The notes under the pieces were generated by a model. It searched no databases. It saw only the letters and a list, made by a program, of their open reading frames with translations, and had not been told where the DNA came from. The position numbers and the translations under genes are program-made. A stretch of 64,000 nucleotides of DNA from the IMG/VR virus record IMGVR_UViG_3300012007_000001, positions 32,001-96,000 of that record; one strand, written 5' to 3'. Of this stretch, positions 1 to 64,000 are shown one piece after another (position 1 is the first letter of the stretch; every line of letters starts with the position of its first letter). This DNA comes from a virus (lineage: Duplodnaviria > Caudoviricetes).

Positions 1-16
1 TCTTCCATACGCATGA

Positions 17-45
17 TGGCGGGGCTGTAAGAACAGCCCTCGCCA
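17..45 (-). promoter_or_regulatory. GC-rich hairpin just downstream of the DGR target gene (candidate DGR homing hairpin)
   Basis: TGGCGAGGGCTGT-TCTT-ACAGCCCCGCCA, a few nt after the stop codon of the CLec-fold ORF. Confidence 0.6.
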
Positions 46-49
46 AATG

Positions 50-1009
50 TTAAATGTTAAATGCGGCCACAGGACGAACAACGAAACTGTTAAACTTGCT
101 GTAGCCGTAGACGTAACCAATGACGAAATACACGGTCCAAGCAAGGTTGCTGTTGAACTCAGTAACAGACCAGTAGTATTCTTCCATGTCGAATGGCTCG
201 CCGCCAACAAATTTTAACGCTTCATTCAGACCGTTTTCGGCATAGTGACACATCAGCACCACCATAGGCAATGCAGGGATGCACTCTCCATCTGCCAGCG
301 GTATGTCCGTTCCGATTTCCTGAATGTGCTTCGTGCGCTCCACACACTCCCAATCCAGCAGGGCATCGCATTCACGACGGCGGTACGATGGATGTTCCGA
401 CGGGCATTTGTCGGTGTCCTGAACCAAGGCGTACTTGCCAAGGTCTTTCAGTGCAACGGCAAAAGGATGCCCGTCATGCACGATTCCGATGTACTTCACG
501 CCCTCTGCGTCGGCCTTGTCATTCTCTCCAGTGTACGGCTTATAGCTGCCATCTTCATAGATAAGGTACAGGCCGTTAGGCACTACGTTTCCGCTGGCAA
601 CTGCCACGGGTGCAGGATTACTTACTTCGCGCTTGTCACCGCCCATGATGAAATCGTAGGCTTTCTGCGCATCTTCTTTAAACTCGCGGTAAAGTTCCAA
701 CCGCATTTTCTGATTCTCTGTCATAGTTCTATCGTTAATGAAAATTCTGTTCTTTGGCATACCGTTCATCACGTCTTTCAACTCGCCTAAACATGCAAGA
801 TAGCTTCGTAATGCTATAATGTTCGGCTCATGGGTTTGTGGGCTTTCCACTTCGTCGATGACGTAGTTAGCACCAGCACGAAAGGCATCTTCAATTTCGA
901 TGTCATAATGCTTTTGCCAGCCCCCATCAAGCTGTTTCCGCGCATCACTACTGATTTTTACCTTTTCGCAGTATTCTTGCGCCTTTTCTGTAATCGGTAA
1001 CTTAATCAT
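50..1009 (-). CDS. Probable DGR target protein with C-terminal C-type-lectin-fold (DUF1566/Lcl-like) variable region
   Basis: C-terminus YYWSVTE...AW.VYF..G.......K.....VRPVAAF; start placed at ATG 1009, which overlaps the upstream TGA (ATGA coupling). Confidence 0.8.
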   Translation of the reverse strand: MIKLPITEKAQEYCEKVKISSDARKQLDGGWQKHYDIEIEDAFRAGANYVIDEVESPQTHEPNIIALRSYLACLGELKDVMNGMPKNRIFINDRTMTENQKMRLELYREFKEDAQKAYDFIMGGDKREVSNPAPVAVASGNVVPNGLYLIYEDGSYKPYTGENDKADAEGVKYIGIVHDGHPFAVALKDLGKYALVQDTDKCPSEHPSYRRRECDALLDWECVERTKHIQEIGTDIPLADGECIPALPMVVLMCHYAENGLNEALKFVGGEPFDMEEYYWSVTEFNSNLAWTVYFVIGYVYGYSKFNSFVVRPVAAFNI

Positions 1010-1308
1010 TTCTTTATCTGATTTAACTGTTCGTAATACTGTTTGTTGGAGAATTGCGGGGTATTCCACGCTTCGCGCTTCCGTGTCAGCTGCTTCTCCT
1101 TGCGCTGCTGATAGACCCTGTTCATACTACTTATTCTTTTTACGTTTCTTTTTCTTCTTAGGCGGGGTGTAGTTCGACCCCTTGCCCCATTTAGTGCCGC
1201 CACAAACAGCAGGCACAAACTTACGCAGTTTTTCAGCCCTGTCCTTTATCTTCATGCAGGTCTCATAGACTTGCGGGTGTTCCACCTTGCAGCATTCGCA
1301 TCCCATAG

Positions 1309-1590
1309 CTATAACAGTTGCTTGATTGTACCGTATGCAGCACGTATCTCTTCCGCATGTTCCTTTGCGAACCTGTCAAAAGCACCGTCGCCGCCAAAAA
1401 TCTTATCCAGTTGTGGCATGATGTCACCAGCAGGATTCAGCCAAGAGTCTGCCTTGCATTCTTCGGGTGAATAGATGGCTATCATACTTGCATTGTGGCC
1501 GAAATGCAGACACATTGCGAAATAAGCCGCCAGCTTGTTTTCCGCTTCGATTGAGTATTTGCTACTCATTGCACCATATTCAATAACCAT
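1309..1590 (-). CDS. hypothetical phage protein
   Basis: ORF in tightly packed minus-strand operon. Confidence 0.6.
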   Translation of the reverse strand: MVIEYGAMSSKYSIEAENKLAAYFAMCLHFGHNASMIAIYSPEECKADSWLNPAGDIMPQLDKIFGGDGAFDRFAKEHAEEIRAAYGTIKQLL

Positions 1591-1593
1591 AGC

Positions 1594-2136
1594 CTATGCC
1601 TTTAAGAAATCTTCCACGTCCAAATAGTCAATGCCGTAGTTCTCGGCACATTTCTTGTCAGAGTCATTAAACTGGCCATCCTTGCCACTGGCATCGCCAA
1701 TCATCAGCATATTAGCCTTGTCTTTCAGCCAGTTTGCACCGTATTTCAGTTTCCCGTCTATCAAATCCTCCAACATGCCAGTATTAGGCTTGCGCATGTG
1801 GTTGTTCTCATCCATAGACGCGCAATAGATAAACGACACTTCCACATCGCCATCATCGCTAACACACGCATCCTTGCTGTTCAAATAGGCTTGAATGAAT
1901 GAAGCGATACCCCACAGCTTTGTTTCAAAATCCTTCTTGGATATGTGCTGCGGTATTCCACCCTGATTAGTCACGATATGCAAGAATTTCAGTTTATCCA
2001 TGCACTTAATCTTATCCAGCACATCCTTTCTTATGCGAAAGTCCGTGCAATCTTCGGCAAATGTATTGCCGCTGGCCGTCTGAATCAGTGTACCATCCAA
2101 ATCGGCAAAAAGAATCATCTTTTCGTTAATGTTCAT
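1594..2136 (-). CDS. HAD-IIIA family phosphatase (polynucleotide 3'-phosphatase / GmhB-like)
   Basis: DLDGTL, VTNQGGI, RKPNTGM, MIGD...SD motifs. Confidence 0.9.
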   Translation of the reverse strand: MNINEKMILFADLDGTLIQTASGNTFAEDCTDFRIRKDVLDKIKCMDKLKFLHIVTNQGGIPQHISKKDFETKLWGIASFIQAYLNSKDACVSDDGDVEVSFIYCASMDENNHMRKPNTGMLEDLIDGKLKYGANWLKDKANMLMIGDASGKDGQFNDSDKKCAENYGIDYLDVEDFLKA

Positions 2137-2147
2137 ATTCCTGTTTT

Positions 2148-2453
2148 TTAATAACCGTAATAATGCCCTAATTCAACCTCTCTTCGACTTAGGCGATAGC
2201 GTTTGCCAACATTGAACTTGTAATAATCGTTTGCAGAACATTCAACAGGTCGCAAATCACCAGTTTCAGAATCCTTCATAACGACATAGTACACCGTTTC
2301 CACAACTTGTTTCTCGGTGAAGAAATTGTAGTGGGAGCCAACATCCTTAGACTTTTCCACCACTTCATAGACGCGCTGCTCCCTTTGGCCGTCACAATCA
2401 GAATTTGACATGCAGACCAGCGCAATAAATACAATGATAAATAAACGTTTCAT
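2148..2453 (-). CDS. small exported/membrane protein
   Basis: N-terminal signal-like hydrophobic stretch MKRLFIIVFIALVC. Confidence 0.55.
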   Translation of the reverse strand: MKRLFIIVFIALVCMSNSDCDGQREQRVYEVVEKSKDVGSHYNFFTEKQVVETVYYVVMKDSETGDLRPVECSANDYYKFNVGKRYRLSRREVELGHYYGY

Positions 2454-2459
2454 ATCCTA

Positions 2460-2768
2460 TTACTTATTTAGTTCCTTCCATTGCAGTACGGCTTCATACA
2501 CCGTCTTTGCAGGTTCTATCCCTGCATCATGCAGGGCATCGTTCACTCCTTCCATGATTGCGTCCACATCCAAGTATTCATCGTATGGGTCAAAGAACTC
2601 GGCAACGGCATCGTTACAACAAAGGTGCATCCGCTGCTCATCCAAATCGCCGTCTGTGACAAAGACGTTATGCTGATATTTCTCGCCCTTCTTGATGACA
2701 GCACCGCAAAACAGACATCTGTGCTCCTTGCGGGCTACTGGCTTTTCCTGACGTAATACCTCGGTCAT
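2460..2768 (-). CDS. Zn-finger-like phage protein
   Basis: [18 protein letters not shown]...MHLCC motif. Confidence 0.6.
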
Positions 2769-3568
2769 TCTGTTTGTCTGTTTTTAGTCTGCAATATCTT
2801 TACCATTGTAACATAATGCTCATCTTTCCGATGAAGCATATATCCCATCCTCACATACCAGTCGCAAAGCCAGTCAAAGTTACTACAGCTTTTATCTACG
2901 TCAAGCTGCATGAAAGACCTATTGTTTGTAATGGCTACCTTTTCGCATTTCTCCATCAGCATCTTTCCGATATTCTTCCTTCTTTGGCTTTCATCCACGA
3001 TAAGCCCCTTAACAAATGCCGTTGAAGGGCAGTCGTTTTCAAGCTGTAATTCCACCGACGCAATCCCGTTACATTCTATCAGTGTTATAGTCCTGCCCCA
3101 CCACCAATCAACCGATATTCTTGTCAAATTGTCATACTTCATAATTCTTCGCTTATGATTCTTTTCCTCGATTTCCCTTGATAACGCTGGCATGTCAGGA
3201 TTCAACTCTTCACCAGTCAAGTCACGGTAGATGTGCTGCAACTGATGAAGAAATTCAACCTTCCACGGTATCGGCCTGTAAGAAGGTGAGCCGAATCCTG
3301 TCACGCCGACCTGTTTCTCCAGCGGGTTGTAAGAAATCAGGTTGTCACCATTGAACTTGAACAGGCCAGCTTTGAATCCGCACAGTTCCAGCACCCTTTC
3401 AGAAAGTGGTACAGGCATCAACTCTTCGTGATTCACCTCTTCAATATTGTTGTCACGGTCAGCACACTTGCAATATGTCTGCACGGTTATGATTTTCAGC
3501 ACACCAAGACCATGCAGGTGGCAGAACCAGTCATTAACCCTTATATCCTGTAGATTCAGCAGTTCCAT
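2765..3568 (-). CDS. two-domain protein: phage domain (L..CGF...LHQLQ) fused to GNAT acetyltransferase
   Basis: C-terminal half [15 protein letters not shown]...L.V.....L..WY.RMGY; N-terminal half resembles ORF 61904-62323. Confidence 0.7.
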
Positions 3569-3572
3569 AGCG

Positions 3573-4535
3573 TTACGAATTTGCGATTATACCCCGTGTG
3601 AATCGGTCATAGTACTCATCGACATTCATGCCGAAATAGAACCTGACACCGTGAACATTACTCATTGTATCAAGCAGGTCATCCAGTTCGCCCAAAGACT
3701 TCTTTCCGAAATTACGCTGCTTCAAGAGGTCTATCTTATTACACTTCACCAAATCACCGAAGGTCTCCAAGTCAGCGGCCTTTAGGCAGTTCAGCGACCT
3801 TACAGTAAGATTCATGTCAACAAGCCTTGTATTCAGAATCCCCAATATCTCCTTGTCCTGTTCCGACAACTCATCCATAGCCTTTTCTTCTGCGGTCTTG
3901 TGCTTGTCATGCTCGACCTTGATATTCAGTTTCTCACGCAATTCTGCCAGTTCTGCCTCCTGTTTCTTCAACAGACTGCGCATCATCAGGTTTTCGGCCT
4001 CTGTCTCATTGCACCTGTTCAGCACGTCGCCATAGGGCTCAAGGCTTCCCAGCTTCCGCATACCCTTCTCGATAATCTGCCTTGTGCGCTCACGGGTAAT
4101 GCCGTACTCGTCACCGATGGCTTCAAATTCCGAACCGTCCAAGTATTCTTTCAGAACACTTCGCTCACGCTCAGACATTATCTCGTTATCTACGCAGTCT
4201 ATCATCGTATGAATCATGCGAATCAGTCTTGACGGCCTTTCCATGCCGTTGACCATAGCGACATCAAGCATCCATTGGTCATTGGCCTGTCTCAGCTTGT
4301 GAACCATTTCGTAATTCTTCTGCTGCAAATCCTTGATGACCTTTTCCGATTCGGCCAAGTCTTGCAGGGAGTCAAACAGCTTAGTGATGGTGTCTCTGTC
4401 AACCATCAGCCACTTGCCGACCTGCTTTGCACGGAGTACACCCTTGCCGCACCAGTTCGTTATTGTCTGCGGGTCAACGCGGAGGATTTCCGCTGCCTCC
4501 TGCCTTGAAATCATTCTGCTTTCACTGCCCTTCAT
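3573..4535 (-). CDS. HTH + sigma70 region-4-like + RNA polymerase alpha-CTD-like transcription regulator
   Basis: SRQEAAEILRVDPQTITNW; IGDEYGITRERTRQI; LTVRSLNCLKAADLETFGDL...LLKQRNFGKKSLGEL. Confidence 0.85.
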   Translation of the reverse strand: MKGSESRMISRQEAAEILRVDPQTITNWCGKGVLRAKQVGKWLMVDRDTITKLFDSLQDLAESEKVIKDLQQKNYEMVHKLRQANDQWMLDVAMVNGMERPSRLIRMIHTMIDCVDNEIMSERERSVLKEYLDGSEFEAIGDEYGITRERTRQIIEKGMRKLGSLEPYGDVLNRCNETEAENLMMRSLLKKQEAELAELREKLNIKVEHDKHKTAEEKAMDELSEQDKEILGILNTRLVDMNLTVRSLNCLKAADLETFGDLVKCNKIDLLKQRNFGKKSLGELDDLLDTMSNVHGVRFYFGMNVDEYYDRFTRGIIANS

Positions 4536-4955
4536 ACCTTTATATTCATGTTTCGTTTAATCGTCTTTACTGCGGTTTCACGCTTTCCGTTCACCCACGT
4601 CTCTAACTTTGTGTCGTAGAACACCCCAAATTCGAGGTTATCATGTCGGCGCATATAGATGTCGCTGCCGCAACCGTCGAAGTCTGCCATGAACACCACG
4701 GCGAACCCTTCACCGTGAATGCCCCACAATCCTTTATATATGCCGTCGGGTATTGGCACACGCTCTGAATGTGTGTGCCGATAGTTCAACGCTTTCAAAA
4801 TGGCGTTCAGCCCTTCATTCGTCTGCATGTCATCCTCATGCCTGTGCTCGATGATGACCTTTGCGATGACCGTAAAACGCCCGTTCCAAAGCATCTTCTC
4901 GACGATTACCTCGTCTTTGGTGCTGTAGCTGATGCCGAATACCTTTGCCATAGTC

Positions 4956-5606
4956 TTATTCGTTGTCGCCCCACAATTTCTTTGCAAGGTCGAGATTCTT
5001 CTGTGCCTCGTTGACCGCTTTCTTCGCGTATGTCAGCGAATAGGCGTGTTCACGCGGGTATTTGCCGCTCTTCAAGCCCTGATGATACTCGGTAGCCTCT
5101 TCCAGCTTCTTAGCATAGTAGTCGATGCTTTCGGGCATTGACAGGTTGATGTCGTCGGTATGCTGCGCCCATCCTTCGGCCTTGTCACGGTAGGCTTCGG
5201 CCTTATCCATTTCTGCCGCCATCTTTCCAGTATTGCGCCAAGCGTCATCAATCATCTTGCGGTGTCTGCGCTCACTGTGATGCCCAACCTTGATAGGCTC
5301 ACCCAGCGAAAGAAAGTCTGCATCCTTATTCGACTTGTCAAAATACTCTTCTGCCCGCTTGTCTGCGTTTGCAGCTGCCTGTTCATAGCGTTCAGCCTTG
5401 CGCCTTGCCCGCTCCTGCATGTTGTAGCCGTCGGCACGGGTGATGGAGTAGTAATAGAACCCGTCACGCACAAAGATAAGGTTGTGAACGATGCTTTCAT
5501 TCTCCTTTCCGTACTTCGTCGTTACTGCGATAACCTCACCCTTTTCGTGCTTTGCATCGCACTTTGCCAAAAATACGTTTGGTGCAAACTTGTGATATGT
5601 ATTCAT
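4956..5606 (-). CDS. DUF3560-like protein
   Basis: LGEPIKVGHHSERRHR motif. Confidence 0.8.
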   Translation of the reverse strand: MNTYHKFAPNVFLAKCDAKHEKGEVIAVTTKYGKENESIVHNLIFVRDGFYYYSITRADGYNMQERARRKAERYEQAAANADKRAEEYFDKSNKDADFLSLGEPIKVGHHSERRHRKMIDDAWRNTGKMAAEMDKAEAYRDKAEGWAQHTDDINLSMPESIDYYAKKLEEATEYHQGLKSGKYPREHAYSLTYAKKAVNEAQKNLDLAKKLWGDNE

Positions 5607-5655
5607 ATTCTTTCTTGCCAGTGTTTTGTCTGTCGGCGGCAGTTCTAAACGGTTT
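5607..5655 (-). ncRNA. repeated pseudoknot-like 5' leader motif, copy A
   Basis: TTTAGAA-CTG-CCGCCGA-CAG-ACAAAACACT-GGCA-9 nt-ATG. Confidence 0.65.
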
Positions 5656-5839
5656 GTTTGTTGTCTGATTCGTATGCGTATTCAAGTTCAGCGGCCATTT
5701 TGCCACTTGTAACGTCATCTGCATTGTATGCCCAAGCAAGATGCTCTGCCAAGTCATTCAGGCGGGAGAAATCACGCATGGCGTAAGCCACGACCTTGAA
5801 ATCCATCTTTGCCAGTTCTTTTAAAACTTTCTGCTTCAT
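5645..5839 (-). CDS. small hypothetical protein
   Basis: first ORF after promoter and leader copy B. Confidence 0.6.
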   Translation of the reverse strand: MKQKVLKELAKMDFKVVAYAMRDFSRLNDLAEHLAWAYNADDVTSGKMAAELEYAYESDNKQTV

Positions 5840-5890
5840 TTCTTCTGTGCCAGTTTGAACAGTTGGCTCGTCTGCTTCTAAATGGTTTTG
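5840..5890 (-). ncRNA. repeated pseudoknot-like 5' leader motif, copy B
   Basis: TTTAGAA-GCAG-ACGAGCCAA-CTGT-TCAAACT-GGCA-8 nt-ATG. Confidence 0.65.
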
Positions 5891-5906
5891 TTTCTATTTG
5901 TTGGTG

Positions 5907-5974
5907 CAAAGTTAAGCATTTAATTTTATATTACCAAATATTTTGCAAAGAAAATAAAGCAAATAACTTTATTT
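5907..5974 (-). promoter_or_regulatory. Bacteroidota sigma-A-type promoter (TTTG / TAnnTTTG) with upstream palindromic operator
   Basis: TTTGGTAA...TAACTTTGCA at 5907-5938; AAATAAAG-N7-CTTTATTT at 5952-5974. Confidence 0.75.
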
Positions 5975-6091
5975 AACGTTTTGAGCGCATTTCTACCTAT
6001 TTAATAAAAAGGTGCAAGAATAGAAATCAATACTGACACTATGATTCTACCTTGCACCCACCGCATTATGAACAACAAGAAATCATATCTT

Positions 6092-6508
6092 TCAGGTTTG
6101 CGGAAGTTCGGTGTCATACACAACCTTGCCCGCATAGTTGCTATCTTCTTCTTCGCCGCTGAGATGCGCTTTCAGCCAGTCGCAGCAGCATCCAGCCCAC
6201 CCGATAAGGTAGCAGAACGATTCGGAAGAGTCGCCACAAATGGGCTGGTCAATGTACTCAAAGACATCTATGCCCAAATGACCGCATTCATGCACGATGT
6301 TGATGGTCTTGATGGCCTTCACGTCGCGGAAGCGGAACAAAACGACATTATCCTGCGCATTCTTCGTGACACGGCAGGCCGTCATAGCAGGGCAGTTGGA
6401 CTCCAGCGGTTCGCAGTCAAGTTCAAAGAAGCCACGAATGGCATCCGTACCGACACAGGCCATGAGTCGGAACGGATAGAAGTGCTGTTCAAATTCGTAA
6501 ATCTTCAT
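6092..6508 (-). CDS. hypothetical protein with HExxH motif
   Basis: IVHECGH...E.FCYL; coupled to portal stop codon. Confidence 0.6.
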   Translation of the reverse strand: MKIYEFEQHFYPFRLMACVGTDAIRGFFELDCEPLESNCPAMTACRVTKNAQDNVVLFRFRDVKAIKTINIVHECGHLGIDVFEYIDQPICGDSSESFCYLIGWAGCCCDWLKAHLSGEEEDSNYAGKVVYDTELPQT

Positions 6509-7926
6509 TATTCTGTAGGTTCGTTAGGTTGCTGGACTGGCTTCTGTAAAGCGGCCTTGCGCTCGGAATCGGCCAGTATCTTCTCTATTTCTTGCTGGGG
6601 CGCATCGGTGATGGCCAGCATCGTAACGGCTGTTTCCAGTGATACAAGCCCACGGTCATACAGTTCGCCGATAGACTTCCATAAACGCTCCTTATCCTCT
6701 GCAAACGGCTCTGCATATTCACCCTTAATCTTCAAAGCGTCGATTTCCGTCGCCATTTCGGGATGCAGCAGCTTCAGCAGCGCAAGTTTCAGATTCTTGT
6801 CACGGTCGAGCAGCGGGTCGTATGTTTCCTTCAAGTTGTCGCGCTTCATGTAGCCAAGTATCAACGCCCTGCGCAAAGCCTCTCCGCTTAGTGTTCCAAG
6901 CCCCTTCATCTTCTCATACGAGAAATCAGGCGTGAAGGTGTCATTCAGGATGGAATCATGCAGGTTGTCATGCTCATCCCTGCGCGAATCGCTGTCTGAC
7001 GGCGGGTTGACATAGCCGAAGCGTGATTTCTCTCCAGTCAGCTGAATCATCCTTCCGACGGTCTCGCCATTCTTGAGGTACTGCAAAACGTCTGCGGTTG
7101 CCTCTGCCAGCGGGTCGGCGAAATAGTTGTTGTTGTCAGCGTGCTTGGAATCGTTCATCTCCTCACGGCTGATTCTTCGCTCCGCGCCATCCCATGATTT
7201 ATTCTGATAGAAGTAAATCACTGGAATCTTGCCGAGGATGTTGTCATACACCGTGACCTGCCAGCCTACGGCAGAACGCTGGCACTGGAAATAGTAGTCG
7301 GCAGTCCAAATGTCATAGTGCTGCACATGGTTTCCGTTTTCCTTCAAGGTATATCCAAGCGCAAAGGCCACCATGTTCTCATACTGGTCAATCAGCGGAT
7401 GCAGCCTGTAGCCCTTGGAATACGCGGCCACGAAGTTATGGTATTTCAGCACACCGTTCTCTTGGTACAGCTGATAGACAAGTGCCGATTCCAGTTCCGA
7501 GCCTGCCAGTCGCTTGCACTGCCTCCACTTGGCATGAAAGCGCGTGTCATCCAGCATGTCCTTATACAGCTGGAATGCCCTGTCAGAGCCCTCCTTCTTC
7601 TGCCACTTCGGGGGATTGGCCAACAGGAAGAAGAGTTCCACCTCGTTGATGTACCTCTGACGGGTTCGCGGCAGCTTCTCCGTCTGATACGGCTCTTGCC
7701 CTTCTCTCCACTTGTTAGGGCGGTTCATTACATCGTGCGTCTGCCAGTTGTATTCACGAATGGCATTCGTCACAGCTAATTCGTGGTCTTGCATCAGGTT
7801 GATAGCGCGAGCCACATCATTCTCAAGAATGTAGGCGTACAGTTCACGCAATACGCCTGCACTGTTAAGTGTGACACCCCTAAACTGCGTCATCACCTGT
7901 AACTGATAATCGTCCAATAATGGCAT
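6508..7926 (-). CDS. phage portal protein (SPP1 gp6-like)
   Basis: about 470 aa, follows terminase; NILGKIPVIY, LSGEALR motifs. Confidence 0.85.
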   Translation of the reverse strand: MPLLDDYQLQVMTQFRGVTLNSAGVLRELYAYILENDVARAINLMQDHELAVTNAIREYNWQTHDVMNRPNKWREGQEPYQTEKLPRTRQRYINEVELFFLLANPPKWQKKEGSDRAFQLYKDMLDDTRFHAKWRQCKRLAGSELESALVYQLYQENGVLKYHNFVAAYSKGYRLHPLIDQYENMVAFALGYTLKENGNHVQHYDIWTADYYFQCQRSAVGWQVTVYDNILGKIPVIYFYQNKSWDGAERRISREEMNDSKHADNNNYFADPLAEATADVLQYLKNGETVGRMIQLTGEKSRFGYVNPPSDSDSRRDEHDNLHDSILNDTFTPDFSYEKMKGLGTLSGEALRRALILGYMKRDNLKETYDPLLDRDKNLKLALLKLLHPEMATEIDALKIKGEYAEPFAEDKERLWKSIGELYDRGLVSLETAVTMLAITDAPQQEIEKILADSERKAALQKPVQQPNEPTE

Positions 7927-7939
7927 AGTTCTTTCCGTT

Positions 7940-9295
7940 TTATTTGATTGCAATCTTACTATTCTTCTTTGTCACCTTTAGATTCTTCACTATCTTACCC
8001 AGCAGCTTGCCGAGCGTGTAGTAGCGGGCAGCGTCGATGGCATGGTTCCACTTGTCAACTGGCACGTTGATATAGTTGCCATCCTTATCCTTATCCCAAA
8101 CGTAGTTGCGCAATTCCTCATGCAGGTCAACAGAATCTTCCGTAACGAAGATGTCATCATAACTCTGCATCTTGTCAATGCCAGCCACGATTGAGCCATT
8201 CGGCTTCTGAACGGGGTATATCATTATTCCACCAAGAGCGATTTCGTCGATGAGTCGCGGGTCTGCACTATCGGCGAACACCATCAATCCGCTATACGGC
8301 TTCAGGAACTCTATGATGTCCTTTGACAGCATTCCAGTCCTGTAGCACAGCAGTTTTATATAAAGCCTGTTATCCCATATTCCGCACATCACGATGGCCG
8401 TTGGGTCATGCGTATATCCGAAGTCGATACCCAATGCAACGTGCTTGCACTGCGTCGGGAACTCCTTCACGATGCCCCATTTCTTGAACACAGCACCTTC
8501 CGCAACATCAGCCCACTGCCCCATGACGATGTGCGCATATCTTTCGGGGTCTGTTCGCTTCATGGTTTCCACGTTCTCGATGAACTGCGGGGAAAGGTTC
8601 TCTATGTTGTCGAGGTATGTCGTATGGATATGAAGCACGTCGGGATGCGTCGAAATCTGAACTGGTACACCGTCGAAGTATTCAATCCTGTGCGTGTCCT
8701 TTATATATTTCTGATAGATGAAGTGTCCGCTGTCCGTCGGGTTCATCACGATGATGATGAGGTTCTGAATGCCCAATGTACGGATGGAAAGCATGATTTT
8801 CTCAAAGTCATCAAACGAAGTCCACTCTTCCGCTTCATCACAGACGAACACCGTCAGGCCGTGGATTGATTTCAGCTTTGCCGTCTGATTGCCCGATGAG
8901 GTCTTGATGCCTCGGAACATGATATGTGAGCCTGTCTGACGGTTGATGACATCCTTCTTTGTGGCACGGAAATACTTCTGCGTACCCTCCATCTCTATCT
9001 TCTCCAAAAATTCGGGGATGACAGAAATATCGGCTGACACCATCGTATAGCGGGCGCAAAGAATCTGATGTGCAAGCAATTTGGCTTCATCACGCGGACT
9101 CGGCACGGCTTCAAAGGTCAGGCGTTCCAAGAAGGTTTCGACATTGAAAGACTTACCGCTTCCACGACCTCCAGTGACAAGCACAATCATCTTTCTGCCG
9201 TTGTTCAGATAGAGAGGATGGTAAACAGGCTGCACCTTGATACCCTTGCGCACCTGCTTCCGTAATACCTTCCGTCTATCTGCTACCCTTGTCAT
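7940..9295 (-). CDS. terminase large subunit (PBSX family)
   Basis: GGRGSGKS Walker A, VCDEAEE Walker B, GIDFGYTHDPTA, NHAIDAARY. Confidence 0.95.
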   Translation of the reverse strand: MTRVADRRKVLRKQVRKGIKVQPVYHPLYLNNGRKMIVLVTGGRGSGKSFNVETFLERLTFEAVPSPRDEAKLLAHQILCARYTMVSADISVIPEFLEKIEMEGTQKYFRATKKDVINRQTGSHIMFRGIKTSSGNQTAKLKSIHGLTVFVCDEAEEWTSFDDFEKIMLSIRTLGIQNLIIIVMNPTDSGHFIYQKYIKDTHRIEYFDGVPVQISTHPDVLHIHTTYLDNIENLSPQFIENVETMKRTDPERYAHIVMGQWADVAEGAVFKKWGIVKEFPTQCKHVALGIDFGYTHDPTAIVMCGIWDNRLYIKLLCYRTGMLSKDIIEFLKPYSGLMVFADSADPRLIDEIALGGIMIYPVQKPNGSIVAGIDKMQSYDDIFVTEDSVDLHEELRNYVWDKDKDGNYINVPVDKWNHAIDAARYYTLGKLLGKIVKNLKVTKKNSKIAIK

Positions 9296-10017
9296 TCTTC
9301 TTTCTGTACGTCTGATTCTACATTGTTCCAGTCATCCGTCATTTCCGCATCTATCCAGTGAGATACTGGTATGCCCTGCTTGACGTTCTGCGGCAATTCT
9401 TCTTCATCCTCGATTCCGCGCTGGATTTTCCTCCAGTTCGGGTCATGGTGAAACAGAAACGTCGATAGTGCCTGAATGTTCGGTGCAAGTTCCGATTCCG
9501 TCTCTTGAACTACGGCCTTATCCGTCAGTACCGTTATGCCAGTACCGCCGCACATTGGGCATTCCTTATCGTTTCCGTTACAGATGCAACGCGCCTGCAC
9601 ATACCTTGTTGTAACCGACTTAATCTTCCTTCCACCAATGGCCGCACGGTAGTATGCAGCCCTTGCAACACCGATGGCCTTTTCCCGCGCACGGGCTAAG
9701 ACGTGTGCGATGTGAGCGGAGCGCACGGCATTTTCTGATGCTGTCCACCTGTTGTAGCTTCCGTTTTTCATGTGGCTGAACACCTCGCGTGAAATGTCGA
9801 GTTGTGCCGCAATCTCTGTGTCAGTCATCCCCTGTCCTGCAAGCTGGTCAATCTTCTTGAAAAAGATTCCTTCGGGGTCGTCGTAGTCGTATTTGGCTTT
9901 GGAGTCGGGAACCTTGACGAGCGGCGCAGATGTCTTGCGTCGCTTCGTAGCTGCCTTTTTCACCGTTTTCTTCTTCGGCTTGGCTGCTGCTTCTGTCTTT
10001 TTCTTCCTTTCTGCCAT
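9292..10017 (-). CDS. terminase small subunit with Zn-ribbon insert
   Basis: upstream of TerL; G.TD.EIA..L HTH; CIC...CPMC; ELAPNIQALSTFL. Confidence 0.8.
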   Translation of the reverse strand: MAERKKKTEAAAKPKKKTVKKAATKRRKTSAPLVKVPDSKAKYDYDDPEGIFFKKIDQLAGQGMTDTEIAAQLDISREVFSHMKNGSYNRWTASENAVRSAHIAHVLARAREKAIGVARAAYYRAAIGGRKIKSVTTRYVQARCICNGNDKECPMCGGTGITVLTDKAVVQETESELAPNIQALSTFLFHHDPNWRKIQRGIEDEEELPQNVKQGIPVSHWIDAEMTDDWNNVESDVQKEE

Positions 10018-10023
10018 GATGCT

Positions 10024-10866
10024 TTACTCCAGTATGTCGATTTTATCCATAAGTTCGCGCCCGTCCACGAATTTGCTGTTTGGGTCGAATCCCAGCTGAA
10101 TGAGTGCGCCCTGTGTCTCTTGCGGGTTTGGGAACGATACGATGAAATACGACAACATGCCGCCGTCGTTGTTGGTGTCGGATTTCTTGTTTATGCGGTC
10201 TTTGACCTTCTGAATCTCGTTGTGGCGGGCTATCTGATTTTCGGGCGTGTCATTGTAGAAGTCAACGCTCCTGTCAATCTTCGTGTTTTCCTCACTGCCG
10301 TGTGTGTTGGCATCCACCTGTGCAAGATGCTCGTTGTCCTGTGTCAGATTGCCTTTGCGCCAGTCGTTAGCGGGGTCTGTCTCTTCGGGTATGTCGGTGA
10401 TGTTCCTGAACTCGTCATCGTCAATGGGCGTTATGCCAAGCATCTCCAAATCGAAGTCATTGAAGCCTGCCGCCGTATGGTCTATCTTCCTTAGTACGTT
10501 TCTTAACAGGTCATCGTCGAAGTCGCCCTGCACAGCCTTGTTGTTAAGGAACATGTTCTGCTCCATCTCCTCCTTTTCGGGCAGATGGACTACCTCCACG
10601 CGGATTTCATAGTCATTCTCCTTGGTGTCGGGATTGTAGCGGTTCACCTCGTCGATTATCTGCACCTTCTGATGACCGCCGACAAGGTTTCCTGTATCTT
10701 CGTTCCAAATGATGCCGCCCATAAGCCCCAGCCGTTTAAGGTTGGCTTTCAGAGCCTTTCTTGCATCTTCGGTAATCTTGCGGGGATTATACTCGGCCAG
10801 CTTTATCTGACTGCGAAGGATTACCCTGCTTTCCGCTTGTTGAATCTTGCTTTTCTTCACTGCCAT
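10024..10866 (-). CDS. ParB/Srx N-terminal domain protein
   Basis: YNPRKI...LKANLKRLG...IIWN..TGNLVGGHQ. Confidence 0.85.
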   Translation of the reverse strand: MAVKKSKIQQAESRVILRSQIKLAEYNPRKITEDARKALKANLKRLGLMGGIIWNEDTGNLVGGHQKVQIIDEVNRYNPDTKENDYEIRVEVVHLPEKEEMEQNMFLNNKAVQGDFDDDLLRNVLRKIDHTAAGFNDFDLEMLGITPIDDDEFRNITDIPEETDPANDWRKGNLTQDNEHLAQVDANTHGSEENTKIDRSVDFYNDTPENQIARHNEIQKVKDRINKKSDTNNDGGMLSYFIVSFPNPQETQGALIQLGFDPNSKFVDGRELMDKIDILE

Positions 10867-10870
10867 AACC

Positions 10871-11647
10871 TTACTCCTCCTCCAGTTCTATGTCATCCGA
10901 CTGCAAGTTTTCAGGCATTTCCGTCTTTGTGGCGATACCGTGCTCGTAGTCGAAAATAAGTTTTTCGCAATAGGGGAACTCCTGCAAGCACCGCTGATAG
11001 TCACGCGGGTAGTTCTTTCTGAGAAACAGCAGATGGTCGAGGTCTATAGCCAACCCCTGCGACACATTGCCCTTCACGTATTCCAGCGGCCTAATCAGAG
11101 ACTTCGCCTTGATGTACTGCAACACCTCGCCGTTAGTCCACACGGCCAGCGGGTAAACCATGCCCTTCTTGGTCATGTATGTACCGTTCTGCTTCTTGAA
11201 CATCAGCAGGCGCATACGCTTCATGTAGCCGTCCACGCCCTTCATGCCGCTAAAGGCATAGGGTACGCCCGTTTCCTGCCTTACCTGTTCCTCTATCTGT
11301 CCGATGGTACGCATACGCAGGTGGTTCGGGTCTTTCTTCGGCAGCAGATAGCGGGGGTCGGGGTCACAGAAGAATCCTCCTGCCTTGAATGCGTCATGCT
11401 GAAAGTGCAGGATTTTCCGTACCTCCACATTCCTGTAATGCTTCTCAGCCCAATCAATGTAAGGCTGAACATGGTCGCAGTTGTTCACAAGGTACATGTA
11501 ATAGCAGATGACCTTCGGGAATGTCGTTGCCAGCATCTCCAGCAGGGCGATGCCGTCCTTGCCGCCAGCCGAATAGAACAGTACGGCGGTGTCTGTCTTT
11601 TCGCGGATGCCCTTGATGATGGCAATTGTCTCTGAATACTTGCTCAT
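10871..11647 (-). CDS. PAPS-reductase-like (PP-loop adenine-nucleotide alpha-hydrolase) protein
   Basis: LFYSAGGKDG motif; G.K..D...R; YPLAVWT..EV..YI. Confidence 0.8.
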   Translation of the reverse strand: MSKYSETIAIIKGIREKTDTAVLFYSAGGKDGIALLEMLATTFPKVICYYMYLVNNCDHVQPYIDWAEKHYRNVEVRKILHFQHDAFKAGGFFCDPDPRYLLPKKDPNHLRMRTIGQIEEQVRQETGVPYAFSGMKGVDGYMKRMRLLMFKKQNGTYMTKKGMVYPLAVWTNGEVLQYIKAKSLIRPLEYVKGNVSQGLAIDLDHLLFLRKNYPRDYQRCLQEFPYCEKLIFDYEHGIATKTEMPENLQSDDIELEEE

Positions 11648-11667
11648 AGTTCCGTTTATGTAATTTT

Positions 11668-12336
11668 TTAGTTTGAGCCGCCCAAAGCTGTACGCAAGGC
11701 AGCTGCTATGGTGTTCCCGCTTCCTCGGCGCAATACCCTTTCGCGGTCACTCATCATCCTATCCCAATCATCGTATGTCTTAACCCTGTCAAGGTTGATT
11801 TCCCTGCTTGGGTTATAGCTTCGCATCATTGCCGACAATCCTTTTGGCAGGGTCATGGCAACGACGGGAAGGCGTGTGCGCCCATCCCAATCAGACGGTG
11901 CTAAATCGTCATCCCATTCTACTTTTCCGATGGCTTTAGCACCATATTTCGCATACATATTCTGTAATCCACCACCATAGCAATCCAGCTTTCGGCCACC
12001 CCTTGCAGAAGCAAATGCCATGATGTTGGGCATCCTTCCGCGTGTCCTGCTGAAAACGGCCTCTACATTGCCGTCACTTGTTATGGCGAGTCCTGTCTTG
12101 TGGTCTTTAGAAAGGTAATAAGCCGTGCCACTGTTACGGTTATTCCTGAACTGTTTCTTTGTATGGGTATCAACCATCCAGCCGTGCCTGTTTTTCTTCT
12201 TGGCATAGTTGATGGCGTTTTTGAAAGCCCTTGGCGTTGCACGCTCAAATTCTACGTGAGAATGCCGAATACCCTTTCTTGTTAGGGCATTCTCGACACG
12301 CTTGTTTGCTTTTTCAATATCGCTTATGTACCTGAC
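11668..12336 (-). CDS. 222-aa basic protein, possible GNAT-like fold; proposed GTC start at 12336
   Basis: frame stays open 53 codons upstream of annotated ATG 12177, back to GTC preceded by TGA; 13 nt after upstream stop; VFS..GGRKLDCY..L..MYAKYG..WDD..AP.DW. Confidence 0.65.
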   Translation of the reverse strand, partial: VRYISDIEKANKRVENALTRKGIRHSHVEFERATPRAFKNAINYAKKKNRHGWMVDTHTKKQFRNNRNSGTAYYLSKDHKTGLAITSDGNVEAVFSRTRGRMPNIMAFASARGGRKLDCYGGGLQNMYAKYGAKAIGKVEWDDDLAPSDWDGRTRLPVVAMTLPKGLSAMMRSYNPSREINLDRVKTYDDWDRMMSDRERVLRRGSGNTIAAALRTALGGSN

Positions 12337-12349
12337 TCAGCCGTTCCGA

Positions 12350-12547
12350 TTACATTGTCAAAATATCAGCCATCAATTCAGGGCTGCTATAATCCATGTC
12401 ACTATCCAGCGAATCGTCGCTTGGGCTGTCTGCCAGTTTTCTTGCCTCATCCTCTGTCAGGTAAGGCTTGCCGTTCTCCTTGATTTTGCAGAGCTCCTCA
12501 AAAAGACGCTGGCGATACTCAGCTATCTGTTCTTTTGTATGCTTCAT
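12350..12547 (-). CDS. small acidic protein
   Basis: 65 aa, directly after the promoter at 12567-12600. Confidence 0.65.
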   Translation of the reverse strand: MKHTKEQIAEYRQRLFEELCKIKENGKPYLTEDEARKLADSPSDDSLDSDMDYSSPELMADILTM

Positions 12548-12566
12548 TGTTGTTCATTTAATAGTG

Positions 12567-12600
12567 CAAAGATAAAGCAAATAAATTGATTTACCAAATA
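12567..12600 (-). promoter_or_regulatory. promoter with overlapping operator
   Basis: TTTGGTAAATCAATTTATTTGCTTTATCTTTGCA. Confidence 0.7.
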
Positions 12601-12655
12601 TTTCTCGTTATTTTTTGTTGCATATCACTTTATTTAACTCTTCCGCTAAATCAGA

Positions 12656-12693
12656 ATGGCCACCACCATCATTTTGCTGACGGCGATGGCCAT
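12656..12693 (-). terminator. 16-bp hairpin (terminator/processing site)
   Basis: ATGGCCATCGCCGTCA-GCAAAA-TGATGGTGGTGGCCAT; fully paired with G-U only on the minus-strand RNA. Confidence 0.6.
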
Positions 12694-12714
12694 GATGTCG
12701 GCTCAAGGCAACCT

Positions 12715-12969
12715 TTAGCCCTCAGAGCCTGCGGCAGCACGAAGGGCGGCAGAGCGCAAGGCTGCACCACGAACACCACGCGCACGCATAGCGGCTACGT
12801 TCTGACGTGCTTGTCGGGCGAATGCCACACGAAGGTCTTGACGACGCTGTTCACGGTTTCCCCAACCTGCACGGCCTTCCGCATAGCGGCCACCATTTGC
12901 CAGTCGGCGACTACCTGCACCGTTCACGTTTGACGTGACACCAGTGATTCGATTGATTCTGTTTCTGAC
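12715..12969 (-). CDS. 84-aa Arg/Ala/Gly-rich basic protein; proposed GTC start at 12969
   Basis: VRNRINRITGVTSNVNGAGSRR...; GTC preceded by TGA, same GCTGAGTCAG context as 12336. Confidence 0.65.
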   Translation of the reverse strand, partial: VRNRINRITGVTSNVNGAGSRRLANGGRYAEGRAGWGNREQRRQDLRVAFARQARQNVAAMRARGVRGAALRSAALRAAAGSEG

Positions 12970-13001
12970 TCAGCATTCAAATTAAAGGGTTCTACATTAT
13001 G

Positions 13002-13412
13002 TTAGTTGTCTGAATGGGCTTCCTGTTCCCCGTCGAAGATTTCACAGTTCTCCGTCTGCAATACTTCGCCGAGTTCATACTGCATCTGCGTAACATAGTA
13101 GGTCTCGCCGTTGTCAACGAATGTAAGCGGCTCACCAGTCTTTTCGTCATCCATCTGAACGACCTTAATCCCGATGACCTGTACCAGCAGGCGGGGGGCA
13201 TTCTTCTGACGGCCATTGATAAGCTGCAAGGCATCATAGCCCACAACCTCGACATCGCTTGTGCCGTCGCCGTTGTCCTTTTCCACCAAATACTGCTTGG
13301 CGTTACGCGGGTAAACAAATCGGTGCTCGACCTTCTGCTCACCCTTCAAGATTTTCTTGAAACTGTCGCGCTTGATTTGTAGCGTCAGTACATCTAATCC
13401 TTCTAAATTCAT
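13002..13412 (-). CDS. ASCH/PUA-like domain protein
   Basis: LTLQIKRDSFKKILKGEQKVEHR (GxKxxExR-like); YDALQLING. Confidence 0.75.
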   Translation of the reverse strand: MNLEGLDVLTLQIKRDSFKKILKGEQKVEHRFVYPRNAKQYLVEKDNGDGTSDVEVVGYDALQLINGRQKNAPRLLVQVIGIKVVQMDDEKTGEPLTFVDNGETYYVTQMQYELGEVLQTENCEIFDGEQEAHSDN

Positions 13413-13445
13413 TTTAATTCCGATTTAATTGTTACTATAATATTG

Positions 13446-13518
13446 TTGCGGGAGCAGGGCTCGAACCTGCGACCTCCAGTAAGTCAGACTGTTAAGCTAC
13501 CAACTGCTCCATCCCGCG
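13446..13518 (-). tRNA. initiator-type (tRNA-fMet-like) tRNA with GAC (Val) anticodon
   Basis: 73-nt cloverleaf CGCGGGA TG GAGC AGTTGGTA GCTT A ACAGT CTGACTT ACTGG AGGTC GCAGG TTCGAGC CCTGC TCCCGCA A; C1:A72, A11-U24, U37. Confidence 0.85.
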
Positions 13519-13526
13519 ATTTTCGG

Positions 13527-13534
13527 CAAAGTTA
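13527..13534 (-). promoter_or_regulatory. -7 promoter element for the tRNA/ASCH operon
   Basis: TAACTTTG 8 nt upstream of tRNA position 1. Confidence 0.6.
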
Positions 13535-13699
13535 CACATATTACTTTTGTCATGTGAATCTATGCCTACATTATATTTCACCAATTTATATTAGTGAAAG
13601 AATCGCGGTATTTTGCAGCTGTTTCACTTCCAATTATTCAATCATCTTGCTTTATATTTCACCCAGCGGGCGCATTTCTTTCTGTATGACGTAGTACAT

Positions 13700-13749
13700 A
13701 TTATATTCGCCTTTCTTTATCCTGTCGGCATCAGGTCTAAACGGTTTTG
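13700..13749 (-). ncRNA. repeated pseudoknot-like 5' leader motif, copy H
   Basis: TTTAGA-CCTG-ATGCCGA-CAGG-ATAAAGAAA-GGCG-8 nt-ATG, after promoter TTTGGTAG...TACCTTTGCA. Confidence 0.65.
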
Positions 13750-13823
13750 TCTTTGCAAAGGTACGAAATAATATTGAAACTACCAAACTTTTTTTGCAGA
13801 AAAATAAAGCAAATAAATTTATT

Positions 13824-14759
13824 TTACCATTCCGCAAAGATGTTATGACTGGCATCAACGACTTGCTCGGAGTACTGAACACGGCAATCCACCTTGTTTC
13901 TGATGCTGTCTTTCCAGTATATCTTAGACTTCGGGGCTTTCGCTGCCACAATCTCCTGCACGTCATTGACGAACTTCACTATGCCGTCAAGCGTGATGGG
14001 CTTCTTGTTGTGCTTCTTGCCGCTTTCCAGCCCTATCTTATAGACATCGCAGAATCCCAATGATTCTTTTATCATCTCCAGCGAATCATCCAAGTCTATC
14101 ACAGGCTCGATGCTGGCAAAGGTATGAACGCCGTATTCCGCGCTAATTCTCGCCATTGCATCCACACGCTGCATATTCGTTGACGCATTCGGCTCAAGGT
14201 CATCCCTGCCTGTCAGCGTGAAACCGACGCACAGGTTCTTACCGCCATTGACCAGCAGACGATGACCACCGATTCCGTACACCCACTCAGAGCGTTTCGT
14301 CAGCATGGTAACTGGCACTGGAGGCAAATCGTTTCTTCTGCTTCCGTCCTCGTTACATCCCAACGCGATATAGGCACACCGCATGAATGTATAGAAGGTG
14401 TCTAACGGCTGCTGTAGGCACGGGTCACTGCTGAACGTGAAGAAGATTCCACGGCCATCTACCATGATTCTATCCCTGTACCTGTTCAGTTCCTTCTCAA
14501 ACACTTGCACGGCCTTGTTACATCCGACAATGAATGCGAGTTTTCTTGAAGCGTCGCAGTCATTCTTGAATTTGACATCCTTTGCCGTCAGCTGAAACTC
14601 CTTTTTCAGTTGAGGGATTTTCTGACCCATTCCGTGACCTAACACACCTTTCTTGCAGTAGCAATACTCACAGTCATTTGAACACCCGACAAAGATATTT
14701 GCCGCCCAAGGAGCGTATTCACGGGCTTTGCCCGATGGCTGATAAATAATCTTTCCCAT
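13824..14759 (-). CDS. radical SAM protein
   Basis: GCSNDCEYCYC (CxxxCxxC), SSDP, LTK, SIEPV; start at MGKIIY. Confidence 0.85.
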   Translation of the reverse strand: MGKIIYQPSGKAREYAPWAANIFVGCSNDCEYCYCKKGVLGHGMGQKIPQLKKEFQLTAKDVKFKNDCDASRKLAFIVGCNKAVQVFEKELNRYRDRIMVDGRGIFFTFSSDPCLQQPLDTFYTFMRCAYIALGCNEDGSRRNDLPPVPVTMLTKRSEWVYGIGGHRLLVNGGKNLCVGFTLTGRDDLEPNASTNMQRVDAMARISAEYGVHTFASIEPVIDLDDSLEMIKESLGFCDVYKIGLESGKKHNKKPITLDGIVKFVNDVQEIVAAKAPKSKIYWKDSIRNKVDCRVQYSEQVVDASHNIFAEW

Positions 14760-14760
14760 A

Positions 14761-14979
14761 TTACTGAAACTTAGAAAAATCCTTCTTGAAAACGACAAAC
14801 TTACCGTCAGTCCGTGCCTTGCACTTGCCAATCTGCGCACGCACAGAATCTACTTCGCAATGCTTCTGCTTCCTGACCACCTTTCCGTGAAAGAAACATC
14901 CACGGCAGAACGAGTCAGCCTCCTGAACTTTCATACGAACACCGTCACAGGTGAACACATCATTAATCGGCCTTTCCAT
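14761..14979 (-). CDS. small Cys-rich protein (paralog of 33214-33423)
   Basis: MER.I..V...KV.E...C.GCFF...C....G.C...R.DGK.V.F. Confidence 0.65.
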   Translation of the reverse strand: MERPINDVFTCDGVRMKVQEADSFCRGCFFHGKVVRKQKHCEVDSVRAQIGKCKARTDGKFVVFKKDFSKFQ

Positions 14980-14980
14980 A

Positions 14981-15202
14981 TCACTTACCTTTTTCATCAT
15001 AGGGCTTGCCGCAAAACGGGCAGAATTTCACCTTGTCATCCAAACCGATATAGCGGTTATGCTTTGAATAGTTCCCGCTCTTGGTCTTTGGCCTGAACCA
15101 TCCAGTTACATATATCCGACCGTCAGGCGATACATGTTCCACACCGCCGACACCGTACTGCTTGCACAGTTCAGCCTTAATCTTAGCTACACAATCACAC
15201 AT
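14981..15202 (-). CDS. small Zn-finger protein
   Basis: MCDC...FCPFCGK. Confidence 0.6.
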   Translation of the reverse strand: MCDCVAKIKAELCKQYGVGGVEHVSPDGRIYVTGWFRPKTKSGNYSKHNRYIGLDDKVKFCPFCGKPYDEKGK

Positions 15203-15925
15203 ATTCTATTGTTTCTTAAATGGATTCTGAAACACTAACTTTGTCTTTTTTATAAAATCCCTTCCAGCAGTTCCTTTCGGTGCTGTCTCTTCATACCAAA
15301 CGACTCTCCGCAATAGGAGAGACTTTGAATTGATATGCAACCAGCACCGATGCTCCTTTGACGGGCTACAACATTCAAAGTCACAACAGCATTCATCACG
15401 CCAAGGGTTATGTATGGCGATTCCAAACACTTGCAAGAAAGACTGAATACGCGCAGAAAAAGCAATGTTTTTCCGAAACGCTGTCTTCCAATAATATTTT
15501 CTGTAATACCAAATCTTTTTCATACAATCTATTTCTTATGTCTGTTGGCATAGATTTTCATGGCCGTCTTTTTGTTCCGCGCCATGATTTTCTCGCCGTG
15601 GATTACAAACTCATGCTCTTGCATGTTCACACCATACATCTGATGATTCCGCGCCTTTTCCTCTTCGGTTAGTTCACGGCCTCCAGTTGCTCTATGCCTT
15701 CTGCGTGTGCCAGTATCAAATATTGACGTATCACCAGCACCAGCCACAGCCGCCATCATCAGCGTAGCGGCCATCAGTTTGCTAATCTTTCTCATTTCGG
15801 TTCCTCCTCTGCCTTTTCAGGTCGCCATTCATTGAAGAATCCGCATTCACGGGTGGCGTTTTCATGGTTGCCAAATCCCATCTTGTGCAAATCCAGTTCC
15901 TTGAACTCGACCATCTTTCTTACAT

Positions 15926-16555
15926 TCATAACCATTCGATTTTATTGTTTGTGATATAGTAGTGTGACTTGCAGGGAAATTCAAAGTTCCCTACAGACGG
16001 GCGCATCGTTACCGTTCCGTCATCGTTCTTTGTCAGACTCCAGCCGCCAGCCTTGAACGGCATGACCACCAACTCGCCACATCCACAGGCGCACAGGTGG
16101 GATGTCGTTTCAAACTTTTCGCTGATATACAGTTTTCCGTATTCAAGCTGATTCGGCAAATACTCCACAAAGACGGGCTCGATTCTTTCAAGTCGCTTCC
16201 CAAGCGTTTTCTCGTTGTGAAGTTCAATCCTGATGGCCTCCTGCAAGGGCGGCAGAATCTTCTCGGCAAACCGCTTGCACGATGCCTCGACCTTTCGGCC
16301 TGTTGCCGTGTATGCTATTCCGTTATACATCTTGTTACCGAAATAGTCAACACCGATATTAAGAATGAACTCGCGAAAATCATCCCTGCCTGTGCTGCCC
16401 CAGCAGAAATTGAAATTGCCATAGTCTGTGACAGCGAAGAAATAACCGTCGCCAGTCAGAATTACACGGCCAAGAAAGCCGCCAAACTCGTTGTGAAGAA
16501 TATACATCCACACAACAACACCGTTTCCGTGATTATTTGTTATTACATTTTTCAT
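15926..16555 (-). CDS. two-domain protein with C-terminal DUF6527-like domain
   Basis: HLCACGCG..V..P....W........TMRPSVGN...CKSHYYI...I.W. Confidence 0.65.
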   Translation of the reverse strand: MKNVITNNHGNGVVVWMYILHNEFGGFLGRVILTGDGYFFAVTDYGNFNFCWGSTGRDDFREFILNIGVDYFGNKMYNGIAYTATGRKVEASCKRFAEKILPPLQEAIRIELHNEKTLGKRLERIEPVFVEYLPNQLEYGKLYISEKFETTSHLCACGCGELVVMPFKAGGWSLTKNDDGTVTMRPSVGNFEFPCKSHYYITNNKIEWL

Positions 16556-16556
16556 T

Positions 16557-16826
16557 TTAATTCAATTTATGATATACATGAAACCACCTGTTATCCAGTG
16601 TGCGCACCGTACCGATATACTCCAGCTTACCGCGCAACATCTGACGTTCCTCGTACATGATGACCTGAACATCTTCAAAATCATCATTACCCAAGTCTAT
16701 CTCCGCAAACAGGCAGATAGTCGGCAAAAGGTTTTCAACCGTCAGAATCCTGTAACCCTTCGGCATCGTCACCTTCTGCACGACGTTACTCTGCGCCTGT
16801 AGCGGATATTTCATTATTGTTTCCAT
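16557..16826 (-). CDS. hypothetical phage protein
   Basis: IMKYPL...MPKG..ILTV...YIGTV...FHVY. Confidence 0.6.
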   Translation of the reverse strand: METIMKYPLQAQSNVVQKVTMPKGYRILTVENLLPTICLFAEIDLGNDDFEDVQVIMYEERQMLRGKLEYIGTVRTLDNRWFHVYHKLN

Positions 16827-17467
16827 TCCGCTTTGTATTTCGGTGCTGGTATGCCCTTTACACGGTTCAGCACATAATCATATACCTTTTTACAGAAATC
16901 ATCGTCGAGAAAAGCATCTGACTTTGCAGCAACATCCAGCCCGCACTCAAAGAACTGCGTCTTTGTGATTGCTGATACATGGTAACGCTTCTGAATGGCA
17001 CTCATTCCATTCAGGTTGCCGTTCTTTCTATACAGCATGACAACATCATTCAGATACCATTTGAAGTTATCCTGCTTGCGTTCCTTGTTGGTCATCGTAT
17101 GTGTGCCGCCCGTCTGCTTTTTCAGCGTGTCAACGGCAAACTCCAAGGCTGCAATAAGGGTATCAAGTTCACAATCACCGCCGAATGTCAGTTCAACGAG
17201 GCTTGCATCGTTAATTTCCACATCCTTATAGCTGGCATCATCCACAGAGTAGCCCTTCACCCTGCATCGCATATCGGTGCTGGCTTCATCCTTAATCTTT
17301 AGATAAGTACGGCCACCATGCCCGCTGTCGCCACCACAATAGCCAGTTGTTCCAACTTCTACCGTGATAATGTTTGCACTGACAATCTCCTGCGACAAAG
17401 TTTCAATCTTCGCGCCGTCAATTTCGACCTGACCCTTTACGGGTTCACCACTTCCATATTCAACCAT
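16814..17467 (-). CDS. hypothetical phage protein
   Basis: GTTGYCGGDSGHGGRT conserved-looking motif. Confidence 0.6.
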   Translation of the reverse strand: MVEYGSGEPVKGQVEIDGAKIETLSQEIVSANIITVEVGTTGYCGGDSGHGGRTYLKIKDEASTDMRCRVKGYSVDDASYKDVEINDASLVELTFGGDCELDTLIAALEFAVDTLKKQTGGTHTMTNKERKQDNFKWYLNDVVMLYRKNGNLNGMSAIQKRYHVSAITKTQFFECGLDVAAKSDAFLDDDFCKKVYDYVLNRVKGIPAPKYKAEWKQ

Positions 17468-17469
17468 AA

Positions 17470-17892
17470 TTATTCTGTTTTTGTTTTACTTTGATGACCT
17501 TCACAGCTATCTGTCTTTTCGATGCCGATGAATTGGCGCAATGTGCATTTCTTCCCAGCACGATGCAGACAACTTTCACACGACGGCTCAAACAGGATTT
17601 CCATTTCCCTGCCACCATCCTGCATACCCTTCGCAAAATAGTATTCGACATGTGCGCCGTTGCTTTTCAGCCAGTTCGCCAGCATATAGATACCGTCGCA
17701 CTTCCGCAGTTCCTCAAGGTCAACCATCAAGTAATCGTCAAACTCCTTGCAGTTGGTCTTGTCAAACTTCCACGGGTTCACAGGCTCATACCCCTGCTTG
17801 GCCAAATGCTTTTCAGCACGTTCAAAAAGCATCTGAGAATACATAGGAGGCAACCCCGCAATCTTACCTGATATATAGATTTTCTTCTTCAT
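17470..17892 (-). CDS. DUF4406 / nucleoside 2-deoxyribosyltransferase-like protein
   Basis: IYISGKIAG...VNP...CDGIYMLANWLKSNGAHVE. Confidence 0.85.
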   Translation of the reverse strand: MKKKIYISGKIAGLPPMYSQMLFERAEKHLAKQGYEPVNPWKFDKTNCKEFDDYLMVDLEELRKCDGIYMLANWLKSNGAHVEYYFAKGMQDGGREMEILFEPSCESCLHRAGKKCTLRQFIGIEKTDSCEGHQSKTKTE

Positions 17893-18233
17893 TTCACACG
17901 CCTGTAAATCATACCATCACAACTACCCTTTGAATAGTCAGTTCCTTCACCATAGTAAGGATGCTTGCAATCTCTGCCTTTATGAAAACAGCAGCCTTCA
18001 CAGCACATCTTGCCCTTGCGTTCCGTCTGCTGGTAGGTCTTGCCGTCATGCGTAAACATGATGTACTTCTTTCGCCACGGTGCTTTACCGTTGATTTCGT
18101 CGGCTGCTTCATGCACGGCCTTATTCAGCGCAGCCAAAACGCCATAACCCAAAAGCCTGTTAGAATAACTTGTGACTTTAATGCTTCCGTCATCATTCTG
18201 AATGACCTCGCACTTATAGATTCTCCGCTTCAT
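17889..18233 (-). CDS. Cys-rich hypothetical protein
   Basis: CCEGCCF...C...C motif. Confidence 0.55.
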   Translation of the reverse strand: MKRRIYKCEVIQNDDGSIKVTSYSNRLLGYGVLAALNKAVHEAADEINGKAPWRKKYIMFTHDGKTYQQTERKGKMCCEGCCFHKGRDCKHPYYGEGTDYSKGSCDGMIYRRVK

Positions 18234-18236
18234 AGG

Positions 18237-18539
18237 CTATTCTTCAAATTTAGGCAATGGCATCCAGTGAGTAACCATTTCGCAACCTTCAACGATGAAC
18301 TTGCGCTCTTCCTTTCCACGGTTGAAATCAAGGCCGTCAACTACCTGTACGACGCGCACAGTGTCTCGCGGCATGACCCTCGCCAGCACAATGTCATCTT
18401 CGGGCTGTTCAATGGTAGCATCAACCCATCTGTTTCTACGTTCCCACTCAGCACCAGCCAAGAAGGTCTTTTCTGCCAGCCCACATGTCGGGTGAGCATC
18501 TGCATAGGCTTTTGCAGCCTGTTCAAGTGTTTGTCTCAT
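18237..18539 (-). CDS. DUF551-like protein
   Basis: FLAGAEW...W.D...P...VTHWMPLP. Confidence 0.7.
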   Translation of the reverse strand: MRQTLEQAAKAYADAHPTCGLAEKTFLAGAEWERRNRWVDATIEQPEDDIVLARVMPRDTVRVVQVVDGLDFNRGKEERKFIVEGCEMVTHWMPLPKFEE

Positions 18540-18565
18540 TGTTGTCTATTGTTATTGTTCACTAT

Positions 18566-19153
18566 TTAATATCTTATTCGTTCAAGCCCCGTTTTCCACA
18601 CTTTCTTGACATAGAAAGCCCATTTGCCCTTGAAACGCACCTTGACTACTTGAGTCGCAAATTCGACCAGTTCGTCTATGGTGTTCCATCGGCCTGTCAA
18701 GTCACCGACTTCTGCCCATTCAAAGTGAACATCAGCAGGGCATCGTGCATTCTTGTCTGCATCGAGGTCTGCCTGTGTCACTGGCCGCATCAGATTCAGC
18801 GTATAGAAATATTGTGAATAGGGATTGTTTCTCTCCCATTCTGATTCCGCTCTTCTGTCGTAATCATATTCCTCTTTGTTGTATGTCATTGAAACGCCCT
18901 GCACTTCCAGTTTGCCATAGTAGTGAATTGCATTTGCAGAAATGCCACTGTATGTCGTTATTTCAAGTGTTATGCGCCGCAGGGTGTTCGTTTTGCGATG
19001 CCCCCATGATGGCACAGCATGAAACTGGCCATTGTAGCCTGTCAAATCCAGCCCGCAGTCATCATTGAAGATGTCGGGGTACTCATACCGTTCAGACTGA
19101 CTTCTTTTTACTATTTCCTGTAGTTCCATATCATTCATGTCTAATTTCGCCAT
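18566..19153 (-). CDS. hypothetical protein
   Basis: 195-aa ORF in operon. Confidence 0.6.
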   Translation of the reverse strand: MAKLDMNDMELQEIVKRSQSERYEYPDIFNDDCGLDLTGYNGQFHAVPSWGHRKTNTLRRITLEITTYSGISANAIHYYGKLEVQGVSMTYNKEEYDYDRRAESEWERNNPYSQYFYTLNLMRPVTQADLDADKNARCPADVHFEWAEVGDLTGRWNTIDELVEFATQVVKVRFKGKWAFYVKKVWKTGLERIRY

Positions 19154-19388
19154 AGTTCTTTTGTCTGCTTAGTAACCAGTTCAATATGATACTTTTTGCC
19201 CTTCAAAGATGGCCGTTTCTGCTCCACATACTTCTTTACATCAGATTTTGACAAATTGAATACAGGCATATCGCCGTCATATCCTATCAGCTGATTCAAT
19301 CCGAGTGGCATTTGCATAGTACAAACATACCTGTCTTTCAGCATCACATCAAACTTGATAGCGTTATTCTTTACCATTGCATCCGATA

Positions 19389-19730
19389 TTAAAGATGAGT
19401 GTATAAACCTGTCATTTCTGTGAAAGTGGCCTGCACCATGTCGCAGTAAACGCCCTTTGTTTCAGCTACAATCTTCTCAGTCGTTTCAAAAGTCTTTCGG
19501 CTTGTAGTCTTGCGAATCAGCTGCATGATATACGAATCCATTGCAGAATCATATATCATCTTGAAGAAATTGGCAGAGGTCTTGTTTCTGCCTATATTCA
19601 TAGAAAGAATGACGTTGCCACCCTTGCAGTCATAAACGGCCATCTTAACGCCTACCATGTAGCGAAAACTGCTACCACCTAACTGCTTCATCATCTCGTC
19701 GGCTATTGCCTTAACTTGCTGCTTATCCAT
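19389..19730 (-). CDS. conserved phage protein
   Basis: IA..M.KQLGG..F..M.G...GVYCDM...F...TGLYT.L. Confidence 0.7.
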   Translation of the reverse strand: MDKQQVKAIADEMMKQLGGSSFRYMVGVKMAVYDCKGGNVILSMNIGRNKTSANFFKMIYDSAMDSYIMQLIRKTTSRKTFETTEKIVAETKGVYCDMVQATFTEMTGLYTHL

Positions 19731-19783
19731 GTTGTCTGTGCCTGTTTGTCATCAGTCGGCTCTTCTGTTCTAAATGGTTTTGT
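19731..19783 (-). ncRNA. repeated pseudoknot-like 5' leader motif, copy C
   Basis: TTTAGAA-CAG-AAGAGCCGA-CTG-ATGACAAACA-GGCA-8 nt-ATG. Confidence 0.65.
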
Positions 19784-19796
19784 TCTTAAATCTGTT

Positions 19797-19922
19797 GCAA
19801 AGATAGTGATTATTTTCAGAACTACCAAACTTTTTCGTGAGTATTTTCAACCAAAATGCTTGTTTTAAGATTATTTAATAAATTAAATTGCTTTATTTAT
19901 TTAATAATGTGTATCTTTGCAC
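19797..19922. promoter_or_regulatory. divergent promoter pair with TGA-N6-TCA operators
   Basis: leftward TTTGGTAG...TATCTTTGCA; rightward TATCTTTGCA near 19913-19922. Confidence 0.65.
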
Positions 19923-19948
19923 TTGAATTACAAAACGGAAATAGAATT

Positions 19949-20254
19949 ATGCTACGACTGAAAGAAATTTTGAAGGAGAAAGGTATCACTGGAGTACAAC
20001 TTGCTGCACTTATCAAGAATGAAAAAGGCGAGCCAGTAACACCGCAGTACATCAATGGAATCGTCAGTGAACGTGGCAGCGTATCACTTGACAAACTCAA
20101 GGAGATTGCAGATGCCCTCGGCGTGACGATGGCCGAATTGTTTGATGACTACAGAGAGCGCGATGCAAGCGTCGTATTCTGTCCTAACTGCAATGAACGC
20201 TTGCGCCTTGTCAAAGACAATGACGCTTCCATCAAGGCAGTATCAGAGAAATAG
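19949..20254 (+). CDS. XRE-family HTH regulator with C-terminal Zn ribbon
   Basis: LRLKEILKEKGIT..QLA...SLDKLKEIADALGV..ELF; CPNC. Confidence 0.9.
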   Translation: MLRLKEILKEKGITGVQLAALIKNEKGEPVTPQYINGIVSERGSVSLDKLKEIADALGVTMAELFDDYRERDASVVFCPNCNERLRLVKDNDASIKAVSEK

Positions 20255-20277
20255 GGAGTACTACTTCCGCACACTCC

Positions 20278-20901
20278 CTATTTTACCCTTTGGCCTAATG
20301 CTATCTTGAACACATCCTTATCAGGAGCACCCCATTCGGGATTACCCCTACCAGCAGATATATTGAACACTTCAAACAGCATCCTGCGTGACCAGTCATC
20401 ACGTTTCGGATAGCCAAGCGAGAACTCGACATGCGTATATGGTATCATAAAGGCCATAGGCGCAAATTCCATTCCACGGGGGATATACATGTAATCAACC
20501 AGCCTCTTATTCCAAAAAGCGTTGATTTCCCTGTATTCCTCCAGCTTGATTCCTGCCTCAATCATCCTGTACCATTCGGATTTCAATGACAGATGCAGGA
20601 TGCGCTCATCTTTCAGGTGCTCAAAAACGCACAGAAGGCCACGGTAATAGTTGTGTATTTGTTCCGAAGCATCATCCAGCAGGATTTCTTCTATTGTCTT
20701 ATCCGTACAGGTAGTGTTTTCGCTACTCAGCCATTCGTGTTGCTCGATTTCATCTTCCGTTTTCCAAACAGATTCATCAAGCGGTGTCAGCAGCCAGTCA
20801 TCATGCTTTGGCAGCATTCTTGTGTTGATGCCTACATATTCCACTTGGTCAACATTATCCAGCAGCACCATGTCTCTGACCGTCTTATACTTCATTTCCA
20901 T
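20278..20901 (-). CDS. protein with C-terminal ASCH/PUA-like domain
   Basis: LHLSLKSEWYRMIEAGIKLEEYREI...GNPEWGAP. Confidence 0.75.
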   Translation of the reverse strand: MEMKYKTVRDMVLLDNVDQVEYVGINTRMLPKHDDWLLTPLDESVWKTEDEIEQHEWLSSENTTCTDKTIEEILLDDASEQIHNYYRGLLCVFEHLKDERILHLSLKSEWYRMIEAGIKLEEYREINAFWNKRLVDYMYIPRGMEFAPMAFMIPYTHVEFSLGYPKRDDWSRRMLFEVFNISAGRGNPEWGAPDKDVFKIALGQRVK

Positions 20902-21161
20902 AGACAGGCATTATAAATAAATGTTCGGGATTCAGGACAACAGGCAGCGCATAGGCATTCTGTTTCATCACCTCAATGCGCTTTTCCGCTTCCTTCGCTA
21001 CGGCTTCTTTATATAACAGTTCACCAACCCGCAAATCAGCAGACTTATAGGCAATGACCCTCTTCATACCTTCATTGTAGTCGAATCTGTCACAGCCGCG
21101 TTTCTTCGCTTTACGAATCCAGCGGACTAACTTTCCGATAGCCCGCCGTTCTTTCTTCGTT

Positions 21162-22007
21162 CTACCCTTCATGCTTCATTATTTCATGTAACAGATAATC
21201 GTCGTGCTTCCATTCGTGGATTCTCCCCATAGCGTCGATGTGCATGAGAATATAATCGCCATCATTACCACCTACAGGACACAGGATTTCGGGTACATAC
21301 CCGCTATACTTCCTGACACAATTTCCATTAACGTCTATCACATCAATGCAGCATCCGTCACAGACTTTGTAATGAATGGTCGCAACAATGCCTTTCTCCC
21401 AATTCTCAATCGTTCCACTCTTGATATTGATAATCGGTTGCCAGCGGTATTCGTCACTGACTTTCACGGCACACGGCATTTTTGGATTTATGGGGTCATC
21501 CTCTATACCGTTAAGCGTTCCATCTTCCCAATATCTTACACTTGCATCCAGCTTCAATGTTTCAAGATGGGTGTAAGTTTTCTTGCACTTCTGCTCCTTC
21601 CACCACTGATACTCCAGCATTTCAGGATTGTCATACTTGTTGCCGACAACCACAAATTCCTTGCCAAATTCACGCCACCAGTTATCAGAAGGTACGCCCC
21701 AAGGGTACAACCATTCACAATTCAAGTTCTGAATATTTGCAGTACAGAAAGCGGCACGGTCATCCTTGAACGCTACCAGCTTCGGGTATTCCAACCCTAT
21801 AGCGATAATGTCACCGTCAAAGATTCGCTTGCCGTCCTTATCCTTCAATCCGATGTACTGGCCTATGGTATCTTCGGCCACATCAGACTCCAGCCCGCTA
21901 CTTTCCTTGATGGTTACTTTCTCGCACCGTGGGCGGTTGTAGTGAATCAAGTCACCTTCTACCCACTGGCCATCATGTTCGGCCTTTGCCCTAAACAGTA
22001 TTTCCAT
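21162..22007 (-). CDS. YopX-family protein with C-terminal fused domain
   Basis: ILFRAK...WVEGDL...TIGQYIGLKDKDGKRIFDGDI...VVGNKYDNPEML. Confidence 0.85.
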   Translation of the reverse strand: MEILFRAKAEHDGQWVEGDLIHYNRPRCEKVTIKESSGLESDVAEDTIGQYIGLKDKDGKRIFDGDIIAIGLEYPKLVAFKDDRAAFCTANIQNLNCEWLYPWGVPSDNWWREFGKEFVVVGNKYDNPEMLEYQWWKEQKCKKTYTHLETLKLDASVRYWEDGTLNGIEDDPINPKMPCAVKVSDEYRWQPIINIKSGTIENWEKGIVATIHYKVCDGCCIDVIDVNGNCVRKYSGYVPEILCPVGGNDGDYILMHIDAMGRIHEWKHDDYLLHEIMKHEG

Positions 22008-22009
22008 AA

Positions 22010-22321
22010 TTACACCTTTTGTTTTGAATCATACTCTTTCATCAGCCAATCGGCTTCTTGCACGTATTTGCTTCCACATGCCATCAGAACCACATCAATA
22101 GTGTTTTCTGTCAGATGGTCAACTGCATCCATGAAACATGCAGGCTCAAGGTCTGAATGTATCAAAGCATCCTTTGCAATGATATAATTAGCTATTACCT
22201 GTTTGAGTATCTTCTTCTTTTGCTCTTCCGAGTCTTTCCTCATCCGAATCAAACCGAAAACGCCCAAAGCAATCAATGCCAATGACATCAGAATCTTAAC
22301 AACTGCTTCCATATCAATCAT
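22010..22321 (-). CDS. membrane-anchored hypothetical protein
   Basis: N-terminal hydrophobic helix. Confidence 0.55.
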   Translation of the reverse strand: MIDMEAVVKILMSLALIALGVFGLIRMRKDSEEQKKKILKQVIANYIIAKDALIHSDLEPACFMDAVDHLTENTIDVVLMACGSKYVQEADWLMKEYDSKQKV

Positions 22322-22629
22322 CTTTATTATTACTACCTGTATAATAGTTTATCGTCGGCCTTATTGCCTGTGCTATTATCACAAGGCCAAGCCAACACAA
22401 AATAGCCGTCATCGGATGTGATTCAACAGCCACAAAGAACTCGTTCATAATACCTCCTTCCCAAAAGTTAGTTTTACAGCAGTCTTTCGCATCATGTCGA
22501 AGAAAGTCTCCTTCGTGTCATCATCAAGTTCTACCGTCTCACCTTCATGTTCCTCGATGAACTTCTTCAACCTATCATTCGGTTGGATAGTCGCCTCGGC
22601 TTGCAGCCGTACTCTAAAAGTTTCTTTCA

Positions 22630-23337
22630 TTATTTTTCCTGATTATCATTTACTATTTCATAAATCGGATAAACTATGTCATTGCCCAAAATGCTTAAAT
22701 CCATGTCGCAACACGTTCCGTATCTCTTGCGTCCTGTATCATCAATCTTAGATGATTCAGCCCAAACACGGATTTTCTTGTTGCGCCCTTTTCCGACATA
22801 CTGCGCCACATATACATGACCTTTCACAGACATGCAGCCGTTGTCATACAAGGCACGAATGCGAAACTCACCATCCAGCAGCCCATTTTTGGGCGGCTGC
22901 GGTTTCTTCACTTCCAGCAGTTCGGGATTATCGTAGCGATTACCTACGACTACCAGCCTGTCACGCCATGCCGTTAGTCCGATGTACGATGAACTGCCGA
23001 CTTGTTTCCCACACATCCCACAATCATGCCAAACGACTACATAGAGAAAACCGTGCTCGCCATTGCGAACAATGTCACCCTCGTATATTGATGTTCCATT
23101 GGAGTCTTTCAGTCCTGTGTTCTGCCCGATTGTATCAGGGTCGCAGATAGCGACTTCCTCGTAGCCAAAGACAAGTGCCACGTTTTCAAGTTTATCCACT
23201 TCTTCATCAAATGTAAGGTTACGATTGGTGATGATAACAGGTGCTTTCTTGCCGTCATAAATGGCATTGTGCAAATCGCCATATTGCCAGTTGCCAGTCT
23301 TGACATCCTTGGCTCTAAATCTTACCGTTCTGTTCAT
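22630..23337 (-). CDS. YopX-family protein with C-terminal extension
   Basis: FRAK...W.YGDL...GQNTGLKDSNG..IYEGDIV...VVGNRYDNPELL. Confidence 0.85.
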   Translation of the reverse strand: MNRTVRFRAKDVKTGNWQYGDLHNAIYDGKKAPVIITNRNLTFDEEVDKLENVALVFGYEEVAICDPDTIGQNTGLKDSNGTSIYEGDIVRNGEHGFLYVVVWHDCGMCGKQVGSSSYIGLTAWRDRLVVVGNRYDNPELLEVKKPQPPKNGLLDGEFRIRALYDNGCMSVKGHVYVAQYVGKGRNKKIRVWAESSKIDDTGRKRYGTCCDMDLSILGNDIVYPIYEIVNDNQEK

Positions 23338-23341
23338 AGGA

Positions 23342-23887
23342 TTATTTTTTTCTGCCTACATACAGTGTACCTACCACATGGATTTCGGGATAGAATTTTT
23401 CTTTTTCCACTTCTATATTGATGCACGTTTTGGCAGTTTTAAGAACTGCGTCCACACACCGCCTTGTCACATCTTCAACCATTCCATCCACGGTGTCGCG
23501 AGGTGGTATCATGTATTTTGAAACGCCACGTCTTTCAGCCTCATGCTCCATCATCCGCGCACGAAACAGTTCACCTTCACCAATCACCATGTGACTTTCA
23601 ATTTTATCCATGTCATATATGGTTTGAGTGACTGGTATAGGTCGGGCAAGCCGAAGCGTTTCCAGTTCATCTCGCAATGCCCTAACATCCTTTTTCGCTT
23701 TCCGCAAGCCGATATAGTTTCTACACCTTTCATGCTTGCAGTAGTCGATAGGCTTCAACTTGTCAGCATATCGCTCCAGCTTACCTCCAAGCCACCGTTT
23801 CCAAAGTGGCTTTACATCCTGTCCGTCTGCTATACAAGCCAGTAAGTACAGGATGCCCAATGTTATATAAATAATTGCAATCGTCAT
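23342..23887 (-). CDS. membrane-anchored hypothetical protein
   Basis: N-terminal TM helix. Confidence 0.55.
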   Translation of the reverse strand: MTIAIIYITLGILYLLACIADGQDVKPLWKRWLGGKLERYADKLKPIDYCKHERCRNYIGLRKAKKDVRALRDELETLRLARPIPVTQTIYDMDKIESHMVIGEGELFRARMMEHEAERRGVSKYMIPPRDTVDGMVEDVTRRCVDAVLKTAKTCINIEVEKEKFYPEIHVVGTLYVGRKK

Positions 23888-24265
23888 AATTAACAGTTTT
23901 TACAATCAACACAAATTCTATTTCCACAACAGGGGCAGGTTATATAATACTGCCATTCATACATGTGGCTCTGCTGGCGTTCACACTCTGATTCAGTGTA
24001 CTCCAGTTCCGCGCCGCATTTATAGCATTTAGTCTGATTCACGGCCACAGGCTGCATCCTGTAATGCTTTGGCGGTTTCACTACTCTTACCATTATTTTA
24101 TTTCGTTTTTATCAACAAACATTTCACACTTATCCCAAAAGGGCGATATATGAACACAATATTCATCACCCCGACGCTTGCCCTCTTCCGTCAGCCATGC
24201 ACGATAGCATTCATCCCGACGCGGGCAGTCCATAGTGTCGCAGTGGGCGACATCAGATATATAAA

Positions 24266-24703
24266 TCATAACTCCTGCTGTTGTTGACCGAGCCACACAT
24301 CGAACTTAATCAAGGCATCTTCCATGTCGTGCTGATTGCCGACAATTCGGGTCTTAGTGAAATCAAATCCCCTGCGAAGTGCCGTCTTGATGGTGACACG
24401 CTTTCCACGTTCAATCCTGCCTGATTCGTTCATCGGCGCAAGATACCAACCTCCCCATAAATCGAGATAGTTAATGATATATGGCTTTTTCTGACCTTCT
24501 ACAGCCAAGATGTCACGGTCAAAGATGAAATAATCATCTTTGTCGTGAAATCCCGTGTACTGGTCTATAGTGCCACGTTCCACCTGTATGACATTTGTAT
24601 TGTCAACACAAATCTCCATCGGCGCACGGTGCATCAGCAAGTCACCGTACACAAACTTTCTTGAAAGAATCGCCTTGCCGCGAAAAAGAATAGTCCTATC
24701 CAT
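24266..24703 (-). CDS. YopX-family protein
   Basis: ILFRGK...VYGDL...QYTG..DKD...IFDRDIL...IVGN. Confidence 0.8.
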   Translation of the reverse strand: MDRTILFRGKAILSRKFVYGDLLMHRAPMEICVDNTNVIQVERGTIDQYTGFHDKDDYFIFDRDILAVEGQKKPYIINYLDLWGGWYLAPMNESGRIERGKRVTIKTALRRGFDFTKTRIVGNQHDMEDALIKFDVWLGQQQQEL

Positions 24704-26476
24704 ATTACTTTTTGTTTATGATGAATCTTTGCCATGCACCGATATTCTCCATCAGCATACTGCCACCAACAATATTGAAGGTGTAGTAAGTTGTTCCGTT
24801 TTGACCGTTATAGGAGAAATTATACCTGCCATTTTCGGATGTCGTAACCACACATCTGCACAGATACGCACGATTCGATGTAGAAATGACGATATAAAGC
24901 TGGCCATTCTTCGGCAGTTCGCTTTCCATCAGGTCATCATCAAACATGATAAACCCGTTCTTATACTGAAACGTCATGCCAGCACGAAAGGCATCTGCAA
25001 CAACGGCGGCAAACTCTTTCTCTTGGTTAAAGTCGTTTTCCGCTTTCTTGCAGACTGCATCCAGTTCATTCACATATTTTTCTGTATATCCCATATTATT
25101 TGCCTTTTTTCTTGCATTTGATAATCAGATTGCCAGTCTCTTCATCATTGCAGGTCTGCAAGTTGTTCTCGCAGTTCCGACAGAAGTAACCGCCCATCAG
25201 AGGCTTGTCACCTTCAACATTCAGCACAGGGCATTCAACCCTTGCATTCGGTTTGATGACATACTGCTCATATTTTGGCTGTTCCACAGACTTTGTGCCG
25301 ACAGGTACGATTTCGCACTCCGTCGGCTCTTTGTCTATCCACTGCACATTGGGATGCTGGCTGTTATCCAACATTACCAACTGGCAGTTGTGCTTTGTTT
25401 TCCAGCTTCCGTTATGCTTGAACGGCTTCTCGTCAGTCACCAACAGAATCAGGTCATTGTTTTGTTCGCGTACTAAATACATATCCTTATTTCATTGTTC
25501 CAATAAATTTCAGATAAACAATATGTTTGCCGTCACAGACATCATGGCTGATGCAGTTGAAGCAATACACCTTTTCGTATTTCTCGCCCAAAGGCACTTG
25601 ACAGTCACAGTTTGGCTCCCTATTCGTTCCAAGCGTACCATCCTGTATGCCACTTATAACCTGCGCTTGCAGCGATTCAAATATTTGGTCGTGACGATAT
25701 GCGCCACACCGCTTTGCATGTGAGCGTTTGTGCAGGTCGATGACAAATTCATCTAACTCCTTGAAGTTGGCTATCCGCAAATCTAATTCCATCCTTCTGC
25801 TATTTCAATTCGTACTTTTCTTGAATATCTTCAGGAGTACAATCGTATTTGTTCCCTTTTTGTTCCTTTTCGGCCTTTGCTGGCTTATCCAGCGTCACGG
25901 CCACCCTTGCAAATTGTCTGTTCATGTTTCTTTTCAGTTCTTTCCATTTCTTGCAACTCTTGAAAGAATTAGCAAGAATTATCACATCACTTTATTATTC
26001 GACCTTACACCCACAGGCTATCATCCGCTGGTGCTCTGCCTTTACCTCCTTGATGAATGCGTCTAATAGCGTCTTGTTGTTTTTTACCGTATAAAAGGTG
26101 TAAATATTGAGATTGACAACAGCGAAATCCATTTTTCCATCGTCCTGCTCCACTTTCTTTGTCTGCGAGATAAAACAGGCGTTGACGGCAATGCAGCCAT
26201 CATCCTGATACTTGCGCAACCTGACTTCCAAATTCACTGTTTCCGCATACTTTTCCTGAATCGACTGCAATTTGCGGAGAAACTGCATCATCTTAGGTTT
26301 CTGTGCCATAATCCATATCTGTTTTGAATATCCGATTTACTAAATTCCGAACCTTGATACCCTTGAGTCGGGTTATCTTGCGGCTACGGTGGCCGCGCTT
26401 CTTTGCTGCACCCTTCACCTCGTCGAAATCCCACGAATGGCGAATCTGCATGATTTTTCTGCCTGTTATCTTCATA

Positions 26477-26749
26477 TTATTTGAATTGTTCTGTACCACA
26501 CACCAAGACATCACCGACAATCGCATTGGCCTTCCGTGCCATGAATGCAATCAATGAAGCCTGCTTGTTATATGGCAACTTTCTAATCAATCCCTCTTCG
26601 TTGACAATCATAATTTGGGTACTGCTTAGATGAATCACCTCGACATAGCCTCCGACGATTTTCTGTGCCTCTTCAAGGCTGAAATCCGTACCGTTCTTTG
26701 GCGTTATACCATAATACTCGCCGTTTGCATGTATTACTGTTGCTGTCAT
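26477..26749 (-). CDS. DUF3846-like protein
   Basis: PKNGTDFSLEE.Q.IVGGYVE...VNEEG...LPYN..AS...IVGDVL. Confidence 0.75.
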   Translation of the reverse strand: MTATVIHANGEYYGITPKNGTDFSLEEAQKIVGGYVEVIHLSSTQIMIVNEEGLIRKLPYNKQASLIAFMARKANAIVGDVLVCGTEQFK

Positions 26750-26761
26750 AATTCTAAAAGG

Positions 26762-27031
26762 TTAAAAATCACATTCAAATGAATATTGCTTTTTCAGTGT
26801 TTCCAGTGCCTTTTCAGTAACAAGATAGATGCCGTTATTCATTGGCTTTACCGAGCGATTTTGTTTCAGTTCTATAGGTCGCTTTATCCTGTTGCACCGT
26901 ATCTCATACCGTTCACCATAGACGGCTGTTATCAGAAAGTCAGCCTGTCTCTTGCGTTCATCTAAGGCAGTGGGCTTATATTCACCCTTCTTGATGAAAT
27001 TGGTATCTACAAAATAACCTCTTGCTGTCAT
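26762..27031 (-). CDS. hypothetical protein
   Basis: follows leader copy D. Confidence 0.6.
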   Translation of the reverse strand: MTARGYFVDTNFIKKGEYKPTALDERKRQADFLITAVYGERYEIRCNRIKRPIELKQNRSVKPMNNGIYLVTEKALETLKKQYSFECDF

Positions 27032-27078
27032 AATCGAAATGCCTGTTTACTGTCGGCTCGTCAGTTCTAAATGGTTGT
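27032..27078 (-). ncRNA. repeated pseudoknot-like 5' leader motif, copy D
   Basis: TTTAGA-ACTG-ACGAGCCGA-CAGT-AAACA-GGCA-8 nt-ATG. Confidence 0.65.
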
Positions 27079-27121
27079 GATAAGGCCGCATGGCTAATAC
27101 AGCGGCCTTGTATGCTGTTTA

Positions 27122-27334
27122 TTATAATTCTTCGGGCTTGTGCATCCTGTCGTACTCCTCATCCCAAATGGCATCCAGTTCATCCTCTTCTGCATAGACA
27201 TCGGTATTGTCGTACTTCAAAATCAGTCGCTTTGCGAAATTGATATGGGTCTTTGCCATTGCGCTGTCTGCGTTCATTATTGTCTGAGCGTCTGAAAGGT
27301 GGCTCATGATGGCGATTTGAATGTTGACTTGCAT
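27122..27334 (-). CDS. small acidic hypothetical protein
   Basis: start reassigned to MQVNIQ after leader copy E. Confidence 0.6.
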   Translation of the reverse strand: MQVNIQIAIMSHLSDAQTIMNADSAMAKTHINFAKRLILKYDNTDVYAEEDELDAIWDEEYDRMHKPEEL

Positions 27335-27390
27335 AATCTTCTGTGCCTGTTTGTCATCAGTCGGCTCTTCTGTTCTAAATGTTGTTGTTT
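27335..27390 (-). ncRNA. repeated pseudoknot-like 5' leader motif, copy E
   Basis: core identical to copy C; GGCA-9 nt-ATG. Confidence 0.65.
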
Positions 27391-27553
27391 CTTTTTGTTG
27401 GTACAAAGGTAAGCAATTAAATTGAAACTACCAAATTTTTCAGCAGAAAAATAAAGTTATTTGCTTTATTTAACAGTTAAAACGGCAAAAACAAAAGAAA
27501 AGGGGTGCAATATCGCTTTTGCATCCCTATAATATATATGTATGGCAGAATTA

Positions 27554-28015
27554 TCAAATATCGCTGAAATCCAGTGTGCAGTCAAGAGCCTGCGCAACAC
27601 TGAGGAGAAAATCGCAGTCAGACTTGTATTTACCGCGTTCCGCGCCGCATATTGCTGACCGCTTCGCGCCTATCATGTCTGCAAGCTGCTGTTCTGTAAG
27701 ATGACGCTGCTTTCGTTTGTTGGCTATCTTTCGGCCAAGACGGATGCGCTTAATCATCCTGTCTTTCAAAAGCAAATCCTCATCACCCTTTCGGGCTTCT
27801 GCCACAAAAGCAATCTCTGCCAGCACAGAACCATCACCATCATAGACGCGATACGCTGGAACCTTCACCGTGTTGAAGAAACTGACCTTCGGCGGCTGTG
27901 GGAAATCCTTACAATTATCGGCATAGAACGGCTCTATCTGACCGTTACCCTCGGAGGCAAGCATCTGTGCAAGTCTGCGGGCATCATCTTCGTAATATTC
28001 TGAATATCTTTCCAT
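27554..28015 (-). CDS. protein with C-terminal XRE HTH
   Basis: RKQRHLTEQQLADMIG..RSAI...ERG...L.VAQAL. Confidence 0.8.
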   Translation of the reverse strand: MERYSEYYEDDARRLAQMLASEGNGQIEPFYADNCKDFPQPPKVSFFNTVKVPAYRVYDGDGSVLAEIAFVAEARKGDEDLLLKDRMIKRIRLGRKIANKRKQRHLTEQQLADMIGAKRSAICGAERGKYKSDCDFLLSVAQALDCTLDFSDI

Positions 28016-28099
28016 GTGCGGTTAAATTTTTAGTGCAAAGATAAAGTTATTTGCTTACATTCCCAAATTTATATGCTGTTTTTTATATCAAAATAACAT

Positions 28100-28537
28100 T
28101 TACGGCTTTATCAGTCCTGCATCTTCCAGTCTTTTGGAAATCTTATTATAGACAGCATCGACATCCGCATGAAATTCTGAATAGATATAATAATACATCT
28201 TCACGTTTTTGCAATTATGTGATATAAGCGTTTTCTTGCATCCTGTGACTTTGGCAATTTTGTCACGAATGCCACCTCTCTTCATCTTCCGACCACAAAA
28301 TGTTTCGGGAGAATACAGATACAGGATGATGAAAATGAACTTAGACCGCTGAATCGTGTTATTCAGTTCCTTGATATTCGGATGCAATTCACGCATCGCA
28401 GATAAGAACATGTCGTAGATGTTGCCTATCAGCGAAACGTCTGTCAGAATAGGGCATAGCAGTTTTCGCTCTTCTTCAAGTATTTGCTGCTTCCTTTTCT
28501 GTAAAGATTCCATTTGGATAATAATATTTTTCAGCAT
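28100..28537 (-). CDS. conserved Bacteroidota phage protein, putative DNA-binding
   Basis: RSKFIFIILYLYSP...G.RDKIA...ISHN. Confidence 0.65.
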   Translation of the reverse strand: MLKNIIIQMESLQKRKQQILEEERKLLCPILTDVSLIGNIYDMFLSAMRELHPNIKELNNTIQRSKFIFIILYLYSPETFCGRKMKRGGIRDKIAKVTGCKKTLISHNCKNVKMYYYIYSEFHADVDAVYNKISKRLEDAGLIKP

Positions 28538-28819
28538 AAATTTGGATATTTGCGTTAAAACCAGTACCTTTGCAGCGTCGAGTAATTCGGGGTGTGGAAT
28601 GTGCGAGCATCTGCCCCCTTTTTTATTCTTCGCTGCTTTCGTTCTTTAATTCTTCACAGTCACCTTCCCGATAGGTAAAGCAAACCTGTATGTCATTACT
28701 CTTGCATTCTTCCCTGTACTGGCGGAGCAACTCAGAACGTGTTAGTTCCAAGTTGTCCGTCAGAATATCAGTGTGGCGCACCTTTCGCAGTGTGCCGTTT
28801 TCTGTCACCCGTATTCTCG

Positions 28820-29575
28820 TTATTTTGAACATACTCCAAGTTTTTTCTTTTCAAGTTCCATCAATGTCAGTATGCAGTAGTTGGCCATATCCATCAATGA
28901 GTCATTGATGCTTTCTTGTTTGACCTGCCCCTCTGCCTCGGAAAGTACCTCGACACGGTTCAGCTTTTCTTCAAGGTGCATCCTTGCATACTTCATTCCA
29001 TATTTCTCAAACAGCTTGGCAAACGAGTTGCCGTAGTCGTGATTCTTGGCCTTGAATGTGTCGGCCATCCATTCGGTGATACGCTTGAATCGGTCTGCAT
29101 CGGTCATGTTCAGTTCAAAGTCGCGGATGTTCTTTTGCACCAGCTTTGCAATCTGACTGCTATGGAAATAGGGGATGACCTTGTTATCACCTTTCAGCTG
29201 CGGATATTTCTCCATGTACTCCAGTGCTGCATCCTTGCTGTTAAACAGAAGAACGGAAAGGTCATGCGCACCGCCCATGTGCATTGCACCTTTCTCGTCA
29301 ATACGCTGGAATACATAATCGTACATGTTCTTTCTGTAACCTATCACCCATGCGTCAGGTCGAAGGTCGCCGATTCTGATGATTTCCTCGTCCTTTGCGT
29401 AGTGCCGTGCGTCATCGCGGCTTATGAACTTGAACGCCAGTTCGATGTCATTTGTATAGCTACCTTGAGACTGCATGAATGCCGTCTTGCAGCGTTGTGT
29501 TTCCGCATCAAACTGGCAGTCAACAACAACAAATAAATTGTCTAACAGATATTCTTTCTTTTCCATAAACATCAT
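28820..29575 (-). CDS. protein with C-terminal DUF1599 / nucleotide-modification-associated domain 1
   Basis: KNHDYGNSF...EKLNR...ESINDSLMDMANYCI. Confidence 0.8.
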   Translation of the reverse strand: MMFMEKKEYLLDNLFVVVDCQFDAETQRCKTAFMQSQGSYTNDIELAFKFISRDDARHYAKDEEIIRIGDLRPDAWVIGYRKNMYDYVFQRIDEKGAMHMGGAHDLSVLLFNSKDAALEYMEKYPQLKGDNKVIPYFHSSQIAKLVQKNIRDFELNMTDADRFKRITEWMADTFKAKNHDYGNSFAKLFEKYGMKYARMHLEEKLNRVEVLSEAEGQVKQESINDSLMDMANYCILTLMELEKKKLGVCSK

Positions 29576-30204
29576 TTTGTACCTGTACTGCCAAAGCCGC
29601 CGTCACCGCGCTCACTTTCATCCAGCTTATCTACCAATATAAGTTCTGTATTGGGTACTGGAAGAATTGCCATCTGACCAATCTTGTAGCCTTTTGCCAA
29701 CGTCACGGAAGACTTGTCAACCTTGCCGTTTTCGTCAATCCTGCTTGGTGTGGGGTGGTGATTATCGACAATACATCCGACTACACCACGGTAGCCTGCA
29801 TCCACGATGCCAGTCTTTACTTCCGCATCTATGCGCTCGCCGTTTACATTCTCAAGCCCTTTCGACATATTCCCGCTTCGTGAACGGATGTATGCACAAT
29901 AGCCTTGCGGCAGCTGTATGCAGAATCCCAATGGTATCTGCTGACGGCCATGTTTCAATACCGTTTCCGATGGCAGATACAAGTCATAGCAGGCATCGTC
30001 ATCATGTGCCTTTACTGGCATAATCCCACCTTCACGCAACACTATCTTGATGTCAACAGGAGCGTCATGCTCCACTTGCCACCAGTCAAGTTTTGCTACC
30101 ATGAAGTTAAAATACAAGAAGATTGCCAAGAATGAAAAGGCAATGACAATTAACAATCCGATATTATTCAGTTCCATTTTCGATAATTGATGTTTTTGTT
30201 TCAC
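29572..30204 (-). CDS. dut: trimeric dUTPase
   Basis: ACYDL, RSRSG, GIVDAGYRG, IGQ, RGDGGFGSTG motifs. Confidence 0.95.
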   Translation of the reverse strand: MKQKHQLSKMELNNIGLLIVIAFSFLAIFLYFNFMVAKLDWWQVEHDAPVDIKIVLREGGIMPVKAHDDDACYDLYLPSETVLKHGRQQIPLGFCIQLPQGYCAYIRSRSGNMSKGLENVNGERIDAEVKTGIVDAGYRGVVGCIVDNHHPTPSRIDENGKVDKSSVTLAKGYKIGQMAILPVPNTELILVDKLDESERGDGGFGSTGTK

Positions 30205-30792
30205 TAAATCTTTCCTTCAATTTCACGCAGAAGGATTTCGCGTCGTAATACACGGATTCGACATACCAAAGCGACTGCCTGAATCCGTTTCTTAACTGGA
30301 TGGTATCAAACGGATAGCACACCCAATCGTTATTGTTATGGAAACACTCCCAGCATTCCTGCCTGTCATGTACCAAACACATATCATGCGGATTCGTTGT
30401 CTTTGCGCTGTAGCATAGACGCTTTATCCAGTGTGCATTGAACGGGATGCGTACAATCCCACCAGCCTTGATGGAATCGTACTCACCCTTTGTCATTTGA
30501 TAATAGAGCCGCATTGTTCCGAAATCTTTTGTCTCACAACCTTGTCTATTGCCCTATTCATAAACACAGTAAACATCCTGTCTGCAATCATAAGAATTGC
30601 CGCATAGGATGACATGAAAGCCGCCAATCCGTACTTCCAGCCATAGAACCACGTCACAGCCACACCGATAACGCCAGCAAGCATCAGCAATATGGCTGCA
30701 AGCATGAATTTTCTGTGATAGGCATAGATATAGATTCCCAGCTTATCCTCGTCTGTGATTTCGCACTTTAGTTCGTACATCAGTTTCATCTG

Positions 30793-31278
30793 CTACTGTT
30801 CGTATTCGGGCTTATCGTCCTGTTCTTTCTTCTTGTACTCAAACACGTCGATTATGTTGGTTTCCGATACAGATGAGATAACATAGTCTATCATCGTACC
30901 ACCCATGATTTCTTCGATGCCCTTTACAGCACTTTGCAGCGTACCAGCCTGCACAAGATAGCAGCAGTTCGTCCGTTTCTCCTTTTCCGTCTTTTCATCA
31001 ATAGTGATGAATTGCAGCTTGGCCTTATACCAGCGGTCTGCCATTTCATCGTCATTGAAGAAAATCTCCTTGAATGGGCATTTCTTCATGTCATCAACCG
31101 TGAACTCGCCGCTGATGTACGCGGACATTTCCTCAATCATGCGACCTTCGCCCTCGGTGAACGAAAGCGCATCGACAACGTAGTTTTCAGATACTTTCTT
31201 CTGTAAACCATCTTCCATTGTCTTTTCATACCGAATCTTTACATTAAACCATTCGGCTGTTCTACTTCTGTAAGCCAT
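30793..31278 (-). CDS. DUF4494-like protein
   Basis: WF.VKIRYEK..EDG.QKKV.E.YVVDALSFTE.E...WYKAKL.FITIDEK. Confidence 0.85.
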   Translation of the reverse strand: MAYRSRTAEWFNVKIRYEKTMEDGLQKKVSENYVVDALSFTEGEGRMIEEMSAYISGEFTVDDMKKCPFKEIFFNDDEMADRWYKAKLQFITIDEKTEKEKRTNCCYLVQAGTLQSAVKGIEEIMGGTMIDYVISSVSETNIIDVFEYKKKEQDDKPEYEQ

Positions 31279-31283
31279 AATCT

Positions 31284-31817
31284 TTAATCTTCTTTTTTGT
31301 TAGACTTCATGTATTTAATTCTCTCGTTTACATAGTATTCCAAATCCACGTCTTCCGACTTAGCCCAACTGATAATGAATCCCGTCATCATAATCACGCG
31401 CTTTTTGATGGGTACTACGGACATTACCAGCTTCGCAAAGGAAAAGCAGTTGTTATTGAACGTGAACTCCGTGAAATTGCGCTTAAATTCAGGCTCCAGT
31501 GCCTCAAAGTTCATTTCTTTTGCAGCGGCCAAATCCAAGACACCCAACATCAGGTCTGCGAACCGTTCTTCTGTTGACAATCGGATATATTGCCTGTAAT
31601 TCCTTACGGGATTTGGCTTCTTGAACAGTCTGCGTTCATTATTGTAATGCTCGTAACTTCCACGGTCTGCAATCCGCTTCAACTTCACTGCGATTCGCAA
31701 GGCTGTAAGATAATCCAGCAGCCTGACCAATCCCTCTCCGATGTCTGATTTGTCCCATAACCCAGCATTTAGGGCATGTATCTCTTTTGAAACTCTTTCA
31801 AGTTGTTCCTTTGTCAT
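31284..31817 (-). CDS. degenerate MazG-like all-alpha protein
   Basis: EE.FAD....LDLA...DLE..V..+..Y pattern. Confidence 0.45.
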   Translation of the reverse strand: MTKEQLERVSKEIHALNAGLWDKSDIGEGLVRLLDYLTALRIAVKLKRIADRGSYEHYNNERRLFKKPNPVRNYRQYIRLSTEERFADLMLGVLDLAAAKEMNFEALEPEFKRNFTEFTFNNNCFSFAKLVMSVVPIKKRVIMMTGFIISWAKSEDVDLEYYVNERIKYMKSNKKED

Positions 31818-32084
31818 GGATTCATAATTTTTTTGATGTAGGCATCCCGCAGATGTTTGATGACATCGCCAACGTCACTTGCCTTGACATTCCACTGCCC
31901 CTCAATGTTAGACACATGAAACAGCGGCATACCACACACCACAATTTCGTTGATTAACTCGCCGTTTTCAACCCTGCATGTAGGATAAATCTCGGTCTCT
32001 GCCATTTCCACAGCTTTATTGCGCATATCCGTTTGTGTGCGCTCTGCGAAATAATTTTTGATTTTACTTAAACTAATTTCCATT

Positions 32085-32654
32085 TTATTTCCTATATTTT
32101 TGAAATTTATTACCCCAGTTTCCCGAATTATGTTTCCGAATTAAAGAACTTGCCTTATTCTTCATCATTTTATACATGTCATCACACCTTTCTCCCCATG
32201 CCAAATCGTTTTCGTATTCCGAATTTTCGCGCATATACTTCATCTTGGCTTGTATCATTTCAGATAATTCCTTGATGTCGTTATGTATCTCATAATTCAA
32301 GGTCTTGTCTGTGCGATGCAACACGTCGTTGATGTCATTGATGCAGGATTCCATAATGTCGATAGCCATAAACAGCGTTACATTCAACATCTTTATTTCA
32401 TCCCTATCATCCTGAGGCAAAGGCACATCCTTAAACTCCATCTCTTCATATTCTTCATTCACTTCGTCGAGATAAGCCTGCACTACAGTTCCGAAAAGGA
32501 CTTCAATGACCTTGCCCAATGCTAAAGCGGCATCAAAGTCTTTTTTCTGCTGCAAGAGATACTGCTGTGTCCGCAATCCCTTCACCTTCGGGTCGGCTTC
32601 AAACTTGTTGCGTATCTGAGACATTAACTCAGCTGGTATATCCTTTGCTTCCAT
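32085..32654 (-). CDS. hypothetical protein
   Basis: 189-aa ORF in operon. Confidence 0.6.
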   Translation of the reverse strand: MEAKDIPAELMSQIRNKFEADPKVKGLRTQQYLLQQKKDFDAALALGKVIEVLFGTVVQAYLDEVNEEYEEMEFKDVPLPQDDRDEIKMLNVTLFMAIDIMESCINDINDVLHRTDKTLNYEIHNDIKELSEMIQAKMKYMRENSEYENDLAWGERCDDMYKMMKNKASSLIRKHNSGNWGNKFQKYRK

Positions 32655-32655
32655 A

Positions 32656-33210
32656 TCAGAATTTCAATGTTTGCTGTTCACCGACAATCTGTTTCTTTCG
32701 CATATCCCAATACCTGCACGATGCCAGCCTTGCGACCGTCAGCCTTTCTTCAAGGAACAGCTTACGCGCACCACTGCGATTACTTAGCTTTTTCGGCTCG
32801 TAGCTGAGATAGCCACGTTCATCATACCAAATAACAGCAGGGTAGAACTGCGTCACGCGGTTTTCAAATTCGCTTTCGTGGTTGTAGAGCAAGCCTATCT
32901 TTTTCCATTCAGCCTGAAACAACTCCAACGCCTTTTCACGTATCGACTTTGGCAGGCAGTAATAGAATCTATACACCTTTTCGTCATTGTGAAAGATGTC
33001 TTTCTTGAAGTCTGCCCTCAAATCCTCGATTGAACGCTTGATTTCTATTTCCGTCAGATAGCCGCTTTTGTTGACAATGGCGAGGTCTGCCTCATGATTC
33101 AGCAAGCCCCATGACAGGTTAGGGATGATGATGTCATTCCGTACACTGGCCATGCCCGAACCGAATATCAGCGCGTTTTCTATGTCACGCACACTTAGAT
33201 TCGTGTCCAT
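32656..33210 (-). CDS. PD-(D/E)XK nuclease-like (MmcB-like) protein
   Basis: HEADL.....GYLTEIEIKRS..D..ADFKK. Confidence 0.75.
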   Translation of the reverse strand: MDTNLSVRDIENALIFGSGMASVRNDIIIPNLSWGLLNHEADLAIVNKSGYLTEIEIKRSIEDLRADFKKDIFHNDEKVYRFYYCLPKSIREKALELFQAEWKKIGLLYNHESEFENRVTQFYPAVIWYDERGYLSYEPKKLSNRSGARKLFLEERLTVARLASCRYWDMRKKQIVGEQQTLKF

Positions 33211-33213
33211 ATC

Positions 33214-33423
33214 CTACTGCTTGACGAAAATCACATTCTTACCGTCCTTTCGCTTGTCAGCCTTGCATTCACCGTGAAAGTTCCACACATTCATGCGGTT
33301 GCAGTGCTGATGACGATAGAAACAGCCATCACAACTCTTGCTTTCTGACTCCTTGACCTGCAAAGAAACCGACCTGTTTCTGTCTGTGCGGTCATTGTAA
33401 ACTTCACCAATTTGCCTTTCCAT
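33214..33423 (-). CDS. small Cys-rich protein (paralog of 14761-14979)
   Basis: MERQIGEV...CDGCFY...C...GEC....RKDGKNVIF. Confidence 0.65.
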   Translation of the reverse strand: MERQIGEVYNDRTDRNRSVSLQVKESESKSCDGCFYRHQHCNRMNVWNFHGECKADKRKDGKNVIFVKQ

Positions 33424-33425
33424 AA

Positions 33426-33962
33426 TTATATAGTTTTGAATTTATATCCATGCACAGTGCCGTTTCTTGATAGCGCACCTGATATTTGATTCTTCGGGAT
33501 GCCGAGGTCAACGGCTGCGGCCTTGATAGACGGGTATTCCTTCCCTGTAGTGACACAAAGGACTGGCTTTCTTACTACCACCTTGCCGAACCTGCAATTA
33601 GGGTCATGCACAAGCCTGTAAGCCGTCTGCCTGTACTGCTCTTTTCGCTTTTGCCGACTTTCCTCCGACCATTCCGACATGGGCTTGAATGTTGACGTGC
33701 CTTTCTTCATCGGCTGCGTGTACTTCGTGCGCTTATATGCCAATTCATGCGTCCTGCCCTCAAGCCATAACTTATGATACTCGTCGTTATACATCCATTT
33801 CAGGCCGTAGTACAGATGACCAGTCTTGCAGGCATCGCTAATCTTGCCTGCTGTCAGGTTGTACTTCCGTGCCGCATCGACTATCCTTTCAAAATAGCCG
33901 CACATCGAACCGTCTGCATCAACGGCAACAATGTCCTTTGTTCGTTTGTCTTTCTTTTCCAT
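33426..33962 (-). CDS. NUMOD1-like DNA-binding repeat protein
   Basis: two repeats F..I.DAARK...IS.AC..G...G.KW and YPSIKAAA..L...IS......GYKF. Confidence 0.7.
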   Translation of the reverse strand: MEKKDKRTKDIVAVDADGSMCGYFERIVDAARKYNLTAGKISDACKTGHLYYGLKWMYNDEYHKLWLEGRTHELAYKRTKYTQPMKKGTSTFKPMSEWSEESRQKRKEQYRQTAYRLVHDPNCRFGKVVVRKPVLCVTTGKEYPSIKAAAVDLGIPKNQISGALSRNGTVHGYKFKTI

Positions 33963-33964
33963 AG

Positions 33965-34105
33965 TAGAGGGAGCAGGGCTCGAACCTGCGACACACACAA
34001 TCCATGTGTAACTTCATGTATGCGAGGCTGCTATTCTTGCGCTCGTATTTACAGCCATCCTCCCGTTCCATATACGGGTGTGCTAACCAACTACACCATC
34101 CCCCT
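33965..34105 (-). ncRNA. tRNA-like RNA with about 70-nt variable-region insertion (anticodon position ATG)
   Basis: acceptor AGGGGGA/TCCCTCT, D arm GTGT/GCAC, anticodon arm CCCGT-ATATGGA-ACGGG, T arm GCAGG-TTCGAGC-CCTGC. Confidence 0.7.
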
Positions 34106-34613
34106 GTTTTCAAAAATGGCGGCGGGCTGCGCTACCAGCCTCTCGCGCCCTGCATGACGGTGGATTCACACCCTTTCCATTTTATAAGGGTTTCTATCCG
34201 AATAAATTGAAACGTATTGCAATGCAGGTTTTACCGCTATAGGACATACCTAACCACCGAATAACTTAATTTTTTATCAATCGTATGAACATGTAACCAT
34301 TTCCCACCCTTCAACCCTTGCACTCCCATTTAGCTGGCGGTCTGTGTCTGTAACCCGCCATCGTATTTGAATCGGGAGGTGTCATTGTAATGTATTCCGT
34401 AACGAATAGCATCAGCGTCGTTTCAGAATTGATTGGCAGCATTGTGAAACACGCCGTTTCAGCAGCATCGAAATGCAATGACTTTGCTACTACCGCCGTT
34501 TTCCTTCCGTCATCGTATAACGGCCTTGCTTCGGCAGTGAACATCAGACTGGCGAGAAATGCAGTCACCAAAAAGAGATTCATTTTCATGAGCAAAACTT
34601 TGTTTTTTAGTTA

Positions 34614-35429
34614 TTAAATGACCGAACTGAAAAGATTCGGCTGAATATTCTCTTCTATAAACTTGCAGGCTTCCCGATAGAAATTCTTGTCTATTTCAAA
34701 GCCGTAAGCCTTACGCCCAAGATTCGCGGCTGCAAGCAACGTCGAGCCACTGCCAGCCACGGGGTCAATCACAACATCGTCGGGGTCTGTGAACAGTTCT
34801 ATCAGACGCTCCAGCAGTGCAATGGGCTTTTGTGTCGGATGGATTTTCTTCACACGGGTTTCACGGGGAAATTCCATGCAGTTGAAAACCATATTGCCAT
34901 TGTTGTTGAACTTCGGCAACCTGTCACGGTACAGGACTAATCCCCATTCCGTATTTCCGACAATCTTCATGTTTGCCTTGAGCACCTGTGCCGAATAGTT
35001 CTTTCTGAACACCAACGGTATGTATTTTGCAAGGCCATAACGCTTTCCAAGGTCAATGAAATATTGAAGCTGGTCAAACGCACAGAACAGAACCATGCAC
35101 GGCGACTGGCTTTTCATCTTACTGCCGACCTTCGGGGCGTTTTCAAGTTCCTCTTCACTGACACCGTATTTCGGCTCTTTCACCAACAGCTGACTGCAAA
35201 AGTGCATAAACTCCGCAGGTTTGAAGTTGACATCAGAATTAAAGAACTGCTTACCTGCAAGTTCCGATTCACCGTTTTTATTGTCACCATCCTTATACCA
35301 CGCGGGGTTGCTGGCATAGGCATTGTTACCAAGCGAATACGGCACGTCCGCAATAATCAGCTGTGCCTTTGGTATCTGATAGCCTTTCCAGTTTTGATAG
35401 GAATCATTATACAGTTCTATCCGTTTCAT
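34614..35429 (-). CDS. DNA N4/N6 methyltransferase (beta class)
   Basis: IADVPY, HPTQKP, DPVAGSGST. Confidence 0.9.
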   Translation of the reverse strand: MKRIELYNDSYQNWKGYQIPKAQLIIADVPYSLGNNAYASNPAWYKDGDNKNGESELAGKQFFNSDVNFKPAEFMHFCSQLLVKEPKYGVSEEELENAPKVGSKMKSQSPCMVLFCAFDQLQYFIDLGKRYGLAKYIPLVFRKNYSAQVLKANMKIVGNTEWGLVLYRDRLPKFNNNGNMVFNCMEFPRETRVKKIHPTQKPIALLERLIELFTDPDDVVIDPVAGSGSTLLAAANLGRKAYGFEIDKNFYREACKFIEENIQPNLFSSVI

Positions 35430-35441
35430 TATTATCTTGTT

Positions 35442-36125
35442 TTACATATCAAACATATCAAGCTGTTTTGCCACCCTGCCATCTTTCAGTACCACCTCGC
35501 CATGACAGATTTCATTGAAGCGTTTCTCCTGTTCGCCATAATACTCATCGTCTATTTCCGTGGCGTAGAAATCAAAGCCCATTCTGTAGGCCGCTATCCT
35601 GCTGCTACCACTACCCAAAAACGGGTCAAAGATAACATCACCATTTTGCGCATAGTTTTTCAGAATCCACGCATACAGGGCTATAGGTTTCTGCGTAGGA
35701 TGTATGCGCGTTTCCTCGTTGTTCTGCTTCGTCGCCGCATACCGAAATATCTTTGCCGTCCTGTCCGTGAACGTAGTCAGTGCCAGTTCACACATGGCGA
35801 AAGACAACCCTTCGGGCTGTGCCTTATCCCACACAATCCACGCCTTTGAATCAACGGGTATTTCCGAAATGAAATGGTTTGCACCGAACACTATCAGATT
35901 CTTGGATATTCGCAGCATTTCGTCGAAATACTCCTTTGCTGGAGGTGTCTTATCCCATTCTTTGTATGCTCGGCCTTTCTCCTTGCAGATTCTTCCGCTG
36001 GAGTTGATGTCTATGCCATAAGGCGGGTCTGCAATGGTAAGGCTGAAATGTTTGTCGGGCAAAGTTTTCATGTAAGACAGGCAATCCATCTTGAAAACTT
36101 TACTTATAGGTTCATTTTCTACCAT
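35442..36125 (-). CDS. DNA N4/N6 methyltransferase (beta class)
   Basis: ADPPYG, HPTQKP, DPFLGSGS. Confidence 0.92.
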   Translation of the reverse strand: MVENEPISKVFKMDCLSYMKTLPDKHFSLTIADPPYGIDINSSGRICKEKGRAYKEWDKTPPAKEYFDEMLRISKNLIVFGANHFISEIPVDSKAWIVWDKAQPEGLSFAMCELALTTFTDRTAKIFRYAATKQNNEETRIHPTQKPIALYAWILKNYAQNGDVIFDPFLGSGSSRIAAYRMGFDFYATEIDDEYYGEQEKRFNEICHGEVVLKDGRVAKQLDMFDM

Positions 36126-36702
36126 TTTATTCTAAGTGTTCCAATATTGTTGTGTTTATACTTATACTCCACGTCAGGATGCTCCTCCTTATATCGTCGC
36201 TGACATGCCCTGCAATACGGCTGTCTGCCATCCTTTGCCTTTCGGGATAGATTGAACAGGTTGAACGGCAAAACCTTTCCGCAATATGGGCATCGCTTCT
36301 TTTTCTGCGTGAAGTCCATATCTTCAAACGGCAAAACTTGTTCTATGACTTTCTGCCGTTTTAGTGGCATCTGTATGATTTGCTGGCGTTCCGTTCTGCG
36401 TCTGAATAAGTCGAGCGTCAGCTGTCTATGTTTGTAGATTCGCCGTCGTTTCATTTTTCTTACATCTGTTTTTACGATACCATTCTCGGTGATATGCCCT
36501 GCGTCTTTCCACATCATGCTGAAACTTAACCTTCGGTGGCTTTGACAGCATTTCAACACTACGTCTTTCCTTCGCCTTGGCCAGTATGTCATCACGGTTA
36601 GCGATGTAATATTCATGCCGTTTGGCCAGCCGCTCGTCACGGTTTCGCATATACCGCTCATGGTCGAGCCGTTTTCTTCTTTCCTTCGATGTCTCTGTCA
36701 TC

Positions 36703-37845
36703 CTATATCCTCCTGTCCTTTGTAACCTTCCATACTTCCGCAAGCGGTGAGAGGTCGATTCTGTTTACCATCAGCTTGACCTCTTCGGGTGCTTTCTCGT
36801 AATAGAAGAAATCCCCTCGCTGCTTGTGCAGCCTTAACATTCGCTTGCAAGTGGCTGTGAAGTTCAAAACAGGCTTTCCAGCAACGATGCGGGTCAAAAG
36901 CAATGCTGCCGCCTGTCTTGATGCCGTCAACGTCCTGTCCTTTCCGAATTTCAAGGTATGTGCGCAATAGTATGCCATGTGTGGCAATAACCGCTGTGTT
37001 AAGTACTCGCAAATGGGCTTGATGTCCTTTGTCTGATGGTAGTCGTAAAGCAAAACGGATTCTTCCGCTGCATTGACAATAATCTCGTCGATGCGAGCCG
37101 CTTCATCCTTGTGCTGTTCCATTCTCCACCAGTCAGCCTTGTTGTCAGTCGGCCTAATCTTGCCTTGCTTGACGGCTTTCAGCCAGTTCACGCAGTCATC
37201 CCAATCCTTTGAGCGGTATCTGTAACGCTGGCCGCTGATGGTGATTTCTGCCCTCCAGCAATCCTTGAAAACTCGCTTTCCGTTTTTCCACCCTTTCGAT
37301 GCGTTGTCGTGGTAGATAGTACCTGTGCTTTTTCGTCCGAACTTGTTCTCAGAATCATACATATTGATGTTTTTCTCGTCTGCATAATCCTGTAACGAAT
37401 CCAAATGTTCGGGATGCTTATCAGCTTTTTTCGTTTCGGGCTTGGTATATGACTTTTTCCTGACTGGCTTTTGTTCAGCTGGAGGTTCTGTTTTGACAGG
37501 TTTTGACTCCAACGATGCAGATTTTGACGGCTTGTTTGACTTTTTCGGCTTTTCGTCGGTCAAAACTTCCTTATCGGGATGCAATAGGTCGCCATGATAC
37601 AGGTCTTTTGATTCTGCCCACCTGAACATGTGTTCCATACATGAACGGGCTTTCACCTTTCTGTCATTTGGCTGCTCTGAACACGCGCACCATAAAGACA
37701 ATGTAAAATCGCTGACCTCTTCAATATCCGTGTCTGCGTACTTCCTTAATATCACTGGCTGCATACTTTGCAGGCTTGACGACGCAAAGCGTTTCCATTC
37801 GGGCAGATTGCCCCACATTTGATATAGCTGTTTTATTGTCACCAT
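36703..37845 (-). CDS. hypothetical protein with AP2-like DNA-binding segment
   Basis: WRAEITISGQRYRYRSK after a Lys/Pro-rich linker. Confidence 0.5.
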   Translation of the reverse strand: MVTIKQLYQMWGNLPEWKRFASSSLQSMQPVILRKYADTDIEEVSDFTLSLWCACSEQPNDRKVKARSCMEHMFRWAESKDLYHGDLLHPDKEVLTDEKPKKSNKPSKSASLESKPVKTEPPAEQKPVRKKSYTKPETKKADKHPEHLDSLQDYADEKNINMYDSENKFGRKSTGTIYHDNASKGWKNGKRVFKDCWRAEITISGQRYRYRSKDWDDCVNWLKAVKQGKIRPTDNKADWWRMEQHKDEAARIDEIIVNAAEESVLLYDYHQTKDIKPICEYLTQRLLPHMAYYCAHTLKFGKDRTLTASRQAAALLLTRIVAGKPVLNFTATCKRMLRLHKQRGDFFYYEKAPEEVKLMVNRIDLSPLAEVWKVTKDRRI

Positions 37846-38768
37846 AATGTCAGTTGTTGTGGCTGCTTTTTCTTTTCTTCCGCAACACTCGTTTGTTCGC
37901 GGATGGGTTGAACTGCCGCAGCGTCTTTGCGGTCAACCTTGCGCTGCTCCTGTTTCTGTTCAGTTTCCTTTTCGTTCTGCATCCGTCTGACAGCCCACAT
38001 TCGGGTACTGACGAATCGCATCGGATTAGTGTATTTCCGTATGCTTGGGATGTTTGTCGGGAAAGGCCACATGGCCTCGTTGATGATATATCCCAGCCTA
38101 ACCTCGTCGGGTTCGCATAGCGTATCATGGCAGACAGCCTCGCCGAAACAGTTGTGCATCATCATGTTTATTGCCGACATCTTGACACAGTTGTAATCCA
38201 AATCTTCCGCAACAAGATACGGCCTTCGTGCCGCAATCGTCGCTGCATCCCATTTTGCTTCATCACGCATAGCATCCAGCATCAGTTTGTTTCCTGCAAG
38301 CAGAAGTCGGCTTGAGCCAGCCGCAGGGTCACTAATTGTAATCCTTCTGCCGAATGCCGTTTGCGTAGTTGCCCACGTCCTGCCGTAGTCATCCCAATTT
38401 CCGCTTCTGATACAGGTCTGTGCCGTAGCCATGCAGACACTTGGCGGTGTAAAAAACTGACCTTTGCCGCCACCGTTGGAGTGCAAAGACATATACAAGT
38501 CACCGAAAGCATCATACCAGCCCAGCTTTTCCGTCTGCTCCTTCATTATCAGGAAGTACACCCTTGCCATTTCACAGAAAGCCATAGACTCATCTTTCCC
38601 GAATTTCCATCCGTCGGGTTTGTTGCCGTCGGGGTCAAACATCCATAGCAGGTAATCAAGAAAGCCCTTAAACACTGTGTCGTAGTCGTAGCCCTTTCTG
38701 TGACATAAAGCCGTCATCAGTCTTTCAAGTGGTCTGATAGCGGCCTCGCCCATGTAATCCTTGCTCAT
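37839..38768 (-). CDS. HsdM-like SAM-binding protein (truncated N6-MTase family)
   Basis: GQFFTP, DPAAGSSRLLL, EDLD..CVKMSAIN; no NPPF/Y. Confidence 0.75.
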   Translation of the reverse strand: MSKDYMGEAAIRPLERLMTALCHRKGYDYDTVFKGFLDYLLWMFDPDGNKPDGWKFGKDESMAFCEMARVYFLIMKEQTEKLGWYDAFGDLYMSLHSNGGGKGQFFTPPSVCMATAQTCIRSGNWDDYGRTWATTQTAFGRRITISDPAAGSSRLLLAGNKLMLDAMRDEAKWDAATIAARRPYLVAEDLDYNCVKMSAINMMMHNCFGEAVCHDTLCEPDEVRLGYIINEAMWPFPTNIPSIRKYTNPMRFVSTRMWAVRRMQNEKETEQKQEQRKVDRKDAAAVQPIREQTSVAEEKKKQPQQLTLW

Positions 38769-39047
38769 ACCCCGTGTTCCTTATCGTATTCTTTCATCAT
38801 GTCACAATCGGCCATACACAGGCCATAGTCAATATCGCAGTGCCAGTCGTATATGATATGCGGGCAGGTAGCGATGAATGCTTCCCTTTCCTGCATTTCC
38901 GTCGAGCCGTCGAAGTAACACCTGCAAACATTCGTATCATCGTTTCTGACAATGCCCCTTTCGTCGCAAAAGCCCTTACCCCTCATGCTCTCCTTGCAGA
39001 ATTGGGTACTCAGAGGCTTTTTCTTGAAGATGCAGTTTCCACAAGTC

Positions 39048-39890
39048 TTAACCTTTGCCATACTTCTTGATGTAGTCCTGCGGCAGCATACCATATCTTT
39101 TCTTGAAAGCATCAACCATCCTTGCCTGACCTTCATTGTCAAGACCATAGACGTTATCAACTGTTCCACGCGCTGATTTCAGGACTTCCTCAACATTATC
39201 CTCCTTCGGCTTCGCCTTGAAGAATGTCGGTTGCGGCTGTTCTCCAGTCGATGACGGCAACACCTTGGATGTAATGCTTTTCGTCGGGTCTATACCGTTC
39301 TTTTCGCAGTATTCCTTATATGTGATGGCCGAAAGCCTGTCCTGCTCTTCCTTGAGTGCTTCCATCTTGCGCTCATACCTGTATTTTGCGACGTTTCTTT
39401 CAACCATAAACTCACGCAGGGATTTTGTGATTGCCAGCGGGTCAACAGTACCGTAAAACTCCGCATACTTACCCAACTTGAAGTTATAGAAGAAAAGCAT
39501 CAGTTCCGTTATACGCAGATACGGATATTGCGTCACGATGATTTGCGCCAGCTGCCTCAGTTGGTTCTCGTTCAGCTTATCCTTTGCACCGACAAACTCT
39601 GACAGGTCGAAAAGCTGTGCCACAAGCCACTGTTGCGCCGTGTTGCTAAGATATGCCACATTCAGGTGTGCCAGTGTAGGCACATTGCCGAAATAGCAGA
39701 AGAAATCATTCTTGACGGCCTCAAACTGTGCATCAGGATTGAATGTTTTCAAAAACTGCTTATCAGTACCGAACATGCGCTTAATCGTCGCTTTCAGTTC
39801 CTTCCGCTCTAAGTTTGCTAATAAGGTTGGCCGCGTCATTAAGGCGTTGCTCTGTTGTTGTGCCACTTCCATTGTAGGTTTGTTTGCCAT
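39048..39890 (-). CDS. replication-associated protein (DUF6633-like / helicase loader candidate)
   Basis: ITELMLFFY.FK.GKY..FYG.VDP..I; follows initiator-like gene; start uncertain. Confidence 0.6.
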   Translation of the reverse strand: MANKPTMEVAQQQSNALMTRPTLLANLERKELKATIKRMFGTDKQFLKTFNPDAQFEAVKNDFFCYFGNVPTLAHLNVAYLSNTAQQWLVAQLFDLSEFVGAKDKLNENQLRQLAQIIVTQYPYLRITELMLFFYNFKLGKYAEFYGTVDPLAITKSLREFMVERNVAKYRYERKMEALKEEQDRLSAITYKEYCEKNGIDPTKSITSKVLPSSTGEQPQPTFFKAKPKEDNVEEVLKSARGTVDNVYGLDNEGQARMVDAFKKRYGMLPQDYIKKYGKG

Positions 39891-40467
39891 GATTGAATAC
39901 CCTTTCATTGCCTGCCCATGTTGCAAGCCTTTGACCTATTTCAAACGCGCCTTTGTCGCGCTCCTTCTCAAAAAGCATCTTCTTGCCGCCATTGTTTATC
40001 TGAGTCCAGTAGGAATAGAACTTGTTTAGCATATCCCTACCATACTTTTCCAAATACGGTTTCAGCTTCTCCGCAAACTCTGCCTTTCGTTCATCTAAGG
40101 TCTTTTTTGCAGAAGGTACAGGCGTTTTCGGCTGTTCGCCCTTGTCATCGTCTTTGTTCCTTGCTTGTTTTTTGGGCTTTTTCGGTGTGATGTATCTTTC
40201 AATGTCACAGACGGTTATCTGCAAAACGTTCCTTGTTGTTCCCCGTCTCGTTACCTTGTTAGTATCGGTTAAGCAGATTTCAGCCTGCTTAAATTTTGCG
40301 AGGCAGTTCCGAATGGTCTGCACAGACAATCCAGTATCATTCTCGATTTCGGCATAGGACTTTTGCAGCACACCGTCATTCGATTCCAACAGCAGATACA
40401 GAAAGAAGTGCTCCATATTGGCATTACCATTCAGGACGGCCAAAATTTCATCATCCAGCTGTATCAT
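39781..40467 (-). CDS. phage replication initiator-like protein
   Basis: N-terminal wHTH (S..EI...TGLS.QTIR..L); C-terminal YG..ML..FY.YW...RL.TW. Confidence 0.7.
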   Translation of the reverse strand: MIQLDDEILAVLNGNANMEHFFLYLLLESNDGVLQKSYAEIENDTGLSVQTIRNCLAKFKQAEICLTDTNKVTRRGTTRNVLQITVCDIERYITPKKPKKQARNKDDDKGEQPKTPVPSAKKTLDERKAEFAEKLKPYLEKYGRDMLNKFYSYWTQINNGGKKMLFEKERDKGAFEIGQRLATWAGNERVFNHGKQTYNGSGTTTEQRLNDAANLISKLRAEGTESDD

Positions 40468-40469
40468 AC

Positions 40470-41648
40470 TTAATAGAATTTATTGGTTAGTTGTCTGCCG
40501 TTTGATTCGACAATCCATTTGCCTCGGCCAGTGTCACGCAGCCACAAGTCCTCAACCTTTCCGAATTGCTGGTAAGTCTTGCACAGGTCAACAATCCAGC
40601 CCTTCTTTTCGATATACGGGCGAATTGCACGGCCTACAATCTGATACCACATAGCCAGTGAACGTGTCGGCCTTGCCATTACGATAGTGTCTAATTCAGG
40701 ATAGTCAAAGCCAGTGGTCAAAACGGCTGCATTCGCCACGACCTTGATAGTTCCAGCCTTGAACTCTTCCAAAATCCTGTCACGTTCTTTCGGCTTGGTA
40801 TCTCCAGTAACCAATGCCGCCGTCACACCTTCGGCCATCAGCCTGTTCACAAGATAGTCGGCCTCGTAGATAAACCGCGTGAACACCAGTATTCCGTGAC
40901 GTGGCACTTTGCTGTTATACACCAGCCTGTGCGTTATCTGATACAGCCACTCCTTGATGTCAACACGCTCATATTCCGCTTGCACCGATTTGTCGGTATA
41001 GTCTGCACCTGTGCTGTTGACTACCAGCTTCGACGAATCCCAACCCTTCGGCGGGCAGTCGAAATAGTCAAGCTGTGCAAGAAAGCCCTTCCGTAGCAAA
41101 TCCTGTATCTGAACATAATATATCACCCTGTCAAACACTCGCGGATTTGAGCGCGTGATGAATTTCAGCATTGAGCCGTAATCCTGATATGATACCAGTC
41201 TGTAAGGCGTGGCCGTCAGTCCAAGAATCTTTGTGTCGCCCAAAGCCTGAAAGAAATCCTTATACATTCCTTCCTTCGGATTCACGCGATGGCACTCGTC
41301 AACGATGATATACTTGAACCTCTTGAACATTTCAGGATGGCTTTTCACGCTGCCAATCATGGCAAACGTGACACGCGATATTTCCTTCTTGTTGAATGAT
41401 GCCGAATAGATGCTACAGTCAGTCATGCCATACGAACAATACTTCTTATAGTTCTGTTCCAGTATCTCCTTGTTTGGCTGAAACACAAGCACATTATCAT
41501 CCAGCCGATTAGCTATGTCTGCGATGATAAGCGACTTTCCGCATCCAGTAGGCGCAACAATCAGGCCGTTATACTTTTGGCCGTCAGTAAAGAATTTTAT
41601 CGCTGCATCCGAGGCTTCCTGTTGATAATCCCTTAATTTGTACGTCAT
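40470..41648 (-). CDS. SF2 DEAD/DEAH-box helicase (RadD-like)
   Basis: LRDYQ, PTGCGKS, DECH, LTATP, LTTGFD, QIVGR. Confidence 0.92.
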   Translation of the reverse strand: MTYKLRDYQQEASDAAIKFFTDGQKYNGLIVAPTGCGKSLIIADIANRLDDNVLVFQPNKEILEQNYKKYCSYGMTDCSIYSASFNKKEISRVTFAMIGSVKSHPEMFKRFKYIIVDECHRVNPKEGMYKDFFQALGDTKILGLTATPYRLVSYQDYGSMLKFITRSNPRVFDRVIYYVQIQDLLRKGFLAQLDYFDCPPKGWDSSKLVVNSTGADYTDKSVQAEYERVDIKEWLYQITHRLVYNSKVPRHGILVFTRFIYEADYLVNRLMAEGVTAALVTGDTKPKERDRILEEFKAGTIKVVANAAVLTTGFDYPELDTIVMARPTRSLAMWYQIVGRAIRPYIEKKGWIVDLCKTYQQFGKVEDLWLRDTGRGKWIVESNGRQLTNKFY

Positions 41649-41886
41649 CTTTCAAACCAGTATTTTTTCGGCCTGTCCTCAATCTGAGGCTCGCCGTTTC
41701 GTTTCTCTGACTTTCCACATGCCCGCGTACTGGCACACATCTTGCCTTCTCCAGCACTGCATTCACTTATCAGCGGGTCATTGCCATACCTGACAATATG
41801 CCCGAACTTGCAGTTATAGCAGGTGTCGGCTCGTTCCACTCTTACGGTTGTGGTGGTTGTTGTTGATGTCCTACCTCTTCCCATTC

Positions 41887-42429
41887 TTAAAACCTTTCAG
41901 ATTCAAATGCCTTTACCAAGCATTCATAGTATTTGATAAGTTCCTGCAATTCGGGTGCTGACCATTTCTTTGTCATGTTCGCCCTTCGTCCAAGGGCTTC
42001 AACCTTTTCTTTGCCTAACTCCCGAACCTTGTAATATCGCTTTTCCACGTCAGCGATATTCAGACCACGGGCGAGGTATTCCTTATATCCTAACTTGTTG
42101 ATTAGGTTATCACGGTAATTCAAAAGATTGCCCTGTTCAAAACGGTTGCAGTGGCGGCACTGGCCATTGCAGTTTTCTTCATCCCATCGTGTATTCATGT
42201 TCCGTCTGCTGTGAAAGTGGCCACAATCCATCTGACTGTACGGCTTCGTCTCACCGCAGGATATACACACAAACTGATAATATCCGAAGTTCCTGCTATC
42301 CCTTAGTCTGATGTACTTGCTGAAAACCACATCCAGCTTGTCTCTTAACGACTTGATGCTGGGTGTACGCTTACGGGGCTTTTTCTGCTGAATTTCGGTC
42401 TTTTTCTTTGGCTTACTGTTGTATAGCAT
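41887..42429 (-). CDS. NinG/Rap-like recombination endonuclease
   Basis: FSKYIRLRD, CISCG, DCGHF.SR, NCNGQC..CN. Confidence 0.88.
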   Translation of the reverse strand: MLYNSKPKKKTEIQQKKPRKRTPSIKSLRDKLDVVFSKYIRLRDSRNFGYYQFVCISCGETKPYSQMDCGHFHSRRNMNTRWDEENCNGQCRHCNRFEQGNLLNYRDNLINKLGYKEYLARGLNIADVEKRYYKVRELGKEKVEALGRRANMTKKWSAPELQELIKYYECLVKAFESERF

Positions 42430-42444
42430 GTTATAAGTTGTTAT

Positions 42445-42547
42445 TGGTGGGATGGCAGGGAGTCGAACCCTCTTTCAGTGTATTAACGTTCTCTTTTTAT
42501 GGCACTCAAGAAAGCTGCTTTGTCGCCCGTGCGACGTTTTCCACCCC
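42445..42547 (-). ncRNA. tRNA-like RNA: acceptor stem + T arm + encoded CCA, non-canonical interior
   Basis: GGGGTGG...AGGG-TTCGACT-CCCT-G-CCATCCC-A-CCA. Confidence 0.55.
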
Positions 42548-42607
42548 GTTTGAAAAACCACCCCGCGCCCACGATTGACGCGAGGCAGTCTGAAAAAATG
42601 AAAGAAG

Positions 42608-43060
42608 TTAATACATAAATTCTTTGTTTGCTTCTATCTGCTGCTGGGCATAGATAAGAAACTCATGATTCGATGCGTCAGGCAGCGGTATTCCAATCTG
42701 TGCCGACCAGTTCATAAACCTTTCGATAGACAGGCGCATTTCGTCAACTGACAAATCGGCTGAACTGCGAAGGTACTCGACGGTCTGACCTTTCCGATTC
42801 ACGCGGGTAGATGTAAAAATATCCTTGTTGCACCTTTCCTTATAGAACCGAACCTTTGCCTCGTCAAGTCCGCAACCGTATTCACAGGCGAAGAACCCCA
42901 AAAGCACATGCAGGTATGCGTTCTGCGACAAAGTGCGCTGCGGCTTCTTCTCGACAAGTTCCACGGTGACGGTTTCTTTATTCTTTACCCGTTCAATCAT
43001 CTTCTGAACCTTTTCAATGAACTTGCTGAATTGCAAGTCATCATTAAGCCTGTATATCAT
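42608..43060 (-). CDS. NinB/Orf-like protein
   Basis: RTLSQNAYLH...RSSADL...EM...IE. Confidence 0.7.
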   Translation of the reverse strand: MIYRLNDDLQFSKFIEKVQKMIERVKNKETVTVELVEKKPQRTLSQNAYLHVLLGFFACEYGCGLDEAKVRFYKERCNKDIFTSTRVNRKGQTVEYLRSSADLSVDEMRLSIERFMNWSAQIGIPLPDASNHEFLIYAQQQIEANKEFMY

Positions 43061-43077
43061 AGTTTACAAATTTAGCA

Positions 43078-43647
43078 TCAGAACGGAAGGTCATCTGCAC
43101 CACCTCCTGTTGCACCATCGGCAGGTGGCGGGAACGGAACAGAACCCTCCTGTGCCTGTGCATTGTTCTGCGGCTGCTGTGCTGCACCATGAGACTGCTG
43201 GCCTTGGCCTTGGAAACCTGCCGTCGCTCCAGTCTGCGGGATGTTACCAGCACCGATTGCAGGTCGCCCGCTGCCGTTGCCGTCACCCTTACCAGTCAGA
43301 CAGATGTCAGATGCCACGATGTCAGTCACGTACATCTTTACATCGGAATGTGTCTTGTGGTCATAGGTGCGATATTGCAGTTCACCAGTTATAAACAGCT
43401 TGTCACCCTTCTTGACATACTTCTCGACGATTTCTGCCAGCTTGCGCCATGCAACGATGTGATGCCATTGAGTGACTTCGGGAACTTCCGTACCATCCTG
43501 CCGTTTGTAGCCGCCTTTCGTAGTAGCCAGCGAGAATTGCGCCACCTTGACATTCGGCTCATTCGGGTTGTTGGTCGGTATTGTGGCAATTTCGGGGTCT
43601 TTTCCGACATTGCCCATCAACGTTACTTGATTGAATGATTTTGCCAT
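43078..43647 (-). CDS. ssb: single-stranded DNA-binding protein
   Basis: N.V.L.GNVGKDPE, FSLAT, WH.IV.W, C-terminal DDLPF. Confidence 0.95.
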   Translation of the reverse strand: MAKSFNQVTLMGNVGKDPEIATIPTNNPNEPNVKVAQFSLATTKGGYKRQDGTEVPEVTQWHHIVAWRKLAEIVEKYVKKGDKLFITGELQYRTYDHKTHSDVKMYVTDIVASDICLTGKGDGNGSGRPAIGAGNIPQTGATAGFQGQGQQSHGAAQQPQNNAQAQEGSVPFPPPADGATGGGADDLPF

Positions 43648-43759
43648 TGTATTTCTGTTTTTGAAAGTTCAAAGGATAGTGGCAGCGGTTTTCCCAAATC
43701 ACTGCCACCGAGGTCTCATAATTGCCATTTACGATTTATTCTAAACAAGTTGCTAAAGT

Positions 43760-44656
43760 CTATCTTACCTTGAATGTCAGACTTTCCTTTACGTTGGTTT
43801 CCTTGAGATACTTGTTATACAAGTCCTCATTGTCTGCCATCAGCTGTTTGGAGTCGAAACGCTTCTGCGTAGATGCGGCCTTGAGTGTAATCAGCACCTT
43901 TCCAGTGTCGATTGACTTCTTGCCATCAGCGGCCATGCGCTTCATCAAGTCGGCCTTGATTTTCTCCAGTTCCTCGTCGATTTCTGCCTTGCGCTGTGAC
44001 AGGGCGATGATTGACTCCTCCTCGATAGAAACGTAGTCGGGGATTTCGCTTGCCCATGTGAAAGGCATGTCGTTGATGTCTGCATGAAGCAACTCCTTGA
44101 CAAGTTCCACGGGCTTGCGCTCAACCGCTATCAGGCGGGCGATGTCACCGCGAAGCCACAGGCCATACAAGCCCTTGACGGGGATATTGGGGTTCATCAG
44201 TTCAAAGAAATAGGCATAGATTGACAGCTGCCACGATACCGATTCCTTGTCAAACTTTGATGTGGTCTTTGCATCGGTCAAGAAAACGGCTGGCGTTCCG
44301 TCGGTCAGCACGATGTCAATAGATGAAGCGTAATTCTCGCCATCGGTGACAAGGTACTCGTTTTCCACCGTTTTCAGCCCGTGCTCTTCTTTCAGCTTCA
44401 GATAGTTCTTAACCTCCTGCACGTCGGGATTGACACCCAGCGAATCAGCCAGTTCTATCTGTTCGTGAATGAACGAGCCTCTTTCGGCTGCACGTTCCAT
44501 CATTTCCTTCGACACAAACTTGTATTTGTCGGGGAAAAGTCGGCGTTCCAGTACACCAGTAACGCCCTGTAGCTGCTTGCCGTTCAGCCAGTACTCATGC
44601 TCTTCCTGTTTGAACTCAACAGCACACTTTGCTAATTTGATTTTCTTTGTTGCCAT
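43760..44656 (-). CDS. PD-(D/E)XK exonuclease (YqaJ/Cas4-like)
   Basis: RGSFIH, E..V, ID, DAKTT, WQLSIY. Confidence 0.8.
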   Translation of the reverse strand: MATKKIKLAKCAVEFKQEEHEYWLNGKQLQGVTGVLERRLFPDKYKFVSKEMMERAAERGSFIHEQIELADSLGVNPDVQEVKNYLKLKEEHGLKTVENEYLVTDGENYASSIDIVLTDGTPAVFLTDAKTTSKFDKESVSWQLSIYAYFFELMNPNIPVKGLYGLWLRGDIARLIAVERKPVELVKELLHADINDMPFTWASEIPDYVSIEEESIIALSQRKAEIDEELEKIKADLMKRMAADGKKSIDTGKVLITLKAASTQKRFDSKQLMADNEDLYNKYLKETNVKESLTFKVR

Positions 44657-44667
44657 GATGTTTGAAT

Positions 44668-45474
44668 TTATTTTTTCTTGACTGCCTTTTTCCTTGCCGA
44701 CAATGCCGCCGATATGACTGCAAATCCACCTTGGCTCACCTGACCGTTGTAACTGTTATAGATTTCAGTCAGCTGCTTGATAGTCGTGGCCTTCTCGATT
44801 TCCGAAAGTGCCTTTTGCACAAGTGCCGTCTCTTCATTCTGAGGAGCCTGTGCGGTCGGTGCGGGGATGCCTACTTGCGGTGTTCCTGTAGGTGCTGGCA
44901 AACTGCTTTCCGATGACGGAGCAGGCTGCTCTTGGTTCTGAATGGTTTTGGGCGTATGTGCGTTTGGATAACTGTATCTTAACCGTCCGAAAGCATCCAC
45001 GATGACCAGTTTATTAATCTTGCGGCTGTCATTGTAGCCGATGTCGCTTACAAAGAACCAGTTGTTCCGAACCTTGCCGTCTTTGCCGAAATCGTCTTGG
45101 CAAAGGTTGATGAACAGGTCTTTTGGCGCAGAATAGAGTTCGCGGCCAATGCCGATGTTCACGCAGGCACGTTTGAATGCGTCACTGGCCTCGCCTTTCT
45201 CCTTGGCCGTGAACGATTCCTTTCCGACATCCTGCTTCGATACCCACTGCTTAGTGGTCTCGTCATAGATTTCTACCGTACAGAACAGTTCAGTGTCAAT
45301 CAGCTGGTGGCTTCGCTTCCATCCGAAAATCCCGAATGTCTCATCGAGCACGGCTTGGTCGCAGCGGGCATCCTTATACAATGCCAGCTGACACCAGCTG
45401 TTGTTTTTCGCTGTCTGTAGCACCCTGCACTGGATTTCCTCCGCCCGCAGGGTTCTGATTTCTACATTTCGCAT
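44668..45474 (-). CDS. Rad52/Sak-like single-strand annealing protein
   Basis: YKDAR....LDE.FG..GW; KGEASDAFKRA....GIGRELY. Confidence 0.85.
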   Translation of the reverse strand: MRNVEIRTLRAEEIQCRVLQTAKNNSWCQLALYKDARCDQAVLDETFGIFGWKRSHQLIDTELFCTVEIYDETTKQWVSKQDVGKESFTAKEKGEASDAFKRACVNIGIGRELYSAPKDLFINLCQDDFGKDGKVRNNWFFVSDIGYNDSRKINKLVIVDAFGRLRYSYPNAHTPKTIQNQEQPAPSSESSLPAPTGTPQVGIPAPTAQAPQNEETALVQKALSEIEKATTIKQLTEIYNSYNGQVSQGGFAVISAALSARKKAVKKK

Positions 45475-45609
45475 AACTTCTTCATTTTTATAATTAAAAA
45501 AAGGGATTATCTTTTCCAGTAGTACCAATGCTCCCCTGCCCGAATTGACAGGGGAGCGCATCGCTTGGCTCTTCACTTACCACCAAGACGGACTTCTCAG
45601 GTTCCTACG

Positions 45610-45921
45610 TCAGATATGGAGATTTTCATTCATTACGTTTTTCAGCCTGACAGACATCAGCAGTTTCTTCGTGTCGGCGAAAGAGAACAGGCATGACGTG
45701 TTCTTTCCGTTATCCTGCCTCTGTTTCAGCAGACCGTCTGCAATCCAGCGGTCAATGATGCAGGGCTTGAATCCCATACGACTGACATACCGCTTTATCT
45801 CAGACCTTTTCACATAGTCCTGTTCGGGCTCGATGCTTCTCCTGTATTCCTGTACGCCAGCATCTACGGCAGACGCACACAACTCCATCAGCGTTTGGAG
45901 TTTGATAGTAACTGTTTCCAT
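45610..45921 (-). CDS. excisionase-like/wHTH DNA-binding protein
   Basis: IDRWIADGLL pattern, early-operon position. Confidence 0.5.
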   Translation of the reverse strand: METVTIKLQTLMELCASAVDAGVQEYRRSIEPEQDYVKRSEIKRYVSRMGFKPCIIDRWIADGLLKQRQDNGKNTSCLFSFADTKKLLMSVRLKNVMNENLHI

Positions 45922-45925
45922 TGCC

Positions 45926-46141
45926 TTAGTCGTTGTTGATTATACACATCAGCCCAAGCGGGGCATTCTTCGTGATAGAATATCGCTTGTGGCCTATCTT
46001 CCCATTGATTTCAGATGCTTTCGCCCTGAATGACTTCACGTTGACTTTAGACAGGTCGAACTCCCGAATGTCACCAGCCTGAACATCACGAATGGTTTTC
46101 TCAAGAAAGCCGTTGCGATAGGTTTTTCTTCTTTTCTTCAT
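45926..46141 (-). CDS. small basic protein
   Basis: first ORF after the tRNA cluster. Confidence 0.55.
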   Translation of the reverse strand: MKKRRKTYRNGFLEKTIRDVQAGDIREFDLSKVNVKSFRAKASEINGKIGHKRYSITKNAPLGLMCIINND

Positions 46142-46157
46142 CTTCTTTTCCGTTTAG

Positions 46158-46228
46158 TTGGAGAAACGGGAGTCGAACCCATACAAACAGACCCAAATTC
46201 TGTTGTGCTACCATTACACCATTCTCCA
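46158..46228 (-). tRNA. tRNA-Gln (TTG)
   Basis: TGGAGAA TG GTGT..GCAC A ACAGA ATTTGGG TCTGT ..ATGGG TTCGACT CCCGT TTCTCCA A. Confidence 0.9.
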
Positions 46229-46448
46229 GTATGACGGCCTTTTGAGCCGCCCACCTTGAACACCGCCAATGTCGTCACCGTCAACAGCCGCAGGATTTAA
46301 GCGGACATCCACCCACATGCTACCCTTTCCGATTTTTTGGGGATTGCGCAGATACTCTCACATGCTTTAGGCTCGCTTTCGGTATAGGTCGCGCCCCTTA
46401 ACGCTTCCAAATGTACTCGCTTGTGGTGCGTGTTCTGATACAAGACTG

Positions 46449-46520
46449 TACCCCATGCAAGAATCGAACTTGCCTTGACAGGTCGAAAACCTGTAGTCCT
46501 AACCGATAGACGAAAGGGGC
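46449..46520 (-). tRNA. tRNA-Glu (TTC)
   Basis: GCCCCTT TC GTCT..GGAC T ACAGG TTTTCGA CCTGT ..GCAAG TTCGATT CTTGC ATGGGGT A. Confidence 0.9.
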
Positions 46521-46776
46521 ATCATCCCGCATTTGAAGGTGCGGGCAACCTTATATGTTATATATAATGTGATACGTTCATCCGAAAATAAGATGTTCCA
46601 GCCATTATACTTACGTTCGTTTCAAAACAGATGCCATTGCTGGCATCCCATCAGTCGAAGCGGCTTATGTTGTTCACCGCTTCCGATGACCTGCTTTCAG
46701 ACTTGTTTGTGATTACCGCAGCCATCGCCGCTACACATCCGCTCCTACTTGCAGGATTAGCCTTTATTGTTCCACT

Positions 46777-46818
46777 ATGTCAAAGAACTCCGTTTGCCTG
46801 TTCGCCGTTGCTGGCGAG
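46777..46818 (-). promoter_or_regulatory. boxB-like hairpin + boxA-like antitermination site
   Basis: TCGCC-AGCAAC-GGCGA followed by GTTCTTTGACAT, upstream of the tRNAs. Confidence 0.5.
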
Positions 46819-46830
46819 ACTGGCTACGCA

Positions 46831-47175
46831 TCAGAACCGATTCCTAAAGAACCAGCCATTTGCCAGTGACGGGGATTTTTCAAAATCACATCGGGGGTCT
46901 TCGGCCTCCTCGTAATCAACCTCCCACCAGTCGGGCAACTGCGATGCTATCTTCTCCTCCAGCAATGGCGACTGATGCTCGTTAAGAGTTCCGTCAGCGT
47001 CATAGTGGTAGATAATGACTTCTTTTTCTGTCGGTGACATCGAGACTTCAATCTCCGTGTGACCAAATTCACGCAGGGTAATACGTGCGGTTTTTTCACC
47101 AGCGGCCTTGTTTTCTGCCACTGAAACCTTCACGGCCTCCTTCACCTTATTTATAATAATACTTAAATTCTTCAT
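46831..47175 (-). CDS. hypothetical early protein
   Basis: first ORF after the promoter at 47247-47279; start approximate (MKNLS). Confidence 0.55.
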   Translation of the reverse strand: MKNLSIIINKVKEAVKVSVAENKAAGEKTARITLREFGHTEIEVSMSPTEKEVIIYHYDADGTLNEHQSPLLEEKIASQLPDWWEVDYEEAEDPRCDFEKSPSLANGWFFRNRF

Positions 47176-47246
47176 TTTTTCAACTTCTTTTTTGCCAGTC
47201 TGCAAAATATTCACTATATTTGCAGATGTATTAACGATTTCTGTTT

Positions 47247-47300
47247 GCAAAGATAGTGCTTATTTTCAGAACTACCAAGAAAAAGTCTGATTATTTGCAG
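47247..47300 (-). promoter_or_regulatory. early leftward promoter with tandem operators
   Basis: TTGGTAGTTCTGAAAATAAGCACTATCTTTGCA plus TCTGATTATTTGCAGA. Confidence 0.7.
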
Positions 47301-47605
47301 AATGTTTGTATTTCTTAACAAGGCGAAACGGTTTTTAAGAAATTAAATAACTTTATTTGCCTATATTGTGAGAAAGTTGCAGAGTTTCATTTATCAAAAT
47401 GCACATGATTTCGTTGATGGCGGTCTTTGACATTCTGACCCTGCTTAGACGGCCTTTTGGATTTCAGGTGATGAATTTGCCGATTTTCGGCGTTTTTCGC
47501 GGTCTATGACCCTAAAAATCGGTTTTCTGCCTGCTCACGCGCCTACTGGAGAGCGCGGGTGCGCTATGGTTGAGTGCTTTCTTTATGGGTGCGGTTTTGA
47601 ATACA

Positions 47606-48400
47606 TCAGGCATACTGTCTCTCCCTTCGGATTAAGTCACAGGAATATTTGTAGATGTTGGTGCGCTGGCACAGGATTTTGCCGCCCTTTCGGAAGAAAT
47701 AGCCGCCAAAGCCGATTTCTTTCATGTATAGCGGTGCAAGTGAGCAGAAGTTCGCTGGATTGATGCCAGTCTCTTCAAGCTGTTCATCCTTTCGGAGTGC
47801 GCCGTTTGCCAAAAGTGCGCCCATCAGCTTGCGCTCGGAATACCGCTTCGTGTTCGTCAGCTGCATGATGCGGCCATTGCTCAGGCCACGTCGGAATGAT
47901 TGTGATGGGAGCATACTTGATGTTCTACGGTACATCCGTTTCAGACGGCCATACGGGATGCGTCGGCCATCTTCATCAAAGCCCGTAGTCAGTGCTTTAT
48001 AAGTATTCCCGCAATCGTTCTGTTTCTTGACGTGGTTCAGGATAATGGAAGCACGGATGCCTCTGATTACATCAGCGATACGCATAGGACATTCGCCATT
48101 GGTGGGAACATCGAAGCTGAATCGGCATGTATAGTCACCAGCGGTCTTTACAGGACATGCGACAATGGATTTGCCGTCACGCCTGACATAGCCGCCGTCA
48201 AGGGCATTCTTCAACACGCGGGCGGTCTTTGCACTGCCCATGTGGAAGATGCGCATAAGGTTTCTGTTTGTGGGGTTGTTGACGCGAGATGAACGAAAGG
48301 CCATCTTCACCATCACGGCAAAGGCCAAGCCCTCCAGCCGTTCTTTGGAACGGACTGCGAAGGATGCCTCGCTGATTGATATGTAGATTGACCTCTTCAT
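47606..48400 (-). CDS. basic hypothetical protein, divergent from repressor
   Basis: 264 aa from MKRSIY; HTH-like NRNLMRIFHMGSAKTARVL. Confidence 0.6.
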   Translation of the reverse strand: MKRSIYISISEASFAVRSKERLEGLAFAVMVKMAFRSSRVNNPTNRNLMRIFHMGSAKTARVLKNALDGGYVRRDGKSIVACPVKTAGDYTCRFSFDVPTNGECPMRIADVIRGIRASIILNHVKKQNDCGNTYKALTTGFDEDGRRIPYGRLKRMYRRTSSMLPSQSFRRGLSNGRIMQLTNTKRYSERKLMGALLANGALRKDEQLEETGINPANFCSLAPLYMKEIGFGGYFFRKGGKILCQRTNIYKYSCDLIRRERQYA

Positions 48401-48507
48401 ACAAAAGGGAATCCCCGAATCGTGCTTGCACCACGAAACGGGGATTGGAAATATGTTAGTAACATAAATCGTTGCGCCAGTCATCAATGTGCAAGATTGA
48501 TTTCGGG

Positions 48508-48577
48508 TGCAAAGATAGTGATTATTTTCAGAACTGCAAAACTTTCTGATTATTTTCACCTAAATTAACTCTTGCAC
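48508..48577. promoter_or_regulatory. immunity-region promoter with tandem operators
   Basis: GTGATTATTTTCAGA and CTGATTATTTTCAC between the divergent genes; TATCTTTGCA on minus strand. Confidence 0.7.
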
Positions 48578-48578
48578 T

Positions 48579-49523
48579 ATGGATATAGATGACAGGATTG
48601 AAGAATTTGTGAATCACCTCCACATCGGGAAGCGTGATTTTGAAATTGCGGTTGGCATTGCCAGCGGAACTCTGAGCAAAAAGACCAAAAACGGGGTCAG
48701 AAGCGACACACTAAGACGAATCAAGGAGAAATACCCGCAGCTTAACCTGAACTGGATAGTGGCGGGCGAAGGAATGATGCTGAACGGGCATATTGAAGTG
48801 CCGCCAGTAGTCACCGACGGCATCAAGGAGCGTTTGTTCGCATTCTTGGAACATGAAGGCATCGGCCAAACCGAATTTGAGAAGAAATGCGGGATGGGGC
48901 AGGGCTTCGCCAGCAGGATTACGGATAACGTCAGGGAGGATTCACTCAAGAAAATTTCACGGGCGTTTCCGCATCTGCGTATGTACTGGCTTCGCACGGG
49001 CGACGGCGACATGCTGCTGACAGATGAGGAGATTGAACGTAACAGCCAGCCAGTAGTCGAGACGGCCACGCCTGAAAACGTCGTGTACGTGCCTTTGGTA
49101 AGCCAGTATGCCTATGGCGGCTATGTCGCTGGGTACTCCAGCATGGAATATCTCAGCCGCCTTGCCGTCAGGCCGTTTGTCGTTGACAACGAATCCAAGC
49201 ACAGCAACTACATGGCCTTTGAGGTTCGGAATGACAGCATGGATGACGGGCTGCGCCACGCATACGCGCAGGGCGACATCATCCTGTGCAGGGAGGTTGA
49301 CAGGGCGTATTACATGGAAAGGCTGCTTGACTATGACCGCAGCGACTTCGTGATAGTCCACAGTGACGGAATACTCGTCAAGCGGATAATCGCGCATGAC
49401 GTGATGAACCACAAAATCACAGTCCACTCGTTCAATCCGATATTTGATGATTTGGTCATCGACCTTGCAGATGTCAGGCAGATATTCTCCGTGATTCTGA
49501 AACAGCAGCAATGCAGACGATAG
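48579..49523 (+). CDS. CI-like repressor: two tandem HTH domains + S24 peptidase domain
   Basis: LNLNWIVAGEGMM and LRMYWLRTGDGDM; FEVRNDSM...GDIIL...LVKR...HSFNP. Confidence 0.9.
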   Translation: MDIDDRIEEFVNHLHIGKRDFEIAVGIASGTLSKKTKNGVRSDTLRRIKEKYPQLNLNWIVAGEGMMLNGHIEVPPVVTDGIKERLFAFLEHEGIGQTEFEKKCGMGQGFASRITDNVREDSLKKISRAFPHLRMYWLRTGDGDMLLTDEEIERNSQPVVETATPENVVYVPLVSQYAYGGYVAGYSSMEYLSRLAVRPFVVDNESKHSNYMAFEVRNDSMDDGLRHAYAQGDIILCREVDRAYYMERLLDYDRSDFVIVHSDGILVKRIIAHDVMNHKITVHSFNPIFDDLVIDLADVRQIFSVILKQQQCRR

Positions 49524-49846
49524 ACCTGTTCATCCTCGTGGAATGGATGGCCGAGCAGGTGAACAGTGACAGGCTGGCCGTTCCGAAGTCCTTTCTTGCA
49601 CAAGGGGCTTGGTCTGCCATCGCTGGAGGTCACACCTTCGATTTCTCGTTCACAGACACCGTAATGACGGCCACAGCCGACGGCAAGGAAACAGAGCGGT
49701 ACTTATACCGTCTCGACGGCCAAACGCTGACAGCGGCCACAGGACGGGGCGAGATAAAGATGCAGGTCTATATGGCAGACATCGACACGCCCAACCTGAT
49801 TATCGACGGCATCATTTTCCACCAAAATTCGCCCGAATGTCACTAA
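49511..49846 (+). CDS. small beta-rich protein co-transcribed with repressor
   Basis: overlaps CI stop; L.QG.W...F.FT lipocalin-like pattern. Confidence 0.45.
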   Translation: MQTIDLFILVEWMAEQVNSDRLAVPKSFLAQGAWSAIAGGHTFDFSFTDTVMTATADGKETERYLYRLDGQTLTAATGRGEIKMQVYMADIDTPNLIIDGIIFHQNSPECH

Positions 49847-49918
49847 TTCACCGCAAACAATGAAAACAGCAGCATGTAAAACATCGGTAAACACAGGCGA
49901 TTCCAGCGGTTTTGCCAT

Positions 49919-49966
49919 TCAGATTGTGGTTCTGAATGTCCTCGGTTCGAGTCCGAGCGGGCACCC
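49919..49966 (+). mobile_element. attP core: 3' half of tRNA-His (GTG)
   Basis: TCAGATTGTGGTTCTGAATGTCCTCGGTTCGAGTCCGAGCGGGCACCC, no D arm or 5' acceptor strand; 200 bp upstream of integrase. Confidence 0.85.
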
Positions 49967-50083
49967 TGACATTGGAAAGGTCTCAAAAATTGCTAAATAC
50001 CAGTGTTTATCGGCTTTACGCGATATACCGCCATAGCTGAATCACTGATGAAGAAATGCAATTTTTGGGGCTTTTTTGTTTGC

Positions 50084-50157
50084 AAATTCACCGCAAATTC
50101 ACCGCAAATTCACCGCAAATCAGCCTCAATTCGGAAAATTCACCGCAAATTCACCGC
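50084..50157 (+). repeat. 11-bp direct repeats AAATTCACCGC (3+2 copies), candidate integrase arm-type sites
   Basis: copies at 50084, 50095, 50106, 50136, 50147; further copy at 49845 across the core. Confidence 0.85.
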
Positions 50158-50174
50158 AAAAAATTTATCGAATT

Positions 50175-51461
50175 ATGGCAACTTTAAAAGTAGAACTTGG
50201 CAATCCCGCGAAAGACGGTAGCCGCAAACTTTACATCATCCTTTCACACGCCTGCACCCGCAGACGCATCCCGACAACTATATCTGTCGAAGGAAAGGAA
50301 GTGTCTGCCAAAACTGGCAGAATCATATCGTCACAGAAGCAGCACCTCATTGATGACTTGGTGGCAGAATACAAAAACAGGATTTATCAGCTTGACTTGG
50401 AACTGACTGGCGCACGGGTGGATGCCGATTACATCTACCAGCGCATCACGTCATCGAAGCCGAAGAATGATGAATACGATTTCTTCCAGTTCACGGAAGA
50501 ATGGCTCAAAGGTAAGGGCAAAGAGAAAAAGAACTATGCCACGATGCTGAACTCTGTGGAAAAATACCTTGGGCGGCGCAAGCTGTCATTCAAGGATATT
50601 GACTACATGTTTCTAAAGGGATATTCTGACTACATGAGCCAGTATCAACGGGCGCAGTCGCACTATCTTGGACTAATTAGACACATCCACAACCTTGCAC
50701 GGAAAACATACAACACAGACGGACAAACGGTAATACCTTCAACTGCCATCGAGAACTTCGATTTTCCACGTCAGCAGTTAAAGGGCGGCAGGGCTATGGA
50801 TATTGACATCCTTCTGCGTGTGTTCCGCTACCAGCCTATAGGCCGACGCGATACGCTTGCCCGTGACTGTGCCATCATTTCCTTCTGTTTCATGGGCATG
50901 AACTCCGTTGATATGTTCAATGCTACATCGTTCAAGCGGGGTGTGCTGGCCTACAACCGCACCAAGACCGAAGGGCGGCGTTCCGACAATGCCTATATCG
51001 AGGTCAAGATGTATGACCGTATCAAAGACTTGATGCGCAAGTATTCTGATGATACCCGCGTTTTCAGCTTTCACAAGCGATTCTCGACACCTGCCAGCTT
51101 CAACAGAGCACTGAACATCGGGCTAAAGACCATCATGGATGCCATCAATGCAGAAATTTCGCTGGAGAACAGGAAGCGGAAGCCAAAGGACAGGACAAAG
51201 ATGCTTGATACCTTGCAATTCTACCAGTTTAGGCACACATGGGCTACTGTAGCAAGAAACAATGTCGGAATAGACAAGTACACCGTTCACGAATGTTTGA
51301 ACCATATCGACGCTGATACACGAATTGATGATGTCTATATCAAGAAAGATTTCGGAATCGTCAATGCCGCTAATGCAAAGGTGTTGGATTATGTGTTTGG
51401 CCTGCTGGATGAACAAGAGCAACAAGAGAACAACAAGAAAGCAACAAGGTTAAACGTCTGA
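50175..51461 (+). CDS. tyrosine integrase (Bacteroidota type with arm-binding and SAM-like domains)
   Basis: GMNSVD, YNRTKT, YQFRHTWAT, LNH, VYI. Confidence 0.93.
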   Translation: MATLKVELGNPAKDGSRKLYIILSHACTRRRIPTTISVEGKEVSAKTGRIISSQKQHLIDDLVAEYKNRIYQLDLELTGARVDADYIYQRITSSKPKNDEYDFFQFTEEWLKGKGKEKKNYATMLNSVEKYLGRRKLSFKDIDYMFLKGYSDYMSQYQRAQSHYLGLIRHIHNLARKTYNTDGQTVIPSTAIENFDFPRQQLKGGRAMDIDILLRVFRYQPIGRRDTLARDCAIISFCFMGMNSVDMFNATSFKRGVLAYNRTKTEGRRSDNAYIEVKMYDRIKDLMRKYSDDTRVFSFHKRFSTPASFNRALNIGLKTIMDAINAEISLENRKRKPKDRTKMLDTLQFYQFRHTWATVARNNVGIDKYTVHECLNHIDADTRIDDVYIKKDFGIVNAANAKVLDYVFGLLDEQEQQENNKKATRLNV

Positions 51462-51525
51462 TAATTAGAAAGTTCCTATCTTCGCAGAATAACAAACAAC
51501 AAGAGGCTAACAAAAGGACAACAAG

Positions 51526-51552
51526 AAAGGGCGGTCACATGGCCGTCCTTTT
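51526..51552. terminator. bidirectional intrinsic terminator
   Basis: AAAGGGCGGTCA-CA-TGGCCGTCCTTTT between convergent genes. Confidence 0.7.
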
Positions 51553-51555
51553 CCG

Positions 51556-51993
51556 TTATTCTTTCTTCGGTAGTAATGCCCTTAGATTCTCCAACACTTT
51601 ATTCTTTCCGCATCCTATCCTTCTTTGTGTTTCTGACATTCTGTTTATTGTTTTTTCTGTAAATCGCAGAAAATCTTCAATGTTTGCCTGCATAACATCG
51701 TTAGGTGTAAGATACAACAAACCAAGATGCCTATCATCCCCTTGCAACCATTCCGATTTCAAAACGAAGTAGTGCATCTTGCCTTTTATATAATATTGTA
51801 TTTCCCAATGAGCAGGCTCCCAGCTGCTTGCTTCATACCATTTAATTTCAACCTTCCTAACCTTCTGCTTTTCTACAGCAGCAAAATCTTCACCGCCATA
51901 TACCCAATGCGAATAGCAGGTATCACCCACCTTTAATATTGGTACTGGTGGATGACATTTTTCTGTGTACCTATAAAATCTCTCTTCTTTCAT
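51556..51993 (-). CDS. hypothetical protein (tandem paralog 1)
   Basis: P..KVGDT.Y..W...RKVEI...Y.I.G...Y.TP..M..N. Confidence 0.6.
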   Translation of the reverse strand: MKEERFYRYTEKCHPPVPILKVGDTCYSHWVYGGEDFAAVEKQKVRKVEIKWYEASSWEPAHWEIQYYIKGKMHYFVLKSEWLQGDDRHLGLLYLTPNDVMQANIEDFLRFTEKTINRMSETQRRIGCGKNKVLENLRALLPKKE

Positions 51994-52424
51994 TTCACAT
52001 GTAATAAGTTTCTTGCTTCACGTTCCGAATACCCTATCTTCATTGCTTCATCACGTATCATAAACGACTTCTTTTGAAGAAACTCCTTCAATTTGATAAG
52101 GTTCTGTTCCATCGCCTCCCGTGGTGTGCCGTAAATCATCAGGTAGTTCCAATGGTCTGCACCATAGCTGAATGGCAATCTGTAGCCAGTGATGTAGTAG
52201 TGAACGTGGTACTTTCCATCAATGTCAGACTTAGTAACTTCAATTTTCTTAATCTTTCGCGGTGTGACCTTCTCGATTTCATCCAGCCCCCACAGACACG
52301 GGATATAGACTGTATCGCCGACGTTGAAGCGCGGCACTGGCTTGATAGTTGCCAAGTCAATGACATCAGCATTCAGTGCAAGTTCCAGTTGGTGCGCCCT
52401 AATCTTTGCCTCTATTCTTTTCAT
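51990..52424 (-). CDS. hypothetical protein (tandem paralog 2)
   Basis: P.FNVGDTVY..W...KKIEV...YYITG...YGTP.EAM.QN. Confidence 0.6.
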   Translation of the reverse strand: MKRIEAKIRAHQLELALNADVIDLATIKPVPRFNVGDTVYIPCLWGLDEIEKVTPRKIKKIEVTKSDIDGKYHVHYYITGYRLPFSYGADHWNYLMIYGTPREAMEQNLIKLKEFLQKKSFMIRDEAMKIGYSEREARNLLHVK

Positions 52425-52728
52425 ACTCTTCGATTGCCTGTTTGCCTACATTGGTAATGCAATACCCTGTATTCGTTCCACTGAATGCACGACTATACCA
52501 TTTCACCAGCCCCCTCTTTGCCATCTTGCCAAGCAGTGACCCAGCGCAAAGCCATGCCTTTTTACCAGCACATGCACCATTGCCGCCGTTGCTGACAGCT
52601 TCAAACAGATACCGCTTTTCTTCATCTTCACCCCACAATGCAAGGGCAAAGCTATTAGCGGGCATCGGGCGTGAAAAGGTGGTTTTCTCCAGTACCTTCA
52701 ATGCCTTATAGGTCTTTTCCGTAATCAT
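52399..52728 (-). CDS. wHTH-like hypothetical protein
   Basis: L.KMAKRGLV...Y.ITNVGK. Confidence 0.5.
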   Translation of the reverse strand: MITEKTYKALKVLEKTTFSRPMPANSFALALWGEDEEKRYLFEAVSNGGNGACAGKKAWLCAGSLLGKMAKRGLVKWYSRAFSGTNTGYCITNVGKQAIEEYEKNRGKD

Positions 52729-53674
52729 ACTTTAGTAACATCCATTTCACCATTAAAATACTTCATCGTTGGATTGCGCCAGTCACATGAAAGACATTTG
52801 ACCATACGTTTCCCGTCATTACGAATGTACTTTTTCATAACAAGAAACGTGTTGCACGTCCTTTTTGATTCAAACAATGCGTATTTCCTTTTAGTACGAA
52901 ACACATCGCCATCTGCCAAATCAAACAGCATCATAACGTCTTGACACAACGCAGGGCGAAATCCAGTGCTTCAATCTGATGCTGGCACTTCGCGGCCTTG
53001 TCATACAACTTCAACTTTTCAGCATCCTGCATTTCCGCATTCAGCTTTTCGACCTTCTCCTCGATGGTCTGAATAATCAACTTTCTATCTTCCATATCAA
53101 CCTAATATTTTATTGTGAATTTTCTCTTGCAGTTCAATATGAATATCCTGCAATCCTGTTTCAAAATACTGCGCTTCCGCTGTTGGAGAAAATATGCCCT
53201 TCAATGACAGACAATGAAGATAATGACATTTCTCCAGCATCTCCAGTTGTTTTGCCGTGAACTTTTTACGCTTCACGTCTTTTAATTTCATCTTTGCCAT
53301 ATTACTTATAATTTACCATTCGTTTAACCGTGAATAATAATCTTTCTAACACATCTATTTTGTCATCGCTTTCTTGAACATCGTCAATAATAGCAATCAA
53401 TTCTTCGCGTTCTTTCTTCGTCATGGCCTATTCCTCCATCGCTTTACGAAAATCATCAAACATATAGTCAATGTCACGTCCTTTTACAAGATAGTCATTT
53501 ATATGGCTTTTCAGCCATTCGCAAGCATCATCTATTACTTTCTTGTTTGACCATTCCACGATTCTTACGGCCACGCCAGTAGTTACCTCATAGTCGGATA
53601 AAAGTTCATGCCCTATTTCGGTCATCAACTCTGCCGCCTTTTTCCGTACTTCTTCTTGTTTAATCATCATATTG

Positions 53675-55543
53675 TTACTTGAAATATTTGTTTCTGAATG
53701 CCTGTGAAAACAGTGTGCGCTCTACCAGTGTATAGGTCTCTTTCTCCTTTGCCGTGATAGGCCGCTTCCACTTCAACCTGTTCTTTATCGTATCAATGGC
53801 CACACGCACAATCGACTCAGCTGTTATGCCGTCTTTCGGCTGTAAGCCCTTTGCCATCATCTGACCCACGAACATCTTTATATATTCGTTTTCAGCCTCC
53901 AGTTCTTTCAGGTACATGGTCTTGAACTCCTTCAACAAACGCACAAATCTGTAATACTTTGACCTGTGCAGGCGCGAATTGAGGTAGTACTCAACATCTT
54001 CAATCTTCATGTCATCGTAATTCAGAATGCCGTCGTTGTCAAGGGCGACCCGAATTGAAACGCGATTCTTCCGCTTGCTATCTTCCCAATAACCGCGTAC
54101 CTCATTCGTTGGCATGTATTTAATCAAGAAATCGTAATTATCCCAATAGCCTTTACGCAAACCATCATCCAGTTTCTCCAGTGTGTAGATTCCGCTGGCT
54201 GGCAGTTCAGGGGCAGACCATTTGTTAGTGTAGTATTTCACGAAATCATGCTCGTCATTAAAATGATAGCCGCGTTCCGTGCTATACTTCGCTACTATAA
54301 TCAACACGCGCTTACCTTCGCAAAGCTGGCTGTTCATAGACTTCATCCATTCTTCGACAGACGGCCTACCATCGCCAAGTGCTCTGCTGGCATCCAGTTC
54401 ATACCGAAGCTGAATCTGTTCATCCGTGAATCCTTCCATCTTGATAAGACTGCCTGTAACGGTGTGCGGCGAAAACACATCGGAGCGTTCTACCAATCCC
54501 TGCATCAAGAAAGCCACCTGCGTATATTGCTTGCGAAAACTTTCTGATTCAAGTGTTCCGCTGACATGTGTGTACTGCCTCTCCTTTTCAAGAATCTTTA
54601 GGTATTCTTCTTTGTTCGGGTACATCCTATCAAACAGATAGATGTGTTCAGAATCTATCTTATAGAGGTTCTCACCGTTCCGAATAAGAAATACCGTATG
54701 ATGGTTGGGTATATTCATTATCCTGTTTGTCATTGCACCGCCAATGCTGCCTTCTTCTGCATACTTCTTATCCGTCCGACGCGGCTTGACGGCCACCATA
54801 GACTTCTCGTCAGGCATGAACTCCTTGAAGCGGTCATTCTGCAACAGCCATTCGTCGAACTTGTCAACCTTCTGCCAGTCGAAATCGTCATCAATCAATG
54901 CCAGTTCCTCATCCATAAAGATTACGGCCTGCCTGAATACTATCGGAGTGGTTTCGGGTGCTGGTTCGCCAGCGTGTAACTGTTCCACGCTTTCCTTGAT
55001 GCCCGCATAGGTCTCGATGGTCTGAATGACATAATCCAGCCTTTTGACCTCACGCCCCATCTTTTCTATCATATCACGCATAGGCCGAAGCCGTGCCTCC
55101 AGTTCCCGTGTTTTCCGCTGAATCATTATATCAGCATACTTTCGGGTCTTTTCGGCCACGATTGCAGCCCTGTTGATATTCTCACGCAGAATCATCAAAG
55201 TGTCTTTACTGCCAAGCGACATCAAAGCCGTATCGCTGCTTTCCGTAAACTCTTCAAAGGTTTCTCCGTTCAGCAGTCTTTCGGCCATCTGCTTAATCTT
55301 TTCGACATCAACACCCAGCACACTGTAATAATGCAGGTTGTCTTTTCCGATTCTGTAATCCTTCTTGAAGGTGTTATCTATCACCTCCAGCGTTTCAGGG
55401 TTCACAGTGTCAACGACTACGCTCCCATCATCATTGACGGCCTTAATCCTGTAGATGTCATCACGGTCGTACAGGTAGCATCCGACCTTCAACTCTTCAT
55501 TGACGGCCAGCTGCAAATCCGCTTTCTTGATGATTCCGTTCAT
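53675..55543 (-). CDS. large hypothetical protein with coiled coil
   Basis: 622-aa ORF; IETYAG..E...L..GEPAP...RQ...MDEE; LIRNGENLY. Confidence 0.7.
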   Translation of the reverse strand: MNGIIKKADLQLAVNEELKVGCYLYDRDDIYRIKAVNDDGSVVVDTVNPETLEVIDNTFKKDYRIGKDNLHYYSVLGVDVEKIKQMAERLLNGETFEEFTESSDTALMSLGSKDTLMILRENINRAAIVAEKTRKYADIMIQRKTRELEARLRPMRDMIEKMGREVKRLDYVIQTIETYAGIKESVEQLHAGEPAPETTPIVFRQAVIFMDEELALIDDDFDWQKVDKFDEWLLQNDRFKEFMPDEKSMVAVKPRRTDKKYAEEGSIGGAMTNRIMNIPNHHTVFLIRNGENLYKIDSEHIYLFDRMYPNKEEYLKILEKERQYTHVSGTLESESFRKQYTQVAFLMQGLVERSDVFSPHTVTGSLIKMEGFTDEQIQLRYELDASRALGDGRPSVEEWMKSMNSQLCEGKRVLIIVAKYSTERGYHFNDEHDFVKYYTNKWSAPELPASGIYTLEKLDDGLRKGYWDNYDFLIKYMPTNEVRGYWEDSKRKNRVSIRVALDNDGILNYDDMKIEDVEYYLNSRLHRSKYYRFVRLLKEFKTMYLKELEAENEYIKMFVGQMMAKGLQPKDGITAESIVRVAIDTIKNRLKWKRPITAKEKETYTLVERTLFSQAFRNKYFK

Positions 55544-55567
55544 ATTCTAAATGGTTTTGAATGATTC

Positions 55568-55803
55568 TTATTTATACTTTTCTGCATACCAGTCCATCGC
55601 CATGTCCTCAAAATGGCCGACGCTGGCATCTTTGGATTCGTCACCGTATTTTGCGGCGACTTCCGCTCTTGATGAAATGTACTCGACCTTTTCACCGTCT
55701 TTTCTTTCAAACCGCATCTCATACCGCTCATCGTGTTCACAATAGCGTGACATGCTTTTCAAATCGTGCTCTATGGTGAAGAGCAAAAACTTCTTGTCTT
55801 CCA
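55568..55803 (-). CDS. hypothetical protein
   Basis: ORF in operon, probable start MEDKK. Confidence 0.5.
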
Positions 55804-55818
55804 TTTTTCCGTTTTTTA

Positions 55819-56061
55819 TTATAAGACCTTTTTTAATTTGTTCAGTGCTTCGTCGCGTGTCTTGCCCCAACAGGCAGGATTCACATTGCCGTCATTGTCG
55901 ATGATTTCAGCAGCAAGATACCAAAAATCATATTCCCATTCGCTGTATTCCTTCTTGGCTTCACGAATCGTTTCAAACTCATCCACAATATCCTGTGTGC
56001 CTTTGTTGCACACTGCAATACTGATGCAGATGGTATAACCTTTATACTTAACTTCCTTCAT
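55819..56061 (-). CDS. hypothetical protein
   Basis: ORF in operon. Confidence 0.55.
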   Translation of the reverse strand: MKEVKYKGYTICISIAVCNKGTQDIVDEFETIREAKKEYSEWEYDFWYLAAEIIDNDGNVNPACWGKTRDEALNKLKKVL

Positions 56062-56072
56062 TTCCGTATGCT

Positions 56073-56591
56073 TTAGAATGTTTGACCCCAGCCCTCATTA
56101 CGATGGTATTCAGCCAGCTTGCAGCCGAAACTATTGTAATAATAGACCACTTCATCACGTTCCTTGGTGTAGTCACCCTCTTGGGCTGTCTGCTGTAGGT
56201 AAGCCATGAACTCATCCTCGCTGACATGCGCCCTGTTGTACTCGTCGAAATCCAGTATCTTCATATTGAATGCTTTTGGCAGTTTCCTTGTCTGTTTCCG
56301 AAATCCGTTGTGCCACTTACAGGCATCAATGAAATCTGCTGTCGTGACCTTTTCGCCATCGCCAAGCAGGTGCATCAGCTGTGCAAAAACCTCTATCGGG
56401 CAACTGTGCGCCCTTCCGTTTATCTGAGCCGTCACAACAAAGGCATTCTGCCTGTTGTCGTATTCGCAGACGGCATCACATTCAAGGTAGGCTTTGGCAA
56501 GTTCTGTCATCGCCCTGCACTCTTGCATGTACTTACCCAATGCAACCTGTGCGCGTTGTGCGACCTTCCGCAGCTTTGTTTCATCTTTCAT
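56073..56591 (-). CDS. hypothetical protein
   Basis: ORF in operon. Confidence 0.55.
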   Translation of the reverse strand: MKDETKLRKVAQRAQVALGKYMQECRAMTELAKAYLECDAVCEYDNRQNAFVVTAQINGRAHSCPIEVFAQLMHLLGDGEKVTTADFIDACKWHNGFRKQTRKLPKAFNMKILDFDEYNRAHVSEDEFMAYLQQTAQEGDYTKERDEVVYYYNSFGCKLAEYHRNEGWGQTF

Positions 56592-57011
56592 AAGTTCGGC
56601 CAGTATTTATAATCGTTCTCGTTCAATCTGTCACTGAATACATTTCTCATGTGGGTATCTTCAAACGGCTTGTTACCGTGATTCTTGACCCTGTAGATGT
56701 ATTGCTCTGCATCATCATCGACCTGTGCATACTTCCAGCGTTCCAAGGCAGCGTAGAATGTTCGCTTCTCGTCGGCTGTCAGGTCTGAATAGCTGCAAAG
56801 CGTTCTTTCATGCGCCTGTTCATACAATCCGACTATAGCGGCCAGTTCGATGCTGATATTGCCTTTCATCGGTTCTTTGACATAAATCCTGAACAGGTCT
56901 CTCAATCCGAAACGAATGGGTATCTGATTCCATTTGTTCGGCTCAAGCCCCTTGCGATGCAGCAGGGTTGCAATATCCGTCGTTGTCTTGACTGCTGGTT
57001 TATTCATATCC

Positions 57012-57272
57012 TTAGAAGCACTTATATACCTTATTATATATATTCTCTCCGTGTAATACCTTGATGACGGCCAGCATAGCGTTCTGCATATCATATCGCT
57101 TGTTACAGTCATCAATCGTCATGCAATCCTTATCCAGTAGGCTGTCGAAATACTTTTTGAAGTCTTTCAGCCCGAAGTATTTGGCAACCTCTGAGCATAC
57201 CTCTGTGTGCAAGTTATCGGCGGTCATATCCTGCCACTCCATAACCTTCTGAATGAATGTTTTCTTTGCCAT
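57012..57272 (-). CDS. hypothetical protein
   Basis: first ORF after leader copy F. Confidence 0.6.
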   Translation of the reverse strand: MAKKTFIQKVMEWQDMTADNLHTEVCSEVAKYFGLKDFKKYFDSLLDKDCMTIDDCNKRYDMQNAMLAVIKVLHGENIYNKVYKCF

Positions 57273-57325
57273 ATCTCTTGTGCCTTTGTTTATGCTGTCG
57301 GCAGCAGTCTAAATGTTGTTGTTTC
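57273..57325 (-). ncRNA. repeated pseudoknot-like 5' leader motif, copy F
   Basis: TTTAGA-CTG-CTGCCGA-CAG-CATAAACAAA-GGCA-8 nt-ATG. Confidence 0.6.
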
Positions 57326-57335
57326 TGTTATCTGA

Positions 57336-57476
57336 TGCAAATTTACGAATAATATTTGAATTGACAATGAAATATTTAATTTTTAACACAAAATTAACCT
57401 TTGCTAAATAAAGTTATTAAATTAAAGATTTTAGACTAAAAGTTTGCATAATAAATTTATTTGCTTTATCTTTGCA
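57336..57476. promoter_or_regulatory. divergent promoter pair with operator
   Basis: leftward TAAATTTGCA; rightward TTTGCATAATAAATTTATTTGCTTTATCTTTGCA. Confidence 0.7.
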
Positions 57477-57491
57477 CCCATAAAGCGAAAG

Positions 57492-57545
57492 CAAAACCAT
57501 TTAGAAGCGGATGCGCCAACCGTTCAAACAGGCACGTAATATAAT
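57492..57545 (+). ncRNA. repeated pseudoknot-like 5' leader motif, copy G
   Basis: TTTAGAA-GCGG-ATGCGCCAA-CCGT-TCAAACA-GGCA-11 nt-ATG. Confidence 0.65.
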
Positions 57546-57896
57546 ATGTATAAGGTAGATGAACATAGGCACTATAAACAGATACTCTTAGAACTTTCAG
57601 ATGACAAGCTGAAAAACGAAATTATGCGCCTTTACGGTGACAGATTCAGGTTTCTCCAGTCGAAGGGAGCAAACACAGATACCTATATCAAGAAGGTACG
57701 CGATAACGAGTACATTATGAAGGTGTGGAACTGCAACTACAGATGGGCAGACGGTGAGATATTCGGCGAGATTGCACCCTGTAAGAACAACACAGACCAT
57801 ACTATTACATTCACGAAGCATGGCGACCAGTGGCGCGTCATACACTTTCAACGGAGATATTACGGACAGTCAGACATCAATACTCAATTACAATAA
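57546..57896 (+). CDS. hypothetical protein
   Basis: first ORF after leader copy G. Confidence 0.6.
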   Translation: MYKVDEHRHYKQILLELSDDKLKNEIMRLYGDRFRFLQSKGANTDTYIKKVRDNEYIMKVWNCNYRWADGEIFGEIAPCKNNTDHTITFTKHGDQWRVIHFQRRYYGQSDINTQLQ

Positions 57897-58328
57897 TTAT
57901 GGTACAGACAACAAAGGAATACAAAGACGATAAGGTGATTGCACATATCACTATTGATGACCGTCAGCCGTTTGCACTGGCTTTCAACAGCGAACAGGAG
58001 ATGCAGCGACTCGGTGAGTGTCTAATCGACCTTGCGCGTGGGTGCAGGTCAGCAAAAATCGGATAGCATGAGTACAGACTGCGATTTACTGAAAGAACTG
58101 CGGAAAGAACGCAGGACGAACAAAGAAGGTGGCAGGATTGACTATGCCATCAGGCAAATCACAGAACTCGGCTATAAGGTGTCAATGGAAGGTAATACGG
58201 CCATCAGTTTCATCTTTATGGGTGAGCGCGTCATGGTGTACCCTTATACTGGATGGTTCACTGGCAAGACGGTGAAAGACGGTCGCGGAATACAGAACTT
58301 ACTTAAACAGATAAAACAGAAATAGGTA

Positions 58329-58808
58329 ATGGCAAAGTACGGAGGCGAAGAATATAAGGACATGTACGGCATTCGTGAAATCAGATTCAGAGGCCGTGTG
58401 GTGAACATGTGCAAGGAACTGAGCACGGACTTATACACCATTGCAGAAGCATGGGTATATGGCGACTTGATTCAGGATGGCGAGAAATACTACATCAAAG
58501 ACAGGCATAGCATGAATCTTATACCTGTACCGAAGGAAACCATCTGTGAATATACTGGAGTCAACGGTTGCCATAGCAAGCTGTATGAAAACGACATCCT
58601 GAAAAGGGGCAAAAACCTGTATATTGTCACATGGAAAGAAGGTGCTTTCGGCCTTGAGAATGTCAAGACAGGGCGTTTCAAGCCGTTCTATCAGATTACG
58701 ACCATAACATATTGGGAAGATAACTATGAACATATCGGAAACACTATCGACAATCCTAACTTGATAAACAAAGATATATGCGAACAATTCAATTCAGAGC
58801 AAAGGTAA
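58329..58808 (+). CDS. YopX-family protein
   Basis: REIRFRG...WVYGDL...EYTG...YENDIL...IGNTIDNPNL. Confidence 0.85.
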   Translation: MAKYGGEEYKDMYGIREIRFRGRVVNMCKELSTDLYTIAEAWVYGDLIQDGEKYYIKDRHSMNLIPVPKETICEYTGVNGCHSKLYENDILKRGKNLYIVTWKEGAFGLENVKTGRFKPFYQITTITYWEDNYEHIGNTIDNPNLINKDICEQFNSEQR

Positions 58809-59209
58809 AAAAGACCCGTGCGGAAAACGCATTCGGTAAGAAGCCCGACGATGGCACTTGGGTTACAGGCGACTTGCATTATTACAATACAGGCCACCCG
58901 CATATTCATTACGACTTAAATCACCGAATTTCTGTTGATGTTGATACCGTCGGCCAGTACACAGGCATGTATGACTCCAACGGAAAGCAGATTTGGGAGG
59001 GTGACATCATCAAGGCTACCAACATTGAAGATAGCCCGAACCTTGGAAAAGAACTCTTGGGGTATGTCGGTTATGATGAAGAGATAGCCGCCTTTATCCT
59101 GATACACCCTGACGGCAAGCATGGCGGCACTTTGTATAAGAACAACGATTGCACCGTGCTGGAAGTAGTCGGAAATATCCATGACAACCCCGAACTCTTA
59201 AAAAAGTAG
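58778..59209 (+). CDS. YopX-family protein
   Basis: FRAK...WVTGDL...GQYTGMYDSNGKQIWEGDII...VVGNIHDNPELL. Confidence 0.88.
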   Translation: MRTIQFRAKVKKTRAENAFGKKPDDGTWVTGDLHYYNTGHPHIHYDLNHRISVDVDTVGQYTGMYDSNGKQIWEGDIIKATNIEDSPNLGKELLGYVGYDEEIAAFILIHPDGKHGGTLYKNNDCTVLEVVGNIHDNPELLKK

Positions 59210-59212
59210 GCA

Positions 59213-59605
59213 ATGAACAACGACGAACGCAAAATAGAGAATCTGAATAAGGTTTTCAAGCCTGAACAGGCTGCACAGATATACGTGGCCAACGTGCCTC
59301 TTTTGGAAGGCCATCAAGGATTTACATATTCGCAGATGCGCCAAACATTCACGGCTGGCGTGACATGGGCAAACGAACTGGAGAAACGAAGTTACAAATC
59401 CCGCTTCAATGAGGGATGGTGGAACTGCCTCGATTCTTTCTACCAGCAGACATCCAATGAATCAGCAGCATACAAGGTGATGGATGAAGCTGGCATTGCA
59501 GAGCGCGAGGTGCTATGGGCTATCAAGATGGGCATTGTCGGTGAAACGACAACTAACATGCTAAAGGAATATGCGAAAGACCGTTTTAATACAGATATGG
59601 TATGA
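59213..59605 (+). CDS. hypothetical protein
   Basis: ORF in operon. Confidence 0.55.
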   Translation: MNNDERKIENLNKVFKPEQAAQIYVANVPLLEGHQGFTYSQMRQTFTAGVTWANELEKRSYKSRFNEGWWNCLDSFYQQTSNESAAYKVMDEAGIAEREVLWAIKMGIVGETTTNMLKEYAKDRFNTDMV

Positions 59606-60192
59606 CAGACATTGAAATCAGATTGGAACTGGCAAAGGCCGCGTTAATGGGTAACATACCGCTGACGCTGCAAGAAGCCTACGAATTTGTGTCGAATGGC
59701 GTAAATGCAGAAAGAGCCGACATCGAAGAGCCTGCAAGCGGTGTGCCTAATCATCCTTTAGGTGACACCTACGAGGAACAGGAGGCAGCGGAAGAAAAGA
59801 TTGCCAACAATATCTACTGTTATATTCGCGGGATGAACAAATACGATGCCAATGAGATTATTCGCAACTTGCTCGACCCCCGACAAGTCAGTTTGAACTC
59901 TGCGACGAAGATTGCACGACTATTCATTACAGCACATGCCAAAGAAACCATTCTGCAAGAATTGAAGGATGGGAACATCAAAGGAACTGTGCCAGTCATG
60001 CGCGAAGTTGAAATTCGTCATGGATATACAAAGCCATACGAAATGACAAAACGCACACAGCCTGTCGGAAGCTATGAATTTGACGTGGCCTCCTTGGTGT
60101 ACTGGCTGACACAGCACTATCAATGCAGGGTGATAGACAGTAACCTGCAAAAGATTATTCGTGAATGTTGCAAAAAACATACTAAAAGATGA
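59602..60192 (+). CDS. hypothetical protein
   Basis: N-terminus MT..EIRLEL...AYEFV resembles an internal segment of the DGR target. Confidence 0.55.
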   Translation: MTDIEIRLELAKAALMGNIPLTLQEAYEFVSNGVNAERADIEEPASGVPNHPLGDTYEEQEAAEEKIANNIYCYIRGMNKYDANEIIRNLLDPRQVSLNSATKIARLFITAHAKETILQELKDGNIKGTVPVMREVEIRHGYTKPYEMTKRTQPVGSYEFDVASLVYWLTQHYQCRVIDSNLQKIIRECCKKHTKR

Positions 60193-60578
60193 GACAGATT
60201 AAATTCAGAGCGCAAGATATTGCGAGCAACAAGTGGTTGTATGGTGATTTGAGACACCATAAGGATGACGTTTGCATCTTCGAGCAGGGAAGCACGAAGG
60301 GCGAACAAGTGAAACGTGATACCGTCGGTCAGTTCACAGGTCTGCTTGATAAGAACGGGAAAGAAATATACGAAAGTGATATTATTTTATTAGGAAAGAA
60401 TAAAACCTATACTGCACAAATAGTATATCGAAATGATTCACTAAGAATTTATAGTGTTGGTGGATATTTTATTGGCGACCTTGATTACATTCGTCAATGC
60501 GGAATTGATTACTGCGAGGTCATTGGTAATATTCACGATAATCCTGAAATGGTTGATGAAATTAAAGAAAAAGTATGA
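60189..60578 (+). CDS. YopX-family protein
   Basis: IKFRA...WLYGDL...GQFTGLLDKNGKEIYESDI...VIGNIHDNPE. Confidence 0.9.
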   Translation: MRQIKFRAQDIASNKWLYGDLRHHKDDVCIFEQGSTKGEQVKRDTVGQFTGLLDKNGKEIYESDIILLGKNKTYTAQIVYRNDSLRIYSVGGYFIGDLDYIRQCGIDYCEVIGNIHDNPEMVDEIKEKV

Positions 60579-61240
60579 AAAAGATAAAAGCATTATGTAT
60601 CAAAGATTTATATGTAGATAGTAAGTGTATCTGCAAGATAGGTGACTACATTACAATGGAAGAAAAAGATTGTAGTTGGGAAAGTAAGCCTTTCATACCA
60701 AGAGAACCTGATGACTACGATAGTTTCATCTGCCATTGTAACTATATACATGCAAGGAAATTCAAGATGCAAAATTTATGGCTTGAAATCGAGTTCTTTG
60801 ACGGAGATAAAGCAGCCAGTCATTACAATGGTATTAACTTCAACGAATATTTCACTTTGGCAAACATGGAACTGACAGCAGAAAATGTAGAAAGAATCTA
60901 CAGCAAATGTGTTGCAAGCAATCCAACAAGTAAGGATGTTATTAAGGTCTGCGGTATAAAGAACACTGACATATACAGCAGTAAAGAACTGGAAAAGTAC
61001 AAAGAGGACATCAAGGCCATGCTTAACCAGTTACCTGACAATTTCAAAAAATCAATAGGAGGTGGATGGTCATTCTTGAACATGTGTATGCGCAAAGACG
61101 ATTACCAATGGACGGGATTACATAGAACAATGGAAAAACTCGTTACTATGGCCATTGCAATCAAAGCAGCCGAATTTATTTTACCACAAAAAATGTGGGG
61201 GATTCTCCCTGCTGGAATGCCTTATATTGCTATATTCTAA
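60575..61240 (+). CDS. two-domain hypothetical phage protein
   Basis: C-terminal GGGWSFLN.C...D..QWTG.H..ME.L...LP.GMPY. Confidence 0.6.
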   Translation: MKKIKALCIKDLYVDSKCICKIGDYITMEEKDCSWESKPFIPREPDDYDSFICHCNYIHARKFKMQNLWLEIEFFDGDKAASHYNGINFNEYFTLANMELTAENVERIYSKCVASNPTSKDVIKVCGIKNTDIYSSKELEKYKEDIKAMLNQLPDNFKKSIGGGWSFLNMCMRKDDYQWTGLHRTMEKLVTMAIAIKAAEFILPQKMWGILPAGMPYIAIF

Positions 61241-61251
61241 AATGGTGGATT

Positions 61252-61899
61252 ATGACTGATAACTTTGACAACTACAGAAAGCTGATTCAGCTGAACGGTG
61301 GCCTGCCCGATGACAACGAGCGAGGCACACTGGATAAATACTACGTCGTGGAACTGATGCGCCGTGGCAAGGATAATCCCGATATGCCAGCGGCCAACTA
61401 CCACTTTAAGAATTACTACATCTATTCATGGCGGGATTTGGCCAAGTACGAAGAGGAAATCAAGAATATCTGTGAACTGCTTCGCTTGCGGGCGTACTGC
61501 TCCGTAAATTACAAGCTGATGTCACAGGTCGCACTCGATACGATGGCCGAATCTGCAAGGCGCATTGCAGCCCATGACTTCAAGAAATTCTATGCAATCT
61601 TTGAGTCGTGTTCGGGCAAGTTCGTTGACCACAATAACGGCATGTGGGTTATTGACGTTGACGGCTGGGTGTCGGAAGATGACCTCTATGACTTGTGCAC
61701 CTACATCAACCGCATGGATTCGCGCTATGATGAGAAAGTCGTATTTGTGATGCCGACGCGGAACGGCGTACACCTGATTTGCAGGCCGTTCAATCTCAAG
61801 CAATACAAGGATGGATTCAGGGCGTTTTTCGGAAATCGCTATGATGAAATCCCTGAAATCAAGAAGAATCACTTAACATTGTTATACGAAAACCTGTAG
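61252..61899 (+). CDS. hypothetical protein with primase/polymerase-like motifs
   Basis: WVIDVD (DxD) and PTRNGVHLI. Confidence 0.5.
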   Translation: MTDNFDNYRKLIQLNGGLPDDNERGTLDKYYVVELMRRGKDNPDMPAANYHFKNYYIYSWRDLAKYEEEIKNICELLRLRAYCSVNYKLMSQVALDTMAESARRIAAHDFKKFYAIFESCSGKFVDHNNGMWVIDVDGWVSEDDLYDLCTYINRMDSRYDEKVVFVMPTRNGVHLICRPFNLKQYKDGFRAFFGNRYDEIPEIKKNHLTLLYENL

Positions 61900-61903
61900 G
61901 ATT

Positions 61904-62323
61904 ATGAAAGCATGTGATTTGATGATTGGGGATTACCTCAAATGGAACGGCAAACCGTACAGGGTTGCACAGGTAAGTACACCGACTGTAGCAGGTGACT
62001 TATATGATGGCTGGATGCTTGAAAACGGCGAGGAAGATGCTGGCGATGCAATACCTATTACTGCCACTATCCTGAAAAAGAATGGTTTCAGGGAAAAGCA
62101 TGTAGCCGACGAAATAGACCGCCAGTTTATCTATGATGGTGACAACGAAATCACTATCAAGGTGTATTTCAATTATATGCGTGGTGAAGATGGTGTTAAT
62201 GATATTGAGCGGCTGGTGCTTATGGAAGGTGCATTGTTTGAGATGAGCCTTTACATCAACTATGTTCACGAACTCCAACATGCACTTAGGCTTTGCGGAA
62301 TCAAAAAGACTATTGTACTATGA
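61904..62323 (+). CDS. conserved phage protein
   Basis: DLMIGD...PIT..ILKKNGF...YVHELQHALRLCGI. Confidence 0.65.
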   Translation: MKACDLMIGDYLKWNGKPYRVAQVSTPTVAGDLYDGWMLENGEEDAGDAIPITATILKKNGFREKHVADEIDRQFIYDGDNEITIKVYFNYMRGEDGVNDIERLVLMEGALFEMSLYINYVHELQHALRLCGIKKTIVL

Positions 62324-62896
62324 ATGATAAAGAAAAAATCAGAATCGAAGTCGAAAGACTGAAAGACGAAGCGAAGCAGAATCTTAGGCTTATCCCAAAT
62401 GAAAATATCGTTTGGGTTCAGCAGATGACGGTGTGCGACAAAATCCTGTATTTCATTGATAACTTACCAGTGGAAAGCAAGGTCAACATCAAATGCCCAC
62501 ACTACGATGAAATATATGGCTGCGGAATAAGCCCACAAAAGAAATGCGAGACATGCCAAAACAAGAATCTTTTGTTAGGCGTAGCCCAAAGCCCAAACTC
62601 TATGACAGAAGACATGGCCAACGATTTACTGAAAGCGATTGAGGATATGAATGAATCTTCTGCCCAATTCGATGCTGCAATGAAGGAAATGATACCTAAA
62701 ACCGTAGATAACTTTGCAGCCAACTTGATGCTAAAGCATGGTGAACGGTATGCACACTATCTTACAAAATATAGCAACGCATGGCCAATTATACGCTGGT
62801 ACTGGAAATGGATGATGCAGAAAGCCAAAAAGAAGCTGGATAATGCACAGGATTTCGCTGGTGAATGGATTGAGTTAAAGAAAAATCTATAAAGAT

Positions 62897-63196
62897 ATGG
62901 TTTGCTATAAGACAAGCAAGGATTATAAACGCCTGAAAGCCTTATTGGAAGCAGGTTATGAAGTCGTTTGCTTTACTACCTATGATTGGGGTAGCGGGTA
63001 TGAGGTTACTGATGTCTGTAGGGCGCGATTCGATGGTGAAAGATACCAAATATCAGCCCGTGGCATTGAATACTGCTGCTATTGGGCTGGAATGCACCGC
63101 TATAAATCCTTTGAGGATGCTTGCGAACAAAGCAAAATTGAATTTATTGAACCAACAATAACCAAAGAAGAAAATGAAACTAAAGAAGGGAAATAA
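62897..63196 (+). CDS. hypothetical protein
   Basis: ORF in operon. Confidence 0.55.
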   Translation: MVCYKTSKDYKRLKALLEAGYEVVCFTTYDWGSGYEVTDVCRARFDGERYQISARGIEYCCYWAGMHRYKSFEDACEQSKIEFIEPTITKEENETKEGK

Positions 63197-63557
63197 CTAC
63201 CAGTGCATCAAGGCTGCGAAGTTCAAGACTAATGAACTTAGCAATACATGGGTGGAAGTCGGAACAGTCCTATACTGCGAAGCCGACGGCATTCTCCTGC
63301 TGAATGACGGCAGACGAATCGCATGTAGTGGTGATGCAGGCGATATTTTTGTAAGGTATGAAACTCCTGAAGAAATAAAGCACTGGAAAGAAATTCGTGA
63401 GAAAGCGGCCATCGCAGCACTGCCTGCATCTGTTGAATGGGTAGGCGGTTTGATGAAAATGAGCGCACAAGCGGAACATGACACGATTCAGGGCGAGATA
63501 GCTGGATTTGCTGTCAGGCTGGCAGATGCACTGGTCAAAGAACTAAAAGAAGAATAG
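63174..63557 (+). CDS. hypothetical protein
   Basis: C-terminal W..IR..AAIAAL...AV.LADAL..EL. Confidence 0.6.
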   Translation: MKLKKGNNYQCIKAAKFKTNELSNTWVEVGTVLYCEADGILLLNDGRRIACSGDAGDIFVRYETPEEIKHWKEIREKAAIAALPASVEWVGGLMKMSAQAEHDTIQGEIAGFAVRLADALVKELKEE

Positions 63558-64000
63558 GTATGACAATAGGTGAAAAACTTTTGGAATTACACCCATACAA
63601 GCATGATGACGGTGTGTTTGAGTTCAAATACAATGTCCGAAACGACAATGGAACGATAACGAGAAAGTCATTCAAAGGCAGGCTCGACAATAAGTTTGTG
63701 GCAGCGGAAGATGGAAAGAACTGGCAGGACGAGCATTATAAACGCAAGCCAGCAAATTCTATGAAGATTGGCATTTGCAGAGAAACCCCATTGTGTGATG
63801 TGGTAAATTTCAGTGCCTTGATAGACCTAAGAATGGAACATGAGCGTTGGATTTACGAAAGCATATTGACGAAAATTGCCGTAGAAGGTGTTAAAATGAT
63901 TCGTCCGATAGTCATTCACACAAATAATGTAATGTGGCCTAATGACCAAGCGCATGGGAAATTACATACATACGGTTATGTTTATGTTCGCCAACAAAAT

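Follow-up and report, generated by a model that had tools for sequence, protein, structure and literature searches.

Like the CI RNA of satellite phage P4, the c4 antisense RNA of phages P1 and P7 is an RNA immunity factor; it represses the phage's own lytic genes through an exposed segment complementary to their leader. In phage T4, a class of many mRNAs is instead repressed by a protein, RegA, which reads loosely conserved AU-rich start regions. The nut sites of phage lambda combine a single-stranded box of conserved sequence with a small hairpin, 3' of the box, whose loop is also conserved; in long phage operons they lie close to the promoter or after the first small gene, as does nutR, which follows cro. 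In the preQ1-I riboswitch, stem 1 leads into a short loop, the 5' strand of stem 2, the 3' strand of stem 1, an A-rich loop and finally the 3' strand of stem 2 near the start codon, the whole spanning about 35 nt. CI of P4 has two pairing sites, seqA and seqC, at which its binding leads to premature termination (PMC4825925).

Here, we describe a leader of about 55 nt that heads most of the lytic operons, and a few internal genes, of a rumen Prevotella-type phage. The reading that we favor, with a probability of roughly one half, is that this leader is a shared post-transcriptional operator addressed by a phage antisense RNA, with a mini-pseudoknot setting the geometry at a start codon that lacks an SD sequence.

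A leader common to most lytic operons of a rumen phage

The window analyzed is a stretch of 64,000 nt from a virus record of 119,237 bp, and the record as a whole carries 11 full copies of the leader and about three short forms. A preliminary description of the window had reported eight sites; all eight are present where reported and in sense orientation to the next ORF (Table 1), and the claim that the orientation is always sense extends to all 11 full copies. The covariance model R1 scores the leader copies at 54-77 bits, with a clean gap down to the next best match at 20 bits. A looser pattern finds nine matches in the window against 1.5 expected, a number reached by none of 100 shuffles, although two of these matches, overlapping at 23285-23319, are due to chance; a backwards control pattern has no match in the 119,237-bp record.

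The leader is tied to the start codon more closely than to the promoter. As the preliminary description had it, the distance to the ATG is fixed, with GGC lying 9-12 nt upstream in every copy even though the intervening sequence varies, while the promoter spacing shows a variation of 14-25 nt. A Bacteroidota-type promoter (TTGGTAG..N..TAnnTTTG) does precede six of the eight copies in the window, again as first described, and those at 5649 and 27071 are intercistronic. Genome-wide, the leader is found just 3' of nine promoters and, in two operons, again after the first small gene; four tag copies (window 5649 and 27071, genome 87553 and 20141) are intercistronic with no promoter nearby.

What kinds of genes follow the leader? 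They had been taken for small genes with early or host-takeover roles, a view that fails, since the leaders head long operons (6-9 kb) that include those for terminase, portal and capsid. No Pfam or PHROG function was found for the first genes behind the leaders. Elsewhere, the phage encodes a fusion protein with HTH, sigma-region-4 and alpha-CTD parts, along with a repressor-like gene. The GGC does have the spacing of an SD sequence, as had been pointed out, but this phage hardly uses such sequences: an SD-like word (GGAG, GAGG or AGGAG) is present upstream of only 3-5% of its ORFs, and no sufficient anti-SD complementarity was found at -5 to -13, where the conserved (A/U)GGC(A/G) gives at most AGG.

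All relatives with a portal 83-94% identical carry copies of the leader. The strict leader pattern was found in none of 185,579 species genomes, and it is therefore not a host-wide signal. The carriers form a small clade of temperate, Prevotella-type phages from the ruminant gut.

Table 1. Leader copies in the window and the two anti-tag elements. Leader spans are matches to the R1 covariance model in window coordinates; other coordinate systems are named.
Feature	Position	Strand	R1 (bits)	Context
Full leader, intercistronic	5604..5661	-	61.0	Before 216-aa DUF3560-type gene; no promoter upstream; tag variant CCG; the 64-aa ORF upstream ends at a UAG within the tag
Full leader	5837..5894	-	68.6	Promoter 5907-5937(-); before 64-aa ORF; stem GCAG/CUGU, loop ACGAGCCAA; 15-nt complement to sRNA seed
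Full leader	13697..13753	-	61.8	Promoter 13756-13786(-); heads tRNA/terminase/portal operon; orthologues L087:4000-4056 and L082:4020-4076, with GCC/GGU and ACC/GGU in relatives
Full leader	19728..19786	-	76.8	Promoter 19798-19828(-); before 113-aa ORF; 15-nt complement to sRNA seed
Full leader, intercistronic	27029..27083	-	61.8	Behind hairpin AAGGCCGC..GCGGCCTT; before 89-aa ORF
Full leader	27332..27391	-	74.8	Promoter 27404-27434(-); before 70-aa ORF
Full leader	57270..57325	-	59.0	Left arm of divergent promoter pair; before 86-aa ORF
Full leader, sole plus-strand copy	57488..57548	+	61.8	Promoter 57443-57474(+); before 116-aa ORF; stem GCGG/CCGU; 15-nt complement to sRNA seed
Short leader form	55541..55563 (genome 87541-87563)	-	20.2 (partial match)	No hairpin; tag CAAAACCAUUUAGAAU adjoins AUG of 622-aa gene; 17-nt perfect complement to sRNA seed, running into the start codon; duplex -23.4 kcal/mol
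Candidate 97-nt sRNA	genome 9772-9676; L131:377-473:-	-		Own promoter and terminator (predicted)
Second anti-tag	L132:210-303:-	-		3'-UTR of amidoligase/GATase-like operon; between hairpin and terminator

The tag and its candidate antisense partners

The best-conserved part of the leader is a 15-nt tag, CAAAACCAUUUAGAA, directly 5' of the stem; the TTTAGA(A) of the preliminary description is a reduced form of it. Predictions leave the tag 65-95% unpaired, and it is exactly complementary, over 8-17 nt, to the unpaired seed of a candidate 97-nt phage RNA. In the predicted fold of this RNA, 13 unpaired nt (UUCUAAAUGGUUU) have a pair of hairpins on one side and a U-run terminator on the other; the MFE is -44.3 kcal/mol and the z-score -7.34. 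Its -7 box, TA(C/T)CTTTG, and its U-run terminator are found in all lineages. In an alignment of six sequences from five lineages, in which the neighboring gene is 66-98% identical, 32 pairs are kept, four of them with double compensatory changes and many with wobble-compatible single changes, and the 14-nt unpaired seed does not vary at all. Assembled contigs of relatives, 90-95% similar, come from RNA-library runs.

Perfect seed matches of 8-17 nt are found at 14 leaders, full and short forms together. They extend over 15 nt at four leaders and over 13, 12, 10, 9 and 8 nt at others (three leaders match over only 8-10 nt), while the short forms match over 17, 14 and 15 nt. The predicted duplexes range from -10.6 to -23.4 kcal/mol, compared with a background of -8.5 +/- 2.1, and they reach -16 kcal/mol or below at 10 of the 14 leaders versus 0.3% of random windows. 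No covariation between tag and seed was seen; neither of them varies, the only variation in the tag core being from A to G, the one change that keeps the RNA pairing as G.U, and the CCG tag variants still pair with the seed in this way.

G000, G001 and the 88%-portal lineage all conserve a second anti-tag, which lies in the 3'-UTR of the amidoligase/GATase-like operon. It is extended by a G/U-rich tract that mirrors the A/C-rich tract 5' of the tag, and its best target is the leader of its own operon (-28.4 kcal/mol). A GCC-GAAN-GGC mini hairpin recurs in this element. In gene sense, TCTAAATGG occurs exactly twice in the genome, once in the sRNA and once in the 3'-UTR anti-tag. Of the 16 copies of the tag word, 14 are in sense; the reversed two each fall in the unpaired gap of a strongly folded, terminator-ended unit. 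Rfam searches of the sRNA and 3'-UTR loci gave chance-level matches only (trpB, 20.8/59; sbrA, 18.7/45).

How might these elements work together? We infer that the two RNAs meet, the tag serving as a docking site for a phage-encoded antisense RNA, with the 97-nt sRNA and the 3'-UTR of the amidoligase/GATase-like operon as the candidates for this role. Pairing of seed and tag would set the translation and/or stability of about 14 transcription units jointly; if so, one RNA could probably tune all of these units together. The effect would most likely be repression, because at the short forms the predicted duplex spans the start region from -16 to +1. For the long leaders, where about 45 nt separate the tag from the AUG and place it beyond the normal 30S footprint, a mechanism of repression is conjecture. 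By compacting the 30 nt that separate tag from start, the mini-pseudoknot would bring the tag beside the ribosome-binding region of the SD-less mRNA.

The 97-nt sRNA also resembles an inverted copy of the leader, tag plus hairpin, and the complementarity could therefore reflect ancestry rather than function.

The hairpin and the predicted pseudoknot

The fold 3' of the tag was followed through 37 distinct leader sequences from about eight related phage contigs. All seven pairs are kept in 37 of 37 sequences, with 225 of 225 cells (100%) paired, versus only 11-38% of cells in slid controls. The core stem has 3 bp (C-W-G/C-W-G) and an optional fourth pair, and only the middle one of the three core pairs varies. 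This pair (22/34) is UA in 18 sequences, AU in 17 and GC in two, and is never unpaired; among the copies of this genome the counts are five AU, five UA and one GC. Reciprocal stems around the same loop occur at orthologous sites, CUG..CAG at L082:18569 and CAG..CUG at L087:19389. The preliminary description was correct that stem 1 undergoes compensatory changes, but the six stems it listed differ essentially at one pair, apart from the optional fourth. Likewise, the GCC and GGC that it called invariant are so in this genome, whereas relatives show a G-C > G.U > A-U series at one site: pair 28/48, between loop and GGC, is GC in 34 sequences, GU in one and AU in two. The larger alignment, then, bears out covariation at stem pair 22/34, while the changes in GCC:GGC all come from one orthologous site and the other two pairs of that helix never vary. 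RNAalifold chose GCC:GGC as its sole consensus helix.

All 37 distinct sequences are consistent with an H-type topology, and this second module of the leader can be drawn as a predicted H-type pseudoknot of 3 + 3 bp whose third loop is rich in A. Most copies, though not all, would also accommodate a competing nested pairing (CC..GG, UUU..AAA). The support for the pseudoknot consists of one varying pair per helix, which for GCC:GGC means one orthologous site. Taken separately, stem 1 contributes 0 to -1.5 kcal/mol and GCC:GGC -2.8 to -3.9 kcal/mol. Judged from the alignment, the leader fold is real but minimal. The stems do seem too weak to act alone, as had been argued; however, the partner in trans is probably an RNA rather than the ligand or protein then envisaged.

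The leader matched no Rfam family. At gathering thresholds, Rfam 15 returned only four tRNAs from the window, and at E<=10 the four loci with seven of the leader copies gave one unrelated match, to frnS (20.9 bits versus a gathering threshold of 60).

Alternative readings and known systems

Perhaps the leader instead enhances translation or acts as an operator, with a protein or the ribosome itself as its reader, and the complementary sRNA is irrelevant. The tag and A/C-rich tract could form a standby site for SD-independent Bacteroidota ribosomes, or the pseudoknot could be the operator of a phage RNA-binding protein, as with RegA of T4, or could stand in for the SD helix. The constant GGC-to-AUG distance despite varying sequence, the rarity of SD-like words, the intercistronic copies and the weakness of the fold alone would all suit such a reader, as would the unvarying TTTAGA, GCCRA and GGC in segments that would be exposed, the short forms that put the tag exactly at the ribosome-binding region, and the recurrence of the mini hairpin in the 3'-UTR element. 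We nonetheless consider this explanation unlikely. It does not account for two exposed anti-tags just 5' of terminators or for an invariant sRNA seed beside covarying stems, the absence of the strict pattern from species genomes argues against a host-wide signal, and no candidate RNA-binding protein was found, the first genes behind the leaders being without Pfam or PHROG function.

The layout would also suit a nut-like site for processive antitermination, with the tag as boxA and the hairpin with its conserved loop as boxB, so that RNA polymerase would pick up a phage or host factor as it enters each long lytic operon. Consistent with this model are the position just 3' of nine promoters, the second occurrence after the first small gene in two operons, the conserved single-stranded box adjoining a small hairpin, the length of the operons and the HTH/sigma-region-4/alpha-CTD protein. 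However, a nut site needs no fixed distance to a start codon, the short forms adjoin the AUG without any hairpin, no N- or Q-like protein was recognized among the phage proteins scanned, and the anti-tags again go unexplained, all of which makes antitermination improbable.

If the conserved letters were a double-stranded DNA site, bound in either orientation by a phage regulator (the repressor or the sigma4/alpha-CTD protein), the anti-tags would simply be reversed sites. The same word of 9-15 bp does occur in both orientations, most copies are <60 bp from a promoter, and genes for both kinds of regulator are in the phage. It is difficult to see, however, why four intercistronic copies would have no nearby promoter, or why 14 of 16 copies would be in sense and both reversed ones in unpaired gaps of terminator-ended folded units. 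DNA read by a protein would not be expected to show compensatory changes in the stem and in GCC/GGC, and the tag core changes only from A to G, which preserves RNA pairing; a DNA site is very improbable.

There is also little chance that the leader is merely a promoter-leader cassette, spread by duplication and gene conversion and functioning only as an unstructured A-rich 5' UTR, with exchange between two cassette alleles mimicking covariation. The copies are indeed paralogues in one genome, they share upstream promoter and palindrome sequences, and their stems are mainly of two classes, which could be exchanged as whole units. Yet TTTAGA, GCCRA, GGC and their spacing have been held while flanks and spacers diverged, the stem is paired in all 37 sequences, a common loop is combined with reciprocal stems at L082:18569 and L087:19389, one site carries the G-C > G.U > A-U series, and the intercistronic copies lack the promoter part.

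The structured cis-RNA of the preliminary description is upheld by sense orientation, intercistronic copies, ATG-fixed spacing and stem compensation, but its riboswitch-like ligand sensing finds no support. A preQ1-I-like pseudoknot that senses a host metabolite and gates translation of the phage operons would share the known topology (short P1, loop-to-3'-tail pairing by the start, A-rich linker) and a fold weak enough to need a ligand, but it is scarcely credible when an E of up to 10 still brings no match to an Rfam riboswitch model (PreQ1 included), P1 has only 3 bp, eleven copies before unrelated operons, structural genes included, would be unprecedented, the diverse operons downstream show no linked metabolic gene set, and the tag-antisense relation provides a simpler trans factor.

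The comparison with known systems follows the same lines. As in preQ1-I and minimal H-type pseudoknots, the strands follow one another in the same order within about 35 nt; here, however, stem 1 has only 3(-4) bp, stem 2 has one covarying pair, there is neither an Rfam match nor a ligand-pocket consensus, and multiple copies precede unrelated phage operons. The layout is compatible with boxA and boxB of a lambda nut site, but differs in its fixed AUG distance, its hairpin-less short forms, the pairing with a downstream GGC and the lack of a recognized N-like factor. With the RegA regulon of T4 it shares a common element next to the start codons of many phage mRNAs, though what is shared here is a defined tag with a fold, and the leading candidate for the trans factor is an RNA, not a protein.

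Read as an operator addressed by a phage antisense RNA, the leader resembles the targets of c4 (P1/P7) and CI (P4), where a phage sRNA represses the phage's own lytic transcripts through an exposed segment complementary to their leaders; in the present case, such an effect is predicted. There is no sequence or Rfam relation to c4 or CI, the host belongs to the Bacteroidota and does not use SD-based initiation, and the sRNA is not processed from the leader of its target operon. A second copy of the anti-tag is carried in a 3'-UTR. Finally, whereas c4 and CI act on 1-2 sites in one operon, the predicted targets here are 11 full and about three short leaders, spread over ~80 kb and ~9 promoters.

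The leader and its fold

The phage is an IMG/VR virus record of 119,237 bp with direct terminal repeats, of which the window covers bases 32001-96000. Its genes include those for large terminase, portal, helicase, integrase and a repressor-like protein, and its promoters follow the Bacteroidota pattern (TTTG..TAnnTTTG). An SD-like word precedes just 3-5% of its ORFs, and positions -14..-12 and -3 show an excess of A. NCBI lists an 83%-identical portal under a Prevotella sp. MAG, and sheep and bovine gut metagenomes contain near-identical DNA. The portal match, the ruminant gut DNA, the promoter type and the rarity of SD words make a rumen Prevotella-like bacterium the likely host. Translation initiates without Shine-Dalgarno pairing in Bacteroidota, among them the Prevotella and Bacteroides that dominate rumen and gut, and to our knowledge there is scant information on the ways in which their phages control or time protein synthesis.

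All eight leader sites of the preliminary description are present and sense-oriented. A loose pattern gives 9 matches where 1.5 are expected, and the whole genome holds 11 copies, against none for a reversed control pattern. The covariance model R1, built from these 11 copies (alignment A1), recovers exactly 11 from this phage and another 11 from its close relative G001, all scoring 54-77 bits, with the runner-up at 20 bits. Each leader is a module of about 55 nt in which a 15-nt tag precedes a mini hairpin with GCC in its loop, a downstream GGC and the AUG. The strongest conservation, overlooked at first reading, actually lies 5' of the stem, in the tag region CAAAACCAUUUAGAA. Nine copies lie behind a strong promoter, 14-25 nt past its -7 box depending on the copy, and two are intercistronic (window 5649 and 27071). 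The fixed spacing to the start codon is borne out, with 9-12 nt between GGC and ATG in every copy and differing letters in between. The module is anchored to the start codon, not to the promoter, which points to an action at the RNA level.

The leader had been proposed to form a co-varying H-type pseudoknot. Within this genome, variation of the stem is limited to a single base pair. With relatives there are 37 distinct leader sequences, in which 225/225 cells of the proposed 7 pairs are standard pairs, as against merely 11-38% in control structures slid by 1-3 columns. The middle stem pair is UA in 18, AU in 17 and GC in 2 of the 37; the outermost loop-to-GGC pair is GC in 34, GU in 1 and AU in 2. 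Stem type switches at orthologous sites of two related contigs, CUG..CAG at L082:18569 versus CAG..CUG at L087:19389, with a common CCGCCGA loop and identical downstream letters. Upstream of the terminase operon the two triplets are GCC/GGC in this phage, G001 and L084, GCC/GGU in the L087 lineage and ACC/GGU in the L082 lineage. The comparison supports the leader hairpin (stem 1) and makes the GCC:GGC pseudoknot contact plausible, both on the thin evidence of one varying pair in each helix.

The calculated energy is 0 to -1.5 kcal/mol for stem 1 and -2.8 to -3.9 kcal/mol for GCC:GGC, which is the sole helix kept by RNAalifold; the MFE of the whole leader is -3.6 to -5.5. Because both helices are predicted to be very weak, the fold would have to be short-lived or stabilised by a partner. 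A fourth GCC:GGC pair, on either side, was rejected by eye as fitting subsets of copies only. A nested alternative, made up of CC before the tag paired to GG plus a UUU:AAA helix, suits most copies but breaks down in the ACA variants and leaves a G28-to-A change unexplained.

The leader is present in all contigs with a portal 83-94% identical (L080, L082, L084 and L087) and in linked contigs (L091-L096 and L138/L139). It is confined to a narrow clade, since it is missing from portal relatives at 52-57% identity (L052, L085, L086 and L088-L090), and neither Porphyromonas phages nor a fragment of a human faecal phage carry it upstream of their homologues of a 216-aa gene. A pattern scan of IMG/VR returned 38 loci, and G001 (116 kb) was the only other record with multiple real copies; single matches, at 12-19 bits and in coding or unrelated DNA, were rejected. 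In 185,579 GTDB species genomes the strict pattern gave 34 matches, about the chance number and none scoring with R1, and a portal protein search of these species genomes found no prophage. Rfam holds no family matching the leader or the small RNA and 3'-UTR element described below, and IMG/VR scans for the latter two found G001 only. Four RNA-labelled sequencing runs (assembled contigs) contain relatives 90-95% similar.

Genes and elements around the leaders

The genes behind the leaders had been described as small early or host-takeover genes. This is too narrow, as the operons with leaders at their head include terminase and portal, capsid, an amidoligase/GATase pair, YopX-type genes and many unknowns; both arms of a divergent promoter (window 57.3-57.5 kb) carry them too. 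Ordinary short leaders precede the tail genes, the lysogeny module and the replication block (window 28-47 kb). Four strong promoters of the same type have short leaders without tag or fold; the genes they serve are one inside the terminase operon, the one lying immediately upstream of leader promoter 27404-27434, and neighbours of the lysogeny and replication modules.

Several other features of these regions deserve mention (see table). One operon headed by two leaders encodes a 320-aa protein that joins HTH_17, sigma-70 region 4 and the RNA polymerase alpha C-terminal domain, a fusion unusual for phage transcription factors. The UAG in the tag of intercistronic leader 5649 is the stop codon of the preceding 64-aa ORF, and terminating ribosomes would therefore sit on this tag. 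Between a 70-aa ORF and leader 27071 lies a stable hairpin without a U-run, AAGGCCGC..GCGGCCUU, which could be a processing or stability element. A 21-bp element (AATAAAG-CAAATAA-CTTTATT), its 7-nt centre found in both orientations, lies 59 nt (once 49 nt) upstream of the -7 box at five leader promoters, and may be either a factor/UP site or an AT-rich, weak terminator belonging to the operon before it. Four tRNA genes were found with Rfam; one spans 141 nt and hence has a long insert.

Features discussed in the text, in window or whole-genome coordinates
Feature	Position	Strand	Remark
320-aa fusion protein	window 3573-4535	minus
UAG of tag, leader 5649	window 5645-5647	minus
Stable hairpin	window 27085-27115	minus
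21-bp element	window 5953-5973, 27450-27470; genome 12817-12837, 20577-20597, 29351-29371
Strong promoters, tag-less short leaders	window 12567-12597, 28036-28066, 47248-47278, 48510-48540	minus
tRNA genes	window 33965-34105 (141 nt), 13446-13518, 46158-46228, 46449-46520	minus
622-aa gene	window 53675-55543
Short leader forms	window 55541-55563; genome 20141, 114681	minus	tag directly at start codon, without hairpin or pseudoknot
Candidate antisense RNA, 97 nt	genome 9772-9676 (L131:377-473:-)	minus	promoter to terminator; 22 kb upstream of window
Second anti-tag	genome 27509-27602 (L132:210-303:-)	minus	3'-UTR of amidoligase/GATase-like operon

Candidate antisense RNAs

The complement of the tag, or seed, occurs in a 97-nt unit between a 110-aa gene and a tape-measure-like gene, with the -7 box TACCTTTG. 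The predicted fold of this candidate small RNA consists, in this order, of two hairpins of 10 and 8 bp, an unpaired stretch of 13 bases (UUCUAAAUGGUUU) and a terminator of 14 bp with U-run, at an MFE of -44.3 kcal/mol (z -7.34; 0/200 shuffles as good). The unit has the same placement in G001 and four metagenome contigs, where the neighbouring gene is merely 66-79% identical. Across six aligned sequences from five lineages, 32 pairs are kept, with double compensatory changes at 4 and many further G.U-compatible single changes in the stems, and the 14 columns of the unpaired seed are invariant. Such conservation looks like that of a trans-acting small RNA. The candidate resembles an inverted copy of the leader, and common ancestry could therefore account for the complementarity; the invariance of the exposed seed, next to stems that covary, speaks for selection acting on it.

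The match between seed and tag is longest, 17 contiguous nt, at the short leader of the 622-aa gene (a gene with no Pfam or PHROG match), where the duplex extends into the AUG. It is 15 nt at the short form at genome 114681 and at four of the full leaders, 14 nt at the short form at genome 20141, and 13, 12, 10, 9 and 8 nt at five other full leaders, while two CCG tag variants retain pairing via G.U. These duplexes are calculated at -10.6 to -23.4 kcal/mol, versus -8.5 +/- 2.1 for random windows, and prediction leaves the tag largely unpaired. Tag and seed do not covary, because both are invariant. No pairing of the loop or GGC with the remaining parts of the small RNA was seen by eye.

A second anti-tag, GUUCUAAAUGG with a G/U-rich tract, is flanked by a hairpin and a terminator, and is kept in G000, G001 and the lineage with an 88% portal. 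Its best partner is the leader of its own operon (-28.4 kcal/mol). The word TCTAAATGG, in gene sense, has two occurrences in the genome, namely the small RNA seed and this 3'-UTR anti-tag. The 3'-UTR element also has a mini hairpin in which the loop and partner letters of the leader recur, as GCC-GAAC-GGC (in L082, GCC-GAAG-GGU).

Possible mechanism and known systems

We give a probability of about 0.5 to the reading that the leader is a shared post-transcriptional operator. The antisense RNAs of the phage would base-pair with the tag and thereby act jointly on about 14 transcription units, probably lowering their translation and/or stability. The setting might be lysogeny, with a role in immunity, or a late stage of infection, with feedback from the 3'-UTR. 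The duplex would cover the start itself in the short forms. How might pairing reach the start region in the long forms? Perhaps, and this is conjecture, the 3+3-bp pseudoknot compacts the intervening 30 nt and brings the tag near the ribosome-binding region.

The leader might instead be an operator for a protein or the ribosome, without the small RNA; we consider this unlikely. Quite doubtful is a bolder scheme, in which leader and small RNA form a self-contained riboregulon for SD-independent ribosomes, the GCC:GGC helix of the mini-pseudoknot taking the SD/anti-SD place on the 30S platform and the antisense RNAs gating it genome-wide via the adjoining tag; if true, phage mRNAs would have their own docking device in Bacteroidota. 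Nut-like antitermination, with most copies behind promoters and all at a set distance from a start codon, seems improbable. A DNA site and a neutral cassette are both very improbable. The hairpin/GGC module is shaped like minimal H-type pseudoknots such as preQ1-I, but did not pass as a member of that family; a riboswitch is scarcely credible.

If the shared-operator reading is true, one portable leader before about 14 transcription units, together with a phage small RNA, would amount to a compact switch, acting genome-wide, that governs lytic gene expression or RNA-based immunity. The pair is a directly testable system, and in Bacteroides or Prevotella genetics it could serve as an orthogonal part for controlling expression. 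Among known systems, c4 of phages P1 and P7 is an RNA immunity factor. CI of phage P4 is another (PMC4825925). These two are closest in logic to the leader and small RNA, without any sequence relation; the phage described here is set apart by how many targets it has and how widely they are spread, by the extra 3'-UTR copy and by the phylum of its host. If the reading is true, the switch would reach further than the antisense systems of P1, P4 and N15, which act on one operon.

What the first reader, a model, noticed from the sequence alone, without database searches (positions are those of the whole stretch)
11668..13534. Candidate private translation-initiation system: initiator-type tRNA(GAC) and GUC-started genes with extended anticodon-loop pairing
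SEEN: (1) A 73-nt tRNA at 13446-13518 has a tRNA-fMet body (CGCGGGA acceptor, C1:A72 mismatch, A11-U24, A73) but anticodon loop CU-GAC-UU. (2) Two downstream same-strand reading frames open at the identical 10-mer GCTGA-GTC-AG, with GTC at 12969 and 12336. In both, GTC is the first codon after an in-frame TGA, so no upstream in-frame start is possible. (3) The GTC starts lie 32 and 13 nt after the preceding genes' stops; the annotated GTG/ATG starts are 14 and 53 codons further in. (4) mRNA 5'-UGAGUCAGR-3' is complementary to tRNA nt 31-39, 5'-UCUGACUUA-3' (G-U allowed), i.e. the whole loop including the abnormal U37/U38. KNOWN: C1:A72 and R11-Y24 are formylation/initiator determinants, A35, C36 and A73 are ValRS determinants, and engineered E. 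coli tRNA-fMet with a GAC anticodon initiates at GUC with formyl-Val. INFERENCE: the phage has a natural fVal initiator that gates translation of selected genes in the packaging region. The extended pairing may substitute for the missing three G-C anticodon-stem pairs and for a Shine-Dalgarno sequence, which is little used in Bacteroidota.
Basis: partly seen in the sequence, partly recalled or inferred. Interest (0 to 1): 0.97.

Follow-up and report, generated by a model that had tools for sequence, protein, structure and literature searches.

The report
Phage starter tRNA reading GUC codons
This 119-kb gut phage carries a tRNA built like the bacterial start-of-translation tRNA but with a valine anticodon. 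Two of its genes begin on the matching GUC codon instead of AUG, so the phage seems to have its own start codon, something known so far only from engineered systems.

Summary

**tRNA.** The tRNA at 13446-13518 (-) has an initiator body: a C1:A72 mismatch, G2:C71, C3:G70, A11:U24 and A73. Its anticodon loop is CUGACUU.

**Start sites.** The 10-mer GCTGAGTCAG occurs exactly twice in the 119-kb genome. Each copy places GTC directly after an in-frame TGA at the head of an ORF.

**Comparative tests.**
- The 53 start-less codons of ORF 11668-12336 are conserved protein sequence.
- Sister phages whose tRNA has anticodon AAC open the same two genes on GTT.
- Those AAC phages also open their major head gene on GTT, exactly where the GAC phages have ATG.
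- A third lineage (GAC) has a set of small basic genes opening NGA-GTC-AGA.
- At 13 of 13 sites, -1 is A (complementary to U37) and +4 is A (complementary to U33).
- AAC phages also encode an Fmt-like formyltransferase.

**Limits.** Pairing beyond -2..+5 is not supported. Charging, formylation and initiation were not tested here. The three G:C pairs that mark initiators are missing.

**Precedent.** I found no natural precedent in the literature. This scan already reported the same system on sister genomes.

The parts
13446..13518 (-). Initiator-type tRNA with anticodon GAC. It has C1:A72, G2:C71, C3:G70, A11:U24 and A73, loop CUGACUU with U37 U38, and an anticodon stem A.G/C-G/A-U/G-C/U-A (no three G:C pairs).
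   Evidence: In 11 variants the cloverleaf is kept, with 7 pairs showing compensatory changes, and 1:72 is never paired. The body matches host Bacteroidales tRNA-fMet outside the anticodon arm.
13527..13534 (-). TAACTTTG, a likely Bacteroidota -7 promoter box 8 nt upstream of the tRNA 5' end (inferred).
   Evidence: Read and conserved in L001. The consensus TAnnTTTG is from my own knowledge and was not tested.
13002..13412 (-). It is context only.
12965..12974 (-). Start site 1: GC-TGA-GTC-AG, with GTC at 12969-12967.
   Evidence: Identical in L001, L002 and L005. In AAC phages it reads TGA-GTT-A[A/G]A.
12715..12969 (-). ORF 1: an 84-codon Arg-rich basic protein (P0002) read from GTC. The alternative start is GTG at 12927 (70 aa).
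   Evidence: The orthologue in G001 aligns from residue 1. No Pfam or PHROG family matches.
12350..12547 (-). Ordinary ATG-started 65-aa gene (P0003). It is preceded by a promoter-like TTTG...TATCTTTGCA, and its TAA lies 13 nt before start site 2, in another frame.
12332..12341 (-). Start site 2: GC-TGA-GTC-AG, with GTC at 12336-12334.
   Evidence: Conserved in L001-L005. In AAC phages it reads TAG-CGA-GTT-AAA.
11668..12336 (-). ORF 2: a 222-codon protein (P0001, phrog_2563, GNAT-like fold) read from GTC. The first canonical start, ATG at 12177, would remove 53 conserved residues.
   Evidence: In the AF2 model residues 11-40 have pLDDT above 90 and residues 6-48 form a helix-strand-helix that is part of the fold. 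Foldseek hits are GNAT acetyltransferases.

Best explanation
The phage encodes a reprogrammed initiator tRNA. Its body is that of the Bacteroidales tRNA-fMet, with the 1:72 mismatch and the acceptor and D-stem features that E. coli formyltransferase uses. Its anticodon arm has been replaced, so it reads GUC.

Inferred steps. Host ValRS charges it with valine through A35, C36 and A73. Formyltransferase formylates it. It then enters the 30S P site and starts translation at GUC codons that lie in the context GA-GUC-AR.

In this genome two genes upstream of the packaging genes depend on it. One is the 222-aa GNAT-like protein (11668-12336), for which the case is strong. The other is the 84-aa Arg-rich protein (12715-12969), for which it is weaker. 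These proteins can be made only when the phage tRNA is present.

The flanking A(-1) and A(+4) probably pair with U37 and U33, extending the codon-anticodon helix. G(-2) and R(+5) may pair with U38 and Y32.

Shown here: the anatomy, conservation of coding sequence up to the GTC, and anticodon/first-codon co-variation across clades. Inferred: valine charging, formylation, P-site entry, the role of extended pairing, and the biological purpose (a temporal or conditional gate on late proteins).
For: **tRNA.**
- Initiator features are conserved across 3 clades and at least 11 sequence variants. Position 72 varies (A, U or C) but never pairs with C1. A11:U24 and A73 are invariant, and 7 pairs show compensatory changes.
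- The body resembles host tRNA-fMet.
- The nearest matches in cultured phages are tRNA-Met genes.

**Start sites.**
- ORF 2 has the longest start-less leader in the genome.
- That leader is homologous to the N-termini of ATG-started homologues, evolves under codon-position bias of 3/6/18, and folds as part of the domain.
- No frameshift or readthrough route exists: there are several in-frame TGAs, and the upstream gene's stop comes first.

**Co-variation.**
- GAC tRNA goes with GTC (window, L001, L002, L005). AAC tRNA goes with GTT (L007-L014, L064), in both genes.
- In five AAC phages the major head gene opens [T/A]GA-GTT-AA exactly where G000 and G005 have ATG.
- In G005 (GAC), 7 small basic paralogues open NGA-GTC-A[G/A]A. 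Two of them have no canonical start for 86 and 92 codons, and three have GGAGG 6-7 nt upstream.
- In 29 tRNA-less loci the same domain sits in ORFs with ordinary starts.

**Context.**
- At the 13 sites, -2 is G, -1 is A and +4 is A every time. ATG genes of the same phages prefer T at -1, in 43-66% of cases.
- Pairing between -1 and position 37 has been demonstrated experimentally in E. coli (PMC10018350).

**Feasibility.**
- Engineered i-tRNA(GAC) initiates at GUC with fVal (PMC2268962).
- Engineered i-tRNA(AAC) initiates only at GUU with Val/fVal, limited by ValRS and Fmt.
- AAC phages carry an Fmt-like gene.
Against: - There are no experimental data. Charging, formylation and N-termini are unknown.
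- The three consecutive G:C pairs of the anticodon stem, a hallmark of initiators, are absent (A:U / G:C / U:A). An E. coli initiator mutated there is non-functional in wild-type cells (PMC6393288).
- U37 is highly unusual for any tRNA.
- For ORF 1, a canonical GTG (ATG in G001) at codon 15 is conserved and could be the real start.
- In G005 the ORF 2 homologue has an ATG four codons after its in-frame GTC.
- G(-2) is invariant although A would pair better with U38, so part of the motif may serve something other than pairing.
- The co-variation rests on few independent events, about four.
- This genome itself has no Fmt-like gene.
Confidence: 0.8

Rival explanations
1. The motif is a DNA operator or an RNA processing or regulatory site. 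The ORFs start at the downstream canonical codons, and the tRNA is merely an odd elongator tRNA-Val that supplements GUC/GUU decoding.
For: CTGAGTCAG is nearly palindromic. ORF 1 has a conserved GTG/ATG at codon 15. Gene callers chose the downstream starts (P0005 and P0006). The 8-mer is not enriched.
Against: - The sequence between the motif and the canonical start of ORF 2 is conserved protein, integral to the predicted fold.
- In AAC phages the GTT aligns codon-for-codon with the ATG of head-protein orthologues.
- The motif is always in frame, on the sense strand, and at the first conserved codon.
- The palindrome is lost in the AAC version (GAGTTAAA), while complementarity to the anticodon is kept.
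- An elongator would not keep a 1:72 mismatch through changes of base 72, nor A11:U24.
Confidence: 0.05
2. The start-less ORFs are real but are expressed by another route: termination-reinitiation or near-cognate initiation by host tRNA-fMet, a frameshift, or stop-codon readthrough. The tRNA has an unrelated role, for example as a decoy or replacement against host nucleases that cut tRNA anticodon loops.
For: Both window sites lie close behind an upstream stop (13 and 32 nt) and directly after UGA. These phages do use frameshifting elsewhere, in the start-less tail-chaperone-like ORFs. Phage tRNAs with altered anticodon loops that evade defence nucleases are described (PMC10264068, listed).
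Against: - A frameshift from the upstream genes is geometrically impossible, because their stops precede the in-frame TGA.
- Readthrough would need several stops to be read (TGA, TGA and TGA in the window; TGA and TAG in G001).
- GUC and GUU each differ from AUG at two positions, so they are poor near-cognates. Reinitiation also does not explain why the first codon tracks the phage anticodon across clades.
- Some G005 sites follow a promoter, not an upstream ORF.
Confidence: 0.07
3. The apparent start-less genes are artefacts: pseudogenes, assembly errors or an alternative genetic code.
For: The data are metagenome assemblies, and no isolate of this phage is known.
Against: - The same arrangement recurs in independent assemblies from many studies and in cultured Muribaculaceae genomes.
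- The leader is under purifying selection.
- Other genes of the genome have normal starts and stops under code 11.
Confidence: 0.02

Closest known systems
Bacterial initiator tRNA-fMet (here that of Bacteroidales/Muribaculaceae hosts)
   Same: Acceptor stem CGCGGG. with C1 unpaired to base 72, G2:C71, C3:G70, the A11:U24 D stem, variable loop AGGUC, a near-identical T arm, and A73.
   Different: The anticodon is GAC (AAC in the sister clade) instead of CAU. The loop ends U37 U38 instead of A37 A38. The GGG/CCC anticodon stem is replaced by A-U/G-C/U-A. The D loop has one extra nucleotide.
Engineered anticodon mutants of E. coli initiator tRNA: G34C36 (GAC) reading GUC, and i-tRNA(AAC) reading GUU
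   Same: They use the same two anticodons and the same two start codons. They initiate with valine or formyl-valine and are orthogonal to AUG (PMC2268962; 10.1101/2021.05.25.445580 and 10.64898/2025.12.21.695813).
   Different: Those are laboratory constructs that keep the three G:C pairs and A37. This one is natural, virus-encoded and conserved in several phage clades. It lacks the G:C pairs, has U37 U38 and a fixed GA..A mRNA context, and in one clade is accompanied by a phage Fmt-like gene.
Extended (quadruplet) codon-anticodon pairing in initiation: mRNA -1 with tRNA-fMet position 37
   Same: Here -1 is A at 13 of 13 GUY sites opposite U37. ATG genes of the same phages prefer U at -1, opposite the host's A37. 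The effect of this pair was shown by compensatory A37 mutants (PMC10018350).
   Different: In E. coli the effect is a modest modulation. Here the context is invariant and may extend to -2, +4 and +5. No measurement exists for this system.
Phage-encoded suppressor tRNAs used for stop-codon recoding in gut phages (from my own knowledge, not checked here)
   Same: A virus carries its own tRNA that changes the meaning of a codon for a subset of, mostly late, genes, so those genes are readable only during infection.
   Different: Those act in elongation at stop codons. This one would act at initiation on a sense codon.

Membership tests
Bacterial initiator tRNA (tRNA-fMet type) | No Watson-Crick pair between positions 1 and 72 | tested here: met
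   C1:A72 in the window. It is C:A, C:U or C:C in all 11 variants and is never paired.
Bacterial initiator tRNA (tRNA-fMet type) | Purine11:pyrimidine24 (A11:U24) in the D stem, and G2:C71 and C3:G70 in the acceptor stem (formylation determinants in E. coli; from my own knowledge) | tested here: met
   A11:U24 and G2:C71 are invariant. C3:G70 is kept in 10 variants and is U.G in 1.
Bacterial initiator tRNA (tRNA-fMet type) | Three consecutive G:C pairs, 29:41, 30:40 and 31:39 | tested here: not met
   The window has A29:U41, G30:C40 and U31:A39. Relatives have A:U, G:C (C:G in L006) and U.G. The host tRNA-fMet has GGG/CCC.
Bacterial initiator tRNA (tRNA-fMet type) | CAU anticodon read at AUG/GUG/UUG | tested here: not met
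   The anticodon is GAC.
Bacterial initiator tRNA (tRNA-fMet type) | Formylated aminoacyl form, bound by IF2 and placed in the P site | not testable with these tools
   The only indirect evidence is that conserved ORFs open on the cognate codon and that AAC phages encode an Fmt-like protein.
Elongator tRNA-Val | A35 and C36 in the anticodon and A73 (ValRS identity in E. coli; from my own knowledge) | tested here: met
   Anticodon GAC/AAC and A73 in all variants.
Elongator tRNA-Val | A paired 1:72 and a purine at position 37, as in ordinary elongators | tested here: not met
   1:72 is mismatched and position 37 is U in all variants.
Orthogonal initiator tRNA / private start-codon pair (engineered class) | Genes whose first codon is Watson-Crick complementary to the altered anticodon and that have no usable canonical start | tested here: met
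   ORF 2 of the window. The head gene and ORF 2 of the AAC phages. G005 ORFs at 42689 and 47044.
Orthogonal initiator tRNA / private start-codon pair (engineered class) | Expression of those genes depends on the tRNA | not testable with these tools
   This needs a reporter or a knockout. There is only an association: start-less forms occur only in loci that carry the tRNA.

The most novel reading that the evidence does not exclude
Bacteroidota phages carry a family of reprogrammed initiator tRNAs that select start sites by pairing most of the anticodon loop (tRNA 32-38) with a 7-nt mRNA box, GA-GUY-AR. This would replace both the Shine-Dalgarno contact and the three-G:C/IF3 checkpoint. In one clade a dedicated phage formyltransferase supports the tRNA and the major capsid gene depends on it. 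Related initiator-like tRNAs with other anticodons (a GCU form in a Flavobacteriaceae genome) may define further private start codons.
Probability: 0.25. Interest if true: 0.97.

Novelty: new variant of a known kind. Interest (0 to 1): 0.9.

Why it matters
As far as I know, all cellular translation initiation uses an initiator tRNA with a CAU anticodon. Initiators reading other codons have existed only as laboratory constructs since about 1990.

A natural, virus-encoded initiator that reads GUC or GUU would be the first natural reassignment of the start codon. It would be a new way for a virus to keep certain proteins, in sister phages even the major capsid protein, untranslatable unless its own tRNA is present.

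Practical consequences:
- Gene finders mis-call or truncate these genes, as in the database entries P0005 and P0006.
- The natural tRNA, its GA..A context and the linked Fmt-like enzyme are ready-made parts for orthogonal translation and phage biocontainment. Engineered versions of these are limited by poor charging and formylation.
- The tRNA works without the three G:C pairs, which makes the long-debated role of that checkpoint, and of extended codon-anticodon pairing, directly testable.
- Prophages with the AAC form sit in cultured Muribaculaceae strains.

Tried and rejected
- **Motif enrichment.** TGAGTCAG occurs 2 times against 2.07 expected. GAGTTARA counts in AAC phages are no higher than reversed controls. 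Counts alone are uninformative.
- **G.U-tolerant 8-mer scoring.** This gave 183 hits, mostly inside genes or on the antisense strand, and was useless.
- **Other start-less candidates.** The + strand TGA-GTC ORF at window 28901 is the shadow of a - strand gene. Several apparent conserved leaders in the three-genome comparison were BLAST over-extensions before ordinary ATGs. One set is a probable tail-chaperone frameshift.
- **Frameshift or readthrough into ORF 1 or ORF 2.** Excluded by the stop geometry.
- **Exact search for a host tRNA with the window's D and T arms.** No hits.
- **RNA-library contigs.** They span the whole locus, but contigs in RNA libraries may be DNA and show no ends, so there is no verdict on transcription. 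Of 105 strain differences, 40 are listed, and none of those 40 falls in the motifs or the anticodon loop.
- **Phage translation genes.** No phage peptide deformylase and no class-I aminoacyl-tRNA synthetase in G000, G001 or G005. No Fmt-like gene in G000 or G005.
- **Pukyongia initiator-like tRNA(GCU).** No convincing AGC-start ORF in 80 kb.
- **Pfam on both GUC-start proteins.** No family found.
- **Literature.** No natural non-CAU initiator was found in four searches.
Full report
**What is in the window.** The window is bases 32001-96000 of a complete 119,237-base phage record with direct terminal repeats. Its large terminase is closest to Bacteroides phage BS-TP2 (64.6%) among named phages. 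The phage DNA turns up in sheep and bovine gut metagenomes.

ARAGORN and Rfam both find a 73-nt tRNA at 13446-13518 on the - strand. Read directly, it has:
- acceptor stem CGCGGGA/UCCCGCA with C1 opposite A72;
- G2:C71 and C3:G70;
- D stem with A11:U24;
- A73;
- anticodon loop C-U-GAC-U-U, closed by the stem A.G, C-G, A-U, G-C, U-A.

Downstream on the same strand lie:
- an ATG-started gene (13412-13002);
- GC-TGA-GTC-AG at 12974-12965, opening an 84-codon Arg-rich ORF;
- a promoter-like box and a 65-aa ATG gene (12547-12350);
- GC-TGA-GTC-AG again at 12341-12332, opening a 222-codon ORF that runs to 11668;
- the PAPS-reductase-like, ParB-like and terminase genes.

Every number in the finding checks out.

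**Is it more than chance?** Not by counting. The 8-mer is found as often as in shuffles. The two copies are, however, the only ones in the genome. Both are in frame, and both sit at the first codon after a stop.

ORF 2 has the longest stretch without ATG/GTG/TTG of any gene in the genome. That stretch is protein-coding:
- phrog_2563 matches from residue 33.
- Fifteen homologues align across it, and several that start with ATG begin within about eight residues of the GTC.
- Against an 85%-identical relative (L001), the 53 codons show 16 synonymous and 7 non-synonymous codon changes. The differences are distributed 3/6/18 over codon positions, and a 3-nt in-frame insertion lies right behind the GTC.
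- An AlphaFold model (pLDDT 82) has residues 11-40 above 90. Residues 6-48 form a helix-strand-helix inside a GNAT-like fold. Starting at Met54 would therefore cut the domain.

A frameshift from the upstream gene cannot reach this frame, because that gene's TAA precedes the in-frame TGA. Readthrough would have to pass three TGAs in 13 codons.

**The co-variation test.** Homologues of ORF 2 in IMG/VR gave 53 loci. Ten of them carry the same odd tRNA a few kb upstream: two with GAC (L005, L006) and eight with AAC (L007-L014).

A pattern scan for the tRNA body with U37 U38 found 16 viral contigs that carry the GAC or AAC tRNA. The same scan on bacterial genomes found the AAC form in five assemblies, among them Lepagella muris, Paramuribaculum intestinale and a Muribaculaceae isolate.

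Across 11 distinct variants the cloverleaf is kept:
- 7 pairs show compensatory changes.
- A11:U24 and A73 are invariant.
- Base 72 changes between A, U and C but never pairs with C1.
- Outside the anticodon arm the sequence is that of the hosts' tRNA-fMet. The host tRNA itself has C1:C72 or C1:U72, a GGG/CCC stem and a CUCAUAA loop.

In every GAC phage of the window's clade, both ORFs open TGA-GTC-AG. In every AAC phage the Arg-rich ORF opens TGA-GTT-A[A/G]A, and the ORF 2 homologue opens TAG-CGA-GTT-AAA with its first ATG 28 codons later.

I fetched two full relatives and compared all stop-to-stop ORFs of the three genomes. Apart from a probable tail-chaperone frameshift, the genuine start-less conserved N-termini are these two genes plus one more. 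That third gene is the major head protein (phrog_29) of the AAC phage. It opens TGA-GTT-AAA-CAG-TCA-TTC-TAT-TTC, whereas the GAC phages have ATG-CAA-CAG-TCA-CTT-TAT-TTC and ATG-GAA-AAA-TCG-CTT-TAT-TTT. Four further AAC phages show the same GTT.

The third lineage (G005: GAC tRNA, 129 kb) has seven small basic paralogues opening NGA-GTC-A[G/A]A. Two have no canonical start for 86 and 92 of about 110 codons. Three have GGAGG 6-7 nt upstream. Two follow a promoter-like box.

In 29 loci without the tRNA, the ORF 2 domain lies in ORFs with ordinary starts, usually as the C-terminal part of a large protein.

**Extended pairing.** Over 13 sites in three genomes, -2 is G, -1 is A and +4 is A without exception. 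Position +5 is G nine times, A three times and C once.

ATG genes of the same phages have T at -1 in 43-66% of cases, A at -1 in 16-34%, and G at -2 in 8-19%. So the -1 preference flips from U to A just as position 37 flips from A (host) to U (phage). A -1:37 pair that raises initiation has been shown with compensatory A37 mutants in E. coli (PMC10018350).

C32 tRNAs always face G at +5, while U32 tRNAs face G or A. This is compatible with pairing but has no discriminating power.

Position -3 is T, C or A irrespective of A39/G39, and +6 can be T opposite U31. The 9-nt pairing of the finding therefore shrinks to at most seven. The invariant G at -2, where A would pair better with U38, is unexplained.

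**Mechanism and its weak points.** Feasibility is established by engineered analogues:
- The G34C36 (GAC) mutant of E. coli tRNA-fMet is charged by ValRS, formylated, and initiates at GUC (PMC2268962).
- i-tRNA(AAC) initiates exclusively at GUU with Val/fVal. It is limited by ValRS charging and Fmt formylation.

In that light it is notable that all five sufficiently complete AAC phages encode an Fmt-like protein. It has the Formyl_trans_N and Formyl_trans_C domains. It scores 189 bits on TIGR00460 fmt, just under the 201.5 cut-off, and far above ArnA or PurN. The window's genome and G005 have none.

The main difficulty is the missing three G:C pairs. An E. coli initiator mutated there is formylated but non-functional in initiation in wild-type cells (PMC6393288). 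Extended pairing, Bacteroidota ribosomes or a phage factor might compensate, but which of these applies, if any, is open.

For ORF 1, the conserved GTG/ATG at codon 15 remains a possible start.

**Novelty.** Four literature searches found engineered systems only. This scan has already reported the same system on sister genomes. I reached the same reading before looking at those notes, and I tested their main claims here.

I file the feature as a new natural variant of the initiator tRNA. It fails two defining features of tRNA-fMet (the CAU anticodon and the three G:C pairs), so it works like an initiator without being a standard member.

Noticed in passing
window 33965-34105 (-): A fourth tRNA-like gene is seen by Rfam (43.5 bits) but missed by ARAGORN. 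It has acceptor AGGGGGA/UCCCUCU with a G3.U70 pair, anticodon loop AUAUGGA (anticodon AUG), an insertion of about 67 nt in the variable region, and the same T arm as the GAC tRNA.
   Followed up: partly
L078:10065-11378 (-) = G001:50065-51378; also G002, G003, G004, G006: AAC-clade phages encode a 437-aa Fmt-like methionyl-tRNA formyltransferase homologue with both the N and C domains and a 90-aa N-terminal extension. It is absent from the window's genome and from G005.
   Followed up: partly
L097:1428-1501 (+) (MAG Pukyongia sp., G012:C6 about 73.4 kb): An initiator-like tRNA (C1:U72 mismatch, A73, U37 U38) with anticodon GCU, which would read AGC. No convincing AGC-start ORF was found in 80 kb around it.
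   Followed up: partly
L075:3893-3970 (+) (IMGVR_UViG_3300010882_000184): A phage initiator-like tRNA that keeps the CAU anticodon but has loop GUCAUUU (U37 U38) and stem UGAGG/CCUCA, so it also lacks the three G:C pairs.
   Followed up: no
L093, L094, L095, L096, L098: The AAC tRNA lies in bacterial assemblies, including cultured Lepagella muris NM04_E33 and Paramuribaculum intestinale DSM 100749. The system therefore sits in prophages of culturable hosts.
   Followed up: partly
window 11668-11690 and 12715-12740; G005 small ORFs: The GUY-started proteins share basic composition (R+K 16-23%). Their C-termini end in small residues and Gly (..GSN..GSEG..SNG..ISG), possibly a common targeting or processing signal.
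   Followed up: no
window 11668-12336 (-): The phrog_2563 protein is predicted to have a GNAT acetyltransferase-like fold (Foldseek E 3e-3 to 3e-2, prob 0.9-1.0). In tRNA-less phages the same domain is the C-terminal part of proteins of up to about 2000 residues.
   Followed up: partly
G000:22199 (-) (outside the window), G001:65225 (+), G005:19149 (-): A conserved ORF without its own start lies after a 135-160-aa gene downstream of the head genes. It looks like a tail-assembly-chaperone programmed frameshift.
   Followed up: no
window, all ATG genes of at least 150 aa: ATG genes of this phage have T at -1 in 54% of cases and A at -3 in 60%. This start context fits -1:A37 pairing with the host initiator tRNA.
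   Followed up: partly

Follow-up and report, generated by a model that had tools for sequence, protein, structure and literature searches.

We suggest that the gut phage to which this DNA belongs carries a dedicated initiator tRNA with the valine anticodon GAC, which would be charged with valine and would start two phage genes at GUC; comparison of the sequences makes this reading probable. The wider proposal, which we also favour but with somewhat less assurance, is that phages of Bacteroidota, and some others, run natural private start codons. Their initiator tRNAs would have re-written anticodons (GAC and AAC, with single-site hints of ACU and CCU), and U37-U38 would pair with a fixed GA in front of the codon, so that in a few genes at the head of the packaging module an extended start signal of 5-6 nt would take the place of AUG, and perhaps also make the three G-C pairs unnecessary. 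The odd anticodon arm of the tRNA looks like a working part of such a private start-codon system rather than like decay.

To our knowledge, all known natural translation starts with a CAU initiator tRNA, and the non-AUG starts GUG, UUG and AUU are near-cognate readings by this same tRNA. A full-text literature search, with incomplete coverage, found no natural non-CAU initiator tRNA in phage or cell, only engineered ones. If the proposal is true, this would be the first natural reassigned start codon and a natural counterpart to the orthogonal initiation systems that have been built in E. coli since about 1990. It would then also explain a class of phage genes that are truncated by gene callers, and provide a natural test bed for pairing beyond the triplet (37/-1 and 38/-2) and for the dispensability of the three G-C pairs. 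The tRNA and its start sites would further be ready-made parts for orthogonal expression in Bacteroides.

The tRNA gene and its family

The window, i.e., the whole stretch of 64,000 nucleotides analysed here, is bases 32001-96000 of a 119,237-bp virus record with direct terminal repeats that is rated 100% complete. In a rough gene set for the whole phage genome, 151 of the 177 genes are on the minus strand, as is the tRNA gene, which is 73 nt long and runs from 13518 to 13446. Under table 11, 88% of the genome is taken up by open reading frames of at least 100 aa, so another genetic code need not be assumed. The tRNA and its surroundings contain the following features.

13446..13518, minus strand: initiator-type tRNA with the valine anticodon GAC, 73 nt, no encoded CCA (ARAGORN; Rfam, 49.8 bits; covariation in 20 homologs)
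13481..13487, minus strand: anticodon loop CUGACUU, with G34 A35 C36 at 13485-13483, then U37 and U38 (direct reading; YU-RAC-UU kept in all family members)
13527..13534, minus strand: TAACTTTG, a putative promoter element that matches the Bacteroidota -7 box TAnnTTTG, 8 nt before tRNA position 1 (direct reading)
13002..13412, minus strand: 136-aa gene with an ATG start, phrog_625, unknown function, 33 nt after the tRNA, which it follows in four lineages
7940-9295: terminase

Also encoded in this region are the small subunit of a terminase, a PAPS-reductase-like protein and a ParB-like protein. A radical-SAM-like gene (CxxxCxxC; window 13824-14840, minus strand), which is 92% identical in a sister phage, lies immediately upstream of the tRNA. 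In 25 other viral contigs, relatives of this gene (about 36-45% identical) are found without any tRNA near them, so it is not tied to the tRNA. In two related phages, the large terminase genes (L066:8094-10556 and L071:12328-14694) contain intein or homing-endonuclease domains.

ARAGORN calls the gene tRNA-Val(GAC), and its score against Rfam RF00005 is 49.8 bits compared with a cut-off of 29, with a full cloverleaf over model positions 1-71. The acceptor, D and T arms are intact, as had been said in a preliminary description of this DNA. The acceptor is CGCGGGA/UCCCGCA, in which C1·A72 is unpaired and is followed by G2:C71 and C3:G70, and the D stem consists of G10·U25, A11:U24, G12:C23 and C13:G22. 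After A73 comes CAA, i.e., no CCA is encoded; this is ordinary, as the tRNA genes of a rumen Bacteroidales genome (one genome) also lack it. The anticodon stem contains the mismatch A27·G43, then C28:G42, A29:U41, G30:C40 and U31:A39, and the loop is C32 U33 G34 A35 C36 U37 U38. Three consecutive G:C pairs at 29-31:39-41 are absent from the window tRNA, and only the middle pair, G30:C40, is retained. The mismatch, the missing G-C motif, the pyrimidine at 37 and the missing CCA had all been listed in the preliminary description and were read correctly there, and the promoter-like TAACTTTG indeed lies where it had been placed. This element is identical in the two closest lineages and is conserved there only.

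The 5' 23 nt of the tRNA gene are the same as in 12 phage tRNA-Met(CAU) genes, and its best matches in INPHARED are genes annotated as tRNA-Met; no relative of the phage was found in INPHARED, the match being limited to the tRNA itself. An exact search of viral contigs with the 17-nt anticodon arm gave no match. Over its whole length the tRNA is 75% identical to the initiator and 74% identical to the tRNA-Pro of the rumen Bacteroidales genome, and since whole-length identity does not discriminate, the assignment to the initiators rests on specific marks. The non-Watson-Crick 1:72 as well as G2:C71, C3:G70 and A11:U24 agree with an initiator, but the CAU anticodon and the methionine identity of an initiator are lacking, the anticodon being GAC. 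An elongator tRNA-Val(GAC) would share GAC and A73, but the body of such a tRNA, with a paired 1:72, a pyrimidine at 11 and purine at 24, a purine at 37 and likeness to the host tRNA-Val, is not what is found here (C1·A72, A11:U24, U37), and the tRNA-Val(GAC) of a Bacteroidales genome differs from it in body as well as in arm. As the tRNA lacks CAU and the three G-C pairs and also lacks the elongator tRNA-Val body, we class it as a variant initiator tRNA, which would work as i-tRNA(GAC) and i-tRNA(AAC), both engineered, do.

Bacterial tRNA-fMet, including the CAU copies carried by phages (L033-L046), resembles the phage tRNA in the unpaired 1:72, G2:C71, C3:G70, A11:U24, A73 and the D and T arms. 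However, it has the anticodon CAU instead of GAC, a stem of GC/GC/GC instead of au/GC/ua and AA instead of UU on the 3' side of the loop, and charging with methionine is not expected for the phage tRNA. In the rumen Bacteroidales genome, the initiator has C1·U72, A73 and the same GAGC D stem as the phage tRNA, together with three G-C pairs and the loop CUCAUAA, and its gene also ends without a CCA. The idea that the anticodon arm was grafted from a tRNA-Val was dropped, as the tRNA-Val(GAC) arm of a Bacteroidales genome is unlike the phage arm.

No CAU initiator gene is carried anywhere in the phage genome, which besides the GAC tRNA encodes tRNA-Gln(UUG), tRNA-Glu(UUC) and an odd tRNA-like RNA. 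The first two look ordinary (window 46157-46228 and 46448-46520, respectively, both minus strand). The third, 141 nt long at window 33965-34105 (minus strand), scores 43.5 bits against the Rfam tRNA model and has a variable region of about 68 nt, where about 5 is standard, with two extra hairpins. It further has G3·U70, the anticodon loop AUAUGGA and the same T arm as the GAC tRNA, and ARAGORN instead reads it as a tRNA-Ala(CGC) with an intron.

Homologs of the GAC tRNA were searched for by pattern, with no more than the D arm, U33 and portions of either the anticodon arm or the variable region held fixed, and further homolog contigs were reached via protein homologs of a neighbouring gene. 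Positions 1-7 and 66-72 were constrained by no pattern. In total, 20 distinct homologs were obtained from at least 10 phage lineages. Across these, 94.5% of the cells in the cloverleaf are paired and 13 of the 21 pairs show a compensatory change; none of 500 shuffles matched this pairing and compensation, and all slid controls were less than 45% paired.

The pair 1:72 is never Watson-Crick in the 20 homologs. It is unpaired in 19 of them and U·G in one, and it occurs in eight combinations (C·A, G·A, U·G, C·U, C·C, U·U, A·A and A·C). Acceptor positions 4-7 vary with compensation, and what is kept is G2:C71 (20/20), C3:G70 (19/20), A11:U24 (20/20) and A73 (20/20). Within the anticodon stem, G30:C40 is present in 16 of the 20 homologs and C30:G40 in three lineages. 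The anticodon loop is YU-RAC-UU in all family members; part of the constancy of U37-U38 is due to one search pattern that fixed these positions, but both bases are also seen in the members that were found by protein homology or by a pattern free at 37/38. The proteins of genes shared by these phages are only 30-66% identical, and that the tRNA has been kept over the same distance argues for a strong constraint on it. Judged from this alignment, the initiator marks of the family are under selection, and the GAC RNA is almost certainly a functional, selected tRNA.

If the window copy were a decaying pseudogene of an initiator tRNA, this could have accounted for its A27·G43, its G10·U25 and its pyrimidine 37. 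However, the loop and the cloverleaf are kept with compensatory changes across phages with 30-66% identical proteins, and A27·G43 is found in only three of the 20 homologs, all of the window's lineage, while the next lineage (L051/L056) has C27:G43. Decay is thus hardly credible. The preliminary description had reasoned that changes confined to one arm speak against random decay, and the family bears this out, with the YU-RAC-UU loop kept and the stems compensated in at least 10 lineages. It had proposed a covariance alignment, in which random loops and decayed stems would count against the idea; the 20 homologs keep the cloverleaf. Its wording that the anticodon arm is systematically non-canonical goes too far for one item, A27·G43, which is specific to one lineage.

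Two genes that open at GUC

The genome was screened for frames that are open far upstream of their first ATG, GTG or TTG, in sequence free of other genes. The top case in the genome is 11668-12177, with 53 open codons upstream, the first of which is a GTC right after a TGA. This gene (ORF2) and a second one closer to the tRNA (ORF1) are the putative clients of the tRNA.

12715..12969, minus strand: ORF1, which encodes a small Arg/Gly-rich protein; 84 codons and a stop, counted from GTC (12969-12967), with GTG at codon 15 as the first canonical start
12965..12974, minus strand: start motif 1, GCUGA-GUC-AG, complementary to the anticodon loop
12350..12547, minus strand: 65-aa gene that lies between ORF1 and ORF2, starts with ATG and is not in the frame of ORF2
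11668..12336, minus strand: ORF2, 222 codons from GTC (12336-12334) plus stop, phrog_2563 with a GNAT-like fold; its first ATG/GTG/TTG is codon 54 (12177)
12332..12341, minus strand: start motif 2, GCUGA-GUC-AG, the same 10-mer as motif 1

The two putative starts are on the strand of the tRNA, at distances of 0.55 and 1.18 kb downstream from it, and share the 10-mer GCTGAGTCAG. RAGTCAR is found at 40 sites in the 119-kb genome, 11 of them followed by at least 40 open codons, and among these 11 only the sites of ORF1 and ORF2 open an ORF directly after an in-frame stop. The sequence GAGUCAG complements the anticodon loop from position 38 to 32 (U38·G, U37-A, C36-G, A35-U, G34-C, U33-A and C32-G).

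In ORF2, codons 1-53 contain no ATG, GTG or TTG. Read from the GTC, residues 33-135 of the protein match positions 8-113 of the phrog_2563 profile, and read from the ATG the match begins only at profile position 47. Homologs of ORF2 in other phages that do start with Met align with residues 1-53 of the window protein, including the motif RV(E/D)xxLxxxG(I/V)xH. Compared with L056, the 53 upstream codons have 3, 6 and 18 changes at the first, second and third codon position, and 16 codon changes are synonymous against 7 non-synonymous. In contigs from gut RNA libraries, seven of the eight differences listed over 12178-12336 are at third positions. The AlphaFold model of ORF2 has a mean pLDDT of 82, and in it a helix at 6-21 and a strand and helix at 30-48, all with pLDDT >90, are placed within the GNAT-like fold; the top Foldseek matches are all GNAT acetyltransferases, although with weak E-values, from 2.6e-3. 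From the profile match, the aligned homologs, codon conservation and the predicted fold, we conclude that ORF2 is translated from upstream of its first canonical start.

Codons 2-14 of ORF1 vary synonymously among the lineages (CGT/AGA, ATA/ATT/ATC and CGC/CGT/CGG), and over the whole of ORF1 the changes between lineages show a third-position bias (11/17/34). By the same type of comparison, ORF1 is probably also translated from its GUC. The public calls of the ORF2 protein start at the ATG or at a later GTG (P0001 and P0002) and are therefore truncated; the database calls are short by 53 codons for ORF2 and by 14 codons for ORF1 (P0001 and P0016). One call counts against the GUC start, i.e., P0017, the ORF1 of a relative, which was called from an ATG four codons upstream with a W where UGA stands. 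Canonical starts are also available in two lineages, with a GTG at ORF2 codon 15 in lineage B and an ATG at codon 5 in lineage D.

Two other explanations for the start regions were set aside. AUU or AUA as the start of ORF2 is unlikely, as these Ile codons are absent there in L068 and the L072-L074/L081/L086 phages. On the short contig L068, on which no tRNA is found, both GAGTCAG sites are present and the N-terminus of ORF2 contains no Ile codon at all, which removes AUU/AUA as the alternative start. A palindromic DNA site (CTGAGTCAG) for a dimeric protein is also unlikely, since the GUU versions of the site are not palindromic.

The UGA directly in front of GUC or GUU at most sites could also suggest that the tRNA is a recoding adaptor, with which ribosomes pass or hop the UGA into ORF1 or ORF2, as the preliminary description had considered. 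The UGA-GUC sequence that it mentioned is real (12972-12967 and 12339-12334). However, the in-frame sequence upstream is closed by further stops 4 and 7 codons away, which marks UGA-GUC as a start site and not as a site of readthrough or recoding. In addition, the upstream 65-aa gene is in another frame, CGA takes the place of UGA at several ORF2 sites, and the genome reads well under table 11. Recoding is thus very unlikely.

In relatives that are >90% identical, most pieces >95%, the tRNA, ORF1 and ORF2 are covered by contigs from RNA libraries (four libraries in three studies, from the gut of cattle and other animals); as these contigs are assembled and possibly derive from DNA carry-over, they show neither transcription nor RNA ends. 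The sequence CCCTTTAA (window 12981-12989, minus strand) is kept 12-20 nt upstream of the ORF1 start in both GAC and AAC lineages. In the window it continues as TAATTTG, and the 8 nt between TTTG and GTC equal the spacing of TAACTTTG to the 5' end of the tRNA. This arrangement may mean that ORF1 is transcribed from a separate promoter, with a very short leader.

GAGTC is found 24 times on the sense strands of the phage genome, against 48 ± 6 under synonymous shuffling, and the controls GACTCA and GAGTGA are depleted too. GAGTC is presumably also a restriction site, and its depletion could reflect either restriction avoidance or avoidance of spurious starts.

Anticodons and first codons across lineages

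The putative starts match their tRNA in each of nine lineages, and no mismatch between anticodon and first codon was found among them. GAC occurs with GTC in four lineages, A-D (the window with L045 and L060; L051/L056; L047/L048/L050/L057; L049/L052). AAC occurs with GTT in L070, the L071-L096 group, L082/L093, L079/L085 and L087. ORF1 and ORF2 open at GA-GUC in the GAC phages. In the AAC phages, the homologous ORF1, about 500 nt after the tRNA and beginning VRRRIxN...NMNGAG, and ORF2 both open at GA-GUU, and L079 has three GA-GUU sites, one of them on a ParB-like gene.

The start codons of the clients sit in (U/C)GA-GUC-A. When the start contexts of ORF2 are collected by protein homology alone (9 distinct contexts), GA precedes the codon in eight and AA in one. 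Two ORF2 homologs that start with ATG (L128 and L129) have no such tRNA within 10 kb on either side. Two further homologs without a canonical start, in L067 (UGA-GUU) and L069 (AA-GUC), are on partial contigs on which no tRNA was found, which counts against the initiator reading.

Only one independent switch of the anticodon is certain, and perhaps there was a second, if L087, in which the tRNA body resembles the GAC group, switched alone. As the switches are few, the nine matching lineages are not independent trials. The weight of the covariation is rather that each switch, as read from the sequences, called for a change in the tRNA together with corresponding changes in two or three genes.

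The match between loop and start sites could also be explained by a tRNA-shaped regulatory RNA, whose loop pairs with GAGUCAG off the ribosome in a kissing or antisense interaction, or which lures away a host factor that binds tRNA. The loop complements the sites over six to seven bases, and the covariation between position 34 and +3 fits simple pairing too. However, U33 normally forms the U-turn and does not pair, and the start regions contain no special RNA structure, being no more structured than shuffles (z +1.3 and +0.7). The conserved acceptor marks, i.e., the unpaired 1:72, G2:C71 and C3:G70, would be left without a reason. A pure guide or antisense role, as put forward in the preliminary description, would moreover leave ORF1 and ORF2, two conserved genes, with no start codon. 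We regard a regulatory RNA as unlikely.

Slightly less probable again is an elongator tRNA-Val derived from an initiator ancestor, which would either supply the decoding of GUC/GUU or resist a host anticodon nuclease. Valine identity is consistent with GAC and A73, phage tRNAs that evade host nucleases through changes in the anticodon loop have been described (PMC10264068), and U37 and U38 could be changes of this type. In that case an elongator body is required, though, which the GAC tRNA does not have. A single substitution at 1:72 would create a good EF-Tu substrate, but in 20 homologs this pair is never Watson-Crick, and A11:U24 is retained. AAC, with an unmodified A34, is not a bacterial elongator type, the anticodon arm differs from that of the Bacteroidales tRNA-Val(GAC), and the use of valine codons in the phage is unremarkable (GTT 15.2, GTC 15.4, GTA 11.7 and GTG 20.3 per 1000). 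The covariation with the first codons of genes that lack a canonical start would also be unexplained. A decoy for anticodon nucleases, another suggestion of the preliminary description, likewise accounts neither for the always unpaired 1:72 nor for the covariation. All three alternatives raised there are less likely than initiation itself.

Three other tRNAs (L075:12115-12187, L088:11058-11131 and L094:2939-3011) have phage initiator bodies with an unpaired 1:72 and U37-U38, and the anticodons ACU or CCU. In L075, UGA-AGU opens a 120-codon ORF 97 nt from the tRNA start, and in L088, UGA-AGG opens a 67-codon ORF without any canonical start 151 nt from the tRNA start. By their sequences, these three may be the same system with other codons. 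A further three initiator-type phage tRNAs (L078:1208-1280, L083:10610-10683 and L097:3894-3966) keep CAU but have U37-U38, not A37-A38.

Proposed mechanism and known systems

We suggest that the anticodon of an initiator tRNA was changed from CAU to GAC, and that the tRNA would thereby have become the dedicated start tRNA of ORF1 and ORF2. The valine identity set is A35, C36 and A73, by which the host ValRS would charge the tRNA with valine. In E. coli, the unpaired 1:72, G2:C71, C3:G70, A11:U24 and A73 are read by the formyltransferase and keep the tRNA off EF-Tu. By extrapolation from E. coli, which also applies to the charging, the host formyltransferase would recognise the unpaired 1:72, G2:C71 and C3:G70 and formylate the GAC tRNA, and IF2 would place it in the P site on GUC. 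U37 would then pair with A(-1) and U38 perhaps with G(-2) of the mRNA, and the resulting extended codon-anticodon helix may compensate for the weakened stem of the anticodon arm as well as for the missing Shine-Dalgarno sequence.

The main difficulty for initiation is the absence of the three G-C pairs. In E. coli, these pairs license the step from 30S to 70S; the middle pair G30:C40 suffices, whereas E. coli is not sustained after a change to C30:G40 (PMC5389676). Only two of the three pairs are present in several phage-borne initiator-type tRNAs with CAU that share their 5' half with the GAC tRNA. It is also puzzling that a whole tRNA would be kept for two genes only, and this counts against the initiator reading. 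As to its use, our guess is that it gates or tunes, in timing or dosage, the two genes with which the packaging module begins, or else that their products need valine at the N-terminus.

Engineered initiators come closest to the proposed system. Around 1990, the Schulman and RajBhandary laboratories reportedly engineered an i-tRNA(GAC) that reads GUC. More recently, an engineered tRNAfMet(AAC) was found to initiate at GUU in E. coli with Val or formyl-Val N-termini (bioRxiv 10.1101/2021.05.25.445580). The phage family has the same two anticodons and shares with i-tRNA(AAC) and i-tRNA(GAC) the initiator body, the valine anticodon and the complementary start codon, i.e., there are client genes whose start codon is complementary to the altered anticodon (GUC here and GUU in the AAC sister phages). 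In contrast to the engineered tRNAs, the phage tRNA is natural, phage-encoded and conserved, it is without the full set of three G-C pairs, and it has U37/U38 instead of A37/A38. Its client sites also have a fixed GA before the codon and mostly an A after it.

Pairing beyond the triplet has a precedent in E. coli, where mRNA position -1 pairs with base 37 of tRNAfMet and an A37U mutant prefers the complementary base (NAR 2023, PMC10018350). The likeness is that the base 3' of the anticodon complements the base before the start (U37 and A at -1). However, the effect in E. coli is modest and involves A37 with U(-1), while in the phages the predicted pairing reaches -2 and +4 and is nearly invariant. 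Large gut phages carry suppressor tRNAs that accompany stop-codon recoding. There too a tRNA brought by the phage alters the reading of its own codons, but the suppressors act in elongation and on stop codons, whereas the GAC tRNA would read a sense codon, during initiation and in two genes only.

No formyltransferase, deformylase or IF3 is recognisable in the phage genome, so the phage would rely on host factors. In L070, a gene with the domains Formyl_trans_N and Formyl_trans_C (L070:13692-14245, minus strand; a 410 aa product, cut by the end of the locus) lies beside a phage or prophage that carries the AAC tRNA.
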